A DNA stretch of 64,000 nucleotides, taken from contig CAWAKC010000003.1 in NCBI GenBank assembly GCA_963782525.1, forward strand, positions 352,001-416,000, read 5' to 3'. The position numbers and the translations under genes are program-made. Source of the stretch: Candidatus Bathyarchaeota archaeon. GTDB lineage: Archaea; Thermoproteota; Bathyarchaeia; Bathyarchaeales; Bathycorpusculaceae. The notes beneath the pieces were generated by a model, which saw nothing but the letters and a program-made list of their open reading frames with translations, searched no databases and was not told the origin of the DNA. Of this stretch, positions 1 to 64,000 are shown in pieces; position 1 is the first letter of the stretch, and every line of letters begins with the position of its first letter.

Positions 1-456
1 TGTCTCAAATATTTTCTTAAAGGTTACAAAGTTGATCGTAGCAGACTTGGATAATTCTTCTGCTAACGTTTTTGGGGCGTTTGTTTGCAAGTAGTTTTTG
101 TAAGCCTCGCCCATTGTATCTTCCAAGGTAATTAGTTGTTTTAGTATTTCACAAGAGAGTAAGTAATCTAAATTGTTGATTTTGGAGACTTTTTTAAACA
201 GCATCGCAGTCTCTGCTGCTAATTCAGTTAGGTTTTTCTTGGTGCTTTTGTTTTCTATTTCTTCAGGATCAAAATAGTCGAGTACTGCTTGAATAATTTT
301 TGAATTTTTTAAACTGTCATAGGCGAGACCTAAAACGTAACTGCTTTCTGGCGGGTTGATTTTTCTAGAAAGAGTTTCGTAAAGTCTAGAACTTTCGTTT
401 TCAACGATGCTGCATTGTTTTAGATACTGGATGCTTTCCTGAACTTTATCGTTCAT
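1..456 (-). CDS. Hypothetical helical (possibly ferritin-like) protein, runs off window edge
   Basis: Own translation from ATG at 456: MNDKVQESIQYLKQCSIVENESSRLYETLSRKI..., open to position 1. Confidence 0.65.
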   Translation of the reverse strand, partial: MNDKVQESIQYLKQCSIVENESSRLYETLSRKINPPESSYVLGLAYDSLKNSKIIQAVLDYFDPEEIENKSTKKNLTELAAETAMLFKKVSKINNLDYLLSCEILKQLITLEDTMGEAYKNYLQTNAPKTLAEELSKSATINFVTFKKIFET

Positions 457-643
457 GGTTCGTCAAGGGCTTAGTTTATCGCAAATATTAATAAACATTA
501 TTCTTTCGCTATTAAACAAAATAATTGTTCAACAATTAACAACAAAATTCAAGAAGAAAAGCACCAAAAACAGGTTTCAAAAAGAAAAAATTGACTACCG
601 AACTAAATTATGAGGTAAATAGGGCTCTAAAACCCAATCTCTT

Positions 644-2947
644 CTAAAAGTCTGTTTTTTTCTCACTCATTTTTTGTGGAAGACGCACCGTAAATTTAGT
701 TCCATTTTCCTCTTCGCTATCAAAACTGACACTGCCTCTTAACGCTTCCGCCATACGTTTAATCACAGCTAAACCAAAGCCCTGCCCCTTTGACTTTGTG
801 GTGAACATCGGAGTGAACAATTTGTCTTTGACAGCGTCAGGTATCCCCACGCCTGTATCAGCGACGGTTATGACGATTTCGTCGGCTTTTTGGTTTTTGA
901 AGGCGTGGATGGTTAGTTTGCCGCCGTTGGGCATTGCTTGAACGGCGTTGGTTACCAGGTTGTACATTATGCGGTTTATATATGCAGAATCAGCTAACAC
1001 TTTTCTAGCTTGGTCATCCACCTTAACGGTTACCTTAACATTCTCGGGTAACTTATTCTTAGCCAGCAACTCACGGAATAGCAGCTTTAAGTCAGCCTCC
1101 TCAAAGTGCGGTTTTAATGGTCGCGCAAAGTCTTGGAGGTCAGCTACGATTTTGTTGATGTAGTCAATGTTCTTTTCGATTTCATGGAGGCTTTCTAAAG
1201 CGTTCTGTTTTTCTGTGCTCTGAGGCATGTCTGCTAACTCTGTTTTTGTCAAGTAAACATCACCTGTGATGGCTTGCAAGGGGTTGCGGATGTCATGTCC
1301 CACCATACCGGCAGTTGCACCAATAGCCGCAAGCCGCTCTGAATCTCTCAGCTGTTTAGTCCGTTCTTCCACAAGTCTCTCCAAGTTTTTGTTGTTTTCC
1401 TCGAGTGCCTTTTCCGCTGTTACCTTTGATGTGTAATCGTCAACAAATGAAAATACTGAAGCCATTTTCCCGTTTGCATCAAGCAAAACAGAATTATACC
1501 ATGTGCAGTAAATCACTCGACCCTCTTTGGTTATGTTGCGGTTTGACGAGACAACCTTAGTCTCACCACTGGTAAGCTTGCCCATAGTTTTTTCTACTAT
1601 AGGAATATCCGGCTCGTAAATCATGTGAAGATCCATGATTGGTTTGCCTATGGTCTCTGAAGACGTCCATCCAAACATTTTTTCGGCCTCTCCAGCCCAG
1701 CGAGTAACTACAAAGTTGCGGTCCCACTCAACTACTGCGAGGGGAATGTTTTCAGCATGGAACTTCAAACGTTGCTCGCTCTCTCTAAATGCTTCTTCAG
1801 CTTTTTTCCGCTCTGTTATGTCTCGGAATATCAGGACAACACCTGTTGTTATGCCGTTTTTGTCTTTGATTGGTGCTCCACTATCGTCGATTGGAACTTC
1901 CGTGCCATCTTTTCTAATTAAGACAGTGTGGTTAGCCAATCCAACAACCAAGCCTTTCTCAAGCGCCTTGCTTACCGGGTTTTCAACCTCACTTCGGGTT
2001 TGCTCGTTAACAATATTGAAAATTTCTTTTACAGGTTTCTGCGATGCCTCACTATTTGTCCATCCTGTCAATTCTTCGGCTATGCCGTTCATGAATGTAA
2101 TTTTGCCCGCCAAATCAGTAGCTATGACACCGTCACCGATGCTTGCCAGTGTTGTTGACCAGCGCTGTTCGCTGGCTATCAGAGCGGATTGCGCTTGTTC
2201 TAAGTCAGTTTTGGATGCGGTTACTGTTTTCAGGTTAGCTGTCATCTGGTTGAAAGCACTTGATAGTTCAGTTATTTCGTTTTGGCCTTTGGTTTGTATT
2301 GTGTAATTGAGGTTTCCAGCTCCGATTGTGTTTATTCCGTTTTGGAGGGCTCCTACTGAGTTTAATGCTCTGCGAAAAACAATAAGATAGATTGATGCTA
2401 AGAAAGCGCCGAATGTTGCGACAAGTGAAATAATGAGTAAGGTATTTGTATCATTGATTTGGTGGGCTTGAGCATCTAATGAATGCGACAATTGGTAAGC
2501 GTCCGAGGTCAAAGCCAAACTTTGATTTGCCATGTTGCCCCATTTAATCTGAAATACTGGGTCTATTCTGACGCTTACACTTCGGGAAGCGCTTTGCAAG
2601 TAGGTAACTAGGTCATCGAATTGGGCATTAAGATTTTGCAGGTCTTGGCTAACTTTATTTGCGAGATTTTGCTGTTGCAGGTTGTTGGGTTCCAGTTTTG
2701 CCAAGTCGCTAGAGAGGTAAGTAATGTTGGCTTGCCATTGAGAACGCGATGTGTCGTTTTGGTATAGGTAGTAATCGATAGATACACTGTTTAAGATGCC
2801 TGCTCCTCGTTCGATGTTACTGGAGAGTGCCTCTTGGGAGTTAAGTTGAGTTACTTTCTGCTCTGTGGTTGCAACTGAGGCAGCGATAATAATAAGTATC
2901 AAACTGAAGACGACGATGCAAATCAAAAACTGGGATTTTATTTTCAT
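644..2947 (-). CDS. Membrane sensor histidine kinase (2 TM, HAMP, 2 PAS, HisKA, HATPase)
   Basis: H-box GHDIRNPL, N-box NLVTNAVQAM, G1 DTGVGI, F/G2 FTTKSKGQGFGL; HAMP NEITELSSAFNQM; PAS DITERKKAE. Confidence 0.95.
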   Translation of the reverse strand: MKIKSQFLICIVVFSLILIIIAASVATTEQKVTQLNSQEALSSNIERGAGILNSVSIDYYLYQNDTSRSQWQANITYLSSDLAKLEPNNLQQQNLANKVSQDLQNLNAQFDDLVTYLQSASRSVSVRIDPVFQIKWGNMANQSLALTSDAYQLSHSLDAQAHQINDTNTLLIISLVATFGAFLASIYLIVFRRALNSVGALQNGINTIGAGNLNYTIQTKGQNEITELSSAFNQMTANLKTVTASKTDLEQAQSALIASEQRWSTTLASIGDGVIATDLAGKITFMNGIAEELTGWTNSEASQKPVKEIFNIVNEQTRSEVENPVSKALEKGLVVGLANHTVLIRKDGTEVPIDDSGAPIKDKNGITTGVVLIFRDITERKKAEEAFRESEQRLKFHAENIPLAVVEWDRNFVVTRWAGEAEKMFGWTSSETIGKPIMDLHMIYEPDIPIVEKTMGKLTSGETKVVSSNRNITKEGRVIYCTWYNSVLLDANGKMASVFSFVDDYTSKVTAEKALEENNKNLERLVEERTKQLRDSERLAAIGATAGMVGHDIRNPLQAITGDVYLTKTELADMPQSTEKQNALESLHEIEKNIDYINKIVADLQDFARPLKPHFEEADLKLLFRELLAKNKLPENVKVTVKVDDQARKVLADSAYINRIMYNLVTNAVQAMPNGGKLTIHAFKNQKADEIVITVADTGVGIPDAVKDKLFTPMFTTKSKGQGFGLAVIKRMAEALRGSVSFDSEEENGTKFTVRLPQKMSEKKTDF

Positions 2948-3158
2948 TTTATCTCACTGCTTAAACGCATTATGTCCACAGATTCGGGTTTACCATCAAT
3001 AAGCCCTCCGCTTATATATAATCTAAGGAAATTTTGGAAAAACAGGCAAATTCTTCACCAAACCATTATGGATTGCTTGGAGTAACGTAAGCTAAGATTT
3101 GGGTAAAGTATATAATTGCTGTTTAGTACTCTCCGTTAAAAGCAGGTGAAAAAGCCTA

Positions 3159-4241
3159 TTGGAACCACCCACTAAACCTAAGCTAACTTGGAAGACAGCG
3201 GTTTTTCCGTTAATTGGTTTAGTTGGCTTTTTCATATACATCTACTTTTACAAGGTGGATATTTTAGGCATCCTTGCAACGGCTCAAAACCTTGATCCGC
3301 TAGTTTATGGAGTAGCAATTGTGTTCGGTTTGCTGGAAGTGTTGTTCTTCACTGGATCATGGAAAGTTTTGACAAACTATTTACAAATCAAAATGACAAC
3401 AGCTAGAGCTTACCTCTACGTGTGGTATGGAATATACGTTGATACCATCGTTCCAGCCCAGTCCATAAGTGGAGAAGTCACTCGGACGTACCTGTGCACA
3501 AGAGACAAATGCGGTCCCTTCGGAAAAGTCGTAGCCTCACTATTTACACACAGACTTTTGGGTATGGCGTTAAACGTAATTGCCCTTATTGCGGGAATAG
3601 TTCTGTTAACTATTGGCGGAAAAGTTAACCCGTTAGTTTTCAACGCGCTTATTTTTGTAGCCGCAATAATTGTGGGAATCATCGTTTTAATGTTCGTTCT
3701 ATCTTTCAAGCAACAATGGACCCTAAAAATTATTGATTTTGCAACGCACGCTGTTTACAAAATCACTTTTGGAAGAGTAAACTTGACAAAAATTACAGGT
3801 CAAGCTGTCGAAGCTACACAACATTTTCATGAAGCAATGCAAGAGTTCAGGCATGCTCCAAAAGCCATAGCTGGCTCAGTATTTTTCCTAGTTGTTTCAT
3901 GGCTTTTCAGTTTAAGCATTCCATTCCTTGTTTTCCAATCGCTCGGTCACCCGGTTACATGGAGCATAATCATCGTTACTTCAGCCATCTTCTTAGCTGT
4001 TAAAGCAATTCCAATTGGAGTACCTTTTGAAGTCGGACTCCCCGAAGCCGTGATGACCACCCTCTATATTTCGATGGGTGTAGCCGGACCGTTAGCTGCT
4101 ACAGCTACAATTTTGGTGCGCGTTATAACTTTGTGGTTCCGTTTCTTCATCGGTTTCGGCGCTCAGCAATACCTTGAGTTAATTCCTGCGAAATCTAAAT
4201 CTGTGGAGACCGAAAAAACTAAAATCTCCCCCCAACTCTAA
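3159..4241 (+). CDS. UPF0104 / lysylphosphatidylglycerol synthase TM-domain (AglD2-like flippase) membrane protein
   Basis: Multi-TM; motifs VPAQSISGEVTR, GLPEAVMT, RVITLWF. Confidence 0.85.
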   Translation: MEPPTKPKLTWKTAVFPLIGLVGFFIYIYFYKVDILGILATAQNLDPLVYGVAIVFGLLEVLFFTGSWKVLTNYLQIKMTTARAYLYVWYGIYVDTIVPAQSISGEVTRTYLCTRDKCGPFGKVVASLFTHRLLGMALNVIALIAGIVLLTIGGKVNPLVFNALIFVAAIIVGIIVLMFVLSFKQQWTLKIIDFATHAVYKITFGRVNLTKITGQAVEATQHFHEAMQEFRHAPKAIAGSVFFLVVSWLFSLSIPFLVFQSLGHPVTWSIIIVTSAIFLAVKAIPIGVPFEVGLPEAVMTTLYISMGVAGPLAATATILVRVITLWFRFFIGFGAQQYLELIPAKSKSVETEKTKISPQL

Positions 4242-4259
4242 TTATTTTAGACCTGCAAA

Positions 4260-4709
4260 ATGGAAGTAAAAATTGAAACTGCAACGATAAAACTTCTCGA
4301 TAAGCTCTATGAACTTGAAGAGGAATGCTTTGACCAAGAAGCCTTCAGCAAACGCCAAATAGCTTACTTACTTACAGATTATAATACCATCGCTTTAGTC
4401 GCCAAAGTGGACGGCGATATAGCAGGATTTATTATTGCTCAAGTGGAAGTTGAAGAAAACACCGAGTTTGGACATATAATAACCATTAATGTTCCACCCA
4501 AAATTCGGCGGCAGAAAATAGCTACAAACCTCCTTAAAGAAATAGAGACAATCCTAAAACAGAAAGGAATAACTGAATGTCGACTTGAAGTCCGCGAAGA
4601 CAACCATGCTGCCATCAAACTCTACAAAGCTTTAAGCTTTCAAACAGTGGGTAAACTAGAAAAATACTATGGCACAAAACATGGGTTGTACCTGAAAAAA
4701 ACTCTTTAG
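4260..4709 (+). CDS. rimI: RimI/Ard1-like GNAT N-acetyltransferase
   Basis: GHIITINV, RRQKIA, LEVREDNHAAIKLY, EKYY motifs. Confidence 0.85.
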   Translation: MEVKIETATIKLLDKLYELEEECFDQEAFSKRQIAYLLTDYNTIALVAKVDGDIAGFIIAQVEVEENTEFGHIITINVPPKIRRQKIATNLLKEIETILKQKGITECRLEVREDNHAAIKLYKALSFQTVGKLEKYYGTKHGLYLKKTL

Positions 4710-4801
4710 AGGATCACTCGTTTCTTAAGAACCTTCCCTTTGCTTGGAACAAAAGTTTAAATGAATTGCTGTAGTTTGAAAGGTTGGTTGGGAGAGAAGA
4801 G

Positions 4802-5071
4802 ATGGGAGAACACCGTGGAAGAAAATCAAACGAGCAGACCCTTGTCCAAACTATAGTTGTTTTGGCACGGAACACTACTTGGCGATGTGGAAAACTTGAA
4901 AAATCCATCGTTAAACATCTCTACAAACGCTATGAAAACTTTGGCAAGCCTGGCGTCTCTATTAAGGACATAATGCTCAACTTAAACATAACCGGCGAGA
5001 AAAAAGACGAATGTCTCGATGCCCTGCGAAGGCTCGAGAAAAGAAACATTGTGAAGATAATGCCGATTTAA
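4802..5071 (+). CDS. Small hypothetical protein, possible winged helix
   Basis: ORF; ATG at 4802 preferred over TTG at 4784; C-terminal DALRRLEKRNIVKI. Confidence 0.6.
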   Translation: MGEHRGRKSNEQTLVQTIVVLARNTTWRCGKLEKSIVKHLYKRYENFGKPGVSIKDIMLNLNITGEKKDECLDALRRLEKRNIVKIMPI

Positions 5072-5141
5072 TTTCCCTTCTTTTGTACTTTATTTAATTA
5101 GAAAAATCCAAAATTTTTGAGTTAATTCTCAAAGAAAGGAA

Positions 5142-6530
5142 TTATTTTAATAGTTCACTTTCGCTTGGGGGCTGCTTAATCAAACCATGCTTCATAAGCA
5201 ACTCAGTAGATTCTCTGGCGTTCCTAATTATGGCTGACGCACGCTCAAACAAATCTTGCCGGCTGGGCTTAACACGTGCAACGCCCTGCTCAATAGATTT
5301 CAACGCACATGCAACAGCTTCTCTAGGAAAAACTTCCCATTCATCCATCCTTGGCAAAATGTCTTTTTCACTCATACCTCGCTCTTCAGCAAAATTCGCA
5401 AGTTCCGTTGCAGCCGCAATGCACATGTCATCAGTAATCGTTTTGGCTTTCACGTCTAGTACACCGCGGAAAATCCCTGGAAACCCAAGACTGTTGTTGA
5501 CTTGGTTTGGGAAGTCACTTCTGCCGGTCGCAACAATTCGTGCGCCCGCGTCTTGAGCATCCCAGGGCCAAATTTCAGGGATTGGGTTGGCACAGGCAAA
5601 GATGATGGCGTCGGTTGCCATGGTTTTTATCCATTCTTTTTTTATGGTGTTTGGACCCGGCTTTGAAGCGGCAACCACTGCATCTACACCCTTGAATGCA
5701 TCAGCAAGGTCGCCAGTTCTGCCTTCGCCGTTAGTTTTTTGGGTAACATCGTATTTCCAGGGGTCTTCAGCTTCCGTGATGTCTGCTCTACCCTTGTAGA
5801 TTACGCCCTTGCTGTCAGCAAGAATAATGTTTCCTGGTTTAACGCCCCACTTCATAAGCACATAAGCGGTTCTGATGTTGGCGGCGCCAGAACCAACCAG
5901 CGTTATTAGGCTTTCTTTTGGTTTTTTACCCACGATCTTAAATGCGTTAATCAGTCCTGCCAAAATTACAGTTGCCGTTCCCTGCTGGTCGTCATGCCAA
6001 ACAGGCACCTGCATCTGCTCTCGAGTTTTCTCTAGAATATGGAAGCACTTAGGTTTCTCTATGTCTTCAAGATTTATACCGCCAAAAGATGGCTCCAACG
6101 CTTTGCAAATTTTGACAATTTCGTCTGGGTCTTTGGTTCGCAGGCAAATGGGAAAAGCATCGACGCCGCCAAGGTACTTGAAGATAAGTGCTTTGCCCTC
6201 CATAACTGGCAATGCAGCTTCGGGACCGATGTCTCCTAAACCTAAAACGCGCGTCCCATCTGTAACCACGGCAACGTAGTTCCAACGGTTAGTTAATTCA
6301 AATGATTTGTCGGGGTCTGCTTGGATTTCTCTACATGGTGCTGCAACACCTGGAGTGTACCAGATAGCAAAATCATCCACACTACGTACAGCACATTTAG
6401 GGATAACCTGCATTTTTCCCTCGTAGAACCGGTGCATCGCTGGAGAGAGTTGCGCCGGTTTTTTGGCTTTTGCAAGCAATTCTTCAACTGTGGGTTTTAC
6501 TTCAGTTTTGGGGGCAACCATCCAAGACAC
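5142..6530 (-). CDS. NAD(P)-dependent malic enzyme
   Basis: YTPGVA, DGTRVLGLGDIG, PVMEGK, GGINLEDI, HDDQQGTA, ATGRSDFPNQVNN. Confidence 0.97.
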   Translation of the reverse strand: MSWMVAPKTEVKPTVEELLAKAKKPAQLSPAMHRFYEGKMQVIPKCAVRSVDDFAIWYTPGVAAPCREIQADPDKSFELTNRWNYVAVVTDGTRVLGLGDIGPEAALPVMEGKALIFKYLGGVDAFPICLRTKDPDEIVKICKALEPSFGGINLEDIEKPKCFHILEKTREQMQVPVWHDDQQGTATVILAGLINAFKIVGKKPKESLITLVGSGAANIRTAYVLMKWGVKPGNIILADSKGVIYKGRADITEAEDPWKYDVTQKTNGEGRTGDLADAFKGVDAVVAASKPGPNTIKKEWIKTMATDAIIFACANPIPEIWPWDAQDAGARIVATGRSDFPNQVNNSLGFPGIFRGVLDVKAKTITDDMCIAAATELANFAEERGMSEKDILPRMDEWEVFPREAVACALKSIEQGVARVKPSRQDLFERASAIIRNARESTELLMKHGLIKQPPSESELLK

Positions 6531-6681
6531 TCCTGTTCAACGGTGAAAAACACTGCAGAAGATTTAAAGTTTCCATTAAACAAGCAATCGAGAATTATGT
6601 TAACGTTTACTTACTTTCGTTAAATGGATGTACCCAAATAAAAAAATAAAAAAAGAAAATGATGGTTGGTTTGACTGTGTT

Positions 6682-9255
6682 TTATGCTCGTTTTCTGAGT
6701 ATCAACATAGCTAGCACAATTGCCACCACAATGATGGTGACTATTATGCCAAGTGCAGAGTAAAGGATGTATGTGTCAGTCATTGGTGCCGGGGCTGTAG
6801 TTGTTGGTGTTGCTGTAGGGGCTGCTACGCTTACTTCAATGTGGGTTTCAGTGTATGAATCAAAGTACGAGTTGGTGCCTGGGAACGTCGCTGTTATAGT
6901 GTATGCTCCTGAAACTGGAGGTGCCCATGCGATGCTGTAGCTGCCCATGCTGTCGCTGGTTACGTTACCCATGTTTTCGATGTTGCCATTGGGGTCTAAG
7001 GCTGTTAACATTACTGGGACCCCGGTTGCGTTTGTCGGCTTTGGTTTTTGCATGTAAGTGTAATCCATCCATGCGCCCATGTTTGCGTCAGATATTGCCG
7101 GTGAACCTAAGCTGTTTGGCGATATGGCTTTTGTCTGGGTTGTTACACCTGGAGATTGATCGGTGACTGTTCCCTGAATCATGATGCGTGCACCTTGTTG
7201 CAGAATTTCTGGTGTTGCTGTGAGTGTGGTCGCAGTTTGTCCTTTGCCCACACAATATAGTTGTCCATCATAGCCGTTGATGTAGACCATATATCCGTCT
7301 GCGACTGCAAAGCTTCCTCCTATGCCGCCTGATCCTCCGCCTCCTTGTCCATCCATAGTCCATAATTCTTGTCCTGTGTTTGCGTCGATTGCTCGGATAA
7401 GCATGCCTGGGTAAAGTGGGTTGTTGAAGGAGTGTTCAGAGGAGAAGAGATATATTTTGCTGTCTGCGATGGCACCGATGCCCAATGTGTAGTGTCCATA
7501 AGCTGTTGCGAGGCCACTGTTTGTGCTGTTGCCTGCTCCGCCGTTGCCGTATGTCCATTTTAGTTGTCCTGTTGCACTATCGTAGCAGAATACTGTGCCT
7601 TGGTAACCTGTGGAGTAGAAGTTTCCGTATGCGGTTTGGTAGGTGATTAATCCGCCGTACTGTGTTGTATCGCTGTAATATGCCCATGGTCCTTCAGATA
7701 CCGTTGGTCCCCAGAGTTGTGTTCCGTTTGTGAGGCTGTAGCCGATCCATTGACCTGTCTCTTTGAGGTTCATGATGAAGACGCCTGCGTTGGGGTCGAT
7801 GGGTCCTTGGGTTTGAGTTTCGTTGTTTGCTGGGGGATTGTAGCTTTGTTGCCATAGTAATGTGCCGAAGTTGCTTGCTTTTAGACTGATTGCCCACATA
7901 GTAAATGGAGCTGAAGAGCCTATGCCTGGCAATGTTCCGCTTCTGCCAAGAACTAAATCAGGTGTAACTGCAACAATGGTTGATCCTGAAGGCAACGTAG
8001 GTATTGAGATGTTCCACGAATAAGCTGTGCTCATGCTTACGACTTTGCCGACTGGTCTCCACTCTAAAGCACCAGCGCTCGTAGTATCAGATGGTCCTGT
8101 TGAAGCCGTTAATGCCAAGGCTGCCGTGTTGTTCCACATTTGGAGGTATTGTCCGGTGGTTCCAACGTAGTATTTGTCGATGTCACCGTTTGGTCCGATT
8201 GCTATGGTTCCGCCTGAGGGAACGTTGGTTTCGTTGAACAACCAAGCGCCAGTCATTGGGTCATATGCTGACCAGGTTGTGCCAGATGTTGCCCATAAGT
8301 AGCCATTGTTTATGATTCCGTGTTGGTTGAGGGATTCATAGTCGAAGAGTTGACCAAAAGCGATTGTGATGTTTTGCCACCAGATTTGCTGTCCAGTTTG
8401 CAGGTCGAGACAGACTTCACCGCCCCCTGTCGGATTGTTGCTGAGAGGTAATGCCTCGTAGAGGAAGCCGTTAATTATAATGGGTGTAGCTGCTTTCAGC
8501 TCGTAGTATGAGCCTGTGTAGTATGTCATAGCAGGGTCTATGGCGTTGGGGCTGCCGACTAATCCACCGAATTGAATGGGTTTAGTCCAGACTACGTGTG
8601 GGCTATTTGGTGCTATGCCTGTAGGTTGGAAATGGTTGCTCACCAAGGATCCAACTAACCAGTTTGATGCAATCGTGTACCAATTTGAGTTTTGTCCTTC
8701 TATGGGACGTTGCCAATAGTCAGTTGGAAGCGGATAGACTGGAGGTGAAGCAATCGACTCTGACTGTACGTTAAGCGTTACTGCATTGCTGATGCTGGGT
8801 TCATAATAGTCGCCGACGTAGAGGCTGGAGGTGCCGTTGAGGCCTGTTGGACCAGCAAGGGTTGCAATTTGCCCAGGGAAACTGAATTGGAATGTGTAGT
8901 TGCCTGTTGCTGCTGGAGTGTAAGTTATGTAACCGCTGCTAATTGGGTCAGCAGTGATTGGCCCTTGTGTCGTGTTGGTTCCATCAGGTGCTGTTATGGT
9001 GACGGTGTAGTTTTGGAATCTCATTCCAGCGATGCCTGCGGCTGTTGGGGCGATTTGGTTAAGCCAAAAGACCACAATTACAGGTTGGCCCACACCAACT
9101 GGGTTGGGTGCAACGTTGAGGTATGCATAGGTAGGAATGTTCCATTGAGGCGTATGAGCACTAGTATTTGGGATCATTGTGGCTGCAGATGTCATTGAAA
9201 TTATGAATAATATCGTAATCAAAATTGCTGATATTTTATTTTTTGAGGTTTTCAT
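6682..9255 (-). CDS. Secreted, C-terminally anchored PQQ-like beta-propeller protein (paralog 1)
   Basis: Signal peptide, repeated D..TG..LW blades, C-terminal Ig-like domain, TM and LRKRA tail. Confidence 0.85.
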   Translation of the reverse strand: MKTSKNKISAILITILFIISMTSAATMIPNTSAHTPQWNIPTYAYLNVAPNPVGVGQPVIVVFWLNQIAPTAAGIAGMRFQNYTVTITAPDGTNTTQGPITADPISSGYITYTPAATGNYTFQFSFPGQIATLAGPTGLNGTSSLYVGDYYEPSISNAVTLNVQSESIASPPVYPLPTDYWQRPIEGQNSNWYTIASNWLVGSLVSNHFQPTGIAPNSPHVVWTKPIQFGGLVGSPNAIDPAMTYYTGSYYELKAATPIIINGFLYEALPLSNNPTGGGEVCLDLQTGQQIWWQNITIAFGQLFDYESLNQHGIINNGYLWATSGTTWSAYDPMTGAWLFNETNVPSGGTIAIGPNGDIDKYYVGTTGQYLQMWNNTAALALTASTGPSDTTSAGALEWRPVGKVVSMSTAYSWNISIPTLPSGSTIVAVTPDLVLGRSGTLPGIGSSAPFTMWAISLKASNFGTLLWQQSYNPPANNETQTQGPIDPNAGVFIMNLKETGQWIGYSLTNGTQLWGPTVSEGPWAYYSDTTQYGGLITYQTAYGNFYSTGYQGTVFCYDSATGQLKWTYGNGGAGNSTNSGLATAYGHYTLGIGAIADSKIYLFSSEHSFNNPLYPGMLIRAIDANTGQELWTMDGQGGGGSGGIGGSFAVADGYMVYINGYDGQLYCVGKGQTATTLTATPEILQQGARIMIQGTVTDQSPGVTTQTKAISPNSLGSPAISDANMGAWMDYTYMQKPKPTNATGVPVMLTALDPNGNIENMGNVTSDSMGSYSIAWAPPVSGAYTITATFPGTNSYFDSYTETHIEVSVAAPTATPTTTAPAPMTDTYILYSALGIIVTIIVVAIVLAMLILRKRA

Positions 9256-9466
9256 TTTATTTTTTCCTTTATTTTTTAACGAAAACGCTAAGAGATATAA
9301 CCATTCTAACGATTATAAGAAAAAGCGCTCCCGCCTACCCCACTAACCAATAGGTTTTATTTAATTATATACCCAAATTGGTAAAATGCAAAGATACGAT
9401 GGTATAAAGGTGCAATTGGGGCACTCGACAAAATCTATCTTTGATACAAGCCTTTTACGCAAACCA

Positions 9467-9800
9467 CCAGGCATTGCAAACCTGGAATAATCAACTCTTA
9501 GAAGAAGAAAAACGGCTAAATTCCTACAGAAAAGCTGTCCTTCTTCTTTCAATAATAGTAGAGCGCTCTGTTTTGGCTAGCACTTCTTCTAATAGTCATC
9601 AGATTACCTATCTGGTGTTTAACGGTGGGAATCTGGTTTAGACTTCTTTTTCTTCTTAATTTGGAGGTTCAAGAGAGCTCAAACGAGGAAAACAACACTG
9701 TTTAGTCTGGCAGCATCAGCCGAAATGTAATGTCGGGCATAATGTTCTCCGCAACTGGCGAAAAAAGCCACTGGTACGCAGAACAAAGAAAATCCCTCAC
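9467..9800. repeat. Triplet-arm inverted-repeat cluster 1
   Basis: AGAAGAAGAAAAACGGCTAAATTCCTACAGAAAAGCTGTCCTTCTTCTTTC at 9500-9550 plus half sites. Confidence 0.75.
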
Positions 9801-9879
9801 TACCCTACTTGGTTGAAAAACAAGCAAACGCCAAAATTGACCCGGCATGCAGACCACAACAAAGAAGTGACGTTTTAAT

Positions 9880-9905
9880 TGGTGCGAGGGTGGAACTTGA
9901 ACCCG
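9880..9905 (-). other. Degenerate tRNA 3'-end fragment (att-like scar, Leu-like)
   Basis: Reverse complement CGGGTTCAAGTTCCACCCTCGCACCA: T-loop, acceptor 3' strand and CCA; no 5' half. Confidence 0.5.
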
Positions 9906-10085
9906 TCCCCAGTGGAGACATCACCCGAAGACTCAACTATTAATCGTTTTTTTGGATAGTTAGATATACCAATTTTAAAACAAGCAAATCTTCTAATAAT
10001 TACGTTGCTTTTGGGAGGACAATAAGAAACGGAAACTGAAGCAGAGCACTTATTACTGGGTTAAACTTGGTTACTAACGAAAATA

Positions 10086-10676
10086 ATGCAGCGTTTGAAA
10101 ACTTTACGAGAAACGCTTAAACAAGAAAGCGTTGGTCCCATAATTCGCAGGTTCTTCATTAACACATTATTTGATTCTACTTTTATGCTGCTTGGAATAA
10201 TCGTGGGCTCAGCGTTCGCTGGAGCAGCAGCTGGCTTGAAAATAATCATACTCACTATGTTAACGACAAGTCTTGCTTTGGGCATCTCAACGGGTGTAAG
10301 CGTCTATGAAGCTGAGAGCTTAGAACAAGAACGAAAAATTGTAGATCTCGAAAAGGCACTTTTCACTGACCTAAAAGATACACTTATCCAAAAAACCGCC
10401 AAATATACTATAATAATTGCCACGTTAATCAACTTTGCAACACCCTTGTTCGCATGCGCTGTAACGATCACCCCTTTTATGTTTGTAGCCATAGGAATAT
10501 TGCCTCTGGATATAGCTGGGTGGATTTCTGTTGCGCTAGCCTTGAGTACATTATTTGGTGCAGGTGTTTACATTGGACGAATCGGAAAAACGAATCCCTA
10601 TAAAAAAGGGCTAAGGATGGTAGCCTTTGGAGTGCTTGCTTTCGCCATAGGTTTTCTCTTAAACCTACTCATTTGA
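10086..10676 (+). CDS. VIT1/CCC1-family membrane protein (TIGR00267-like)
   Basis: RRFFINTLFD, LGISTGVSVYEAE; five TM segments; adjacent to DUF211. Confidence 0.85.
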   Translation: MQRLKTLRETLKQESVGPIIRRFFINTLFDSTFMLLGIIVGSAFAGAAAGLKIIILTMLTTSLALGISTGVSVYEAESLEQERKIVDLEKALFTDLKDTLIQKTAKYTIIIATLINFATPLFACAVTITPFMFVAIGILPLDIAGWISVALALSTLFGAGVYIGRIGKTNPYKKGLRMVAFGVLAFAIGFLLNLLI

Positions 10677-10684
10677 GTAGCGAT

Positions 10685-10972
10685 TTAAGGTGTGGGTCTT
10701 TGTGAAATCTGCTTTGCCTTTGATACGTTAACTTCATCTACACCTTTAATTGAAACACCGTTTTCTTGTAAGATATTCACAATTCCGCTATATTCAATAT
10801 TGGCGCCCCTGACAGTGAGTTTTATTGTCTCAGTTTTTGCGTCAACGTCAGTTACTACGATATCGCATTCTTCAACCCCGTTTGTAGCACAAATTGCTTG
10901 AGATAGTTCCACAAGAGAGGTTTCTCGTGCTTTTAGAGCCTCGATTAAGACTCGTCGAATGTGAATTGTCAT
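10685..10972 (-). CDS. DUF211 family protein
   Basis: IRRVLIEALK, VTDVDAKTETIKLTVRG, GVSIKGVDEV. Confidence 0.85.
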   Translation of the reverse strand: MTIHIRRVLIEALKARETSLVELSQAICATNGVEECDIVVTDVDAKTETIKLTVRGANIEYSGIVNILQENGVSIKGVDEVNVSKAKQISQRPTP

Positions 10973-11149
10973 TATGTTTCTCCGTTCCTAAATACAGAGA
11001 TTATGTTTAAAACTCTTTTTCTAGCTAACAGCGTTAGGAGTTTGTTAGCTTGCGACACAATGCGGGGCTGATATGTGCCTCTCTTTGAAAAAGTTCGATT
11101 TAGACCCAGAATCATCCAGACATAGAGAGACTAAAAATTATTTTTCTTT

Positions 11150-11450
11150 GCATTACTATTGTTCCTTCCGCAAGACAGGATTGCAGACTTGATAGTCCAC
11201 TCTTAGAAGAGGAAAAACGGCTGAATTCCTACTGCAAAGCCCGTTCTTCTTTCCAATAGGCTTAGAAAAGTTGGCTGAGTAAAAGAAGACATTACCCTGC
11301 TTCTTCTTTCAACTTTAAGCTAATTTACTGTTGGATTCACCAGTTAACGGGTAGAAGAAGAAGATTGTTGAATTGCCACTTCTTCTTCTTTCAAATGGTT
11401 TAAGTCGAAAGAACAACAAAAAACAAAATTTTTCAACTGTGTTGTTCTAG
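11150..11450. repeat. Triplet-arm inverted-repeat cluster 2 (four units)
   Basis: Units starting about 11205, 11281, 11353 (GAA/TTC) and 11409 (CAA/TTG). Confidence 0.85.
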
Positions 11451-11599
11451 AGAAGGAAATTACACGTGAATAACATAGCAAGGATCATTTTCTTCGGTTA
11501 ATTTAGGCAGAATCTTTTTCTGAGCTGGGATATAAATATGGATTATAAATTACCCAAGTAAACCACAGCAATCTTATCTTTTTTTTGTTTGCGGAACGT

Positions 11600-13636
11600 T
11601 CATGGTTGTAGGTCTTCTGTCTGGCAGAGGACATAAGCGGAGCGAGATGGCAGATAGATGCTGAGCATATTTTGACTTTTCCCTTCAGTGTTGTCTACGA
11701 TAGTGAAGTGAGCCTGCTGGGAGTCCAAGCGCCCGTGTCCTCCGTACTTTTGTGCATCACTGTCTAGTATCATCCGGTATTTTCCAGGAGGAGCTTCAAA
11801 TCGATAATCCGTAAAAGATTGATGGGGATTAAAATTGAAGGCAAAAATCAAATCAGCCCTCTTGAATATAATTACCTTTTGTGTGGAATCCTCATGCAGA
11901 AGTTGCAGGCCAGGTTTTTCAAGTAAGTGGTATGTCTTGGCCATTGCAATCATGTCGCGATCGAAAAGAGCCAGCAAATGATACTTTAGGCGGGGGTCGT
12001 CCGCGAGATGCCATTGTCTAAGAGCGTGTTTGAATGACCAGTTGTTTCCTTCGCGGGGAAAATCTATCCAGTCTGGATGGCCGAATTCGTTGCCCATGAA
12101 ATCTAGATAACCGTTGCTGGCAGTGCTCAGTGTTATCAGCCGAATCATCTTATGCAATGCTATTCCCCGATCGACCTTAGCGTTGTCATCATCGATCCCC
12201 ATGTGATGGTACATGTCTTCCCCGATTAGTCGGAAAATAAGTGTTTGGTCTCCCACTAATGCCTGGTCGTGAGATTCGGCGTAACTAATGGTTTTCTCAT
12301 CTGTTCTGCGGTTGGTAAGTTCGAACCAAAGATGCCCGGTGGGCCAGTCTTCATCTTTGTAATCTTTTATCAGGCGGATCCAGTAATCAGGCACTCCCAT
12401 GGCAAAGCGATAGTCAAAACCGAAACCGCCTTCTAATTGGGGAACAGCTAAGCCCGGCATGCCGCTGACATCTTCGGCTATGGTGATGGCGTCGGGTCGG
12501 ACAGCATGAATTATTCGATTAGCCAAGGCAAGATAGGTGAGGGCATCTTCATCCACACTGTCATCGAAGTAATCGTTGTATGAAGTGAATACTCTCTTGA
12601 GACCGTGTCCCAGGTAAATCATGCTGGTGACGCCATCAAACCGAAAGCCGTCAAAGTGGAATTCGTCTAGCCAATATCGGCAATTGGAAAGTAAAAAATG
12701 CAGAACCTGAGGTTTGCCGTAATCAAAGACGCGTGAATCCCATGCCTTGTGTTTTCCGCGTGGACCTTCATGAAAATATTGAAATAGTGTTCCGTCGAAG
12801 CGGCTTAGTCCTTCTACCTCGTTGGATACTGAGTGGGAATGGATTAGATCCATGGAGACGCTGAGCCCTTTGGCGTGAGCTGTATCGATGAGGAGTTTTA
12901 GATCCTCGGGCGTTCCGTACCGTGATGAAGAGGCGAAAAAGCTTGATACTTGATATCCAAATGAACCATAGTATGGATGTTCTTGAATGGCCATCAACTG
13001 TAACGTATTGTAGCCGGCGTCGACAATTCGAGGAAGCACCCTTAGAGTGAATTCTTGGAAGGACCCGATTTTTTCTTCTTCCTGTGCCATACCGATATGT
13101 GCTTCGTAAATGATAGGGGGTTCTTTAGGTCGTTTGAAATTGGGTTCTTTCCAACAATATGGCTGTGGTGGTGACCATACTTGGGCGTTGAAAATCAATG
13201 TTTTTGGATCTTGGACGACCCGTCGAGCGTATGCCGGGATACGATCGCCTTCGCCTTCTGCCCAATGAATACGGAGTCGATACAGATCGCCATGTTTCAG
13301 TTTGTTGACGGATAGGTGAATTTCCCAGACGCCATATTCGTCGAACCTTTTGAGCTCAAATTCTTTGCTCTCTTGCCATTTACTCATGTCGCCTATCAGG
13401 TAGATTGCTGTTGCGTTTGGAGCCCATTCCCGAAATACCCATTCTCCTCTTTGAAAATGTAGACCGAAGTATTCGTGGCCAGAGGCAAACTCTGATAGGC
13501 TCTTTTTACCCTGTGTAAGGCGATGTTCTGTTTCTTCGATATTTTCCAATCGGTGTCGAATCTGATCAGAAAATGGCGTGAGATAAGAATCGCTTTTCAG
13601 CAGGCGTATTAATCGGTTTTCAGGACCACTCATCAA
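11600..13636 (-). CDS. glgB: 1,4-alpha-glucan branching enzyme (GH13)
   Basis: FREWAPNA, YEAHIGM, YYGSFGYQV, DGFRFDGVTSM, AEDVSG, YAESHDQALVGD, FMGNEFGHP. Confidence 0.96.
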   Translation of the reverse strand: MMSGPENRLIRLLKSDSYLTPFSDQIRHRLENIEETEHRLTQGKKSLSEFASGHEYFGLHFQRGEWVFREWAPNATAIYLIGDMSKWQESKEFELKRFDEYGVWEIHLSVNKLKHGDLYRLRIHWAEGEGDRIPAYARRVVQDPKTLIFNAQVWSPPQPYCWKEPNFKRPKEPPIIYEAHIGMAQEEEKIGSFQEFTLRVLPRIVDAGYNTLQLMAIQEHPYYGSFGYQVSSFFASSSRYGTPEDLKLLIDTAHAKGLSVSMDLIHSHSVSNEVEGLSRFDGTLFQYFHEGPRGKHKAWDSRVFDYGKPQVLHFLLSNCRYWLDEFHFDGFRFDGVTSMIYLGHGLKRVFTSYNDYFDDSVDEDALTYLALANRIIHAVRPDAITIAEDVSGMPGLAVPQLEGGFGFDYRFAMGVPDYWIRLIKDYKDEDWPTGHLWFELTNRRTDEKTISYAESHDQALVGDQTLIFRLIGEDMYHHMGIDDDNAKVDRGIALHKMIRLITLSTASNGYLDFMGNEFGHPDWIDFPREGNNWSFKHALRQWHLADDPRLKYHLLALFDRDMIAMAKTYHLLEKPGLQLLHEDSTQKVIIFKRADLIFAFNFNPHQSFTDYRFEAPPGKYRMILDSDAQKYGGHGRLDSQQAHFTIVDNTEGKSQNMLSIYLPSRSAYVLCQTEDLQP

Positions 13637-13669
13637 AATACCTTATTCTGTTTAAAAGGCCTTCTGATG

Positions 13670-13966
13670 TCATGGGATGTACTCTGTAACAAACTCTTCT
13701 GCTTTTTCTGCAGACAGACAATCTGACAGATACATCTTAATGAGTTCTTTCAAAGCATTCCTTCGTAGTTCCTTGTTATGTTGGTTATTTGATGCGTCGT
13801 TGATTTGGCTATTTTGGTTGTTGATCCAGCTGCATGGATTGTTGATGTCATAATTTGGATTGTAGAGGTCACTTTTTGGATTATTCAGGCAGCTATTTGG
13901 ATTGTCGTCTTGTGTCTTCAAGTCTTTTACAATTCTTCTAAAAAGCGAACCGATTGTTTCAGGCAT
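13670..13966 (-). CDS. Small hypothetical protein with Asn-Pro heptad-like repeats
   Basis: DNPNSCL-NNPKSDL-YNPNYDI-NNPCSWI-NNQNSQI. Confidence 0.6.
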   Translation of the reverse strand: MPETIGSLFRRIVKDLKTQDDNPNSCLNNPKSDLYNPNYDINNPCSWINNQNSQINDASNNQHNKELRRNALKELIKMYLSDCLSAEKAEEFVTEYIP

Positions 13967-14022
13967 ACGAATGCTCCTTTGTGACTATTATATTCCTAAG
14001 GTAAAACATTCTTATTAGTCTA

Positions 14023-15269
14023 CTAGAGCAACGATTCGTAGATTTTTAGTGTCTCATCAGCAACTTTGCGCCACGTGAAGTAGTCTAGTACTCTTTTGCG
14101 TCCATTCTCGCCCCAGTTTCGGGCTTTTTCGGGGTTTCGCAGGGTCAATTTTATTCCCCAAGCTATGTCGACGGGATCTTCACCGTTAACATGCACCCCG
14201 TTCTGGTCCGGCCAGAGCTTAATACTTGTTCTCTGAAACCTACCACGCCGCGCGCGCCTACAACCACTGGTTTCTCCATTGCCATAGCCTCCAGGCTAAC
14301 TATTCCGAAGGGTTCATAGACGGAAGGAAATATACATACGTCCGAAGCGGCGTAATGCATAATTCGCTCAGATTCCGAAACAAAATCAAAGCGGCAAGCT
14401 ACGTTATTCTTAATGTTTAGCCTATCTGCTGTTTCAATTATGTCTTGTTCGTCCCCTTTGCCCAGAATAACAAGTTTAGTGTTAGGAAATTCCTTCAAGA
14501 CAGATGGCATTGCTAACAAAAGGTTTCTAGCGCCCTTTACCCAAGATAGCCTTCCAACGAACAGAAGCATGCTCCAGTCCTTTGGAACGCCATATTTTTC
14601 TCGAATCGCTTCAATGTCCTTTGGATCACATTTTGCCATATCGTAACGTTCAGGGTCCACGCCGTTCCAAACTGTGCTTATTTTTGATGGCTCCCAACCG
14701 TGCCTTACTAGATCTTGTTTCATGGCGAAACTAACAGTGATTATTCTGTCTGATTTTTGGGCCATGGCGTCTTCAAAATGTGACACTACTTCTGACCCTT
14801 GACCCTCGCTTCTTCCCCATTCAGTGCTGTGTGTATGGAAGACCACGGGGATTTTTGTTTCATTTTTTATTATGAGACCCGAAATACTGCTAAGCCAATC
14901 GTGTACACAGACAACATCAAAATGGTATTTCTCTTTTTTTATCAGACCATTAATGAATTTAGTCGCGCTGAGAATATTGTACATGAAAATGTCATTGAAG
15001 AATTTTATGTTGGTGCCCCATCTCTTTAAATCGTCAACCACGAAAAATGGAAAAACATTGCTCGCATCAGCAATCAAGGGCCGATGAACCTCCACACCTC
15101 TTATGATTTCTCTGGTTTTCAAATTGCCGCCAAAATTCAGTGTGAAGACTGAAACGTCATGTCCTAAGGCGATATATTCCTGTGTCACGTTTTCAGCATA
15201 TGTACCCAAGCCACCAACAATCGCTGGTGGGTACTCGTAAACAAAAAATCCAATTCTCAAAATGTTCAC
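14023..15269 (-). CDS. Glycosyltransferase family 4 (glycogen synthase-like), frameshift near 14210
   Basis: EYPPAIVGGLG, HDW, PSVYEPFGIVSLEAMA; C-terminus ..GRKRVLDYFTWRKVADETLKIYESLL* lies in another frame ending at 14023. Confidence 0.88.
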
Positions 15270-15474
15270 CTGAATAAAAGTTCCCGACTAATTTCTAATT
15301 GTATTCATAAGGTTCCAAGTACTTAAATGAACTATAATTTTCCCAGCTTTTCATTATGATTTGGTTCAAAACTAGTGTGTATACTGCTGATTGTTTTGTG
15401 TGTGTTTATTAAAAATATTTTTTAAAAAAAGAAATTTGTTTGGGAGTGTTATGATGCGTTTGTTTATCTCTTTT

Positions 15475-15648
15475 TTAGAGTTTTTCTGGGGCGCAGAGAT
15501 TTTCTGCTTTGGCAGCTGTACGATAGCATCCTTTGCAGATGTATTGCGCATCTTTCACAAGTGGCTTAATCTTTTCTATAGGTACTTTGTCCTCTACCAT
15601 TTTGCAGAGGTGATTTTCATGACCCGGATGAGGTTGTGCTTTTGACAA
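15475..15648 (-). CDS. 57-aa Cys/His-rich small protein (not in ORF track)
   Basis: Own translation MSKAQPHPGHENHLCKMVEDKVPIEKIKPLVKDAQYICKGCYRTAAKAENLCAPEKL*, TTG start preceded by AGGTGT. Confidence 0.7.
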   Translation of the reverse strand: MSKAQPHPGHENHLCKMVEDKVPIEKIKPLVKDAQYICKGCYRTAAKAENLCAPEKL

Positions 15649-15796
15649 AACTTACACCTAAACTACTGGTGCAGTATTGACAAATATACTATTGTGATTG
15701 TGTTTAAGCAACCACATCGTTCTTAGATAAATTGAAAGTTTTAGCCCCAGTGCCATTTCGGATGGTTGGTTTATCAAGGAGAATACCTTGTAAAAC

Positions 15797-15990
15797 CTAA
15801 CTTCTCAAATAAAACAAGAAGAACGGGTGATTTCCTACGGCATGTTTTTCTTCTTCTTTCACCCAAACATGATCATAGAGCAAATGTGAGTTTTTAGGAG
15901 CAAGAATTTTTATCGGTCCCAAGTTATGATTTTTTAGGGTGTATCCAGTCTCTAAAAGAAACAACAAGACACTTTTTCTAAAAAATATTC
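15797..15990. repeat. Triplet-arm inverted-repeat cluster 3
   Basis: GAAGAACGGGTGATTTCCTACGGCATGTTTTTCTTCTTCTTTC, nearly identical to about 21656-21699. Confidence 0.8.
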
Positions 15991-16094
15991 TTAGGCAATA
16001 TTCAATTAATCAATTCAACCACCCGGATTGTTGGCAATAATTAAATAATTTTATGTTACTGTGTGTTATGTGAAGTAATTGGAGGGCTGCTTCA

Positions 16095-16331
16095 ATGGTG
16101 AAAAATGTTATCGATTTAAACGAAAGGGACAGCCGAGTAATCAACATAGTTAAAGCGAAGTATGGGCTCAAAGATAAAAGCCAAGCTTTGAGCGTAATTA
16201 TCCAGCGTTATGAAGAGTGTGAACTTGAACCCCAGCTTAGACCCGAGTTTGTGAAGGAAATAGAGGACACATTTAAGAACGGTAAATTTGTCAAGGTTAA
16301 GAATTTCGCGGAAGAGATCGGGCTAAAGTGA
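16095..16331 (+). CDS. DUF2683-family putative antitoxin
   Basis: INIVKAKYGLKDKSQAL..LEPQLRPEFV; RBS GGAGG upstream. Confidence 0.75.
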   Translation: MVKNVIDLNERDSRVINIVKAKYGLKDKSQALSVIIQRYEECELEPQLRPEFVKEIEDTFKNGKFVKVKNFAEEIGLK

Positions 16332-16366
16332 TTGCTTGTACAGCCTTGAAATCGAGGAAGAGAGAA

Positions 16367-16765
16367 ATGACCAAAGAAGAGGTTTACAAAGACTACGGCA
16401 TGTTCAGCGGTGTCAAAAGTAGGTTAAAAACCAAAACACGAAGACCCCCAAAGAAACTAAAACAGTGTTCCAAATGCGGCAGAGTAGGCGACGCAATGAC
16501 GAAACATTCACTCACAGGCGAACATAAGCCACCTTTCATATGGCTGTGCAGACAACCGTGCCACGACGAAGTGCACAAGTTTGGCATAAAAATGACTAAA
16601 GAAGAAAAAGCAGCACTAAAGCGGCAGCCACCATGCAGCGTACAATTTCCCACAAAAGACAACATTGCCAATCCATATACAAAACTAATTGAGCCTGAAT
16701 CGCTGGAAGGGGAAAAATTCAAGCAGTCATTCAAGCGAATAAACTCTGAAAATGAAGAAACATAA
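16367..16765 (+). CDS. Small Zn-binding HNH-like protein
   Basis: CSKC..KHSLTGEH..IWLCRQPCHDEVH; ATG at 16367 preferred over GTG at 16328. Confidence 0.5.
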   Translation: MTKEEVYKDYGMFSGVKSRLKTKTRRPPKKLKQCSKCGRVGDAMTKHSLTGEHKPPFIWLCRQPCHDEVHKFGIKMTKEEKAALKRQPPCSVQFPTKDNIANPYTKLIEPESLEGEKFKQSFKRINSENEET

Positions 16766-17297
16766 TAAAAAAGCTGAAAAACAAGTAAAACAATTAACAT
16801 TTTCCAATAGGCTTACACATAGAAAGTCGGCTCAGTTGGGAATTCGAGAAAACCGCAGAGAAAGAAAAATCGTTTGCTGCACAGGGAATTTTTTGGCGCG
16901 CTAGATCGGTTAATAGCCCTTCATATCGGAGGGTGTAGGCGCCGATGTTGCTTTCATAAACAAGCCATATAATCAAAAACTGTTTTTAAGATTATCCTTA
17001 ACTTGTCAGCTATTGATAAAAAGATTAGAGTAAGGTTGTGATGCCCGTTGAAGCTACTTTGAGCTAGTTCGTCTGCGTACTATCTCTGCAGAGGTATTCT
17101 TGTCTGGTAGGGGATTTGTTGATATTGCTTTTACGTCTTTTGCTAATTTGGGTGCGGTTTTATCGCTTTTATTCATATAGCCATCCTCATTTGCAGATGT
17201 GCTTTCTAAGTATTTAAGCGATTGATTAGAGCAGTCTTATATATCAAGTCAGCGCAGACTATCCGCTAAACTACACCCATAAATAGTCAGCTTTAGT

Positions 17298-17682
17298 CGT
17301 TAGAAGAAGAAAAACGGCGTTTTCCTAACCGAAAAATGACCATTTTTTCTTCAGATAAAAGACCTTATCGTTTTTCGAGCATCCTGTTAATTAAAAACAT
17401 TCAATTATAACATCGCCTGCACAATACTTGTATTATTCTTCAAGTTATTTTTTGATTGAGTTCTAGTAGTAGTCGACTTTGCTGCAAATTTCACTTCGAC
17501 AACTACTTCTCTTGATTTAAGAACTTTTTTTTATCGATTACTTTGCTATGTGTTTCAAAAATGTATACTTAGTAGAAGAAGCGCGATTTTTTTAATCTTC
17601 TTCTTTTGACCCATGATCCTTTGGCGCATAGCTTGCTTCTGGTAAAGTCAAGGTAGAAGTTGTTGTTCCTCCTAAAATTTTC
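17298..17682. repeat. Triplet-arm inverted-repeat cluster 4; includes a ~215-bp direct repeat shared with 21241-21456
   Basis: Units at about 17301, 17465 (TAG/CTA) and 17571, half site at about 17654. Confidence 0.88.
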
Positions 17683-17881
17683 TCCTATAACAAATACTAA
17701 GGTACGCGAAAATCGACTGTTGATATGTCCGAAACACAAAGAGATAAATCCAAATTTCAATATATAATAATTAATTCTGCGAAACTATTTCATGGTCTTA
17801 GTTCCGCATTTGTTAATTCAACGGGGTTTGTTTCTCAAGCTCAATTTCTAAGCAGATCAAAAAAGGTCAAAAGAACATTAG

Positions 17882-20800
17882 ATGAAAAATATGAAAAAAT
17901 TACAAAGCTTAATAATCGTACTCATAGTTTTTTTGTCAATCGGCACACTTGCTAGTATGCCAGCCAAAGCTCAAACAAACACTCTTTCTCAATTTGTCTT
18001 TAATACTCTGAGTACTCCTCAGACTGCTGGTTCTGTTTTCACTATAACGATAACGGCTAAGACTCCAAACGGAAACACCTATACAAGCTACACCGGAATT
18101 AACACTTTAACAGTGTCTTCAGGCACGATTACTCCAACTACCACAACCGCCTTCGTAGCAGGCGTCTGGACTGGCCAAGTAAAACTCTCTCAAGCAGGAA
18201 CAGGCATTTCAATCTCAACCAGCGGTTCCGGCAAATCAGGAACAACTAACAAAATCACTGTTAATCCGGGAGCTCTAGACCGTTATATCTTTAGCACTAT
18301 TAGCAGTCCACAAACCGCAGGAAAAGCTTTCAGCATTACGATAACCGCTAAAGATGCAAACAGCAACACAGTTACAAGTTACACTGGAACCAACACTCTA
18401 ACAGCGTCTTTGGGAACGATTACCCCAATAAGTACTTCTGCATTTGTTGGAGGCGTCTGGACAGGGTCCGTTTCACTTTCTGTATCTAGTTCAGGAACTA
18501 CAATCGGTACATCCGGTTCTTCAAAGTCCGGAACAAGCAACTCGTTCAATGTTAATGCGGGGGCTCTTGACCATTTCATTTTTAGCAGTATTGGCATACA
18601 GACAGTAGGCAGTGCTTTCGGCATAACCATTACGGCTAAAGATGCAAGTGGAAACACAGTCACGAGTTATACAGGAACTAACACTTTATCGGCGTCTGCA
18701 GGAACGATAAGTCCAACCAGCACCGGAAAATTTTCATCAGGCATCTGGACAGGTTCAGTAACTCTATCTGCAGCAGGTTCAGCTATTACAATTAGTACAT
18801 CTGGTTCTTCTAAATTAGCAACAAGCAATTCTTTCACTGTTAATTCGCTATCTCTTGACCATTACGTCTTTAATACTATTAGTACCCCCCAGACAGTGGG
18901 TTCCTCTTTCACCATAACAATAACAGCTAAAGCCTCAAACGGAAACACACTTACCAGCTACACTGGAAGACCGACTTTGAGTGTTTCAACTGGAACGATA
19001 AATCCAACCGTCACTGGCGCCTTCTCGAATGGTGTTTGGACAGGTACAGTTACGACGACTATTGCAGGTTCAGACTTAACTATTATGGCTACTGATGGGA
19101 GCCATTCTGGGACGAGTAACCCGTTTAATGTGAATTCGGGTGCCGCTAATCGTTTGGTGGTTTCAAGTGGGACTTCTCAGGTTGTGGGTGTCGCTTTTTC
19201 CGTAACAGTTACGGCTAAAGATGCATATGGAAACACAGCAACAAGCTACACGGGCAGAGTTCATTTTAGCTCTTCCGACGCTGGATCCGGGGTTAGTTTG
19301 CCAAATGATTACAAGTTCCAACCCGGTGATCTTGGAATCCACACCTTCACTAACGGCGTTACATTGATAACGGTTGCCACAGGTGTCTCGTTTACTGCAA
19401 CTGATACGGTGACTGGCTCGATTGCAGGTTCGCAAACTGGCATCACGGTGACTCGAGCTAGCGTTGTTAATGTTGTGGTTTCTCCTTCTGGCTCATCAGT
19501 TACAGCTGGGTCATCCAATACATATTCAGCAACGGCTTTAGACGCCTATGGTAATACTTGGGATATTACTTCTTTGATTACTTGGAGCATAAGTCCTGAG
19601 GCTGGAGGCTCCTGGAGCGGCAACGTTTTCACTTCTGCGGTTGCTGGTTCATGGACAGTTACAGGAACCTATGCCTCCACAGCTTACACTACCGGATTGA
19701 CAGTGAACCCTGCTGGTCTTGACCATTTTATCTTCAACACTGTTACACCTCAGATAACAGGTTCACCTTTTAACATAACGATTACAGCAAAAGACACGTT
19801 TAACAACACAGCTACAAGCTATACAGGTCAGCCGTCTTTGACATATTCTGCAGGGTCGATTAGTCCAGCTAATATGGATCCTTTTGTTAGCGGTGTAGGA
19901 TCCACTTCAGTTACAGTAAGTATTGCTGGTTTAAACGTTACAATTAAAGCTACTGATAGTACTTCCTTTGGAACAAGTAACTCTTTTTCGGTAAATCCCG
20001 CTATTTCTGCATCTGCAGGTGCCGGCGGCGTTATCAATCCTACTGGAAACGTAAGCGTCAACTATTTCGGCAGTCAAAGCTTCAACATTACAGCCAACAC
20101 TGGCTACTCTATTGTCGATGTAATTGCAGATAACATTTCTCTCGGACCAGTTTCAACTTACACCTTCACAGGTGTTCAGGCAACTCACATGATTACAGCT
20201 ATCTTTGCGATTAATACTTTCAATATTTCTGTCTCTGCTGGAGCAGGCGGCTCTATCAGTCCTAGCGGATCTGTTAGCGTTAACTATGGTGACAGTCAAA
20301 CTTTCAATATAACCGCCAACGCCGATTATCACATAGTTGATGTCTTGGTGAATGCAAGTTCAGTTGGCGCTGTTAACTCGTACACCTTCATTAACCTTCA
20401 GAGCCCAAATACCATCTCTGCAATATTTGCTCCAACACCAACGTCCACACCTTCACCAACAACCACTCAGAATTCTGCTCCCACCCAAACACCTAAACCT
20501 ATAGATGCTCCAACTGAAACGCCATCACCAACGCCAAAACCCTCTCCAACTCCGTTGCCAACAGCCGTACCCGCTAAGACAGATAACGGGGCAACAGTTG
20601 AGCTTGCAATCAATGGAAATATTACTAGTTCACAAATATCCAACGCTGCAATCACAACAAACCAAACTACTGCAACAACCACAGTGTCCTTCACAATAAC
20701 AGGAACAAACGGATCAGTAGGTTTGGGCAATATGACTATTCCAAAAACCGCTATACAGCTCGGAATATCCCCAGTCATTTACATAGACGGCCAGCAAGCC

Positions 20801-21019
20801 TCAAATCAGGGTTACACACAAGACAGCAACAACTTTTACGTATGGTTCACTACGCAATTTAGTGCCCATCAAATGGCAATTCAATTTACAGTACCTTCAA
20901 CCTCGAAAGCATCATCATCTTTGTCTGTATTTGCCGTTCTATTGACCGTTCCCGAAATCGTTTTAATCTATACGGTAATAGCCATCCGTCGCCTAAGACG
21001 AAAACCTGAAAATACATAA
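17882..21019 (+). CDS. Large Thr/Ser-rich cell-surface protein with tandem Ig-like repeats, PT linker and C-terminal TM anchor
   Basis: At least five repeats LDHF.F.TI..PQT.GS.F.ITITAKD..GNT.TSYTG; two ISASAGAGG.I.P.G.VSVNY repeats; TM and RRLRRK tail. Confidence 0.88.
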   Translation: MKNMKKLQSLIIVLIVFLSIGTLASMPAKAQTNTLSQFVFNTLSTPQTAGSVFTITITAKTPNGNTYTSYTGINTLTVSSGTITPTTTTAFVAGVWTGQVKLSQAGTGISISTSGSGKSGTTNKITVNPGALDRYIFSTISSPQTAGKAFSITITAKDANSNTVTSYTGTNTLTASLGTITPISTSAFVGGVWTGSVSLSVSSSGTTIGTSGSSKSGTSNSFNVNAGALDHFIFSSIGIQTVGSAFGITITAKDASGNTVTSYTGTNTLSASAGTISPTSTGKFSSGIWTGSVTLSAAGSAITISTSGSSKLATSNSFTVNSLSLDHYVFNTISTPQTVGSSFTITITAKASNGNTLTSYTGRPTLSVSTGTINPTVTGAFSNGVWTGTVTTTIAGSDLTIMATDGSHSGTSNPFNVNSGAANRLVVSSGTSQVVGVAFSVTVTAKDAYGNTATSYTGRVHFSSSDAGSGVSLPNDYKFQPGDLGIHTFTNGVTLITVATGVSFTATDTVTGSIAGSQTGITVTRASVVNVVVSPSGSSVTAGSSNTYSATALDAYGNTWDITSLITWSISPEAGGSWSGNVFTSAVAGSWTVTGTYASTAYTTGLTVNPAGLDHFIFNTVTPQITGSPFNITITAKDTFNNTATSYTGQPSLTYSAGSISPANMDPFVSGVGSTSVTVSIAGLNVTIKATDSTSFGTSNSFSVNPAISASAGAGGVINPTGNVSVNYFGSQSFNITANTGYSIVDVIADNISLGPVSTYTFTGVQATHMITAIFAINTFNISVSAGAGGSISPSGSVSVNYGDSQTFNITANADYHIVDVLVNASSVGAVNSYTFINLQSPNTISAIFAPTPTSTPSPTTTQNSAPTQTPKPIDAPTETPSPTPKPSPTPLPTAVPAKTDNGATVELAINGNITSSQISNAAITTNQTTATTTVSFTITGTNGSVGLGNMTIPKTAIQLGISPVIYIDGQQASNQGYTQDSNNFYVWFTTQFSAHQMAIQFTVPSTSKASSSLSVFAVLLTVPEIVLIYTVIAIRRLRRKPENT

Positions 21020-21169
21020 CTTAATTTAAATCATTAAAAATTCAAAGATACCCATTGCGAGATGCCCATTGCTGCATAACTGTTAAATGCATTAATTCTT
21101 TTTCAAAGTTAAAAGGAATTTTTTTTCCAAGCAACACAATTTTTTCTTTCAAACGTGGCAGCGTCCAGT

Positions 21170-21765
21170 ACTCTCAAGAGAAGAACAATAGTTGAAATAA
21201 CACGTGTTATTGTTCTCGCAGTCTGGCATTGAGCTTTGGAAGTAGTAGTCGATTGTGCAAATTTCAACTAGGTTACTATTTCTCTTATTTGAAGAACTTT
21301 TTTACCGATTACTTTGCAATGTGCTTCAAAATGTATAATTAACTTAGTAGAAGTGCAATTTTTTCAATCTTCTTCTTCTTTTGACCCCTGATCCTTTGGC
21401 GCATAACTTTCTTTTGGCAAGTTCAAGGTAGAAGTTGTTGTCCACTCTAAAAATTCACCCGTTCAACTTCTACCACTCTGAAATTCATTCGTCAAAACAA
21501 TCTCGTTAGAAGAAGTAGTGCACCCCTTTTTCTGCAAAGCGCACTACAACTTCTATAATGAAAAGAAAAAAACCCCAAAGCTTAGAAGAAGAAAAAACTG
21601 CTTCCAACAGAATTTAATTTTTTTTTCTATCAATAAAGCTAACTTCTCCAATAGAAGAAGAACGGGTGATTTCCTACTGCATGTTTTTCTTCTTCTTTCC
21701 AACAAGCCCAAAACGCTCACGCAACTAAAAGAAGAAGACGCTATCAATTTCTTGTTCTTTCAATT
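21170..21765. repeat. Triplet-arm inverted-repeat cluster 5 (about seven units)
   Basis: Units at about 21180, 21241, 21346, 21508, 21584, 21653, 21730. Confidence 0.9.
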
Positions 21766-21893
21766 AGGGCCAATTCAAAGCACAGCTAAATTTTTGAAGA
21801 AGCTGCTCACCTTTTTTTGCGGCAGGGCAACAAGTAGGATCGGCGCGGTTAGTAATAGGAAGAATCTCGACAATTCGTTACCTTTTTGAAGAT

Positions 21894-23660
21894 CTATTCT
21901 TTCCAGTCAATAATTCCTTTTACCGGATAATAGTGCAGTTTTATTTTGCCATTTACGGACTTCATTTTAATTTCTTCGGCGTTAAACATTATTCTCATCG
22001 GTTGATTAAATTCTTGACTGAGGATATACTTCGCTTTTTCTTTTGATGAAAGGTTTGTGTCTTGTTTGAACATGTTTGCGTTAAGTGATGCTTTTTCTTC
22101 TAGTAGATTGACTTGGTCCTCTGTCAACTGGTAATTAAGGGCTTTGGCTTTTGTGGAATTTCTAATTATGAAATATCTGTCCTTAGGTCTTAGCTGGAGT
22201 TTTTGGCTTTCGATCCACTCGGTTAAAACCTTATCCACGTCGTCATCAAAGGTTGTCTCGCCGGTTGGATCTTTCATTTCAAAGACGACCGTTTGGACTT
22301 TTTTTGCACTGCCAGTTAAACCTATGTTGCTTAAACCGTTAAATCTCGTAAGGACACCCATTGTTGTCCTTTTCATGAATTTCCCTGTGCTCTCCTCACA
22401 AGGAACAATCTTAACATCTAGTTGTTTTACCTCAAACTTCTTCTTATCGGGCGTGATTCTAAAGACAGTGCCGGGGGGTTCACCGGTGGTCGGTTTTGTG
22501 TAGTACTGCCAACCGGGGGGCAATGGCTGTGGGGGTTCGATACCCTTTTTCGTCTTCCACTTCAACCAACCCAATCCAATGATTGAAAATGTGATTATAA
22601 CAGCTGCAGTGACTACTGTAATCAACCAACTGTAGTCGCCTATTGTAGAGTTAGTTGTAGTTGTTGCTCCAGAGGGATACTGTGAGGAAGTAGGTGTTGG
22701 AATACTGCTGCTTTGTATGACAAACTTTTGTATTCGGTCGTTACCAGTATCAGCAACGTATATCCCGCCAGCGTTACCAGCGGTCACGCCAAGAGGATCT
22801 TTGAATTGAGTGTCAGCAGTACCAAAATTTCCCCAAGACAGTAAGAATGTCCCGTCGGTATCGAATTCTTGGATTCGACTATTGAATTGGTCGGCAACAA
22901 AAACATGGTTGTTCTTATCGATTGAAATGCTTGATGGCAAACTGAACTGTCCGTCACCATTTCCATATGATCCCCACGAAGTTATCAAAGTTCCTTCTGA
23001 ACTAAATTTTTGGATTCTATCGTTTGATGTATCAGCAACATACACATTGTCATCTACGTCGCAGGCTATACCATCCGGATGATTAAATTGACCTAAGCTA
23101 TTGCCTTCGCTTCCCCACATCTGCAGGTAAACGGCTGCTGAGTTGAATTTTTGGACTCGCGCATTATCTTGTTCCACGACGTATATGTTGCCATTTTTGT
23201 CAACGGTTACATCTGCCGGCCGCCCAAACTGAGCGTAACCATTGCCTTGGCTACCGAAACTCTTTATGAAAGACCCTGAGGAGCTAAATATTTGGACTCT
23301 GTTGTTCTCCATGTCGGCAACATAAACATTACCGCCTTCATCCACACATGTTCCACTTGGGGAGCTAAATTGCCCGTCTCCAGAGCCGGTCTGGCCCCAA
23401 ATCGACAAGAAGCTTCCAGCAGAGCTAAACTTTTGGATACAATCGTTGTTGCTATCGCTTACATACACGTTACCTTCCGGGTCAACTGCTATTCCAACGG
23501 CTTGGTTAAATTGACCATGATTTGATCCTTCAGATCCCCATTTAAGCGAGAAGACGTACACATCACCCTTTGAAAGGGCAACACAAAAACCTAGAATCAA
23601 TAGAACAACAATTCCCAACATCAGAATGCCTGATATACGATGCCGAAGTCTTGCTGTCAA
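21894..23660 (-). CDS. NHL-repeat six-bladed beta-propeller, TM helix and cytoplasmic domain (gasdermin-like, see findings)
   Basis: Six repeats GQF..P.GIAVD..GNVYVAD..N.RIQKF; TM WLITVVTAAVIITFSIIGLGWL; about 210-aa C-terminal domain. Confidence 0.9.
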   Translation of the reverse strand: MTARLRHRISGILMLGIVVLLILGFCVALSKGDVYVFSLKWGSEGSNHGQFNQAVGIAVDPEGNVYVSDSNNDCIQKFSSAGSFLSIWGQTGSGDGQFSSPSGTCVDEGGNVYVADMENNRVQIFSSSGSFIKSFGSQGNGYAQFGRPADVTVDKNGNIYVVEQDNARVQKFNSAAVYLQMWGSEGNSLGQFNHPDGIACDVDDNVYVADTSNDRIQKFSSEGTLITSWGSYGNGDGQFSLPSSISIDKNNHVFVADQFNSRIQEFDTDGTFLLSWGNFGTADTQFKDPLGVTAGNAGGIYVADTGNDRIQKFVIQSSSIPTPTSSQYPSGATTTTNSTIGDYSWLITVVTAAVIITFSIIGLGWLKWKTKKGIEPPQPLPPGWQYYTKPTTGEPPGTVFRITPDKKKFEVKQLDVKIVPCEESTGKFMKRTTMGVLTRFNGLSNIGLTGSAKKVQTVVFEMKDPTGETTFDDDVDKVLTEWIESQKLQLRPKDRYFIIRNSTKAKALNYQLTEDQVNLLEEKASLNANMFKQDTNLSSKEKAKYILSQEFNQPMRIMFNAEEIKMKSVNGKIKLHYYPVKGIIDWKE

Positions 23661-23831
23661 CTTATCGACTGCTCCCCAATATTATTCTGTGTATTAAGTA
23701 ATGATGATCTATTAAGTATTAATATGGATTTGATATTAGCGACAAGGCGAAATTGCGTAGTTCATTGACTGGCAAAGTCCAACAATAATAACTTGTCAGC
23801 CCAAGCAAGATAACGTCCCAAAAAGGCCGCG

Positions 23832-24122
23832 ACAACTTCTTTAGAAGAAGAACGGAGTGTCAAGAAAAAAATTCCCCGTCTTGGATTAGTAGTAGTCGTC
23901 CAGGAAATTCAGCAGACGACTTCTTCTAATGATTTGTCCAGTGTTGAAAAACGTGTTTTTCTGCGGCAAGTAATTTTACTTCTTCTTTCCAACAAGCCCA
24001 AAACGCTCACGCAACTAAAAGAAGAAGACACAATCCCTATACACATCACTATCTTCTTCTACTGCTAAGAGAAGAAGAAAAAATCGGTTTTTCCTTAATA
24101 GCAATTTTTTCTTCTTTCAATC
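23832..24122. repeat. Triplet-arm inverted-repeat cluster 6
   Basis: Units at about 23842, 23888, 24020, 24069; 23979-24029 identical to 21689-21739. Confidence 0.9.
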
Positions 24123-24208
24123 ATTCATGTAGATGAGCGTGCGAATTGGGTGAATACAGACGATTATTATGTTTATGAAAAAAAGAAAGGAAGTTTTTGT
24201 TTAGTTTT

Positions 24209-26878
24209 TTATGGTCTTTTTCTGATCATAAGGGCGAGTACGACGCCGACTATTGCTATTGCTATGATGATTGCTACTGCTGCGCCTGCGACGTACATTT
24301 CGGTTTGGGGAATAATGACCTCGGGGTATGGAGATGTTGTTGGTGCTGTGTCGATTGCAGTGAAATGTGCTTCGGCAGACGATGGATAGTATGATGCTGA
24401 ACCTGCGAAGGTAGCTATAACTGTGTAGTCGCCGGCAATATCAGGTGTCCATGTAAAAGCGAATGTACCGCTAGTATCGCTTGTTGTGTTGCCGAGTGGT
24501 CTAAAGTTGCCGTTAGAGTCAACTACGTTGATTGATATTGGGACTCCGGTTGCGTTTGTGGGTTTTGCCTGCTGTTCGTATACATATTCCATCCATGCTT
24601 CTTGGCTTGCATCGGATACACATGGAACACCGTTGGGGAAGTTTGCTGCTTGGGCATTTTGAGTTGTGCCTGCACAGATGTCTGTTATTGTTCCGCTTAT
24701 TACCACTGGTGTTGAAGTTGATACTCCAATGTTAGGTGCTGTGACGGTTGTTTTGCTGGGTCCTTGGCCGATGCAGTATATTTGGTTGTCATAGGCGTTA
24801 AGGGCTAGAAGGAAGCCGTCTCCGATGATAGCGTTGCTGCCGCCGTTTCCTCCTGCGGCCATGTTGACTCCGAATTCCATTATTTTCCATAATTCTGCTC
24901 CGTTTGAAGCGTTTATGCAGCGGAAGTTTGGACCGCGCCAGAGAGGTTGAGAGGGCGAGTGTTCACCGCAGCCAATGTAGATTTTTCCATCTGCCACGCA
25001 GCTAATTGCGCCTGGATAGTTGCCGTATGGGGATTCGAAGCCGACTTGTGCGCATGTGTAGTTCCAGAGTTTTTCTCCTGTTTTGACGTCATAGGCATTG
25101 AGTACGCCGCCGTAGGTGAGTTCTATGATTTTGCCTTGATAGATATTGTACATCATTCCGTAGAAATCTAAGTCTGACACTGGTTCGGTTGGACCCCAGA
25201 GTGGTTGTCCGGTTGCAAGGCTGTAGCCCCAAAGTTGTCGTGTAAGTCCTTGTGCAAAGATGAAGACGCCGTCTTCTGGGTCAATTGGTACTCCGTAGGC
25301 ACCGCTGCCAATGGCCATTGTTCCTCTTGTGCTGTAAACAGTTGATGTTGCTGTGTCTGAATATGGAGGCGTGAAGGTAATGTTCCAGAGAAGCGATGGA
25401 GTAATTATTCCGTTATTATCTGGTTTAAGATTCAAAGCCCATAAATTACCCTGCACCGTCCCACTTGGATCATTTTTCCCTTGAGTTCCACCGATAACGA
25501 ATTGATCTTCACGGACGCAATATATGCTGCCCTGTATCGCTGGAATCGATGCATTCAATGAGAAGCCGTTGTTTCCATCGTAAGTCACGTTTAGGCCAGG
25601 TCGCCACATCCAATAGTTGTTAGCTGTGAAGGCAGAATAGTCACGGTTTTGGTACATAGCTGAAGTGCCCCTCCACCAGATAGCTTGAGTTGTATTCCAT
25701 ACTGTCAGATAGTATCGGGGGTTTGCAGTTGTTCCATAATTGACGATGTTATAGCGTAGTATACTTCCGTCTTTTCCGTAGACCGCTGTACCTGACGACG
25801 ACACGTTTGCTATGCTGCACATGTAGTTACCTGAGAAGGCATCGTACATCATCCAAGTGTTTGCTGTAGCTGCACTAGTGCTCCATAGGTATGGGAAACC
25901 GCCGTGTTGGTTAGGTGATTCGTAGTTGAGTATTTGACCAAATGCCAGTGACTGACCCGGAATACTGCCTGAGGAAGATTGGCTTGGTGCGGTTATTGAA
26001 CCGGTAGTGTTGTAGAAGTAGTCTGTTTGGCCTGTATATAGATCCACGCAATACCAGCCTTCTTTCGGGAGCGATTGAACGTTGTAGTAGAGTTTTCCAT
26101 TCATTATTATTGGTGGAGCAAAAGCTAGGCCTTCGTAGTGGAACGTTTGGTAGCCTATGTCGTTGAATCGTGCATCCATAATGCCTCCAGCCCACATTGG
26201 TCTTGTCCACATTACGTGAGCGCTTTCTGGTCCGTCGCCGTATGCAAAATTGTTAGTTGCGCCAACAGTTTGAGCTGCGCCGGACAACCAGTTTCCGGCA
26301 AGCGTGTACCAGTTTCTATTTAGATCATTTATTGGGCGTGTCCAGTATGCTGATGGGAGAGGAGTCTCTTGCCATTGGGCTATTGGGTCCTGCTGAACGG
26401 TGACTGTAAGTGCGGTGCTTGTGGCGGCTGTAAAAGTGTCGTTCACGTATGTTAGGCTTTGACCGACGGAAGCAGGCGCCAGAGGGTTACCTGTCATCAC
26501 CTGTTGAGCTTGTCTTGCGACGAATGTGTATGTGCCCACTTCAGTAGGTGTGTATGAAGCGTATCCACCTCCAATAGGATCAGAGGTGATTGGTCCTAAC
26601 GAATCATTAGTTCCGCTAGGCTTCATGATGTCCACGTAGAAGATGAATCTGTCACCGTAATCGCCAGTAGCGGTTGGTGGGTAATTATTGCTCCAGAAAA
26701 TAATGTTCTCTTGCTGACCGACGCCTATGACGCTATTTGTGACTGCAATGTAACAATAGTCAACAACAGTCCATGCGGGATAATGAGCTTCAGAGAGAGG
26801 CAAACCGACAAACGAAATAGTGATTGTTAACATCAAAATTATTGCTATCAAAAATGCTATAGTTTTTTTCTTTTCCAT
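24209..26878 (-). CDS. Secreted PQQ-like beta-propeller protein (paralog 2)
   Basis: Same architecture as 6682-9255: YWTRPI, NATGVPI, TM and IRKRP. Confidence 0.85.
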   Translation of the reverse strand: MEKKKTIAFLIAIILMLTITISFVGLPLSEAHYPAWTVVDYCYIAVTNSVIGVGQQENIIFWSNNYPPTATGDYGDRFIFYVDIMKPSGTNDSLGPITSDPIGGGYASYTPTEVGTYTFVARQAQQVMTGNPLAPASVGQSLTYVNDTFTAATSTALTVTVQQDPIAQWQETPLPSAYWTRPINDLNRNWYTLAGNWLSGAAQTVGATNNFAYGDGPESAHVMWTRPMWAGGIMDARFNDIGYQTFHYEGLAFAPPIIMNGKLYYNVQSLPKEGWYCVDLYTGQTDYFYNTTGSITAPSQSSSGSIPGQSLAFGQILNYESPNQHGGFPYLWSTSAATANTWMMYDAFSGNYMCSIANVSSSGTAVYGKDGSILRYNIVNYGTTANPRYYLTVWNTTQAIWWRGTSAMYQNRDYSAFTANNYWMWRPGLNVTYDGNNGFSLNASIPAIQGSIYCVREDQFVIGGTQGKNDPSGTVQGNLWALNLKPDNNGIITPSLLWNITFTPPYSDTATSTVYSTRGTMAIGSGAYGVPIDPEDGVFIFAQGLTRQLWGYSLATGQPLWGPTEPVSDLDFYGMMYNIYQGKIIELTYGGVLNAYDVKTGEKLWNYTCAQVGFESPYGNYPGAISCVADGKIYIGCGEHSPSQPLWRGPNFRCINASNGAELWKIMEFGVNMAAGGNGGSNAIIGDGFLLALNAYDNQIYCIGQGPSKTTVTAPNIGVSTSTPVVISGTITDICAGTTQNAQAANFPNGVPCVSDASQEAWMEYVYEQQAKPTNATGVPISINVVDSNGNFRPLGNTTSDTSGTFAFTWTPDIAGDYTVIATFAGSASYYPSSAEAHFTAIDTAPTTSPYPEVIIPQTEMYVAGAAVAIIIAIAIVGVVLALMIRKRP

Positions 26879-27029
26879 TTTTAACTCTTTCCTTTACACT
26901 TTGTTTGGCAAGTAAACTTTCATTAGATTGCCTGCCAACAAAATCAGTTATCGCCCCAAGAAATATTTAAAATATTGGCTTCTTTTGCTAATCATACGGT
27001 TTTTTTCTTTCAATTATCAACCCTACCAG

Positions 27030-27150
27030 TACTTCTAAGAGAAGAACAAAAACAACTGAAATTTTGGCGTGTTGTTGTTCTTCCGATCAGGGGAAGCAAC
27101 CAGCTAACTAAAAGAAGAAGAAGCGCCCCTGCGGCAACCTTCTTCTTTTA
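27030..27150. repeat. Triplet-arm inverted-repeat cluster 7
   Basis: CAA/TTG unit at about 27040-27084 and GAA/TTC unit at about 27111-27149. Confidence 0.88.
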
Positions 27151-27416
27151 GGCCTTGGCGAGCCCAAGTAACAAACTTTTTACAAACTGTTAAAGAAAGA
27201 TAGGTTGCAGCTAGAAGCTATAAATAAGAAAATTATCCAGATCCTACCCGATCCATATCATTCAAACCCCTAAAATACCCATTGGACGGCCTACCTCTTA
27301 GCGACTAGCTGTCAGTTTTGTTGATTAAATCGTTCAATTGGTCTATGGCGCTCAGGCTGTATGCCCTTAATTTTTTGGACTAAAAAAGGGGAAGATTAGG
27401 TTTTTGTTTGGCATAT

Positions 27417-30218
27417 TTACGGTCGTTTCCTAAGCATTAAGACGACGATAGCGCCGACTATGGCTATTGCAATGATTATGGCGGCTGTTGAAAGGGCGAA
27501 GTACATTTCTGTATTTGACTGGGCTTGTGCTGGTGCTGGGGACGTTGTTGGTGCTGCTGCGCCTACGTATGCGATAGTATTGGCGCTTGAACTGCCGTAA
27601 GAACTTGATCCTTTGAAGGACGCAATTATCGTGTACTGCCCAGGCACGTCTGGAGTTGTCCACGAGTAGCCAAAGCTGCCGCTTGAATCACTTACTGCGT
27701 CGCCGATATGGATGATGTTGCCGTTGGGGTCAATAGCGTCTATCGATACTGGTACACCGGTTGCGTTTGACGGCTTCGCTTGCTGTTCGTAGATGTATTC
27801 CATCCATGCTTCCTGGCTCTCGTCTGATACTGCGGGGATTCCATTGGTGTAGCCCAATTTGGGACCGTTTGTCTTTGCACCCGGAGACATATCACTTACT
27901 GTACCAGAAATCACGTAGGTGGACCCTGCCGGCATACCTGTCTGTGGCGCAGAGACAGTAGTTGCACTTGGCCCTTTGCCGATGCAATATATCAGGTTGT
28001 CATAGTCACTCGCGGTTACGATGTAGCCATCTGCGATGCCATAGCCTGTTAAGAAGACAGCGTAATTCGCTAGTTTCCAAATCTGTGCTCCATCGGTTGC
28101 GTTTATGCAGTAGATGTATGAGCTGCGCCAGTTGGGTTTAGTGGGAGAGTGCTCGGATGTGTATGTGTAGATTTTTCCGTCGCAAACCGCGCTTATGAAG
28201 ACTGGTTGATTATCGCCGTATGGACTCTCGTAAGGCAAGGCTGTAGCGTTCCAAGTCCACAATTGTTGCCCTGTCTGTACGTCTAAAGCCATGATCTCTC
28301 CTGCATAGTTGTAGTCTGCAAGGACTTTGCCGTAGTATATGTTACTACTTACGCCGTAGTAGTACATCTGCTGAGTGGTAGCTGTATTTGGTCCCCACAA
28401 AAGGGTTCCATCTTTCAAGCTGTAGCCCCATAGCTGACCTGTTTGTTTGCAGTTCAAGATGAAAACTTGGTCGTCATAACTTATGCCGCCCAAGAGCCAG
28501 GTATAGTTCAGGCCAGGTAATGGAACCGTCAATTGTTTGTTGTAAACCAGAGTAGCTGTGAAGCCAAGGTTGGTTTGCCATGTGGAAGGTAGGCCGGGAT
28601 AAGGACTATAATCTGCTGCGTGGTCGTTAATGTTCACAAGCCATACTGAAAACGTGTCCGGTGAAGGTCCACCGCCGATTGAGCTGGTTCCTATGCTGGC
28701 GTAGCCGAATAGCTGTTTCGGAACACGATTATCGTCTTGCAAGACTGCAGTGAAGCCCACTGACGATGCACCGTAAGCAGCGGAAACAGGCAGGTTCTTG
28801 TCTATTGTTACGTTCATTGAGTATCCAGAATGCGGTTTGGACATCGCGGCCAGTAAATCCGGCTCTAGACCAACACTCCAGGCTCCGGGAGCCCACGAAG
28901 TATCGTTGACAGCGTCTATTACTCCTCCTATGCGAGGTTTCCATTGTTGTTGCGTTGTTCCTATGGCTCCCCCTGGATAGATAGCTTGGCTGGAATTCCA
29001 GCAGAGTACGTTGCCTGTGCTAGGATTGTAGCTGTAAATCAATAAGTCTCCGTTTTCGTCCACCGCAGACGTACCTGATGGCACGTTTTTCAGCGTAAGC
29101 ATCCAATTTCCTGTTGCCGCATCAAGCATGTACCATGTGGTGCCGGACTGCATCCAAAGGTATGAGAGCACTCCATTTCCGTTCACGCCGTACCAGTGGT
29201 AGAGTTGTCCTTGGGTCAGCCGCGGAAAACTCTGAGAGAGAGCAGGAGCCCCTCCTCCAAAAGCGCCAGTTGTAGGGGCGGTTATACCGTTGAGGCCGTT
29301 GTCAGTGCCGTTCTTATACCATACTATTTCTCCTGTGTATAGATCTCTGCAATAGTATCCGTACTGCACACTGTCGCCGACGGCTGGTGTATTGTAGTAG
29401 ATTTTTCCGTTCATAATAATCTGCGATTGGAATGACTGCTCGTAGTCTTCAGGGTTCGAGGAGATACCAGGCCACTGTGCGTCAAGAATGCCTCCGCTGC
29501 GAGCTGGCTGTATATCCTGTGTCCACATTATGTGGGCGCTTTCCGGTCCGGTCCCCGCTGGTTGGAACCCATAGGGATTCCAGCCGCCTCCACCGCCAAA
29601 CGCACTGCCGCCCAGCCAGTTGCTCGCGAGCATCGACCATCCTCTGTTCATGTCGTTTATTGGCACTTCCCAGTAGTCTGTTGGAAGCGCAGGTTCTTGC
29701 CAACTAGCTACTGGCTCTTGTTGTACGTTAAGATACGCTGGTTTGCTTGTGGAACCTCCGTAGAAATCACCGATGGAAGGACTCGTCGGGACAGCAGGGC
29801 TGGCTTTTACTGTTTCTCCGGGCCAGCTGAATATGATGGTGTAATTGCCGATCTGATCTGGGACGTATACTTTAGAATCGGCGCCGACATCACTTGCGCA
29901 TTGAAATGGTCCGATAGTATCGTTGGTTCCGTCTGGTTTTATAATGTCGATTTTGAAGCCGTTCCAACGCTGTCCGATTCCACCGCCAGCAGTCGGCGAA
30001 TACCTATCAACCCACACTACAATAGTTGTGTATTGGCCGAGGCCGACGGTGCTTGGTGACAAAGCAACGTAAGCGTTCGTTGGAACATTCATTGCGTTAA
30101 CATTTGGCAATGCATAGCAGTTTACGGCAATAGTTAGCATCAGAATTAAAGCAATCAATGAAAGAAGTTTCTTGTGAAACAATTTCATCTTTCTTATTTC
30201 CTTAAAAGTATAGTACAC
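27417..30218 (-). CDS. Secreted PQQ-like beta-propeller protein (paralog 3); true start probably ATG 30188
   Basis: DYWEVPI, GPESAHIMWT, ADGYIV, NATGVPV, TM and LRKRP. Confidence 0.85.
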   Translation of the reverse strand: MYYTFKEIRKMKLFHKKLLSLIALILMLTIAVNCYALPNVNAMNVPTNAYVALSPSTVGLGQYTTIVVWVDRYSPTAGGGIGQRWNGFKIDIIKPDGTNDTIGPFQCASDVGADSKVYVPDQIGNYTIIFSWPGETVKASPAVPTSPSIGDFYGGSTSKPAYLNVQQEPVASWQEPALPTDYWEVPINDMNRGWSMLASNWLGGSAFGGGGGWNPYGFQPAGTGPESAHIMWTQDIQPARSGGILDAQWPGISSNPEDYEQSFQSQIIMNGKIYYNTPAVGDSVQYGYYCRDLYTGEIVWYKNGTDNGLNGITAPTTGAFGGGAPALSQSFPRLTQGQLYHWYGVNGNGVLSYLWMQSGTTWYMLDAATGNWMLTLKNVPSGTSAVDENGDLLIYSYNPSTGNVLCWNSSQAIYPGGAIGTTQQQWKPRIGGVIDAVNDTSWAPGAWSVGLEPDLLAAMSKPHSGYSMNVTIDKNLPVSAAYGASSVGFTAVLQDDNRVPKQLFGYASIGTSSIGGGPSPDTFSVWLVNINDHAADYSPYPGLPSTWQTNLGFTATLVYNKQLTVPLPGLNYTWLLGGISYDDQVFILNCKQTGQLWGYSLKDGTLLWGPNTATTQQMYYYGVSSNIYYGKVLADYNYAGEIMALDVQTGQQLWTWNATALPYESPYGDNQPVFISAVCDGKIYTYTSEHSPTKPNWRSSYIYCINATDGAQIWKLANYAVFLTGYGIADGYIVTASDYDNLIYCIGKGPSATTVSAPQTGMPAGSTYVISGTVSDMSPGAKTNGPKLGYTNGIPAVSDESQEAWMEYIYEQQAKPSNATGVPVSIDAIDPNGNIIHIGDAVSDSSGSFGYSWTTPDVPGQYTIIASFKGSSSYGSSSANTIAYVGAAAPTTSPAPAQAQSNTEMYFALSTAAIIIAIAIVGAIVVLMLRKRP

Positions 30219-31065
30219 TTATTGTACAAGGGGTTGTTTACTTGTCTGGGAATTTAAATCTTTTGCAAATTTCTTTTTTACTTACATAAAAAATTAGACC
30301 GCCATGTAATAATTAAGCAAAGTATTTTGAGATTAACTGCAAATTTTTAGAGGTAGATTGCCGCTTTTTGGCGAGAAAGAAAGTTTAGCGCTGGCTATTT
30401 GTAGTTGCATTGTGTAGCCACATTAACTTTTATTTTCTATTGAGTTAATTAAAAGTAACGCTTTATATGTTGGGCAGGTCTGGCGGCTAATAGGCGACAA
30501 GATCCCCTCTCTCTTCCACCGTTTTTTGCCTTATCCCCTTTAGCGTGAGGCTAAGCCTCTTAACAGCTATTTTCTCTTCTTGGGCTCAAGTCCACGGTAT
30601 AAGGGTTTGATACATATCCGTTTTTGAAATTCCTTCTTAAACATCTGCTCGAACCTAGGTTTGAGGAGAAAGGAGAACTTCTCACCATAAAATAGATCCC
30701 TGAGGTTTGTATGTTGGTTGAAGAAATACTTGATATGATCCTAAACAGCCAAGACGGCGACTATGTTATTCAAGTCCAAGGCTTGCAGGCATGCAACCCG
30801 CAGGCAGGAACATTTATAGTAGTTTTTGGCTCAGCTCTTCAGCTAGAAATTGATTAATTGTGCACCGTTGGGTTTCTTGTCGTTCACAGAATTGAAAAGT
30901 CTTCGCTGTGTCAAACCCTTGCGATCTTAATTTCATGAATTTGATTGCTCTCCAGGTAGCCAAGGAGATTAAACGGCTTAATTTGGAACCTGTAGAAAGC
31001 ATGGCAAAGTTTTCTCTTGAGGCAAGTATTCTTCGTTCAAACATATTTAAGATCTATTTTTCGTT

Positions 31066-31180
31066 GGAAGAAGAAGACAACAGTGCTGTGTGCAGGAGCC
31101 ATTCTCTTCTTCTTTCAACTAATTCATTACTTAGAAGAACAACAACACTGGAAAATTGTTTGTTGTTGTTCTTCTTCCAA
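31066..31180. repeat. Triplet-arm inverted-repeat cluster 8
   Basis: GAAGAAGAAGAC..CTCTTCTTCTTTC and AGAAGAACAACAACACTGGAAAATTGTTTGTTGTTGTTCTTCT. Confidence 0.88.
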
Positions 31181-31433
31181 TCAATTTTCAGTTAGGATGG
31201 CGATTTGTGTCCGAGTTCCTGCCTTTTGCGGCTTAGGGGGTAACTGAAAAATTTAAGTGCGTTGTGAAGAGACTATTATTTAGGACAGAGTTATTGCCAA
31301 AGTTTCTTGTTGGTTCTGGCGGTTGCTTATTTCCAAGTGCCCAATAAGCCGGCGTTGAAGGCTTACTCTGAAGTATTCAATTTTATAATCAGGATGTAAC
31401 TCTTCAGGCATCAGAATCAAAACTCCTTAATGG

Positions 31434-31682
31434 TCAAATAAGAACTAAGCCATGCTCAACGTTAGGAACAGCTTCAGATTCAGGCTGACCAAAAAGCTTT
31501 GCCAACTCATCAGTAATCGCATTAATATCAGTTCGACAAACAGTCTCGCCGATCAAGCGATCACGAAACTCAGTCTCCCTAATATATTGCCAAGCCGCAT
31601 TACGCTGAACCTTAAGCGCTTTGAAATCTTGCTCCCGCTGCCGCTGACTGATTTTTCCCTGCAAACTTCTTTTATGAGGCAT
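31434..31682 (-). CDS. Small hypothetical protein
   Basis: 82-aa ORF with ATG and plausible RBS (GGTG); no family recognised. Confidence 0.4.
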   Translation of the reverse strand: MPHKRSLQGKISQRQREQDFKALKVQRNAAWQYIRETEFRDRLIGETVCRTDINAITDELAKLFGQPESEAVPNVEHGLVLI

Positions 31683-32195
31683 AACAACACCATAACGAAA
31701 TTATGAACAATGACAGAAACCACTGCAAACCGTTCACGCTCCAGCTAAGGAGGCGAGGAAAACTAAACGCTTGCCTGCACGAGGCTAACCCGATAGATGA
31801 CACTAATAAGCGCTGGCTTTAAGCAATTGCACGGAAGAATACTTGGCAAAATTGCTTCAAAGAATTTTTTTCGAAAGTAATTAAGCAGTTTTAGCGTTGC
31901 GAATTGTCGGAGTATCGGGAAGACGTCAAAGAAAACGCCCATGCGACCGACGCTTTGAGGTATTCTCTGCCTCTTGAGTTGGAAGAGAAGCCGTTTCTTT
32001 ATGTAGTTCACCGTTGACTAAATATCTTTGCTTCGCAGAGCTTCAACGGCGGAAGCGTCTGATTCAAGATAAGTGATTATATGAATATTAGATAATAAAA
32101 ATTCTTAAATGAATCTTTTGCGCTAATCTATAGCAGAAGAAAAGGAGATTTTTGAAAGATGAATACCTTATCGCAAATCAAGGGGTTGCATTATT

Positions 32196-33665
32196 TTGAA
32201 TGATATAACCATGAAAAAAGACGAACGTAAACCCACAACAACAGATGCTGGGATCCCGGTAGCCAGCGAGGAGTTTTCTCTTACCGTGGGACCTGATGGC
32301 CCAATTCTGCTGCAGGATCACTACCTGATGGAGCAGATGGCTGATTTTAACCGGGAGATGATTCCAGACCGTCAGCCCCATGCAAAGGGTTCGGGGGCCT
32401 TCGGATATTTTGATGTGACCAAAGACGTTAGCGCTTATACAAAAGCGGCCGTGTTCCAACCGGGCACGAAGACCGAGGTGCTGGCCAGATTCTCTCAGGT
32501 GGCAGGCGAGAGCGGCAGCCCCGATACCTGGCGGGATGTGCGCGGCTTTGCGCTCAAATTTTACACCACAGAGGGCAATTATGACATGGTGGGAAACAAC
32601 ACCCCTGTTTTTTTCGTACGCGATCCTATGAAGTTCCAGCACTTCATCCACTCCCAGAAACGACGTGCGAACAACGGCCTGCGCGATAACGACATGCAGT
32701 GGGACTTCTGGACGCTTTCGCCTGAGTCGGCCCATCAGGTCACCATTTTGATGAGTGAACGTGGAGTCCCCAAGAGCTATCGACACATGAACGGCTACTC
32801 GAGCCACACCTATATGTGGATCAATGCCAAAGGCGAGCGCTACTGGGTGAAGTATCACTTCAAGACAAACCAAGGCATCGACTTCCTAACCCAAGAAGAG
32901 GCCGACCGGATTGCCGGTGTTGACGCCGATTGCCACCGCCGCGATCTGTTCGAGGCAATTAAGCGGGGGGATTACCCTAGTTGGAATCTACAAGTCCAGA
33001 TCATGCCCTTCAAAGAGGCCGAGACTTACCGATTCAACCCCTTCGACCTGACTAAGGTCTGGCCCCACGAAGACTACTCAGTGCACGAAGTGGGCAAACT
33101 GACGCTGAACCGCAATCCAAGTGATTTTCAGGCTGAGATTGAGCAGGCTGCATTCGAACCAAACAACCTCGTTCCCGGAATCGGACCAAGCCCCGACAAG
33201 ATGCTGCTAGCCCGCCTAGTTTCCTACTCCGACGCCCATCGAGCTCGCCTGGGGGTCAACTATAAGCAGATTCCAGTCAACCGACCCAAAGTACCAATCC
33301 ACAGCTACAGCAAAGGCGGGGCAATGCGGATGGATAAAGTCTCCGATCCAGTCTATGCGCCCAACTCAAAGGGCGGCCCAAAGGCCGACTCCGAGCGTTA
33401 TCCAGAGGTGGCCATCTGGAGTGCCAGCGGCGAGTTCATCCGTGCCGCCTACACTAAGCGCAAGGACGACGACGATTTCGGCCAGCCCGGCACCCTGGTG
33501 CGCAAGGTTATGGACGATGCGCAGCGCGACCGGCTGGTGTCCAATGTGGTGGGTCATTTGAAAAACGGCGTGTCCGAACCCGTGCTGCAAAGAGCCTTCG
33601 AATACTGGCGCAACATCGATGAGGAAATCGGTGACCGCATCGCCAAAGGCGTGAAAGACGAGTAG
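32196..33665 (+). CDS. katA: Monofunctional small-subunit heme catalase
   Basis: [51 protein letters not shown]; visibly GC-rich relative to flanks. Confidence 0.96.
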
Positions 33666-33752
33666 GACTCCCAAGAGAAGTTCCTGCACGACTTCGTAGC
33701 GGCGTGGAATAATATAATAAACCTTGACCGCTTTGAACTCGCCTGGTTATAG
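33666..33752 (+). pseudogene. katG: C-terminal remnant of catalase-peroxidase KatG
   Basis: DSQEKFLHDFVAAWNNIINLDRFELAWL*, matching the KatG terminal pattern D..EKFV.DFVAAW.KVMNLDRF. Confidence 0.8.
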
Positions 33753-33860
33753 CTAGAGGTAGCTAGCGGCTCGCACCTTCCTTTTTTTGCAATTTCCTTT
33801 TACGCACTTATGGAGCAGATTTCATCTCAAGCTGGCAAAAAACGCCTGAATTGAGGGTTA

Positions 33861-33879
33861 GTGGGACCGCTGGGATTCG
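33861..33879 (-). other. tRNA 3'-end fragment (att-like scar)
   Basis: Reverse complement CGAATCCCAGCGGTCCCAC: part of T-loop and acceptor 3' strand. Confidence 0.5.
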
Positions 33880-34482
33880 TATCTAAGCTATATGTTAATT
33901 CTTATAAGGTATTGCCATCGATAGGGCTATTTTGTGTAGGCAGCTCTGGGGAAAGCGGTAAGCTTTAACCTCTCCCAGGGGCTGCGGGCTTGCCTTTTCC
34001 CCATGGGGTGACCGAGATTTCGGGTCTGTTGCTGATTGAGTGAAGGTTTGGGCTGTGGGAAATGCAAGCGAGTCAGGATACTTAATATCAAGTTTTAAGT
34101 AGCTGAAAGTTGAGCGCTAAATTATTTTTGTTTTGAAGCATCTCGCCTACTTGCATTAGCACCCTTAGGGCTAAGAATGAAGCGGCCAAAGCATTCTTTG
34201 CAGAAGCCTGTTTTGTTTTGGTAGGAAAGTTTGAGGCCGCATTTGCCTTTGCAGTATTTTGGTACTATGAACCTCCAGATTTCAGTTTAGGTATGTACTC
34301 TAGGGTTACGCTTAGGCGTCGTTTGCTGTTGCTCTTGGTTAGTTCTGAGTTGATTCTAGTGTCTTCGCTTCCAGCTGTGCCGTGCCCGACACTCTTTACG
34401 CGCCAGTTACCCAAGTTGCCTCGGACAAGCTGAGGATTCGAAGTAACCAGATAGAATGGTGGGTGATTTGGGAAGCGTAGAT

Positions 34483-34532
34483 GTTAATGGGTAGAAGAAG
34501 ATTGCTGAATTGTCACTTTCTTCTTCTTTTGG
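34483..34532. repeat. Triplet-arm inverted-repeat unit (cluster 9)
   Basis: GGGTAGAAGAAGATTGCTGAATTGTCACTTTCTTCTTCTTT, close copy of about 11349-11391. Confidence 0.85.
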
Positions 34533-34616
34533 CCCAGTAACCATGCAGTCTTCTAAGTTGGGTTTGAGGGTTTGATGTTGATTTATAAGGCTTTAGTAAT
34601 AGTTTACCATTGACGT

Positions 34617-34805
34617 ATGTTTGGTGGGTTCATGAAATTCGGTGTTGTTGTCGAAAAAGATGAATATGGTTACTATGTTGCTTCAGTTCCAGAGTTACCT
34701 GGATGTCACACTCAAGCTAAAACCCTCGATGAAGTTATGAAAAGAATCAAGGAAGACATTGAGGCATGTTTAGAGGTTGAGGGACTAAAAAGTCAGTCAA
34801 ATTAA
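34617..34805 (+). CDS. hicB: HicB-family antitoxin (start probably ATG 34632)
   Basis: YYVASVPELPGCHTQAKTLDEVMKRIKEDI. Confidence 0.9.
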   Translation: MFGGFMKFGVVVEKDEYGYYVASVPELPGCHTQAKTLDEVMKRIKEDIEACLEVEGLKSQSN

Positions 34806-34915
34806 CTGTCGTTTCGGTGCATCCGGAGAAGAAATTGGAATAGGACTGCGCACCAAAAATAATCAAAGACATAAGATTATCCAAAGAGGAATTTTTAGCA
34901 ATACTTCTTCGCTAA
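34806..34915 (+). pseudogene. hicA: HicA toxin C-terminal remnant
   Basis: TVVSVHP..EEIGIGL..KIIKDIRLSKEEFLAIL* across frameshifts; N-terminal GSH motif missing. Confidence 0.7.
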
Positions 34916-34951
34916 ACACTCCTTCCGGCTAAATTGCATGCGTGAATAAGA

Positions 34952-35482
34952 TCATTGCATTTTTTCGATTTCTTGAATAATTTTTGCCAGAAACTTTGGT
35001 TCAATCCTGAACCCTTTACGCACCAAATTTAGCACTGCCTCCTTTGCCTCAGTCTTATCTAATAACTTCTTCCGTATGGCTGTGATTATAACGTAGAGTA
35101 CTCCTTTGACTTTTATGCCCCACGTTTCAGCAAAGGCTCGACCACTAGAGTCATCCATCAACAAAAGAGTATCCTTGCCAATTTCGAGAGCCAAAACTAT
35201 TGCTTGCACTTCACCATGGTGAAGTTCAAAACTGTGGTGCATTATTTTCTGGCAAATTGCCGCCTGTTTTTCGTTAAGCTGCATAGTTTTAAGCCATCCT
35301 TGGTCACATGCATCCTTGATTACGAGTGCGTCACTGTAGCCTTCTTGCAGGCCTATTTCGACTGCTTCTTTGTAACTTTCTTCTGAAATCAGGACTTCAC
35401 CAAACAAGTCTTTGAGTAAGTTGAGTTTGCCAATTTTTGCAAGCCAAATAAGTGGGCTAGTGTTTGAGACTGTTGGTGACAT
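34952..35482 (-). CDS. DUF3368 PIN-domain toxin-like protein
   Basis: VSNTSPLIWL, LHHGEVQAIVLA, LLMDDSSGR, KVKGVL. Confidence 0.9.
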   Translation of the reverse strand: MSPTVSNTSPLIWLAKIGKLNLLKDLFGEVLISEESYKEAVEIGLQEGYSDALVIKDACDQGWLKTMQLNEKQAAICQKIMHHSFELHHGEVQAIVLALEIGKDTLLLMDDSSGRAFAETWGIKVKGVLYVIITAIRKKLLDKTEAKEAVLNLVRKGFRIEPKFLAKIIQEIEKMQ

Positions 35483-35498
35483 GGCGTTGGTGTGTTCC

Positions 35499-35801
35499 TT
35501 AAACTTTCATGTCTTGTTCTAAATCGTGCTCAGAATATTGGATAATGATTCCTTTTTCTTCTAGCATTTTGTAGAGAGCCCACAATGAGACTCCCGCTAA
35601 CTGTGCTGCTTTCCAAGCTGTAACCTGACCCGTTCGGTAAAGTTCAACGGCTTGCTCTATGCTTTTTTCTTTAACGCCGTTTTCGAGAAGTTCACGGATG
35701 AGGGTTGAGCGATCTTTGCCTTCTTTTTTGGCAATTTCTTGGAGTTTCTTTGCTGTTTGGGGCGGTAATCTTAAGGTAATTGTTCCAGACATGTAATTCA
35801 C
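35499..35801 (-). CDS. UPF0175-family antitoxin (RHH and HTH)
   Basis: KDRSTLIRELL, AVELYRTGQVTAWKAAQLAGVS. Confidence 0.9.
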   Translation of the reverse strand: MNYMSGTITLRLPPQTAKKLQEIAKKEGKDRSTLIRELLENGVKEKSIEQAVELYRTGQVTAWKAAQLAGVSLWALYKMLEEKGIIIQYSEHDLEQDMKV

Positions 35802-35859
35802 TGTAATACAATAGATATCAAACGTAACCTATTAAACTTCCCATAAAAACTAAACAATA

Positions 35860-35887
35860 TGGCACCCGGGAAAGGATTCGAACCCCC
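35860..35887 (-). other. tRNA 3'-end fragment (att-like scar)
   Basis: Reverse complement GGGGGTTCGAATCCTTTCCCGGGTGCCA: T-arm, acceptor 3' strand and CCA; no 5' half. Confidence 0.65.
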
Positions 35888-35892
35888 TTGCC

Positions 35893-36050
35893 CTAATAGC
35901 AATTTTTTCTTCTTTCAACATAACGCCTGCACTAACAAAAGAACAACAAACAAAATTTTGGCGTGTTGTTGTTCTTCCGATTAAGTCAGAATTAAGAAGT
36001 TAACTGAAAAGAAGAAGACACAAAAAAATTTCACTCTTCTTCTTCTACCG
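35893..36050. repeat. Triplet-arm inverted-repeat cluster 10
   Basis: Half site 35894-35918 (same as 24096-24120), units at about 35940 and 36010. Confidence 0.88.
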
Positions 36051-36072
36051 ATAAGACCGCACCTATCGGGGG

Positions 36073-37878
36073 TTAGTTGTTGGATAGTTTTTGGGATAGT
36101 TTGAAGCCGCAGGGTCCACAGAGAAACGCCCAGGTATCGTTAAAGTTTGAGATTTGCCACTCTACATGGCTCTGTTTTTGACAGAAAAGGCATCGGTCTT
36201 CTCCGAAATCCATCTGCAACCTTGTCAGAGATTTAGTGTGAAGTGCAAGTTCTTCTATGGTTTGGTTTGTTCCCGAGTTCTCGAGTTTATCGACTTTGGA
36301 GGGTGTTGGGCTGGTTGGTTGGCTTAGGTTTGGGCTTAGTTGGGTTGGTTGTTGATTGTCATTTGTCTCTAATTTACTACTTTGTTCTGTGCTGACTGGA
36401 GTTTGTGGGGGGTTAGGAGGGGTTATTGTCGTTTCGCTTAGAACCTTGGGTAAGGATGGTACTGCGTATTTTTTGCCTATGCGCGTTAGTTTTTCAGCGT
36501 TAAACTCGTAGAAGACCGCTGGGCCCTCATGATCTCGTACCTTGACTTTTTTGCCGCCCAGCACTTCTCTGAGTCGGTAGCCTATTTTTTGTTTGGTAAT
36601 TTCTGCGAATTCAGCGGTATCCATCTTGTTAGGTTTTTTCTCGTCAAGCTTCCCCTCCAAATCCAAAACTAATGTATCCCAGATTTCGGAGAAAGCAAGG
36701 GGTTTATCTTGACGGTAGAGTTTGCAGACTACTTTGACTATGTGGCCTTCTATGGTGTTGGTTTTTTCGTTGAGGCGTTCTTTTTGCAGCATGTCCAGGT
36801 GTTTGCGGAGGTCTTCTTCGATGGTTAATCCATTGATGATTTGAAGTATGGGTTTCCAGAGTTCTTTTAGGCGTCCTTTGACTGAGAGGTTGATTTCGGG
36901 GAGTTCTTGGTCTTTGGTTGCCAGGCGCCATTTTAGCAACATGTTTCTTAGGTTAGTTAGGCGTGTTTGGTCTTCTTTGTTAAAGTCTGCCCAGTCTTTG
37001 GTTGGGTAGCCTTCGACCATGGGTATGATGACTAAGCGTTCGAGGAGTCCTTTTACTCGTGGGAGTTCTTCGGCGGCGAAGATTTTGAGGCAGAAAACTC
37101 GGAAGTATTTGATGGAGCGTTTGTTCTGCGTAATGATTGTTCTTGGGACTACGGCGCCGTGTTTGTAGCCTGCCTTTAGGATCTTTGATTTTTCTATGTC
37201 CTTGTATATGCCTTGCACTTCATCCTCAATTATAACTCCCGGCGAATCGCTGTCATCTAAGAATCCATATACGTCTGCTACTGGGATTGAGACTCCACTT
37301 AGCGGTCGGTAACACAGCCAGCCCAGTATGCTTTGCGCTACGGTTTTGCCGCTTTCGTTATCTCCCAAAAAGAAAGGATAAGGAACCGTACGTATCTTTT
37401 CCTGCTGATAACTAAGCAGCACACACGCAGCTAGGTAATCTTTCCAGATTGAGTCTAAGTCTAAGAAAAGGTTGAATTCGTCGCGAACCTTCCAAAACAG
37501 CGCCTCACGGCTCGGCACTTCGCCCTCGTAGCAGTCGTATGGTTGATAGGGGTACTCGTTGTTTTCTTTGGGCAAAAACGATGTGCCTTCTAAGGAGACT
37601 TCGGGCAAGATTTTGTATGTTTCTTTGTTTGCGGTTAGAAAAGTTGGTTGGCCTTTGTGGTATATGGCTTCGAAGTGTCCTTGCTCACTGTACCCGCTTG
37701 TTTTGTGTGCTTTGGCCTTTTCTTTTTCTTTAGGAAAGAAGTCCTCGCATGCAGCATCAGCCTTACTCAAGATGCCCTTAACGATATCATCATAGTAGGT
37801 ACATGGGCTATCTTTGACTTTCCAGTTGGCGCAGTCAGCGCATCTCTTTCCCCTTCCCCGCTCAACCAAAACAAACAC
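36073..37878 (-). CDS. Putative mobile-element replication protein (Zn-finger, P-loop NTPase/helicase-like core, low-complexity linker, Zn-finger)
   Basis: CADC..C..C; Walker A-like GDNESGKT; Walker B-like VIIEDE; ILKAGYK; CLFC..CGPC. Confidence 0.6.
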   Translation of the reverse strand: MFVLVERGRGKRCADCANWKVKDSPCTYYDDIVKGILSKADAACEDFFPKEKEKAKAHKTSGYSEQGHFEAIYHKGQPTFLTANKETYKILPEVSLEGTSFLPKENNEYPYQPYDCYEGEVPSREALFWKVRDEFNLFLDLDSIWKDYLAACVLLSYQQEKIRTVPYPFFLGDNESGKTVAQSILGWLCYRPLSGVSIPVADVYGFLDDSDSPGVIIEDEVQGIYKDIEKSKILKAGYKHGAVVPRTIITQNKRSIKYFRVFCLKIFAAEELPRVKGLLERLVIIPMVEGYPTKDWADFNKEDQTRLTNLRNMLLKWRLATKDQELPEINLSVKGRLKELWKPILQIINGLTIEEDLRKHLDMLQKERLNEKTNTIEGHIVKVVCKLYRQDKPLAFSEIWDTLVLDLEGKLDEKKPNKMDTAEFAEITKQKIGYRLREVLGGKKVKVRDHEGPAVFYEFNAEKLTRIGKKYAVPSLPKVLSETTITPPNPPQTPVSTEQSSKLETNDNQQPTQLSPNLSQPTSPTPSKVDKLENSGTNQTIEELALHTKSLTRLQMDFGEDRCLFCQKQSHVEWQISNFNDTWAFLCGPCGFKLSQKLSNN

Positions 37879-37883
37879 TTCCG

Positions 37884-38255
37884 TTATTTCTGAGGTTTAG
37901 CTTTGAGCGGTTGTCGGTAGATCTTGTTTCCTTCAAAGAGCCAGTAGCTGTGTTGGTAGCCTTCTTTGTGGTAGCGTTCGTTGATGGTGGCTTTGGAAGT
38001 CTTTAGAATGTTGTATGCTTGGGTCCATTTGTCTTCTGGGTTGTCTGCTTTGTAGGCAGCTTCAAAGGCTCCGAGCTTTGGCCCTTCTTCGCGATCGAAG
38101 TTCAGTTCCGTGAAGATTGTCTCGTCATCGTTTACTTTTTTTGTTTCTTCTTTGACTTCGGGTGGGGTTAGAAGTTCTATGCGTTGCTTAGCTATGTCAA
38201 CTAGTGCCTGACCTGTGTCTCGGAGTTTCACGAAGAATTCGACTTCTGCATTCAC
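37884..38255 (-). CDS. Hypothetical protein, translationally coupled upstream of the replication gene
   Basis: 123-aa ORF, GTG start with GGAGG RBS. Confidence 0.7.
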   Translation of the reverse strand: MNAEVEFFVKLRDTGQALVDIAKQRIELLTPPEVKEETKKVNDDETIFTELNFDREEGPKLGAFEAAYKADNPEDKWTQAYNILKTSKATINERYHKEGYQHSYWLFEGNKIYRQPLKAKPQK

Positions 38256-38474
38256 GCGGATACCTCCGTTTGGGGTGAATGCTTAGTGATCCAAAAGGTC
38301 CAGCCGTTGCTAGTTCTTTGACCTTCAATTTGTTTTGAGGATAAAAGCTCTAAGCAATGTTTTAGTGCGGCGTTCCAGTTGTTCAACTCCGCAGCCGACC
38401 CCTATGTCTTCGACTCGTGAGGGCACCTTGGCAGCACTGAGGTATTCAATTATTCTTTTGTCAATTTCTTTCAT
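38252..38474 (-). CDS. Small winged-helix protein with one frameshift
   Basis: MKEIDKRIIEYLSAAKVPSRVEDI // NNWNAALKHCLELLSSKQIEGQRTSNGWTFW..*; stop overlaps next start (GTGA). Confidence 0.6.
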
Positions 38475-38513
38475 TTTTTATTCCTTGAGCTTTTTATAGA
38501 CAAAGTTTAACTT

Positions 38514-38623
38514 AACCAGTAGCTGACAGATTGTGCTCTGTTTAGCTGTCAGTTACTGACAAAATGCTCTGTTTCACTGTCAGTCACTGACAAAAAAGAG
38601 GATTAACATGTCAGTTAGTGACA
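38514..38623. promoter_or_regulatory. Array of palindromic operator-like sites TGTCAGTNANTGACA
   Basis: 38547-38561, 38578-38592, 38609-38623 (31-bp period) and a degenerate copy at 38514-38528, between divergent HTH genes. Confidence 0.75.
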
Positions 38624-39648
38624 ATTCGGACTTTGAGATGAATAGTTGCGATATTGAGGAGTCTATAGTGAAAGCTTTGTCTTCAGGTCCAAAGACCCCC
38701 GGCGAGCTTTTGAACTGGGTCTTGAAAGAGACGAAAGTGAATGAGCGGACCTATTATCGGCATCTGGATAAGCTACTGAAAAGTAACGCCATTGAGGAGT
38801 CAATAGAGCATAATAGAGATTCAAGGTCTGAATCAAAGTACTATCTAAAGAGTTCCCCATTGCTGGCGAAGCCTGAGCCTTTGGTTGAGGAGGTTTTGCC
38901 TTCAAGGCGATATTTAGAGATAGCTGCTTGGTTGAAAAAGGAACCAGATAATTGGCCCCAACTTGACGCCATAAGAAAGGCAAGGATCGTTTTGAATAAT
39001 TTTGGCTATATTGTTCCAACCATTGAAGATTCATATAAAGACCCCGATAGATACACTTTTGTATGGTCAGACGAAGCTTGCCGCGGACAACGATATGGCG
39101 AATTTGTTCAACCACGATTTTTCAAATTAAAAGACATTTATCGAGCAATCGTTGCTGACTATTCTGCTTCCTCGTCTGGTGAGGCTGTGTTTGTTGGGGC
39201 TTTTGAATCTGATGTTATGGCAGAGCAAGTTGTCTTGTACGAAGATATATACAGACAAATAGAATTTGAACACAAGCCTGTGCAGTTAAAAATCGTTGAG
39301 GAGCCATTTTCGGTTTGTGTTGCAGTTTGCAAAGAAGTAGATGGTGGATTGCGTGTTGTTTATGTAGAAGGGAAAAGCGGAAAGATAGATAAAGAGTGGG
39401 TCAAGGGAGTTTCTAAACAACTAACTGCAAAATATAGAGTTATTTCAACTTGTAAGGACCTGAAAGAGGATACTAAACGTAAAGTTCTGCTAAAGTTCCG
39501 AATTGCCCTTGAGAAGCAGACATTAAAAATTCCCAGTAGATACGTCAAACTTGTTGAGGAACTTTTAGATTACGATTACCACAGTCCATCGAGCGGCTAC
39601 GTCCACGCTATAGCCTTAGCGGTTGATATAGCTGATCGAAAAAGTTAG
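38608..39648 (+). CDS. Winged-helix domain protein (putative regulator)
   Basis: IVKALSSGPKTPGELL..VNERTYYRHLDKLLKSNAIE. Confidence 0.7.
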   Translation: MSVSDNSDFEMNSCDIEESIVKALSSGPKTPGELLNWVLKETKVNERTYYRHLDKLLKSNAIEESIEHNRDSRSESKYYLKSSPLLAKPEPLVEEVLPSRRYLEIAAWLKKEPDNWPQLDAIRKARIVLNNFGYIVPTIEDSYKDPDRYTFVWSDEACRGQRYGEFVQPRFFKLKDIYRAIVADYSASSSGEAVFVGAFESDVMAEQVVLYEDIYRQIEFEHKPVQLKIVEEPFSVCVAVCKEVDGGLRVVYVEGKSGKIDKEWVKGVSKQLTAKYRVISTCKDLKEDTKRKVLLKFRIALEKQTLKIPSRYVKLVEELLDYDYHSPSSGYVHAIALAVDIADRKS

Positions 39649-39911
39649 GGTCATTTTGCTTTGCAAAAACAAAAAAATGAAACAGTAGGGATTTCTACGC
39701 GGGTGTTTAAGTTAAACCTATAACTTTCTAGGCTAAACCGTGTATAACCGTCCTCTCGCCGACTATGAACTTAGGTTTCAAAATATTTTCTATTTCTATT
39801 TTTTTCCTGTGTTAATCAAACTTACCGGAGGCTGACATCATAGAAAGTCGGTTCACTCGAGAACTCGGGAACAAACATCGACCGCAAGCTGATTGTACCA
39901 AGCTATCAGTT

Positions 39912-40460
39912 AACTGGGAGAAGAAGAAGACGTGCAATTTTTTTTAATCTTCTTCTTCTTCTTTTGACCAGGGCTTCTTTTGGCCGAAGTCAAGGCAAAG
40001 ATGTTCACCCCAAAATTTCTACGTGGACAATTCAATTTGGAAGAGGTTATTTACGAGTCTTTTTTTCTTTTGACTCAGCGGCCTTATTACAAACCCCAAA
40101 GAAGAACAACAATCAAAAAACACGTGTTGTTGTTCTATCAACAATACCGTGAGCTTTGGAAGTAGTAGTCGATAGCGCAAATTTCACTTCGACTACTACT
40201 TCTCACACTAAAGAGCTGAGTTTTCAAACGATACCCCTGCAACATGTTTCAAAGGGAAACGCTAATACCGCCTCTTAGTCCTCTTTTCCTCGATGAAAGA
40301 ACAACAACACTGCACTGCCATCTGTTGTTGTTCTCCCAATCAAGGGAAGCAACCAGCTAACTAAAAGAAGAAGAAGCGCCCTGCAGCAACCTTCTTCTTC
40401 TTTTAAAATGTGTTATAGGCGAAAGAACAACAACAAACCAATTTGCAACTGTTATTCTAC
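39912..40460. repeat. Triplet-arm inverted-repeat cluster 11 (six units)
   Basis: Units at about 39920, 40100, 40161, 40296, 40364, 40423. Confidence 0.9.
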
Positions 40461-40527
40461 CATCTAATAATGCTGGGAAAATTGTGTGGCAAATCTTAAG
40501 AAGAGAGCCAACCTTTAATGTTATCCC

Positions 40528-41523
40528 ATGTTGATTGTAGAGGGCGTCAGGTACAATCCTTGGACTCCTAAAGATGAAGAGAAAGAGTTCCATCCACTTG
40601 TAAAGGCACAGTCTAAGGAAATCTTTGGTAAAGATTCGATTTACTTTGATGTTAAAACAACTCTTAAGTCAGCTTCAGGTATAGGGTCAATTCCAGATGC
40701 TTATGTCGTAGATTTAGCTGAACCCTATCAATGGTATGTCATAGAAAATGAGTTAGCGACTCACCCAGTTTACGACCACATTGTAAAGCAATTAACCAAA
40801 TTCATTAACGGAATTGACAACCAAAATAGCAGAGCTCAAATTTTGGAACTATTGTACAACGAAATTAACTTGGACAACAATTTGAGAACTACTGTTTTGG
40901 CTAAAACCAAATCTGTTGATGTTTACCACTTCTTATCGAGGCTATTCTCTAAGAGCCCTAAAATAGTTGTTATCATTGACGAGAAAACTGCAGATGTGGA
41001 AGAAGCTTGCCAAGCACTAAAATATGCACCAGAAATAATAGAGTTTAAAACTTTTAGACAAGAGGACGATTTTAGCAAGTATGCTCACCTTTTTGAGCCT
41101 CTTTATAAAACTAGCACAGAAGCCAAAAAAGAAGACCCCACAATAATTGTAAAGGACAGCCCCATACAAAATAATCATCCAAATGAAGTCACTGAAATTA
41201 TTATGGATACCTTTCAGAGAATCAAAACAGCAATGTACCAACTTGACCCTAAGATAACTGTAAATCAAACAAGGGCTTACACATCTTTAAAACTGAATCG
41301 CATCTTTGCTTACATCCATTTTAGGAAAACGAAGATGCATATCATAATAATGCTTCCTTCTGAGGTTGCAAATAGTTTTATTCATAAACATCAGATTCGG
41401 CAAATTCCTCAAAGAAGCCAACAGTATTGGGGTGGTCCGTCTTTCCAGGTGACAATTGATAATGATAATAATTTAGAAGAAATAATCAATGCATTAGAAG
41501 AAGCATACAAACGACGAATCTGA
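40528..41523 (+). CDS. PD-(D/E)xK-like nuclease domain plus DUF5655-like C-terminal domain
   Basis: EEKEF..IPDAYVVD..WYVIENELATH; C-terminal AYTSLKLNRIFAYIHFRKTKMHI..EEAY. Confidence 0.6.
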   Translation: MLIVEGVRYNPWTPKDEEKEFHPLVKAQSKEIFGKDSIYFDVKTTLKSASGIGSIPDAYVVDLAEPYQWYVIENELATHPVYDHIVKQLTKFINGIDNQNSRAQILELLYNEINLDNNLRTTVLAKTKSVDVYHFLSRLFSKSPKIVVIIDEKTADVEEACQALKYAPEIIEFKTFRQEDDFSKYAHLFEPLYKTSTEAKKEDPTIIVKDSPIQNNHPNEVTEIIMDTFQRIKTAMYQLDPKITVNQTRAYTSLKLNRIFAYIHFRKTKMHIIIMLPSEVANSFIHKHQIRQIPQRSQQYWGGPSFQVTIDNDNNLEEIINALEEAYKRRI

Positions 41524-41766
41524 TGATCTCGAAAATCGAACTAATCTTAGAATGAAATGGAACCCATAAAAAACAACTGAATCACTTTCGCCGTTGTTAC
41601 TGAGTAATTCCTGAAATGTCAACTCTTTAAATAGATTAACCGGAAGACAATCACAAACAGAAAAAATTCTAAGTGAATTGACCATTTTTTTATTTCAGCA
41701 TTAGACCTAGAAACTTGATAAATTTTATTAACACACAGAGATTACAAAAGACATAAGGGAATAAAA

Positions 41767-42030
41767 TTGTCCAAGCCTATGAAAAGGAAAAGACCGTGGA
41801 AAAACAGGCATCTGTTGAAAGAAGTTCTAATGAGTGATGGCTTCAAACTAACTTTTTGGATGTACGAATGGGAAGATGATGTTGCGTTGAAACTTGATCA
41901 TAAGTTTTGTGTAAGAATGCTGAAGAAGAATCCTGCAGGCAGAGTCCTTCTTACTGAACAAATTGGTGTTAGGGTCGATAACTGGAGCAGGTTTATCAGT
42001 GAAATCAACAGTCTTAGCATCAATGTATAG
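41767..42030 (+). CDS. Small hypothetical protein
   Basis: 87-aa ORF only. Confidence 0.45.
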   Translation: MSKPMKRKRPWKNRHLLKEVLMSDGFKLTFWMYEWEDDVALKLDHKFCVRMLKKNPAGRVLLTEQIGVRVDNWSRFISEINSLSINV

Positions 42031-42433
42031 CGCATTTTTCTTTTAATTCACACTCTATTTTCTTAACAATTTCATCGACATCGACTAATTCGTGTTCCCA
42101 GAATCGGAGGACTTTCCAACCTTCAGCTTCAAGCCGTTCTTTCTTTGCAAGGTCTCGCTCGACATTCTTCTTGAGTTTGGGACCCCAATACGCCTTATTA
42201 CTTTTGGGTAAGTGCGAATGAATTGGACAAAGATGCCAAAAACAACCATCTACAAAAATGGCAATTTTTTTAGATGGAAAAGCAATATCTATTTTTTCTG
42301 TTCCGTATTGAACTCTAAATCTTAAATCCTTTTTCCAAAGAGCTTTTCTTAGTGCAAGCTCAGGTTTAGTATTTTTAGAACGTATGGAAGACATTATTTG
42401 TGAGCGTTTTTCTTTGGTAATTTTATCGACCAT
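42020..42433 (-). CDS. vsr: Very short patch repair endonuclease
   Basis: RSQIMSSIRSKNTKPE, FVDGCFWH, GWKVLRFWEHE. Confidence 0.96.
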   Translation of the reverse strand: MVDKITKEKRSQIMSSIRSKNTKPELALRKALWKKDLRFRVQYGTEKIDIAFPSKKIAIFVDGCFWHLCPIHSHLPKSNKAYWGPKLKKNVERDLAKKERLEAEGWKVLRFWEHELVDVDEIVKKIECELKEKCAIH

Positions 42434-42476
42434 GCGTCCTCAAACCTTAATATTATAAACAACCAAATATTAGCGC

Positions 42477-43333
42477 ATGTCCCCGAGTGTCCTAACTGCA
42501 ATAAAAAACATAGCCAATTTTGGGAAAAGCGACTTGAAGGCATACTCGTCAAATTATCTTATACGCATTAATGCCGTGGGGGAGCCATTGGAGTTCTTTG
42601 TCAAAGATGCATTCTGCAACTCTTTCACCTCAGTTTCACAAGAGAAAGAAGAAAAACATCGGTGCACATTCTCATGGCTAGGCAACCAGAATTTTCCACC
42701 TGATCTGATGATTCGTAATGGTGATGCATTCGAGATAAAGAAAATCGAATCGATAAAGCCTTCAATAGCCCTCAATAGTTCTCCGCCAAAAGATATGCTC
42801 TACTATGATGACCCAAGGATTATTGATGCAGTAAGAAAATGCGATAATGGATTTGGAAGGCAAAAGACCTTTTTTACTCAATAGGTTGTGTCCAAGGAGG
42901 CAAGATAAGATACCTCTTTTTTGTTCAAGGAACTTGTTACGCTGCCGGAAGGGAAGTTTACGAAAAAATTGAAAACAAATTAAAACAAGGCGTCGAAGAG
43001 TGCATAAAACTAAATGGAATAGAAGGGGGCAGCGAAACAGCCGAGTTAGGGCGAATCAACAGAGTTGACCCACTTGGCATAACAAACCTTAGAGTAAGAG
43101 GAATGTGGATGATTGAAAATCCCATCCGCGTATTTGATTACCTTTATCATTTTGATAACAAGAAAAACTTCTCTTTGATCGCTCTAATGTTGAAAAGCAA
43201 GTTTGATTCATATCCACAAGAAGACATTGAAGCATTAAATCAGAGTAACATTAAAATTCAGGCTGTAAGAACAAAAAATCCCAATAACCCTGCCGAAATG
43301 ATGGACACACAATTAATTACGTCGGGATGGTAA
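42477..43333 (+). CDS. NgoPII-family type II restriction endonuclease (GGCC predicted), frameshift near 42850
   Basis: FSWLGNQNFPPDLMIRNGDAFEIKKIES..IALNSS; second frame CYAA..ELGRINRVDPLGITNLRVRGMWMIENP. Confidence 0.85.
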
Positions 43334-44362
43334 ATGCTCAAAATCGTTTCATTATTCTCTGGGTGCGGCGGACTTGACCTTGGCTTTGCAAAAGCAGGGT
43401 TCTAGTAGTTTATGCTAATGATAACGACCCAGTTGTCTGGGAAACATTTGAAAAAAACCACAACATCTCAATTGAAAAAAAGTCACTATTTGAAATTAAG
43501 TCTATTGAAATCCCCCAATCGGATGGAATAATAGGTGGGCCCCCATGCCAAAGCTGGAGCCTTGCTGGTGAGATGCGGGGGGCAAACGATGAACGAGGTC
43601 AACTATTTTATGAGTACATTAGGGTGCTTAAGTTAAGAACTGAACTTTTTTCTTGCAGAAAATGTACCTGGGATAATTTCTAGAACCCACATTGAAGAGT
43701 TTAACAAGATTTTGAGTAAACTTTCTACATTAGGCTATACAGTAAATTATCAGCTTGTAAACGCAACAGATTACGGTATTCCGCAAGAGAGGAAGCGGGT
43801 GATAGTTGTAGGGATAAAAAAATCGTTGGGGATCCGGTTCATATTCCCTCAGCCAACTCATTCAGAACAAGGAAACAAGACACTTGATGGGCAAAAAACC
43901 CAGAAATGGCTGACGCTAAAGGATGCAATTGGCGATCTTCCTGAGCCTACTCGTGCCCAAGAAAAAAACAAAGCGAATGAGAATTTAACAATACCTAACC
44001 ATGAATACATGAATGGAAGTTTTTCTTCAATCTATATGTCAAGAAATAGGCGGAGGAACTGGAATGAGCCTTCTTTCACAATTCAAGCTGGCGGAAGGCA
44101 TGCCCCTCTTCATCCATCATCCTGCGAAATGACAAAAGTCGAAAAAGATTTATGGAAATTCAAGGGAAAAAACCCTGTCTTCAGAAGATTATCCGTAAGA
44201 GAGGCTGCAAGAATACAAACTTTCCCAGACGACTTTATCTTTTATTACAAAAATATTGCAGATGGTTACAAAATGATAGGAAATGCCGTGCCTATTAAGC
44301 TCGCACAAGTTATAGCACAAAAGATTAAAAATGATCTGAGCAACAATTCAAATGTTAAATGA
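43334..44362 (+). CDS. HaeIII/NgoPII-type C5 cytosine methyltransferase, frameshifts near 43403 and 43640
   Basis: SLFSGCGGLDLG, GGPPCQSWS, ENVPG, PQERKRV, TRD FSSIYMSRNR..FTIQAGGRHAPLHP, GNAVP. Confidence 0.92.
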
Positions 44363-44364
44363 GT

Positions 44365-44442
44365 GGCCCGGTAGCTCAGCTTGGCTGGAGCGTTCGACCG
44401 ATAATCGAAAGGTCGGCAGTTCAAATCCGCCTCGGCCCACCA
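44365..44442 (+). tRNA. tRNA-Ile(GAT), with three non-canonical positions
   Basis: Cloverleaf: TAGCTCAG D-arm, TTCGA-CCGATAA-TCGAA anticodon arm, GGCAG-TTCAAAT-CCGCC T-arm, encoded CCA. Confidence 0.85.
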
Positions 44443-44579
44443 ATTTCTTCTTTCCAAAAAAAGCCCATAATCCTATTTATGTCATTTCTGAGCCCATAAT
44501 TGATTCAAATTAGCTAACAATAGCGAAAGTGCAGAAACGTTATATCCAATTTGGTAGGATAACATATCTGGTTGATTAA

Positions 44580-47556
44580 GTGCCAGAAAGTGTTCCAATC
44601 AAATACTCACTAATTAGGATTAAGAATCAAACAGGCACATATTTCGTTACCAATATTATTGAAAGTCTAACTCAAAAAGAAGCTGAGTTAAGACGGGTCG
44701 GTTTAGAATCGAAAGAATTCGTCTATAAGCCTATTGAATCATTAGAACAGTTGCCTTTTCCATTTCGTGAACCTTTGGACTATTTCACACAGTTGATAGT
44801 GCAAGGCTTAAAGTCTAATTCTGAAAAATTCCAAACCGCATTTCAGTGCAATACAATATTCAAGCATTACCAGCTAAGACCTTTGCTAAAATTTGCATCT
44901 AACCCTGAACGACGATTACTAATTGCAGACGAAACAGGATTGGGCAAAACCATAGAAACCGGTTACATCCTTCTAAATGAAATAGTCAGTCGAAACATAA
45001 AGAGAATTGTCGTCTTATGCCCTGCAAGCCTTCAAAACAAATGGCAGGGTGAATTATGGCAAAAATTTGGTTTGCGTTTTGAAATAGTCACCGGAAAGAT
45101 ATTGCTAGATTCAATCCTAAACACGAAGAAATCATTTCAGTTTATAGCGTCAATTGATTGCATACGTTCCTTCGACGAAAATGATTTACTCAAAATCAAA
45201 GACAATGAAATAGATCTGCTAGTAATTGACGAAATTCATCATATGATAGGTAGAAGTGGTGACATCCTTAGAAGAAAATTCGGAATAGGATTATCGCTAA
45301 TTGCTGACGGCGTTATTGGATTAACTGCCACACCCGTGCAACTGGAGATGATGGATTTAAAGCGAATATTAGATGTCATAAAGCCTGGAGCCTTGACAGA
45401 TAATGAATTCAATATCGCTGTCTGGATAAACTCTCACTTAAACAGGCTTTATAAGCTACTTGGTCAATCGCCTTGGACAAAAGAAGCAGAAAAAATTTTT
45501 ATTCAAGAACTAATCTCTTCATAGAAGAAACCAGACAGCGTGGAAAAGATTATCCTCAAGCTATAGAACCATTTCTAACTAATTTTGCATCCAAAATAAC
45601 TCGAGCTTTAGAAAGCAGTACAGAACAATATAGCATAAGAAGCGAGATTAGAGAGAAAAACAGTTTTTCAACTTTCATCACTCGAGCAAGACGAATAGAA
45701 GTAGGAGAAAACAGAATTCGCTTTATTGAAAATAAAAGAATTAACCTCAATACCCTTTGCCTTGAAGCTTTTCAAGCAGGGAATCTGGTAAGCGTTTCAG
45801 AAAAGAGCTTATTTCAAGAAATTGACGATTTTATCGTCTCATCTTTTTCTCATGCGCACCGCAGACAACTATACTCCTGCTTACCCGCAATGGTAGAACT
45901 CATGCGATACGGGATGAAAGGATTAAACGTCTGGGCAGATGACCAATGGGAAAACGTTGAAGCTGTTCTGTCCAAAGATGAAATAAAAAAATCTGAAATT
46001 CTCGCAAACAAATTTGCCCTTAACCGCAAAGATACAAAATGGGAAGAGCTCAAAAAAACAATCAACAAGCTTCATGAAAAGCGGTCAGCAAGAAAAGTTA
46101 TAGTTTTTACCCAGTGGATCCTTACGATCGAATATTTCCGAACCAAAAAACAAGAAATAGGTCTTCCAAGCTTCATCATTTCAGGGCAAGATAACGAGCA
46201 AACGAGGGATAGAGTAATTGACGACTTCATTAATTACGGTGATTTCTGTATCTTATTTTCAACAGACGTCATGTCCGAAGGTTTGGATCTTCAGAGTGCA
46301 GACTGCATAATCAACTATGACTTACCTAGCAATCCCCAAAGAATAGAACAAAGAATAGGTAGAATTGACAGAATAGGGCAAAAATCTGAGACAATAACTG
46401 TAATCAACTTTTTCCTCGAGGAGCCTCTTGATCAAAGAATACGTGAATTGCTAATAGACCGAATCAAGGTTTTTGAAACTGGATTGGGAGACCTGCCCAA
46501 AACAATAATCGAAAAAATTGAAGCTGGACGCTCTTTAGATGAAGATGAAATAATTAGAACTGCATTTGAAATTGAAACCAGAAAAAAACTTTTGGAAAGC
46601 GAAGTATTTATCGGATTAGATGAGGAATTAGACCAAGAAATCAACATAATTCAGAACGGAAACAAAGAATTTTACCGCCTGCGGTGGCTGGCTCTCTAAA
46701 GACTCCTTTATTTAATTCTGGGAGAAGAACAAACCCGAAAAATACAAGTTGACAAGGACTCATTGATTCTGTCTAATCTTGAGGAAATTGACATTGCAAC
46801 CCTTGGAAAAACAGTCAGCCTAAAAGATCGAGTAGAAGTTCAAGAGCAACTTCAAAGTATTCTAAGCGAAAAAGGAACCCCACGAATTATCTTCAAAAAA
46901 GACGGAATAGGCCTATTTCTGCCCTATTTCCATCCACTTATGCGAAGTGCATTGGACATTTCTTACTCATCGTTAATTATTGGTAAGGATCAAAAAGAAT
47001 TTGAGACCACATACCTTTTGATCCGAGGAAATATAAAGAAGCTGAATTTGGAATCAACGGTACTCATTTTGACAGAATTCACTTACAAAGGGTTTAGTTT
47101 AGGGTATTGCAAATGGACATGGTTTTCTATCTTAGATGATCACAGAATTAAAGAAATGAATAATCCCATTCTAGAAGGATAATAGAATTATTCAGAGAAA
47201 ACAAGATTTCCATTGAAATTTCGCCAAAAACTAACTTCATTGAGCATGTAAAGGAACAAATTGAAAAAACCCTTGTTATATGGGTGGAAAAACAATGCAA
47301 AAAAGATTTAGTCTATTCGCGATTCAAAATCAAAGCTGACCTCCAACGATTCAAAGAACAAATCAGTTTTATTGAACGAATAGCTTTTGAGGGCCATCTT
47401 AATTTTAAAAAGCAAATTGATGCCACAAACAGTCAAAAACGGATTTTAGAACTCCAGAAGACTCTCAACGCCGTAGAGACTTGGAATAAAGCTTATAATG
47501 AAAACGCTACGAGTATGAGGTTATTGACGGTTATCGAATTTGAGCAAAAACTTTAA
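44580..47556 (+). CDS. SNF2/RapA-like helicase (DpdE/DrmD-like), split into four ORFs
   Basis: LLIADETGLGKT, IDEIHH, LTATPVQ, SEGLDLQ, NYDLPSNPQRIEQRIGRIDRIGQ; fragments 44580-45524, 45473-46699, 46763-47182, 47284-47556. Confidence 0.85.
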
Positions 47557-47622
47557 CTCCACAAATCTTCGATGCACTAAATGTGAGGCTCAAAAGCCTA
47601 AATCTGAGATAGAAGAATCTCA

Positions 47623-50600
47623 ATGGAAGAATTGGATTCCTGCCAAAATTGTTCAGATAAAGTAATTGGATTGAAGTTAATTGATTTTATCAAAACCAGA
47701 ATTCAAGTAACAGAGCCTGAAGATAACCGGAGCCGGTTTATATTTCGAGAACTAATCCAGAATGCAGACGATAAGCAAGCAGAAATTCTAGTCCTAAGAT
47801 TTGAAGAGGACGCATTATATGTAACTAACGACGGTAAAGCATTTACAACGCATTCGAATGGAGATTTTGATAAAATCTCCAGAATTCTGGGTAGACACCA
47901 ATCCGAGGATAAAGAAGCTACAGGTCATTTTGGAAGTGGCTTCCAAACAGTATATGCTATCACAAATAGCCCAGAAGTACATTCAAGTGGTCATAGTCGT
48001 AGAATGAACCCCTACACCAATGAATGGGACCAAAATTTTGAGGGTCTTTTTTTTGAGCGTAAATCTCCATACATTATTAAACCCGATAAAAAAGGTGTTC
48101 TTTTCAGATTTCCGTGGAGAGATAACAAAGCAGCTCAAGAAACAATACGCGGCGAAAATGTTTGGGAGGATAGCACCTACTGGCCAAGATGGCAGAAAAA
48201 AGAAAGAAAAGAATTGTTTGAAGATTTAAAAAGCTACATACTGCATGCAATAATTTGTTGCCGATTTCTAAAAACGATTCGACTAATTTGGCATCAACAA
48301 AACCTAAGTTGTCAAGATTTCTATCTTGGTTTTCAAGTTGTGCGAAATTTTCAATTAAACGGAAATGAAGCTACAAACCGCACAAGGTACAACATCGGGA
48401 CAATAGATCGAGGAGAAATCGACCCTTACGAGTGGACTAAAGAAAATAGTTGGAACGATAGCTTCCAGCTCGAAAAGTGGCGTTGGAAAGAACCAATTCA
48501 AGTATTTAAGTACCTAATAGGCGAAAATACGGTTAGTGAAAACGGCAAAAAGATATTCTTAGTTAAGAAACCAGACCACATAATCACTGTTACACCAACT
48601 TATTATCCTGAAGACAAAATCCTCAAGAGAGGAGATATTTTTGTTCTATTTCCTCTATTTGAGCACAACCTTGAATCAGTTACTGACAAGGGGGCTTTTT
48701 TGTATAGTGTGATCCCCCTGCCAACACGAGGAAAAAACAAATTCATTTTCTCAGGACACTTTCAACCATCTGAAGATAGAAAAGATGTTGATGTCGATGG
48801 ACAAAATGGAGTCTATGGAATTTGGTATCAACATGTTATGAATAGCATTCTAAGATTATATGCAGATCTATTCACAATACTATTAGAACAAATACAGTCA
48901 GGTAAAATAAAACTTGAAAATAGTCAACAAATAATCTTTAACGCTGTCCCTGGCGATAGCCTTTCAGAGTGGATGCGCCCTGGAAAGGAAAACCGCAATG
49001 AATGGACTCTTAAAAGTAAAGCACTATTCAATGAGCTCTTGACTTCTATAGTTGAAAAGCCTATACTTTATTCAAACGGAAAATGGATCAAACCTTCAGA
49101 TGCGTATTGGGCAAATGACGATTTAGAAAAGAAAGTATTTGAAATCATGGGTCATGAAGTTTATACAAAACAATTTACCGAGCATCCTAACTTCAAAAAC
49201 ATATTAGCAGAACGCTTAGAAAAGCAAAAAATAGATAACGCAAAATTTAATTTCATATGGGGGCAATTTTTTGAACATAATAAGAATCAAAGCGGCTTTC
49301 TTTGCTATGGACAAAGGCTCCAAAATAGAAAATTGCTTGACAGAGAAACAATAGAAATACTTATCAAGTTTTGTCTTTACGAACAAAAACCAATAGAAAT
49401 ACAAAATAAAATGATTATTCCAGGAAGAGATGGTGTTCTAAGACGGATTAGAGATTACCCTTTGTTAAAACCGAACTTTCAATTCCTTTTCGAAATTTTA
49501 CCTGATTCAGATTCAATACATGATGACTTTAGGACTTCCCAACTAATTGAAAAGCATAAGGAACTACTCGTTGATTACCGAAACGAAGATCAGGTAATTT
49601 ATCTGTTGGATAGCTTGTTCAGGGCTTCAAAAGCTGACATTCAAAATATTTCTGCAACTCAGCATAAGGCTTTATCAAAATTTTTAAGAACTTTAGTGGA
49701 CTCGCCTGAATGGGGACCCAAAGAAAGCCTAAAAGACCGTAGATTCATACCCTACAAGCAAGGAGATAATGTTAATGTTGGAACTCTCAATGTTGAAGAG
49801 ACGGTTTCAGGATCGCATTGGATTTCTGGTGAAAAAATTGAGCGAAATTATGAAAGATCTTCAATCTATGGAATGCAATTAAACCCAGTGCCAGCGCCCT
49901 CACATCTGAGGTAGAGTCAAAAATAAAATTTCTTTGGTTAGTTGAATGCGGGAAAGAAGAGGTTGCAAAAATCGAAAATAAACTGAGTTTTATTAAACTA
50001 ATGGCGGTAAAGGATAATCCATCAAACTTTGTTAGACACTTTTTATCAACTCAGCATGGATCTTTATTTGAAGATCAAATCCTCAGCAATTTTACTGGGC
50101 TGAAAGACTCTGTTCAACTCAATCTACAAAAAAAGCAGTTTCTAAAAGCTTTGAGAATTTATTATAAATCTGAAAAAGAAGGAGAACGTTATTTGACAAG
50201 GGAAGACATGTCTAAAGTCCCTTGTTTTTATGATGAAACTGAAAAATGGCATCCCGCGGGAAAATTCGTTTTACATCTAAAGCCTGAACTAGGTATTTTT
50301 GGAATCAAATCTCTGCACGCTGATTTCAATGATTGGCCGGAAAAGACGCTTTTGGCAATCGGAGTTGAGGAATCACTCAAATGCTCCATAATAATTGAAA
50401 CAATTAAGGCATTTGCAAAAGAAAAAGAACTGCACAGAAAAGAATTGCAGGAGATACTTTCGTGGCTAATAACGTCAAATGTCGGTATCGGAACTGAATT
50501 CAGAGGAGATATTGAATTTTCTGAACAGTTGTGGGTACCTACAACTGATGGAGAATTCAAAAATCCTAAAGCAGTTTTAATACCGACAACTGAAAATAAA

Positions 50601-52712
50601 TTAATACTAGGCGAAGACTTTGAAGGTTTTTTGGATCTATCCTTAAGCAAAACCATTATAGAAAACAAAGAATATTTTGACGAAAAAGCTAAAAAGCAAA
50701 TAGATTCACTAACAATAAGATCAACGCCCTCTTTAGAAATCATGCTAACAGTCTTAAAGAAAAAGCGAGAACAGAATAAAACTCCTCCCCCGAACCTTTT
50801 TGAAGCTCTTGATAAAGAAATAAGAGCCGATGCAGAAAAGAGCAAAAGAATAATGATGAATGATAGGTATGGCTATTTTTATGATAGTGAATGGATTGAT
50901 TCATGGAATATCAAAATTATGGATCCAGCAAGCATCCCGAAAGAGCTGCAGGGAATAATAAAGATAATACCTCCAAGTAGTCCGCATGAAGAATATTTAC
51001 TTGCAGATGGTGCTAGGACACAACTCTCTCCAAATGATATTATGAAACCAATGGCATCAAAAAAAATTGAAGCTTCATTAAAGCTTTGGGACCTATTGCG
51101 GGAGTTAGAAAGTCAAATTGATTTAGATGACATCGAAAACTTTGGAAAACTAAGCATCTACCCAATTAATGACGAACTGTTTTCCCCATCGAAAATAGTT
51201 TATGAAGAAAAATCAGGATTTATTGGGGAAGGACCCATAGGCAATTGGTACATACTTGGACCTGATTTAGCATCAAGACACAAAAGTATTCTTGGAAAAT
51301 TAGGTGCAAAGAGTGCTGTAAATCTTACTTTTTTAGACATTTTTGAGTTACTTAAAAGCCAGAAAAAAATGAAAACTAAACTTGACCCAGTTACCGTTTC
51401 TAAGGTTTTGCGATTAATAAAAAAGTTAAGTGAAATTAACTTCGGGAACTTTCCTAGTGAACTGCTCTGGCCAGCAGAGTGTAATGGAGAATTTGTTTGG
51501 AAAACACCACAAGAATGCTATTTCAGAGATGCAATTTCAATTCCAGAGGAATTCAAACACAAACTTAATTTCATTACACTTAAAATTGATCAAAAAGTTG
51601 ACGGTCAATTAAAGAACTACGCTGTTAAAAGTGGGACAAAATCTTTCAAAGAATCACTAACTAAGCTTGGGAAGATTGAGTATTTTGGCGATGGTGCGGA
51701 TGAAACTAGCCCTCGATTTTACAACATTTTATCAAAGGCTTTAAGCCAACATTTCAATTCAGTAAAATATGCTAATAAATTCAATTGGCTTACTGATGCT
51801 GAAGCTCGAATTTCAGAGACAATAAAGGTGTCTTACACAATCGACGGCATTAGCGCCAATATTAATAAGGCTGCTTTAGTTGAATTTCGAAACTCGTACT
51901 GGACCGTATCTATTGCAAGTCTGGAACCAAAAGGGTTCGTTTTAGAACAATTATCTGAAGAAATAGCTGATACTTGCTTAATGCAAGGATTCCCGGAATC
52001 AAACTTGGAAGAATTGCGGAATATTCTATACAAATTGCTAACCAACGAGATAAACGAGTGGAAATACTCTATTCCTGATTTTGAACCGACAGCTGAAGAG
52101 GAAATAATGGTTAATCCTGTTGTAAATTCGTCCAAAAGAAAAGGAATAATCATTGGTTCAGGTTTCAATCAACCCGAAGACATTGTTGAATTAACCGAAG
52201 TATTCCGAGAAAACAATTACGAAACGAATGCAGCAGGATATATTCCGACAAAGGGTCAGCTCACTAACTGGTATAATTGTTGTCAAATTTGTGGTAATCA
52301 AACTCCAGGCGATGAGTCTGGATATAACACTTATGAAACATTAAAACGAGTTATTACCAACAGAGGCGGCAGATATCAAGGTGAGAATCAAGGTTATGAT
52401 GTCAATAACAGCTTACTTTTATGCCCCACCCATCAAGTATTATGGATAAGAACATTAGTTAGGTTCCCTGAAATAGACAACCCACCGTCTGATCTTAAAG
52501 AAAAAATAATGCAAAAAATTAAAGAGGAAATAGAAGATACAGAATCAATATCATATCCGTGCGAGGTATTTGAAGGAGAGAGAGACCCAAAAACAGGAAA
52601 ATCCCGTAGCAAATGGGTTAGAAGGGATATTACTTTCAAACCTGAACATTATAGAGGTTTCTTAAAAACCCTGCTTGATTATTTAGAAACAAGAGAAACC
52701 TATAGGACTTGA
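47623..52712 (+). CDS. Sacsin-like GHKL ATPase with C-terminal HNH-like domain, split near 49900
   Basis: IFRELIQNADD, NDGKAF, GHFGSGFQTVYAITNSP, LFRFP, SGHFQPSEDRKD; C-terminal CQICG..LLLCPTH. Confidence 0.8.
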
Positions 52713-55700
52713 TGCTATTGTTAGACAAAAGATCTAATTGGGCAGCCATAAAATGTCTGTATGAATACGAATCATCTAAACTCTCAAAACCAGGATCCTA
52801 CAGACGGGACATAAACGAAGTTCTCTGGACCAAAGGTGATATATTCTCAACTTTGCCAGAAATTACCGAGAAAGAACTTGATAAGATAATTTCTGAGATG
52901 ATAGAAAAGAAAGAATTAATGAAGATACAAATTCCTGGTAATGAAGACAAATATGTTTCTCGAGTAGCAGAAACGGTTCGACTATTAGGTCACAATTATG
53001 AGTATTGGGCGCGAGGTAGACAAGGAATCGATTCTATTCGGTGGCTGATCGAAGAGAAAAAAATTCCCGACAGGAAAATCCCTGCCCAAGAATTCATCAA
53101 TCAACTTACCTCAGCAGTATTTTCAGAAATTCAACTAAATAATTCAACCATTAATTTGCGTAACGCCATAAAAATAGTGGTTCAGGGCATCGCAGAATAC
53201 TTTGTTTCTTCCGATTGGACTAAAGCTAAATTTTCTGACTTCCAATTGCAAGCTGCTACAGAAATGATCTTAGCACAATTCAGCCAAAAATTCAAGCCAA
53301 AATCTCAAGTACTAATTGCAGGAGTCGGCTCAGGCAAAACCGTAGCATTTAGCATTGCTATGTTGGTTTCTGCAGTTGAAGGGATTCTGACAGGAGAAAA
53401 GGCAAGAAGAAGCCATTTGTTCCTTTATCCTCGAACAGCATTAGCGAAAGATCAATACAAAACACTCAGTAAAATTGTAGAAAAAATAGGTCTTCAAGAG
53501 CTGTCAGTCCATTTTGAACATCACAGTTACTATGATTCGATAAATAAGTCAGCAAAGGATGGAATAGCTTACGTTTATGATAAACCTGGTTGCTCTCCGT
53601 CAATCATTATAACTACATTTGAAACGCTGAACAGGAGATTACGGAACCCCCTTGTAATACGAAAATTAAGCGAATATCTTCACCGAGTGATAGTTGATGA
53701 AATACACTTAGTGGAAGGCATTCCAGGTTGCCAAATCATAAAGATGATGGACCGATTGCAAAATTGTTGCAATCAACAAATTCTTTGGACCGGATCATCA
53801 GCTACAGTGGCTAGCCCAGATGTACAAGCAGCCACCATTTTTAACATCCCCCGAGATAACTTGAAAATAATAGAGCCAACATTAGATCAGCTCAAAACAG
53901 TTGGGCTGGTTCACCACGTGTTCATGAGACCAACTGGAACATTGTCAAGTTTAGGTACACTAGTAAACTCAACAAGCATACTGGTTCACAATCGCCGAGA
54001 TAGTCTTCACGAGAGACAGGAGAATTATCCTAAAACGATAGGATTTGCTGATAATTTAGATATTTTAGGTAGATGGAATTCCGATCTAAGGGAAAACGAA
54101 AGAACTGAACAAGATAGAAACAGAAAGCACCCTGAAAATTCTGATCCTGAAAATTGGTCTTACGATCGACAAAGAGACGTTCCTTACGCACTTCGGTTTT
54201 ATAATCCCCTTCAAAGACGAATTTTTGCAGGAAAAAAATCGAGTGACTTCGAGGAAGTATCAAGTTTATTGACAGAAGAAAATAAGGAAATTTGTGAAAA
54301 ATGCAAAAATGGACAAAGAATAAACTTAGGTACTGTAACTCAAGAAGACCTCAAGAAACTTGCCAAGGTAATTTACCGAGAACCATTGAAAGCAAAAGAC
54401 AAAGCAAAACTATTACTAGATAACAAGAAGATTTTTGAAGCTGAGTCTTTGGAGATTGGAACCCTCGACCTTTGCCCCTACCTTCGAGCTGGTGCATGCT
54501 TCTGGTTCGCTAAAGATGATCTTCTAACTCAAAAAATCTCTCAAGATGGTCCGCTCGTATATGAATGGAGGTCAGTCGCTCGATCAAGGATTCAATCATC
54601 AAAAACAAACAAGGATACCCAGTTTGAAGAGGATCTGAGTGAAATTGTATTTACTTCAACATTAACGGAAGTCTACGATCTATATAGCGATAAAAACAAG
54701 AAAAATACTGACAAAAAGATTCCAATCGACATAGTGCTCGCATCTCCAAGTTTGGAGGTTGGAGTGGACCTTCAAAATGTAACTGAGAGCATTATGTACA
54801 AAGCCATAAGAAATGTAGCTTCATACAGGCAAAAAGTAGGACGAATCGGTCGAGAAGAAGGCTCAAATGCCTTGAATGCAACGCTAATATCATTCAGACC
54901 CATAGATCTTCATTATTACCGTCAACCTAGAAAAATAATCAGTCAAGCTCATCTAGATCCGATTCCTCTAAAGGAGCACAATAGTTCGATACTAAGTTGT
55001 GCTTTGTATCTAGGAACTTGGGATTATCTCGCCCTAAAAACAGACCTCCCTGAAGTAGTTCCAAAACAAATTTCAAATGGAACTACAATTTTTACAGAGA
55101 GAATTAAAGCTTCTTATGAATATCTGACTGCGCAGAAACAAGAAATAGCTGTACATTTATCTCGTGTGTCTAGGCATAAAATAACTCCAAGCGACAAGAT
55201 CATAACTGAGATCATAGGACAAGTCAAAGATGAACTAGGCATTTTCTTAACAAAAACCTCTGGAACTATTGAAGACAATAGATTATCTTGCATTTCAGAT
55301 ATGATTGTACATTTCTTAAACCCTTACTCATCAAGAGTGAACCCACCAAAACCTTCAGATATGAAATGGGTAAAGATTGGCGCTCAGAGCTACGAAGATT
55401 TAAGACCTCACGTTAATTCAATACCAATAGGGCTTTCAGAAGAATTCGAAAGATTAGACCTTTTTGCTTCTTGTGGCTGGGTCCTTCTCGAAGAAATAAA
55501 AAACATTAGAGAAAAGATAGAAAACAAGATCAAAGAACTCGATTTAAATGGACAATTTAGAGACGAGAGCCGAATTCTTTCAAAGGTCAGTTTAGCTTTG
55601 AAAGATATAGAAGCCGGTCTTGAAGATATGAGAAAAACTGGCGCTGACCCAATTGTCGTTTATTTCTATGAGCAATTTGATAAATTTAAGAAAGATCATC

Positions 55701-58537
55701 CCGCCTCGCCGTATTATCTTTCATATACACTTCAAGATATGCCTATTTTTAAATTGAATAAGAAAAACCCAGCTTATACTACCCCTCAGACTTTATTTAT
55801 CAACCCTTATGAACCTGAAGTAGCACTTTTCAGACAAAAAGAGTTACTCGAAACGGTTTCAGTCCATGAAGCTCTCTTCAGTCTTGTCCCTGAAACTTGG
55901 ACATTTAGACGTGGAAGAAAACCAAATAAAACTCTTGTAGGAAGGCTAGATTCGCATGACGGCGTACTTTATGCTAAAATGAAAGAAATTAAAGCACAAG
56001 GCAATGAATTCAAAAAGATTAGAGAAAATGTTCCGGCTCCACCAGGATTTCCAGCTGATAACCTTGTACTCTATATGCCTAAAAAACTCACACTTTCACA
56101 ACCATCTGGAAAACATGTTTTCATGAACCTTAGTAAGCAAACCGTCATCGACAGCGATGAAGATGTCTCATACGGAAAAGGTGATGCCCAGTTTGAGGAC
56201 ACCAACAATGAAGAGAACTACAGCGAAGAATCGGTTATAGGTCAGAATAGATCAAAAATACCTGTTAGCTCCCTCGAGCGTTGGGTGCATGTTGTATCAG
56301 ATACAGGGATCCCAATAAACATTAACAACACAAACGAGCAATGCATGGTAATTGAGACATTAGAACCAAAAAGAGGAATAGCTGCAATTGAGTCGATTCG
56401 ACACCCCATCCTAGAAGGAATTCTTAATTGCGTTAAATGGCATGAAAAACTGGACGTTTTTGACTACGTTTGTTCAGTTTCAAGATCCTACAATAACAAA
56501 GTTGCAGGAAACGTCACACTACTATATTTAGACGATGACGGGCGAAACGTAGCCTTTGGTCGATGTTTTCGGACAGAAGGCGTTTCTATCGAGCTAAACT
56601 CAAAATCAGTGGAACAAATCACCCAAAAAGTTAAAAATGAAATACTAAATTTCGACAACAAATGGGCACCGACAATTATAAAAATTTTTCAAGGAATGTT
56701 GAGCTCCATTAAACTTCAAAATGGTCAAGCTATCAGTCCATTCATGATAAAAGACCTAATAGCCGTAATGATATCATCCTCAACCTCTATTGATACGCGG
56801 ACAATTATTAAATTTCCCCAAACTCTCAGAACTCTTATTGATGAAGAACGTTTCAAGGAAGCGGCTCAAGCATATTATCAAAATGCATATTTAATTGGTT
56901 CTGATGATAAAGAAAAAACAAAAAAAGCCCTATCAGAGCGAGACCAACGAGATATTAGTGGGCTGGTCACTAAACTCTTTGATTTCGCAGTTTCTATAGT
57001 GGATTTGATACCCAACATAGAAGAACCTCTAGTGAACTTGATAACTGCCACGCTACTAAACACCTTCGGCATATCCTGCTTATCGGCGCTTCAACAACTT
57101 TGTGGAAGCGAAGAACAAGATATAGGCTACTCAATAGATATGGAAGGCATCCAAAAAGGGCAATACCGTGTTTTTCTCTACGACCGAACAGAACACGGAA
57201 ACGGAAGCAGCGAAACAATACGCAAGTATCTTCACATTCTTAATATCCAAAGACATAATCTTAACAATGAATCAAAACTCTTGCCAACAGAAGATTTCTT
57301 TACACTATTAGAACAGGAATTGCTGCAATGCCCTCAATTTCATGCTGACATAGATGCTTTGGAAAAATTTGAACAAGTACAAAACCATAAAATAGCAACA
57401 GGTATTCCCGAATTAGCCTACATTAGTGAACACTCAGATGAAATTTTACAAGTATGCAAAGAAACATGGAAAAAACTTGGAATAAGAGGAAGAGAAGATG
57501 CATGGATGCTACCTCTGGTGGCGATGGCGCCTGCAAGTTTTGCGGTTGCAAAAGGAATAGAAATTGATGATATTGTTCGGGCAACATCAATTTGTTGGGG
57601 TGGTTGCCCAGAATGCGTAATAAATACTAGTGCAATCATCGGGTTTTTGGGCACGGCATTTGTTGATAAAACTCTTCTCGATGAATGGTTTAAACTAGTT
57701 GAACAAATATTGAAGAGTATAAAACCCTATCAGCAAAAGATATTGCCAACGGAACAAAACGCATTGACATTGGACGACAAACAAGAGTCTGCATAGAATT
57801 ACCCACAAGAAAAATACGGTCAAGCTCACTTCCATTCACAATAGGCTTCGAAGTAGACAGAGAAATAAAATCCGATCACGCTAACATTTTAGTCCGAGAT
57901 AGTGACATAGCGGGTTTGGCTGTTTTTGAAAAGAAATTTGATGGCTGCTCTCACGGCCTTGAGTTATTAGGATCCATAAGAATAATGTGGTATAACCTAA
58001 TCATGTCAGCTTATCTTGACATGCTCAATGTGCTAAAAAATGAACAAAAAGAAATCTTGCTGGTTTTTTACGATATTCGTGACGTTTCATTCGATGATGT
58101 CGGAATGTCGCCCATGATGCTTAGACGCTATAGATTATTATCATAAGAAATCAGGTTTGCCTGGTTTACTTCGAACACTATCAGACATCTTAACATGGTC
58201 TGCCCAACCAGGTTTTGCCATATCTCTGTGCGTAGATGAAAATCAAGCCAAAGACGAAAACATTGAAGCTTTTCTAGAAAAACTTGCTGCAAAGAAGCTA
58301 TCTAACATAAAGTTAGGACTTAAAGGCTTGCAAGGCACGATGCATAAAAAAGCTCTAGTTTGCCCTACAGGTGCAATTTACGGATCAGCAAACTTGACAT
58401 TTTCCGGAACACAGCATAGCGAAGAAATGCTAAGTTACGCATCCTCAGGAACAGACGAATACAATCAAATTAAACTTAATGTAAAAGACACGTTTCACGG
58501 GATCAAAGAATTTACCACAAAGAAAAAATCCCCATAG
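52709..58537 (+). CDS. DpdJ-like DEAD/DEAH helicase (DUF1998-like Cys motif) apparently continuous with a PLD nuclease domain; frameshifts near 57700 and 58122
   Basis: YVSRVAETVRLL, AGVGSGKT, LYPRTALAKDQ, DEIH, SAT, SLEVGVD, QKVGRIGR, CWGGCPEC; PLD MHKK..GSANLTFSG..SEE. Confidence 0.8.
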
Positions 58538-58759
58538 TTTTCATCTTGTCAAATTACTGATTGAAAGTATCGGAAAAAAGGAAACGGAGTTTACCCGCGG
58601 CAAGAAGTGATGCTGACAATTTACCGCGCACATGAGAGCCTCCGTTACAGTCAAACAACCAAAGATAATGTTTAGAGGTCCGAAGAATAGCAAATCATAC
58701 TAACAAACGCACATACAGTCCAAACACCCTGCACATAAAAAACAAATGAAAAAACCCAA

Positions 58760-59168
58760 TTAACTTTTAAAACCCGAATCTCGCAGGGCTTTCTGGAATT
58801 TGCTTACTACTGTTTCAATATCGGTTAATTCATGTTCCCAGAAACGCAAAACTGTCCAACCTTGAGCTTTGAGTTTTTCCGTCTTCTGTTTGTTCCTTTC
58901 CTTGTTTTTGCAAGTTTGGGGTTCCAGTAAGCTTCATTTGTGTTTATTTTGTGTGAATGTATTGGGCAGCCGTGCCAAAAGCAACCATCAACAAATACTC
59001 CTATTTTTTTGATCAGGAAAAGCAATGTCGATTTTACTCATACCATAGTTTGTTTCAAAATTTAGCCCTTTCGCCAGTAGCGCATCCCTAACAATAAGTT
59101 CAGGTTTGGTGTCTTTTGAGTGGATTGCAGCCATTACTTTGATGTTTTCTGCTTGAAAGATTATCCAT
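58760..59168 (-). CDS. vsr: Second Vsr endonuclease, several frameshifts
   Basis: VMAAIHSKDTKPE, FVDGCFWHGCP, RFWEHE in different frames. Confidence 0.88.
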
Positions 59169-59286
59169 ACAAATCTCGTAATAATAACATTATTCAGGGT
59201 ATTAGTTCTATCTCATAAGAAGTTGAATTTACGTCCAATCATTAGTTAGCAAATTATATCTACTACATAGACCCTTTAATTAGGGC

Positions 59287-60498
59287 ATGCAAGCTGCCAG
59301 CCAACCCCCTGTATATATTGATCTCTTTGCTGGTTGCGGAGGAATCTCGCTTGGCTTATGCAATGCAGGCTGGCGAGGACTTTTTGCAATAGAAAAAAGC
59401 CCTTTAGCTTTCACCACATTAAAGCACAACTTGATTGACAAAGAAAATCATTTCGATTCGGCCTTTCATGGCTTCCCGTGACACATCATGATATTACCAA
59501 GTTTTTAAGTACATATGAGAATGAGCTTGAGAATTTACGGGGTTCAGTAGACCTTGTGGTAGGTGGTCCACCGTGCCAAGGTTTTTCTTTCGCAGGAAGG
59601 AGAAATGAAAAAGATAAAAGAAACAAACTTGCAGCCTCATACGTGAAATTTGTTAAAATAGTAAAACCAAAAATAGTATTTTTTGAAAATGTTAAAGGTT
59701 TTACCGTTGGCTTCAAAAGAAGTAATGGGCGAGGGAAGGCATATTCTACCTATGTTGAAGAAAAGCTCCAAGAGTTAGGTTATCATGTCTCAGGCGATAT
59801 TGTTGATTTTTCCAAGTTCGGCATTCCCCAGAGAAGAAAGAGGTTTATACTCGTAGGAATGCTCGATAAAGAATCAAAGGTGTATTTTAGAAAAATTCAA
59901 GAAATTAAAAATGTTTTTCTTAAAAACAAAGGATTAAATGAGGAAGTAACACTTTATGAAGCGCTTTCTGACCTGAGAGCGCAAACATGGGGAAAGACCT
60001 TCAATTGAGAGTTCAAGATTCTGCGAAGGGAATTATGGCAACGCTGATTTTCCTTACCAGAGGTGGATGCGATACCGGATCAAGAAAAGAATTCCTGATA
60101 GTCACAGGTTTGCTAGGCACAACAAGAAAATTGTTGAAAGGTGGGTGGATGTTCTTAAGAATTGCCCCAAAGATGTCCCACTATCGCAAGAGTGGAAAGA
60201 TAAATTTAATCTAAAAAAGAAAAGTATCACTCCGCTTGAATGCAAATCAAATTGCCCTACTCTGACAACTCTACCTGATGACTACATTCACTATTCTGAG
60301 CCAAGAATCTTGACAGTCAGAGAATTTGCGAGAATTCAATCTTTTCCTGATTGGTATGAATTTAAGGGTAAATATACTACAGGTGGTAGTCGGAGGAAAA
60401 GTGGGGTCCCAGATACACCCAGTTTCGCGATGCAGTTCCTTTGTTCGCTGAGTTGTCAGGAGAATTCAGGGCGATCGTCTAATGGACGAGCAACTTAA
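59287..60498 (+). CDS. dcm: C5 cytosine DNA methyltransferase, frameshifted
   Basis: DLFAGCGG, GGPPCQGFS, ENVKG, PQRRKR, PTLTTLPDDYIHYSEPRILTVREFARIQSFPDW. Confidence 0.92.
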
Positions 60499-62782
60499 TT
60501 CAGAGTAAGGTCTGCCCTGAAAAACATGATCGGGAAAGAATTAATTACTGATGATTTATTGCCATGTTTGAATTAGTTAAGACGCTTATGACGCCAACTC
60601 AAAGAAAGTGGAAATAGTTTTTAAGGATATCAAAGACGAGCGAAGGAGAAGTAATGCTCGAATTTAAATTTAGGACGAAGGGATGGCATGTCCCTGAACG
60701 ACCTTAAAAACAAATGGTTACTTGTTCGGCTATCGGAAAAAAGAAGATTGAAGAGCTCCTAAAAGAAAAAGTTTACAGGCAAAAATTAGGTGAAAAGAGA
60801 ATTTTTGCAGGAGCGAAAGGTATAGGTCGCTTTTCATGTGACAGATTCGGAAAAAGTAGATTGTCTATTATGACAAACTACCAAGTCAGAGATTAACGTT
60901 TTAATAATCGATTGGACAAAATTAGAACAGAGTTCGATTGCTGAGTTTCAGGACATAGACGTTTCTCACTTCAAACAAAGTACAATTGATAGACGAATAG
61001 CTCCTAAGGGATTAAGCAAAGGAACGATAGTTGAAATTTCGGTCTAAACAGTGTTTGGGATTACAAGAAACTTGTAGGATTAAAACAACATTTACAGCGC
61101 CTAATCAATCCGTCACAAATGGGCGTACAATCAAGATTTCGTCATTTATATCGAAGCGAAGGAGTTCGTAAAGGAGGACGAAAAAAATGCTGAAAAACAT
61201 CCAGACCTCGAACCTGTTAACGGACCAGTTAAGAATTTTGTTTTTGAAAAATTAGGGATTCAAACGACTTGGATAGGCTGTGGTATTGATGACAATGGTG
61301 AAACGTTAACAACTGAACTTTTTGATAAAGATAAGTTCATATTTAGACTTAAAGAAAAAAACGAATATAGCCAGCTAAAGAACATAAACGTAAAACTTTT
61401 TTACTTGAACAAACCTGCAAAATCAACGTTCACAAGGATAATGGGTATCCGTCCAGTTCGTTATGGCTCAATTTTTCTTTACAAGAATGGATTCAGGATT
61501 AGTCCTTACGGCAATGAAAGGGACGATTGGTTGGGACTAAAAGAAGAAAGGGTCAGGGAACCCGTAGGTATCTATCCACAAGAGAGCTTATTGGACGAAT
61601 AGAACTCAACGGTTATCAACCGAGTTTCGTTGAAGTTTCCAGTAGGGATGGCGGCGTCGTTAAGAATCCCCAATTTGATGAGTTGACAAAAAGTTTTTTC
61701 ATGGAAAAAGTCTTGAGGCGTTTAGAACGATATGTGGTGGAAGGTCTTGAGTGGGATAACCCGAGCGCTATAAAAGGTCCAAAAGACCAGAGGCAATAAA
61801 AAGCGATAGCTTGATGATTATTGACCAGATAGTAGGTCAGGTAAAGGATGAAAACAAAGAATTAGAATTTAACAAAGATTTGCTGAAAATTTATGCTGAA
61901 AAGGAAATCGAAAAAGCACCAGAACTCATCAAAAGCATCCAATCCTTGAAGAAATTTGCAAAAACTGAAGAAGACAAAAATCTTATTGACCAACAAGTTA
62001 AGGTGGTAAGCGGGCTATTCAGAAATTTCCAGATTCAAAATCAAGAGCTCCAAGAAGCGTTAAAGCAAAGAGAGAAACAGGTGTTGTTTCTCCAGCGAGT
62101 TACGGATGAGGGCACAAAGGAAATTATAGGTTTACAGCATCACATCAACAATGCGACTAATATAATCAACACTCATCTGAAGAGAATGAGGGACCAAGCA
62201 GAAAACGAAAAGTCTGTTCCAAGCGATTTCATTCTTAATACTTTACAAAAGATAAGTATGCAAACGTTAACAATATCATCAGTCGCTTTATTCGTCACTC
62301 AGGCTAATTTTGATGTAATAGCTTCAAAAACTAAGCAAGATTTGATTATGTTCCTAAAGCAATACATTGAAAATGCCTACGTTATGTTCAACAAGAAAAG
62401 GTTGGATTATGAGGGCATAACTATCAATGTTCACGTTGAGAAATGGACTGAGTTCGTTTACAAATTTAATCCTTTAGATTTTATAATGGTTATCGACAAT
62501 TTGATTAGTAACTCGAGAAAGGCGAAAGCGCATGTTATTGATGTTTACATCATTAAGAAGAATGAAAACGAGTTAGAAATACGAGTCAAAGATGATGGAA
62601 TTGGAATACCATCACAAAACATAGACAAACTTTTCAGTTTTGGGTTTTCAACAACTGACGGAGGCACAGGAATCGGGCTATATCAGGTTAAAAAAATCAT
62701 TGACAAATATGGCGAAATGAAAATCAATAATTCTTTACTTAAAGGAGTGGAGTTCATAATCCAAGTGAGGCGGTCGCTTTGA
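60482..62782 (+). CDS. MORC-like (HATPase_c_3) ATPase fused to a histidine-kinase domain, multiple frameshifts
   Basis: IGKELITD, FELVK/AYDA, G.GMS, GAKGIGRFSCDR, LYKNGFRISPYG..DDWLGL; C-terminal QHHI, DNLISNSRKA, DDGIGI, FSTTDGGTGIGLY. Confidence 0.85.
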
Positions 62783-63708
62783 ATTACAACATTTTATGGT
62801 TTGATGACAAAGACGATTATATAGAGACTCATGAACCAACACTACGAAACTATTTAAAAGAACTCGGTTTTGATTTAGTAGTTGTTTCCAGAGCAGATGA
62901 CGGAAATCTTGAAGGCGTATTGAAATCCAGTCAACCCGACATAATTCTTATGGATTACTGTTTATCGAAAGGCGATGACGACGAGGATGAAACCAAACTA
63001 ACAGGTGACACAGTAATCAGTAGGATAAGAGACTGCAACCTCGACGTCGAAACCGTTCTTTATTCCAGAGACCCATTGTTTCCAACAAATGTTTCAGAAA
63101 AGCTTGAAGGCGTATGGTTCGCTACTCACACTGAGCTACCTGAAAAAGCAAAAAAAGTTATTTCATTAACTATCAAAAAACAGCAAGAAATTAGTAACAT
63201 TCGTGGGCTGTTTATTGCAGAAGCAATTGACATAGCAAGCGAAATGGAAGAATTAATAATAAAAATACTGAATCTTCAGGCACCTGCGAGAATAGATATT
63301 TTCCGGTCTTATATCATGTATTCCGAGTTTTTCAGTGATTTTGAAAAATACAATTTTATTCAGAATATTTTGAAAGAAAAACAGAAAATATTAAAGGAAA
63401 TTGCCAACGGAAAGTATAGCAAGGCAGAGAAGAAACAAGCTTCAGACCTTCTCCAAATTCTTGACCCATTAATAGCTAAGTACAATAAAATGGAGACCGA
63501 AGTTATCGTACAAAGAAATCAATTGGCACACTCAAAACCTGCACCAGATAACAGTGGACTTATTCACAAAGGCAAAATAATAAAACTCGACGCACCCAAA
63601 TGCAAGAAAATTAGGGATGATTTTCTAGCACACAGGGAAAATATCAAGAAGATTAGCGAAAATATTGAAAAAATATTAGATGTGAATTATCCAGAAACAG
63701 CAGACTAA
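62779..63708 (+). CDS. Receiver-domain protein with helical C-terminal effector domain
   Basis: ILWFDD, DIILMDYCL, VLYS; C-terminal QRNQLAH. Confidence 0.82.
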   Translation: MNYNILWFDDKDDYIETHEPTLRNYLKELGFDLVVVSRADDGNLEGVLKSSQPDIILMDYCLSKGDDDEDETKLTGDTVISRIRDCNLDVETVLYSRDPLFPTNVSEKLEGVWFATHTELPEKAKKVISLTIKKQQEISNIRGLFIAEAIDIASEMEELIIKILNLQAPARIDIFRSYIMYSEFFSDFEKYNFIQNILKEKQKILKEIANGKYSKAEKKQASDLLQILDPLIAKYNKMETEVIVQRNQLAHSKPAPDNSGLIHKGKIIKLDAPKCKKIRDDFLAHRENIKKISENIEKILDVNYPETAD

Positions 63709-63889
63709 GAATAGTCTCTCGGGAATTACGACAATCTTAAAACATTTACTTCTTTTTGAAAACGTTGCAATAGAAAGAGAGCAAATGAGCTGTTAAAACC
63801 TACTACAGACTGACCTAGATTCACATTCACACATAATTCTATTTAGAGTTGACCGCGAAAACATATACCACAATTTAATTGGATGTAAA

Positions 63890-64000
63890 ACTACAAATTT
63901 AGCTCGTGAAATGGGCTTGAATATTTCAAAGACCTATGAAAACGCTTTAAAATTAGCAATTAGTCGGCTGAGAGGAACAAATGGTGAAACAACGAATGCC
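63890..64000 (+). pseudogene. CcdA-like/RHH small protein fragment at window edge
   Basis: LAREMGLNISKTYENALKLAISRL; no clear start. Confidence 0.4.

Follow-up and report, generated by a model that had tools for sequence, protein, structure and literature searches.

Phage P22 is, together with SPP1, a headful-packaging phage whose pac site lies inside or across the small-terminase gene, and phage satellites of the PICI type carry the cos or pac site of their helper; to our knowledge, chromosomal arrays of dozens of pac copies are not a feature of SPP1- or P22-type systems. In SPP1, pac and the coding region of gene 1 overlap; the product of this gene is a TerS of 147 aa, and TerL is encoded immediately downstream (PMC6316719). 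REP and BIME sequences of bacteria are described as short palindromes that lie between genes and number tens to hundreds per genome, with subfamilies that differ by complementary stem changes, mixed clusters with linker motifs and very uneven abundance between related species (PMC3733652, PMC11208160). Members of the IS110 family, IS621 among them, use a single position within REP sequences as their insertion site (PMC11208160). Finally, attC/CALIN arrays place folded, single-strand-type sites between unrelated accessory genes and vary between relatives, and the same source reports archaeal integrons and integrase-less attC clusters, including in Thermoproteota (10.1101/2022.02.06.479319).

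Here we report a family of inverted-repeat units, each ∼45 nt long, in the genome of a Candidatus Bathyarchaeota archaeon (G000), described mainly from a window of 64,000 nt (C3:352-416 kb; positions below are those of this whole stretch unless a contig is named). The units share with REP and BIME all of the traits listed above, including use by an IS110-family element. They differ in having loops of 11-30 nt, arms made of triplet repeats, a demonstrable viral-gene source and an archaeal host, whereas the phyla listed for REPs in the sources cited are all bacterial; as RAYT-type REP sites they were rejected, with neither a GTAG or CGTC tag nor a unit-flanked RAYT. As in SPP1, the source is a cis element inside the gene of a ∼150-aa DNA-binding protein directly upstream of the large terminase, but here it is a long perfect hairpin located in the linker, outside the stretch that codes for the DNA-binding domain; homology of the protein to TerS was not detected, and a packaging role is putative. 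If the hairpin is a packaging signal, the locus would resemble PICI-type islands in being host-resident DNA with a copy of a viral packaging signal, although it lacks integrase, replication or interference genes and holds many diversified copies instead of one site. The best explanation, to which we assign a probability of roughly 0.6, is that the units are chromosomal copies of a conserved viral-gene hairpin, of putative pac-like origin, that have since become REP/BIME-like, recombination-prone repeats.

The features of the locus are as follows.

9420-40500, no strand: hypervariable locus as a whole, with unrelated cellular genes as cargo
9500-9547, plus strand: cluster 1, one type-A hairpin with GAA arms and loop ..AATTCCTACAG.., followed by degenerate arm remnants to ∼9660
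11205-11448, plus strand: cluster 2, four hairpins (11205-11250, type A, degenerate; 11280-11311; 11353-11389, type D, GAA arms; 11410-11448, type F, CAA arms)
15812-15859, plus strand: cluster 3, one A'-type hairpin with 94% identity to the unit at 21650-21699
17302-17700, plus strand: cluster 4, hairpins 17302-17352 and 17465-17507 (GTA arms), with one degenerate unit (around 17573-17605) and one decayed unit of the GTT type (around 17664-17700)
21182-21760, plus strand: cluster 5, at least eight hairpins of differing types, at 21182, 21241, 21350, 21427, 21507, 21587, 21651 and 21728
23843-24116, plus strand: cluster 6, a fragment of the viral terS-position gene (23856-24014; aa 38-88, E 2.6e-9) containing hairpin 23891-23924 (91% identity over 46 nt to viral locus L195), and two more hairpins, 24020-24060 and 24072-24116 (85% identity between the latter and the gene hairpin of L163)
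27041-27151, plus strand: cluster 7, one F-type hairpin (CAA) and one H-type hairpin (GAA)
31063-31175, plus strand: cluster 8, hairpins 31063-31119 and 31133-31175, the latter with mixed GAA and CAA arms and, over 43 nt, 88% identity to the gene hairpin of viral locus L182
31425-31832, minus strand: provirus remnant, 91% identity to G010:C4 DNA
34493-34527, plus strand: cluster 9, one D-type hairpin
35939-36046, plus strand: cluster 10, F-type hairpin 35939-35976 and GAA hairpin 36007-36046
39917-40455, plus strand: cluster 11, six or seven hairpins (39917-39961; 40100-40136; 40159-40202, GTA; 40298-40334, CAA; 40362-40405; 40424-40455, degenerate), with 40292-40334 showing, over 43 nt, 91% identity to the gene hairpin of viral locus L180

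A defence island lies next to the locus, at 41-64 kb. By our own sum of the listed ORFs, ∼67% of the locus consists of long ORFs.

The arm motifs AGAAGAAGAA, AGAACAACAA and AGTAGTAGTC occur 19, 12 and 5 times in the window against 0.41, 0.39 and 0.06 expected, counts equalled in none of 100 shuffles, and all matches are confined to 9500-40433. A window-wide stem-loop scan (at least 9 Watson-Crick pairs, at most one mismatch, loop 6-40) returned 102 non-redundant hairpins; the 27 assigned to the family by their triplet arms all lie at 9500-40405, and sequence reading added about six degenerate units (11205, 17573, 21241, 21350, 21507 and 40424). The original prediction of about 30 units in 11 intergenic clusters (9.5, 11.2, 15.8, 17.3, 21.2, 23.8, 27.0, 31.1, 34.5, 35.9 and 39.9-40.4 kb) is thereby borne out, and the absence of units at 1-9.4 kb and past 40.5 kb held up in both scans. 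The units are structured, strongly non-random and concentrated in accessory DNA. Stems of 9-15 bp are perfect for the most part, and the arms change jointly as GAA/TTC, CAA/TTG and GTA/TAC. A central AATT in the loop, noted earlier for many spacers, is present in 9/17 strictly defined window units and 35/80 genome-wide, and is general only in part. Within the window the units are non-coding, as had been claimed, except for the one within the viral-gene fragment of 160 nt in cluster 6 and for two short, largely repeat ORFs (21518-21889 and 30908-31195), the only ORFs to overlap clusters. Clusters share direct repeats of 36-85 nt with 60-95% identity; the cluster 4 segment 17455-17680 recurs directly as 21228-21455 in cluster 5, and 27070-27128 (cluster 7) as 40323-40381 (cluster 11) at 95%. 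No inverted repeats at cluster level were found among the clusters of the locus.

What the original prediction missed is the source of the triplets, a hairpin inside a gene of the viral packaging region. The exact CAA-hairpin pattern was found in 18 IMG/VR contigs, at least 14 of them with the host-type flanks ctgaaAG..CTacc. In contig L120 the hairpin (5957-5994) lies inside an ORF (5797-6249) followed by the large terminase (PF03237, phrog_2), in a neighbourhood of tail tube and tail genes, and in tailed (pro)viruses the native hairpin gene, of 150 aa, immediately precedes the large terminase. Among its homologues in G000, C6:13641-14093 carries a GAA hairpin, C1:166300-166644 a GTA hairpin and a fragment on C5 a CAA hairpin. 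Because the hairpin falls inside a coding frame, its arms repeat a single codon (GAA for E, CAA for Q, GTA or GTT for V, with the opposite arm read as S, C or T), which yields three triplet flavours, as peptides QQQ..CCC, EEE..SSS and VVV..TTT.

The position of this hairpin is fixed and its arms covary. It begins, taking the best hairpin of each gene, at nt 135-160 in 51/52 viral loci (34-99% identity), and the alignments contain no homologue without the segment; its fixed site down to 34% identity fits an ancestral feature. Among 49 distinct viral genes it is found at nt 130-160 in 47, with a mean stem of 12.0 Watson-Crick pairs versus 7.8 when codons were shuffled (245 shuffles, none above 11), and pairing is retained though the encoded peptides are wholly unlike (KEQQQ..CCCS, REEE..SSSF, EVVV..TTT). 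The protein comprises a Myb/GcrA-like helix-turn-helix domain, a disordered linker, whose coding part holds the hairpin, and long helices; in its AlphaFold model pLDDT falls below 50 exactly at residues 55-66. It had no family match in Pfam or PHROGs and no significant Foldseek match (best E 0.26; small terminase 6ejq second, E 0.4). The gene holds the small-terminase position, and a terminase role is predicted from gene position and architecture only; the hairpin itself is probably a pac-like packaging site.

Host units and viral hairpins are homologous. Four window units have 85-91% identity to viral hairpins over 43-53 nt, limited to the hairpin, and 23/80 host loops beat all 20 of their loop shuffles where ∼4 would be expected; the viral loops sampled are matched by only a minority of host loops. 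Most host units have no flanking viral sequence, and unit-rich relatives hold many hairpin-centred fragments of the 150-aa gene (21 matches in G035, the nearest species, and 13 in G010). Fragments of both kinds, hairpin-only and hairpin-centred, are dispersed through host intergenic DNA. The provirus remnant at 31425-31832 has a counterpart in G010:C4 that adjoins, directly upstream, the terS-position gene and the large terminase.

It is possible, though on balance doubtful, that the clusters are functional pac mimics, kept since they recruit the terminases of several virus lineages, so that either the neighbouring accessory DNA would be packaged for transfer to other cells (self-promoted transduction of a cassette-like locus) or viral packaging would be sabotaged (decoy defence). 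Such a function would suit the joining of hairpin types of different viral lineages in one cluster, the single orientation kept by the units of the locus, as needed for a polar packaging signal, the locus size (∼31 kb, and ∼29 kb in G035), which is within the range of the listed viral contigs (up to 37.7 kb), the exchange of locus blocks between species and the adjoining defence island. However, a pac role is only putative for the hairpin itself, the decay and deletion of units resemble neutral DNA, the array types differ from the resident proviruses of G000, and most species of the genus carry viruses without arrays: in the GAA-pattern sample, 7/14 same-genus genomes have terminase matches yet at most two pattern matches.

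The family extends beyond the window locus, a correction to the original prediction: a strict scan of the whole genome found 80 units in 45 clusters on 11/12 contigs. The locus, 1.1% of the genome, nevertheless holds 17 of these 80, and 31 of the 39 arm-motif matches on contig C3 fall in this region. The sense of the 17 relative to the viral gene is plus in five, minus in four and unclear in eight. Host clusters are intergenic mosaics of many viral hairpin types, and one composite order of six types (A-B-E-X-D-F) is seen again at several loci, which counts against the best explanation and suggests that whole composites have been propagated in the host as well. Unit copy number is much higher in G000 than in most relatives, with 42 matches to the GAA pattern versus at most four in any of 300 other Bathyarchaeia genomes; a DNA search for units was positive in 11/18 same-genus species and in 0/12 genomes of other genera in the order.

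High copy number, patchiness across species, mosaicism and intergenic location would also be expected of selfish palindromic elements, REP- or RPE-like and self-moving, that invaded intergenic DNA and, in frame, the viral linker, so that the viral copies are secondary. Stop-free triplet arms would suit in-frame insertion, the composites start and finish with imperfect inverted AGAASAASAA, and REP families are known IS110 targets (PMC11208160). We nonetheless consider this origin unlikely, given the fixed position of the viral hairpin and the restriction of units inside recognised ORFs to the 150-aa gene family and its fragments. No RAYT was found, the three Y1 transposase genes of the genome being accompanied by other, unrelated GC-rich hairpins, and neither a visible target-site duplication nor a clean filled-versus-empty insertion site for a unit was found. 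The one presence/absence case, an orthologous cluster from which exactly one hairpin (49 nt) is missing in G035 with TTC microhomology, is most simply a deletion.

Action at the RNA level, as terminators or stabilisers of neighbouring mRNAs, small-RNA precursors, or antisense or decoy RNA against the viral message, is very unlikely. In its favour, the hairpins form stable, perfect stems whose 3′ arms are rich in U and C, an A:C mismatch common to type-A units would be G:U on the other strand, and 31121-31240 and 40346-40406 are covered at ≥90% identity by contigs from an RNA library (X23), but these contigs come from relatives only and may be DNA carry-over. Units stand 5′ of, 3′ of and between genes of either orientation, yet keep one strand; the linkers read contained no promoter-like motif between units; and Rfam gave only tRNA and one sub-threshold tmRNA (window at gathering thresholds; eight cluster loci at E≤0.01). 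Mismatch types also showed no net strand bias (G:T versus A:C, 27 versus 13 raw, with 13 A:C mismatches from one clade, leaving 14 versus 13).

The 31-kb locus is hypervariable, and its gene blocks are reordered between the closest species. Synteny with the two closest relatives stops at its left edge (9386-9419 for the closest relative found). In G035, a homologous locus rich in hairpins follows the same core gene, with blocks at 91-95% identity in a different order, and in G012 the same blocks are spread over three other contigs, the glgB block without nearby hairpins. The distance from a block breakpoint to the nearest hairpin is 5 to ∼1300 nt, so that breakpoints are close to hairpins but not inside them. 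No recombinase was found inside or beside the locus, all eight tyrosine-recombinase matches lying outside the window, and no dedicated recombinase for the units was found. One IS110 subfamily (DEDD/IS110, PF01548 and PF02371) does target a hairpin: 4/4 copies (one in G000, two in G035, one in G010) lie at AGAACA^CAACAA in the CAA arm with a CA dinucleotide on both sides, as described for IS621 on REP (PMC11208160), except that here the insertion is into the (CAA)n arm of an archaeal hairpin of viral derivation.

The dedicated, integron-like archaeal cassette system first proposed for the locus is hardly tenable: a hypervariable array of unrelated cargo with toxin-antitoxin pairs, sites in one orientation, blocks shuffled between species and the archaeal precedents cited above would agree with it, but no integrase (IntI) lies in or near the locus, each junction has one to eight different units, cargo lies on both strands, breakpoints occupy no fixed place in units, and outside the locus unit clusters rest in stable syntenic intergenic DNA inherited across species. 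The units agree with the first reading in not being CRISPR and not attC; as attC sites they were rejected on sequence reading, with perfect stems and neither extrahelical bases nor RYYYAAC/GTTRRRY cores.

Under the preferred reading of the units as copies of a viral hairpin, that hairpin would serve the packaging module as a cis site at the DNA level, most likely where the terminase recognises or cuts, and breakage or recombination at this putative pac-like site may seed fragments into the chromosome, where the copies would behave as REP/BIME-type mosaic repeats. Copy number is very uneven among species, a whole hairpin has been lost by deletion and IS110 inserts site-specifically in the CAA arm. 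Because copies share arms and linkers in direct orientation, ordinary homologous recombination between them would favour loop-out, re-insertion and unequal crossing-over. Viruses carrying the hairpin gene are endemic to this Bathyarchaeia genus (large terminase matched in 98/120 genomes, with at most nine matches per genome), and through recombination between copies of their hairpin the locus may turn into a mosaic of accessory blocks with no dedicated recombinase involved.

Scanning the window for the three arm motifs returned 19 matches to AGAAGAAGAA against 0.41 expected, 12 to AGAACAACAA against 0.39 and five to AGTAGTAGTC against 0.06, whole-window counts that were unreached in any shuffle, with all matches within 9500-40433. 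A stem-loop scan of the window gave 102 hairpins, 27 of which were placed in the family by their triplet arms, all at 9500-40405, and about six further degenerate units were found by eye. Mostly perfect stems of 9-15 bp enclose loops of 11-30 nt, and both arms always covary. Both scans bear out the 11 clusters and the unit-free flanks of the original prediction; of the 17 units in the window that fit the strict definition, nine have in their loop the AATT centre that it saw in many spacers. Direct repeats of 36-85 nt with 60-95% identity (families D5-D12) are common to the clusters, and inverted matches between clusters consist of the palindromic units alone, from which it follows that all window clusters share one orientation. 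This uniform orientation is retained for the window locus only: units seemed to point the same way within contigs elsewhere too, but a chromosome-wide strand bias was dropped because only 34 of 80 units could be confidently oriented, contigs are arbitrarily oriented and the GC skew is flat. Neither host units nor viral hairpins yielded a usable strand signal in a test of G:T versus A:C mismatches, and the RNA evidence on the units comes from contigs of relatives only. Rfam and ARAGORN found only a tRNA-Ile at 44365 in the window; Rfam searches of the window (gathering thresholds) and of eight cluster loci (E up to 0.01) returned only tRNAs and, elsewhere in one of the loci searched, one sub-threshold tmRNA-like match of 18.7 bits against a threshold of 47.

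The genes between the clusters are ordinary, mutually unrelated and located on both strands.

Cargo genes between the hairpin clusters
VIT1-like protein and DUF211 protein
Glycogen branching enzyme and GT4 glycosyltransferase
Large beta-propeller/Ig-like proteins and an NHL-repeat protein
Catalase
PIN/UPF0175 toxin-antitoxin pair

Within the locus, a 1045-aa ORF at 17882-21019 contains four to six internal tandem copies of a repeat of about 290 nt (60-79% identity), probably repeated Ig-like domains; Pfam gave only a weak, sub-threshold CSDE1 match. A 42-nt inverted repeat, 83% complementary, brackets 36.3-39.9 kb (36265-36306 and 39835-39876), and a related sequence (catagaaagtcggctcag..) lies near 16815, after the toxin gene at 16.8 kb. 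The neighbouring 41-64 kb is a defence-type island encoding a Vsr endonuclease, an NgoPII restriction-enzyme fragment, a split SNF2/ResIII helicase, a sacsin-domain protein, a 1695-aa DEAD helicase with an MrfA Zn-binding domain, and a C5-methylase fragment that ends at the tRNA-Ile (44365-44442).

A strict scan of the 2.87-Mb source assembly (G000) identified 80 units, nearly all of them in intergenic DNA, which form 45 clusters spread over 11 of 12 contigs; 17 of these units, in 10 clusters, belong to the window locus, which occupies 1.1% of the genome, and 31 of the 39 arm-motif matches on its contig, C3, fall inside the locus region. Eight of the 45 clusters overlap an ORF of at least 100 aa, two of these ORFs being the viral gene described below and three mostly the cluster itself. 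MAFFT left the right arms out of register, and the census was made by pattern and script scans in place of a covariance model, so that weakly paired units are under-counted; the full script scan covers G000, and counts for relatives are those among the matches listed. Unit types were defined by loop and flanks, and a composite of about 370 nt with the recurrent type order A-B-E-X-D-F is found at several loci. A DNA search with the units matched 11 of 18 species of the genus and none of 12 genomes from other genera of the order, with very uneven counts among the matches listed (30 in G010, 25 in G012 and nine in G001). The GAA-arm pattern has 42 matches in G000 and no more than four in any of 300 other genomes of the class (among the matches listed), with a few clear family members in other genera of the same family, and only six stray matches turned up in 1.46 Mb of Bathyarchaeia DNA taken from 80 loci that surround the malic-enzyme orthologue. 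Relatives of G000 are recorded as Bathyarchaeia or Bathyarchaeota from peat, fen, bog and soil. A full-text literature search on intergenic hairpin repeats in Bathyarchaeia found no prior description, and a paper on Bathyarchaeia viruses contained neither "hairpin" nor "palindrom".

Outside the window, clusters are inherited. The cluster on contig C11 occupies the same site in G035, the nearest species, and in G010, and evolves faster than its flanks; the G035 copy is short of precisely one hairpin, a 49-nt stretch flanked by TTC microhomologies. The cluster at C1:217 kb is likewise common to relatives. Several clusters lie close to tRNA sequences: a 122-nt tRNA match at C7:325224-325345, its span suggesting an intron, precedes a cluster by about 140 nt, with synteny stopping right after it in four of five relatives and the contig of the fifth (G010) ending there; a tRNA-Arg precedes the cluster at C1:576.6 kb; and sequences resembling tRNA 3' ends flank clusters at C1:576.87 kb and C9:228.3 kb.

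The source from which the units were copied is a hairpin conserved in a viral gene at the small-terminase position. The exact CAA-hairpin pattern occurs in 18 IMG/VR viral contigs, at least 14 of them with host-type flanks; the GAA-arm pattern occurs in 22, of which about three were judged family-like (L137, L152 and L153) and the rest low-complexity, and the GTA-arm pattern occurs in none. In one viral locus (L120) the hairpin is part of an ORF of 150 aa; this ORF overlaps the large terminase gene at the latter's start, and genes for tail tube and tail proteins belong to the same block. Homologues of this 150-aa gene in G000 carry GAA-arm, GTA-arm and CAA-arm hairpins at the same place. Within a viral sample made up of IMG/VR and a few proviruses, counterparts exist for host types B, C, D, E/A, G' and mixed GAA+CAA, and four window units match viral gene hairpins, the match being limited to the hairpin part.

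Window units matching hairpins of viral genes
23891-23936, unit matching viral locus L195, 91% over 46 nt
31133-31175, unit matching viral locus L182, 88% over 43 nt
40292-40334, unit matching viral locus L180, 91% over 43 nt
24070-24119, unit matching viral locus L163, 85% over 53 nt

When compared with 35 sampled viral loops, 23 of 80 host loops outscored all 20 shuffles. Viral sequence beyond the hairpin is also present in the locus: the stretch 23856-24014 represents part of the viral gene (aa 38-88), and 31425-31832 shares 91% identity with DNA immediately upstream of the 150-aa gene in a G010 provirus. Matches to the gene, many of them hairpin-centred fragments, numbered 21 in G035, 13 in G010, eight in G002, five in G012 and three in G001 among the matches listed.

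A profile search of IMG/VR with the 150-aa gene recovered 52 loci with identities of 34-99%. The best hairpin of the gene starts at nt 135-160 in 51 of these, the exception being a fragment that lacks that part. Across 49 distinct genes the hairpin lies at nt 130-160 in 47, and the stem averages 12.0 pairs, compared with a mean of 7.8 and a maximum of 11 in 245 codon shuffles. Each arm is a run of codons: CAA CAA CAA with TGT TGT TGT encodes QQQ..CCC, GAA/TCT arms encode EEE..SSS, and GTA or GTT with ACT or ACA encodes VVV..TTT. The triplet-periodic, covarying arms of the family are thereby explained as codon runs in a hairpin kept both paired and translatable. The protein encoded by the hairpin segment is completely different among the viral genes and pairing is kept, which argues, on sequence comparison, for selection on the nucleic-acid structure.

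The hairpin is probably a packaging-related DNA site, to judge by its position and by analogy with phage SPP1. The gene lies directly upstream of the large terminase, as expected of a pac site within a small-terminase gene, and an excerpt of PMC6316719 describes the SPP1 pac as overlapping its 147-aa TerS gene. The 150-aa protein has an HTH, linker and long-helix architecture without a TerS family match: in its model, residues 9-48 form a three-helix N-terminal domain, 55-66 are disordered and 78-149 make up long helices. A sequence search of solved structures indicated that the N-terminal domain is Myb/SANT/GcrA-like (best E 1.8e-6, to the 8vd6 "CAP repeat"; GcrA 0.002), with no stretch passing alone, and the protein had no family in Pfam or PHROGs and no significant Foldseek match to TerS or any other fold. 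Of 120 genomes from the genus, 98 have matches to this tailed-virus large terminase, up to nine each and eight in G000, among the matches listed. Terminase genes in G000 include C6:14068-15513, C7:60-1502, C1:446970-448408 and C3:76040-76968; across the genus there are often several per genome, some broken by stops, which looks like an exceptionally heavy burden of related proviruses or of elements derived from viruses.

It is possible, if unlikely in our estimation, that ordered arrays of diversified packaging-site hairpins, one type per virus lineage, which the chromosome would maintain near accessory genes, still attract terminases and serve either the transfer of accessory genes or as a decoy. 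In the first form, the terminase of any firing resident or invading tailed virus would start packaging at the locus, thereby exporting and shuffling its cassettes as an archaeal "transduction platform"; in the second, the locus would wreck viral packaging. Either would constitute a host-virus interface without a described counterpart.

Among known repeat classes the chromosomal copies behave like REP/BIME repeats, in their patchy expansion, decay by deletion, targeting by an IS110 element and association with rearrangement. Like REP/BIME they are short, palindromic, intergenic units in many copies, arranged in mosaic clusters with a recurrent type order at several loci; unlike REP/BIME they have no conserved GTAG/CGTC end tag, the 5' flanks varying (ggt, tta, taag, ctgaa and others) and GGTAG being confined to some D-type units. 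The original prediction had set the units apart from CRISPR, attC and REP, and this distinction holds for CRISPR, attC and RAYT-type REP sites. The single IS110-family element of G000 (PF01548 and PF02371, C1:218001-219233) is inserted in a CAA hairpin, whose left arm it splits at AGAACA^CAACAA, with CA on both sides, and the same exact site is used by four of four copies of the subfamily in three species (G000, two in G035 and a partial copy in G010). Two diverged relatives in G038 have another target, GGCAGCG^CGCGCT-like. A section of PMC11208160 lists REP sequences as known targets of IS110 elements.

Other classes fared less well. Origin as a MITE or PATE of a resident IS was rejected, since IS200-type and IS110 ends in G000 are unrelated to the units, in agreement with the original prediction, which would have fallen on a match to a known MITE or IS end; the composite ends in imperfect AGAASAASAA with no visible target-site duplication. 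Integron attC sites or CALINs, for which an integron integrase is not required, were rejected because junctions hold one to eight units and not one site per cassette; in addition, the stems are perfect and, from reading the sequences, the arms AGAASAASAA/TTSTTSTTCT misfit RYYYAAC...GTTRRRY cores. A RAYT-REP system was rejected because the three PF01797 (Y1 transposase) matches in G000 each have their own GC-rich end hairpins and none is flanked by triplet-arm units. A CRISPR origin fails because the units are inverted repeats with variable spacing and a k-mer scan of the 12 contigs found no CRISPR-like array. IS200-type Y1 elements without TnpB (PF07282 had no match in G000) and with GC-rich end hairpins lie at C3:60079-60643, C3:287.8 kb and C7:224.4 kb; the copy at C3:60 kb is missing from the otherwise collinear DNA of L021, the closest relative from the malic-enzyme search, and is thus a recent insertion.

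L021, found via the malic-enzyme search and about 90% identical over shared DNA, is collinear with 2-9386 and then diverges, and G035 is collinear up to 9419, beyond which comes a locus peculiar to it, about 29 kb long and with 11 units. In this locus the blocks 11597-15745, 16087-16362, 16368-16767, 34059-34259 and 34943-35884 recur at 87-95% identity, reordered; the same blocks lie on contigs C5, C16 and C13 of G012, where no units surround the glgB block. The distance from a block end to its nearest unit ranges from 5 to about 1300 nt. The flanks of the G012 glgB block are adjacent nowhere in G000, so that an empty site cannot be defined. The adjacent small genes 16087-16362 and 16368-16767 resemble a toxin-antitoxin pair (16328-16765 has no family match), and their G035 counterparts, at 91% and 93% identity, lie 12 kb apart, indicating that the pair was split or reassorted between species. 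Four sequencing runs, which represent contigs of relatives with match shares of at most 0.16, yielded joints such as 35924>40297, 40308>35954 and 40296>31135, which link similar hairpin copies and have short sides or low depth; such joints were not taken as circles or deletions, because repeats of other strains can cross-map.

With direct orientation and shared repeats, homologous recombination between clusters could loop out, re-insert and reorder blocks. The dedicated gene-capture system that was originally proposed is not needed on this account, as homologous recombination would be enough without a special recombinase; the recombinase expected alongside the units did not materialise either, none of the eight PF00589 (tyrosine recombinase) matches in G000 lying in C3:352-416 kb.

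The origin of REP-like repeats is, to our knowledge, generally obscure, and the copies described here give a prokaryotic intergenic palindrome family a concrete origin, the cis-acting hairpin of a virus gene. The tailed viruses of Bathyarchaeia are uncultured, and the conserved DNA structure in their packaging module offers a candidate pac site. If the chromosomal copies still attract terminase, they would provide a natural system for virus-driven gene transfer or defence. The locus is a place where viruses, an IS110 element and homologous recombination jointly reshape the accessory genes of an abundant, uncultured soil and peat archaeon.
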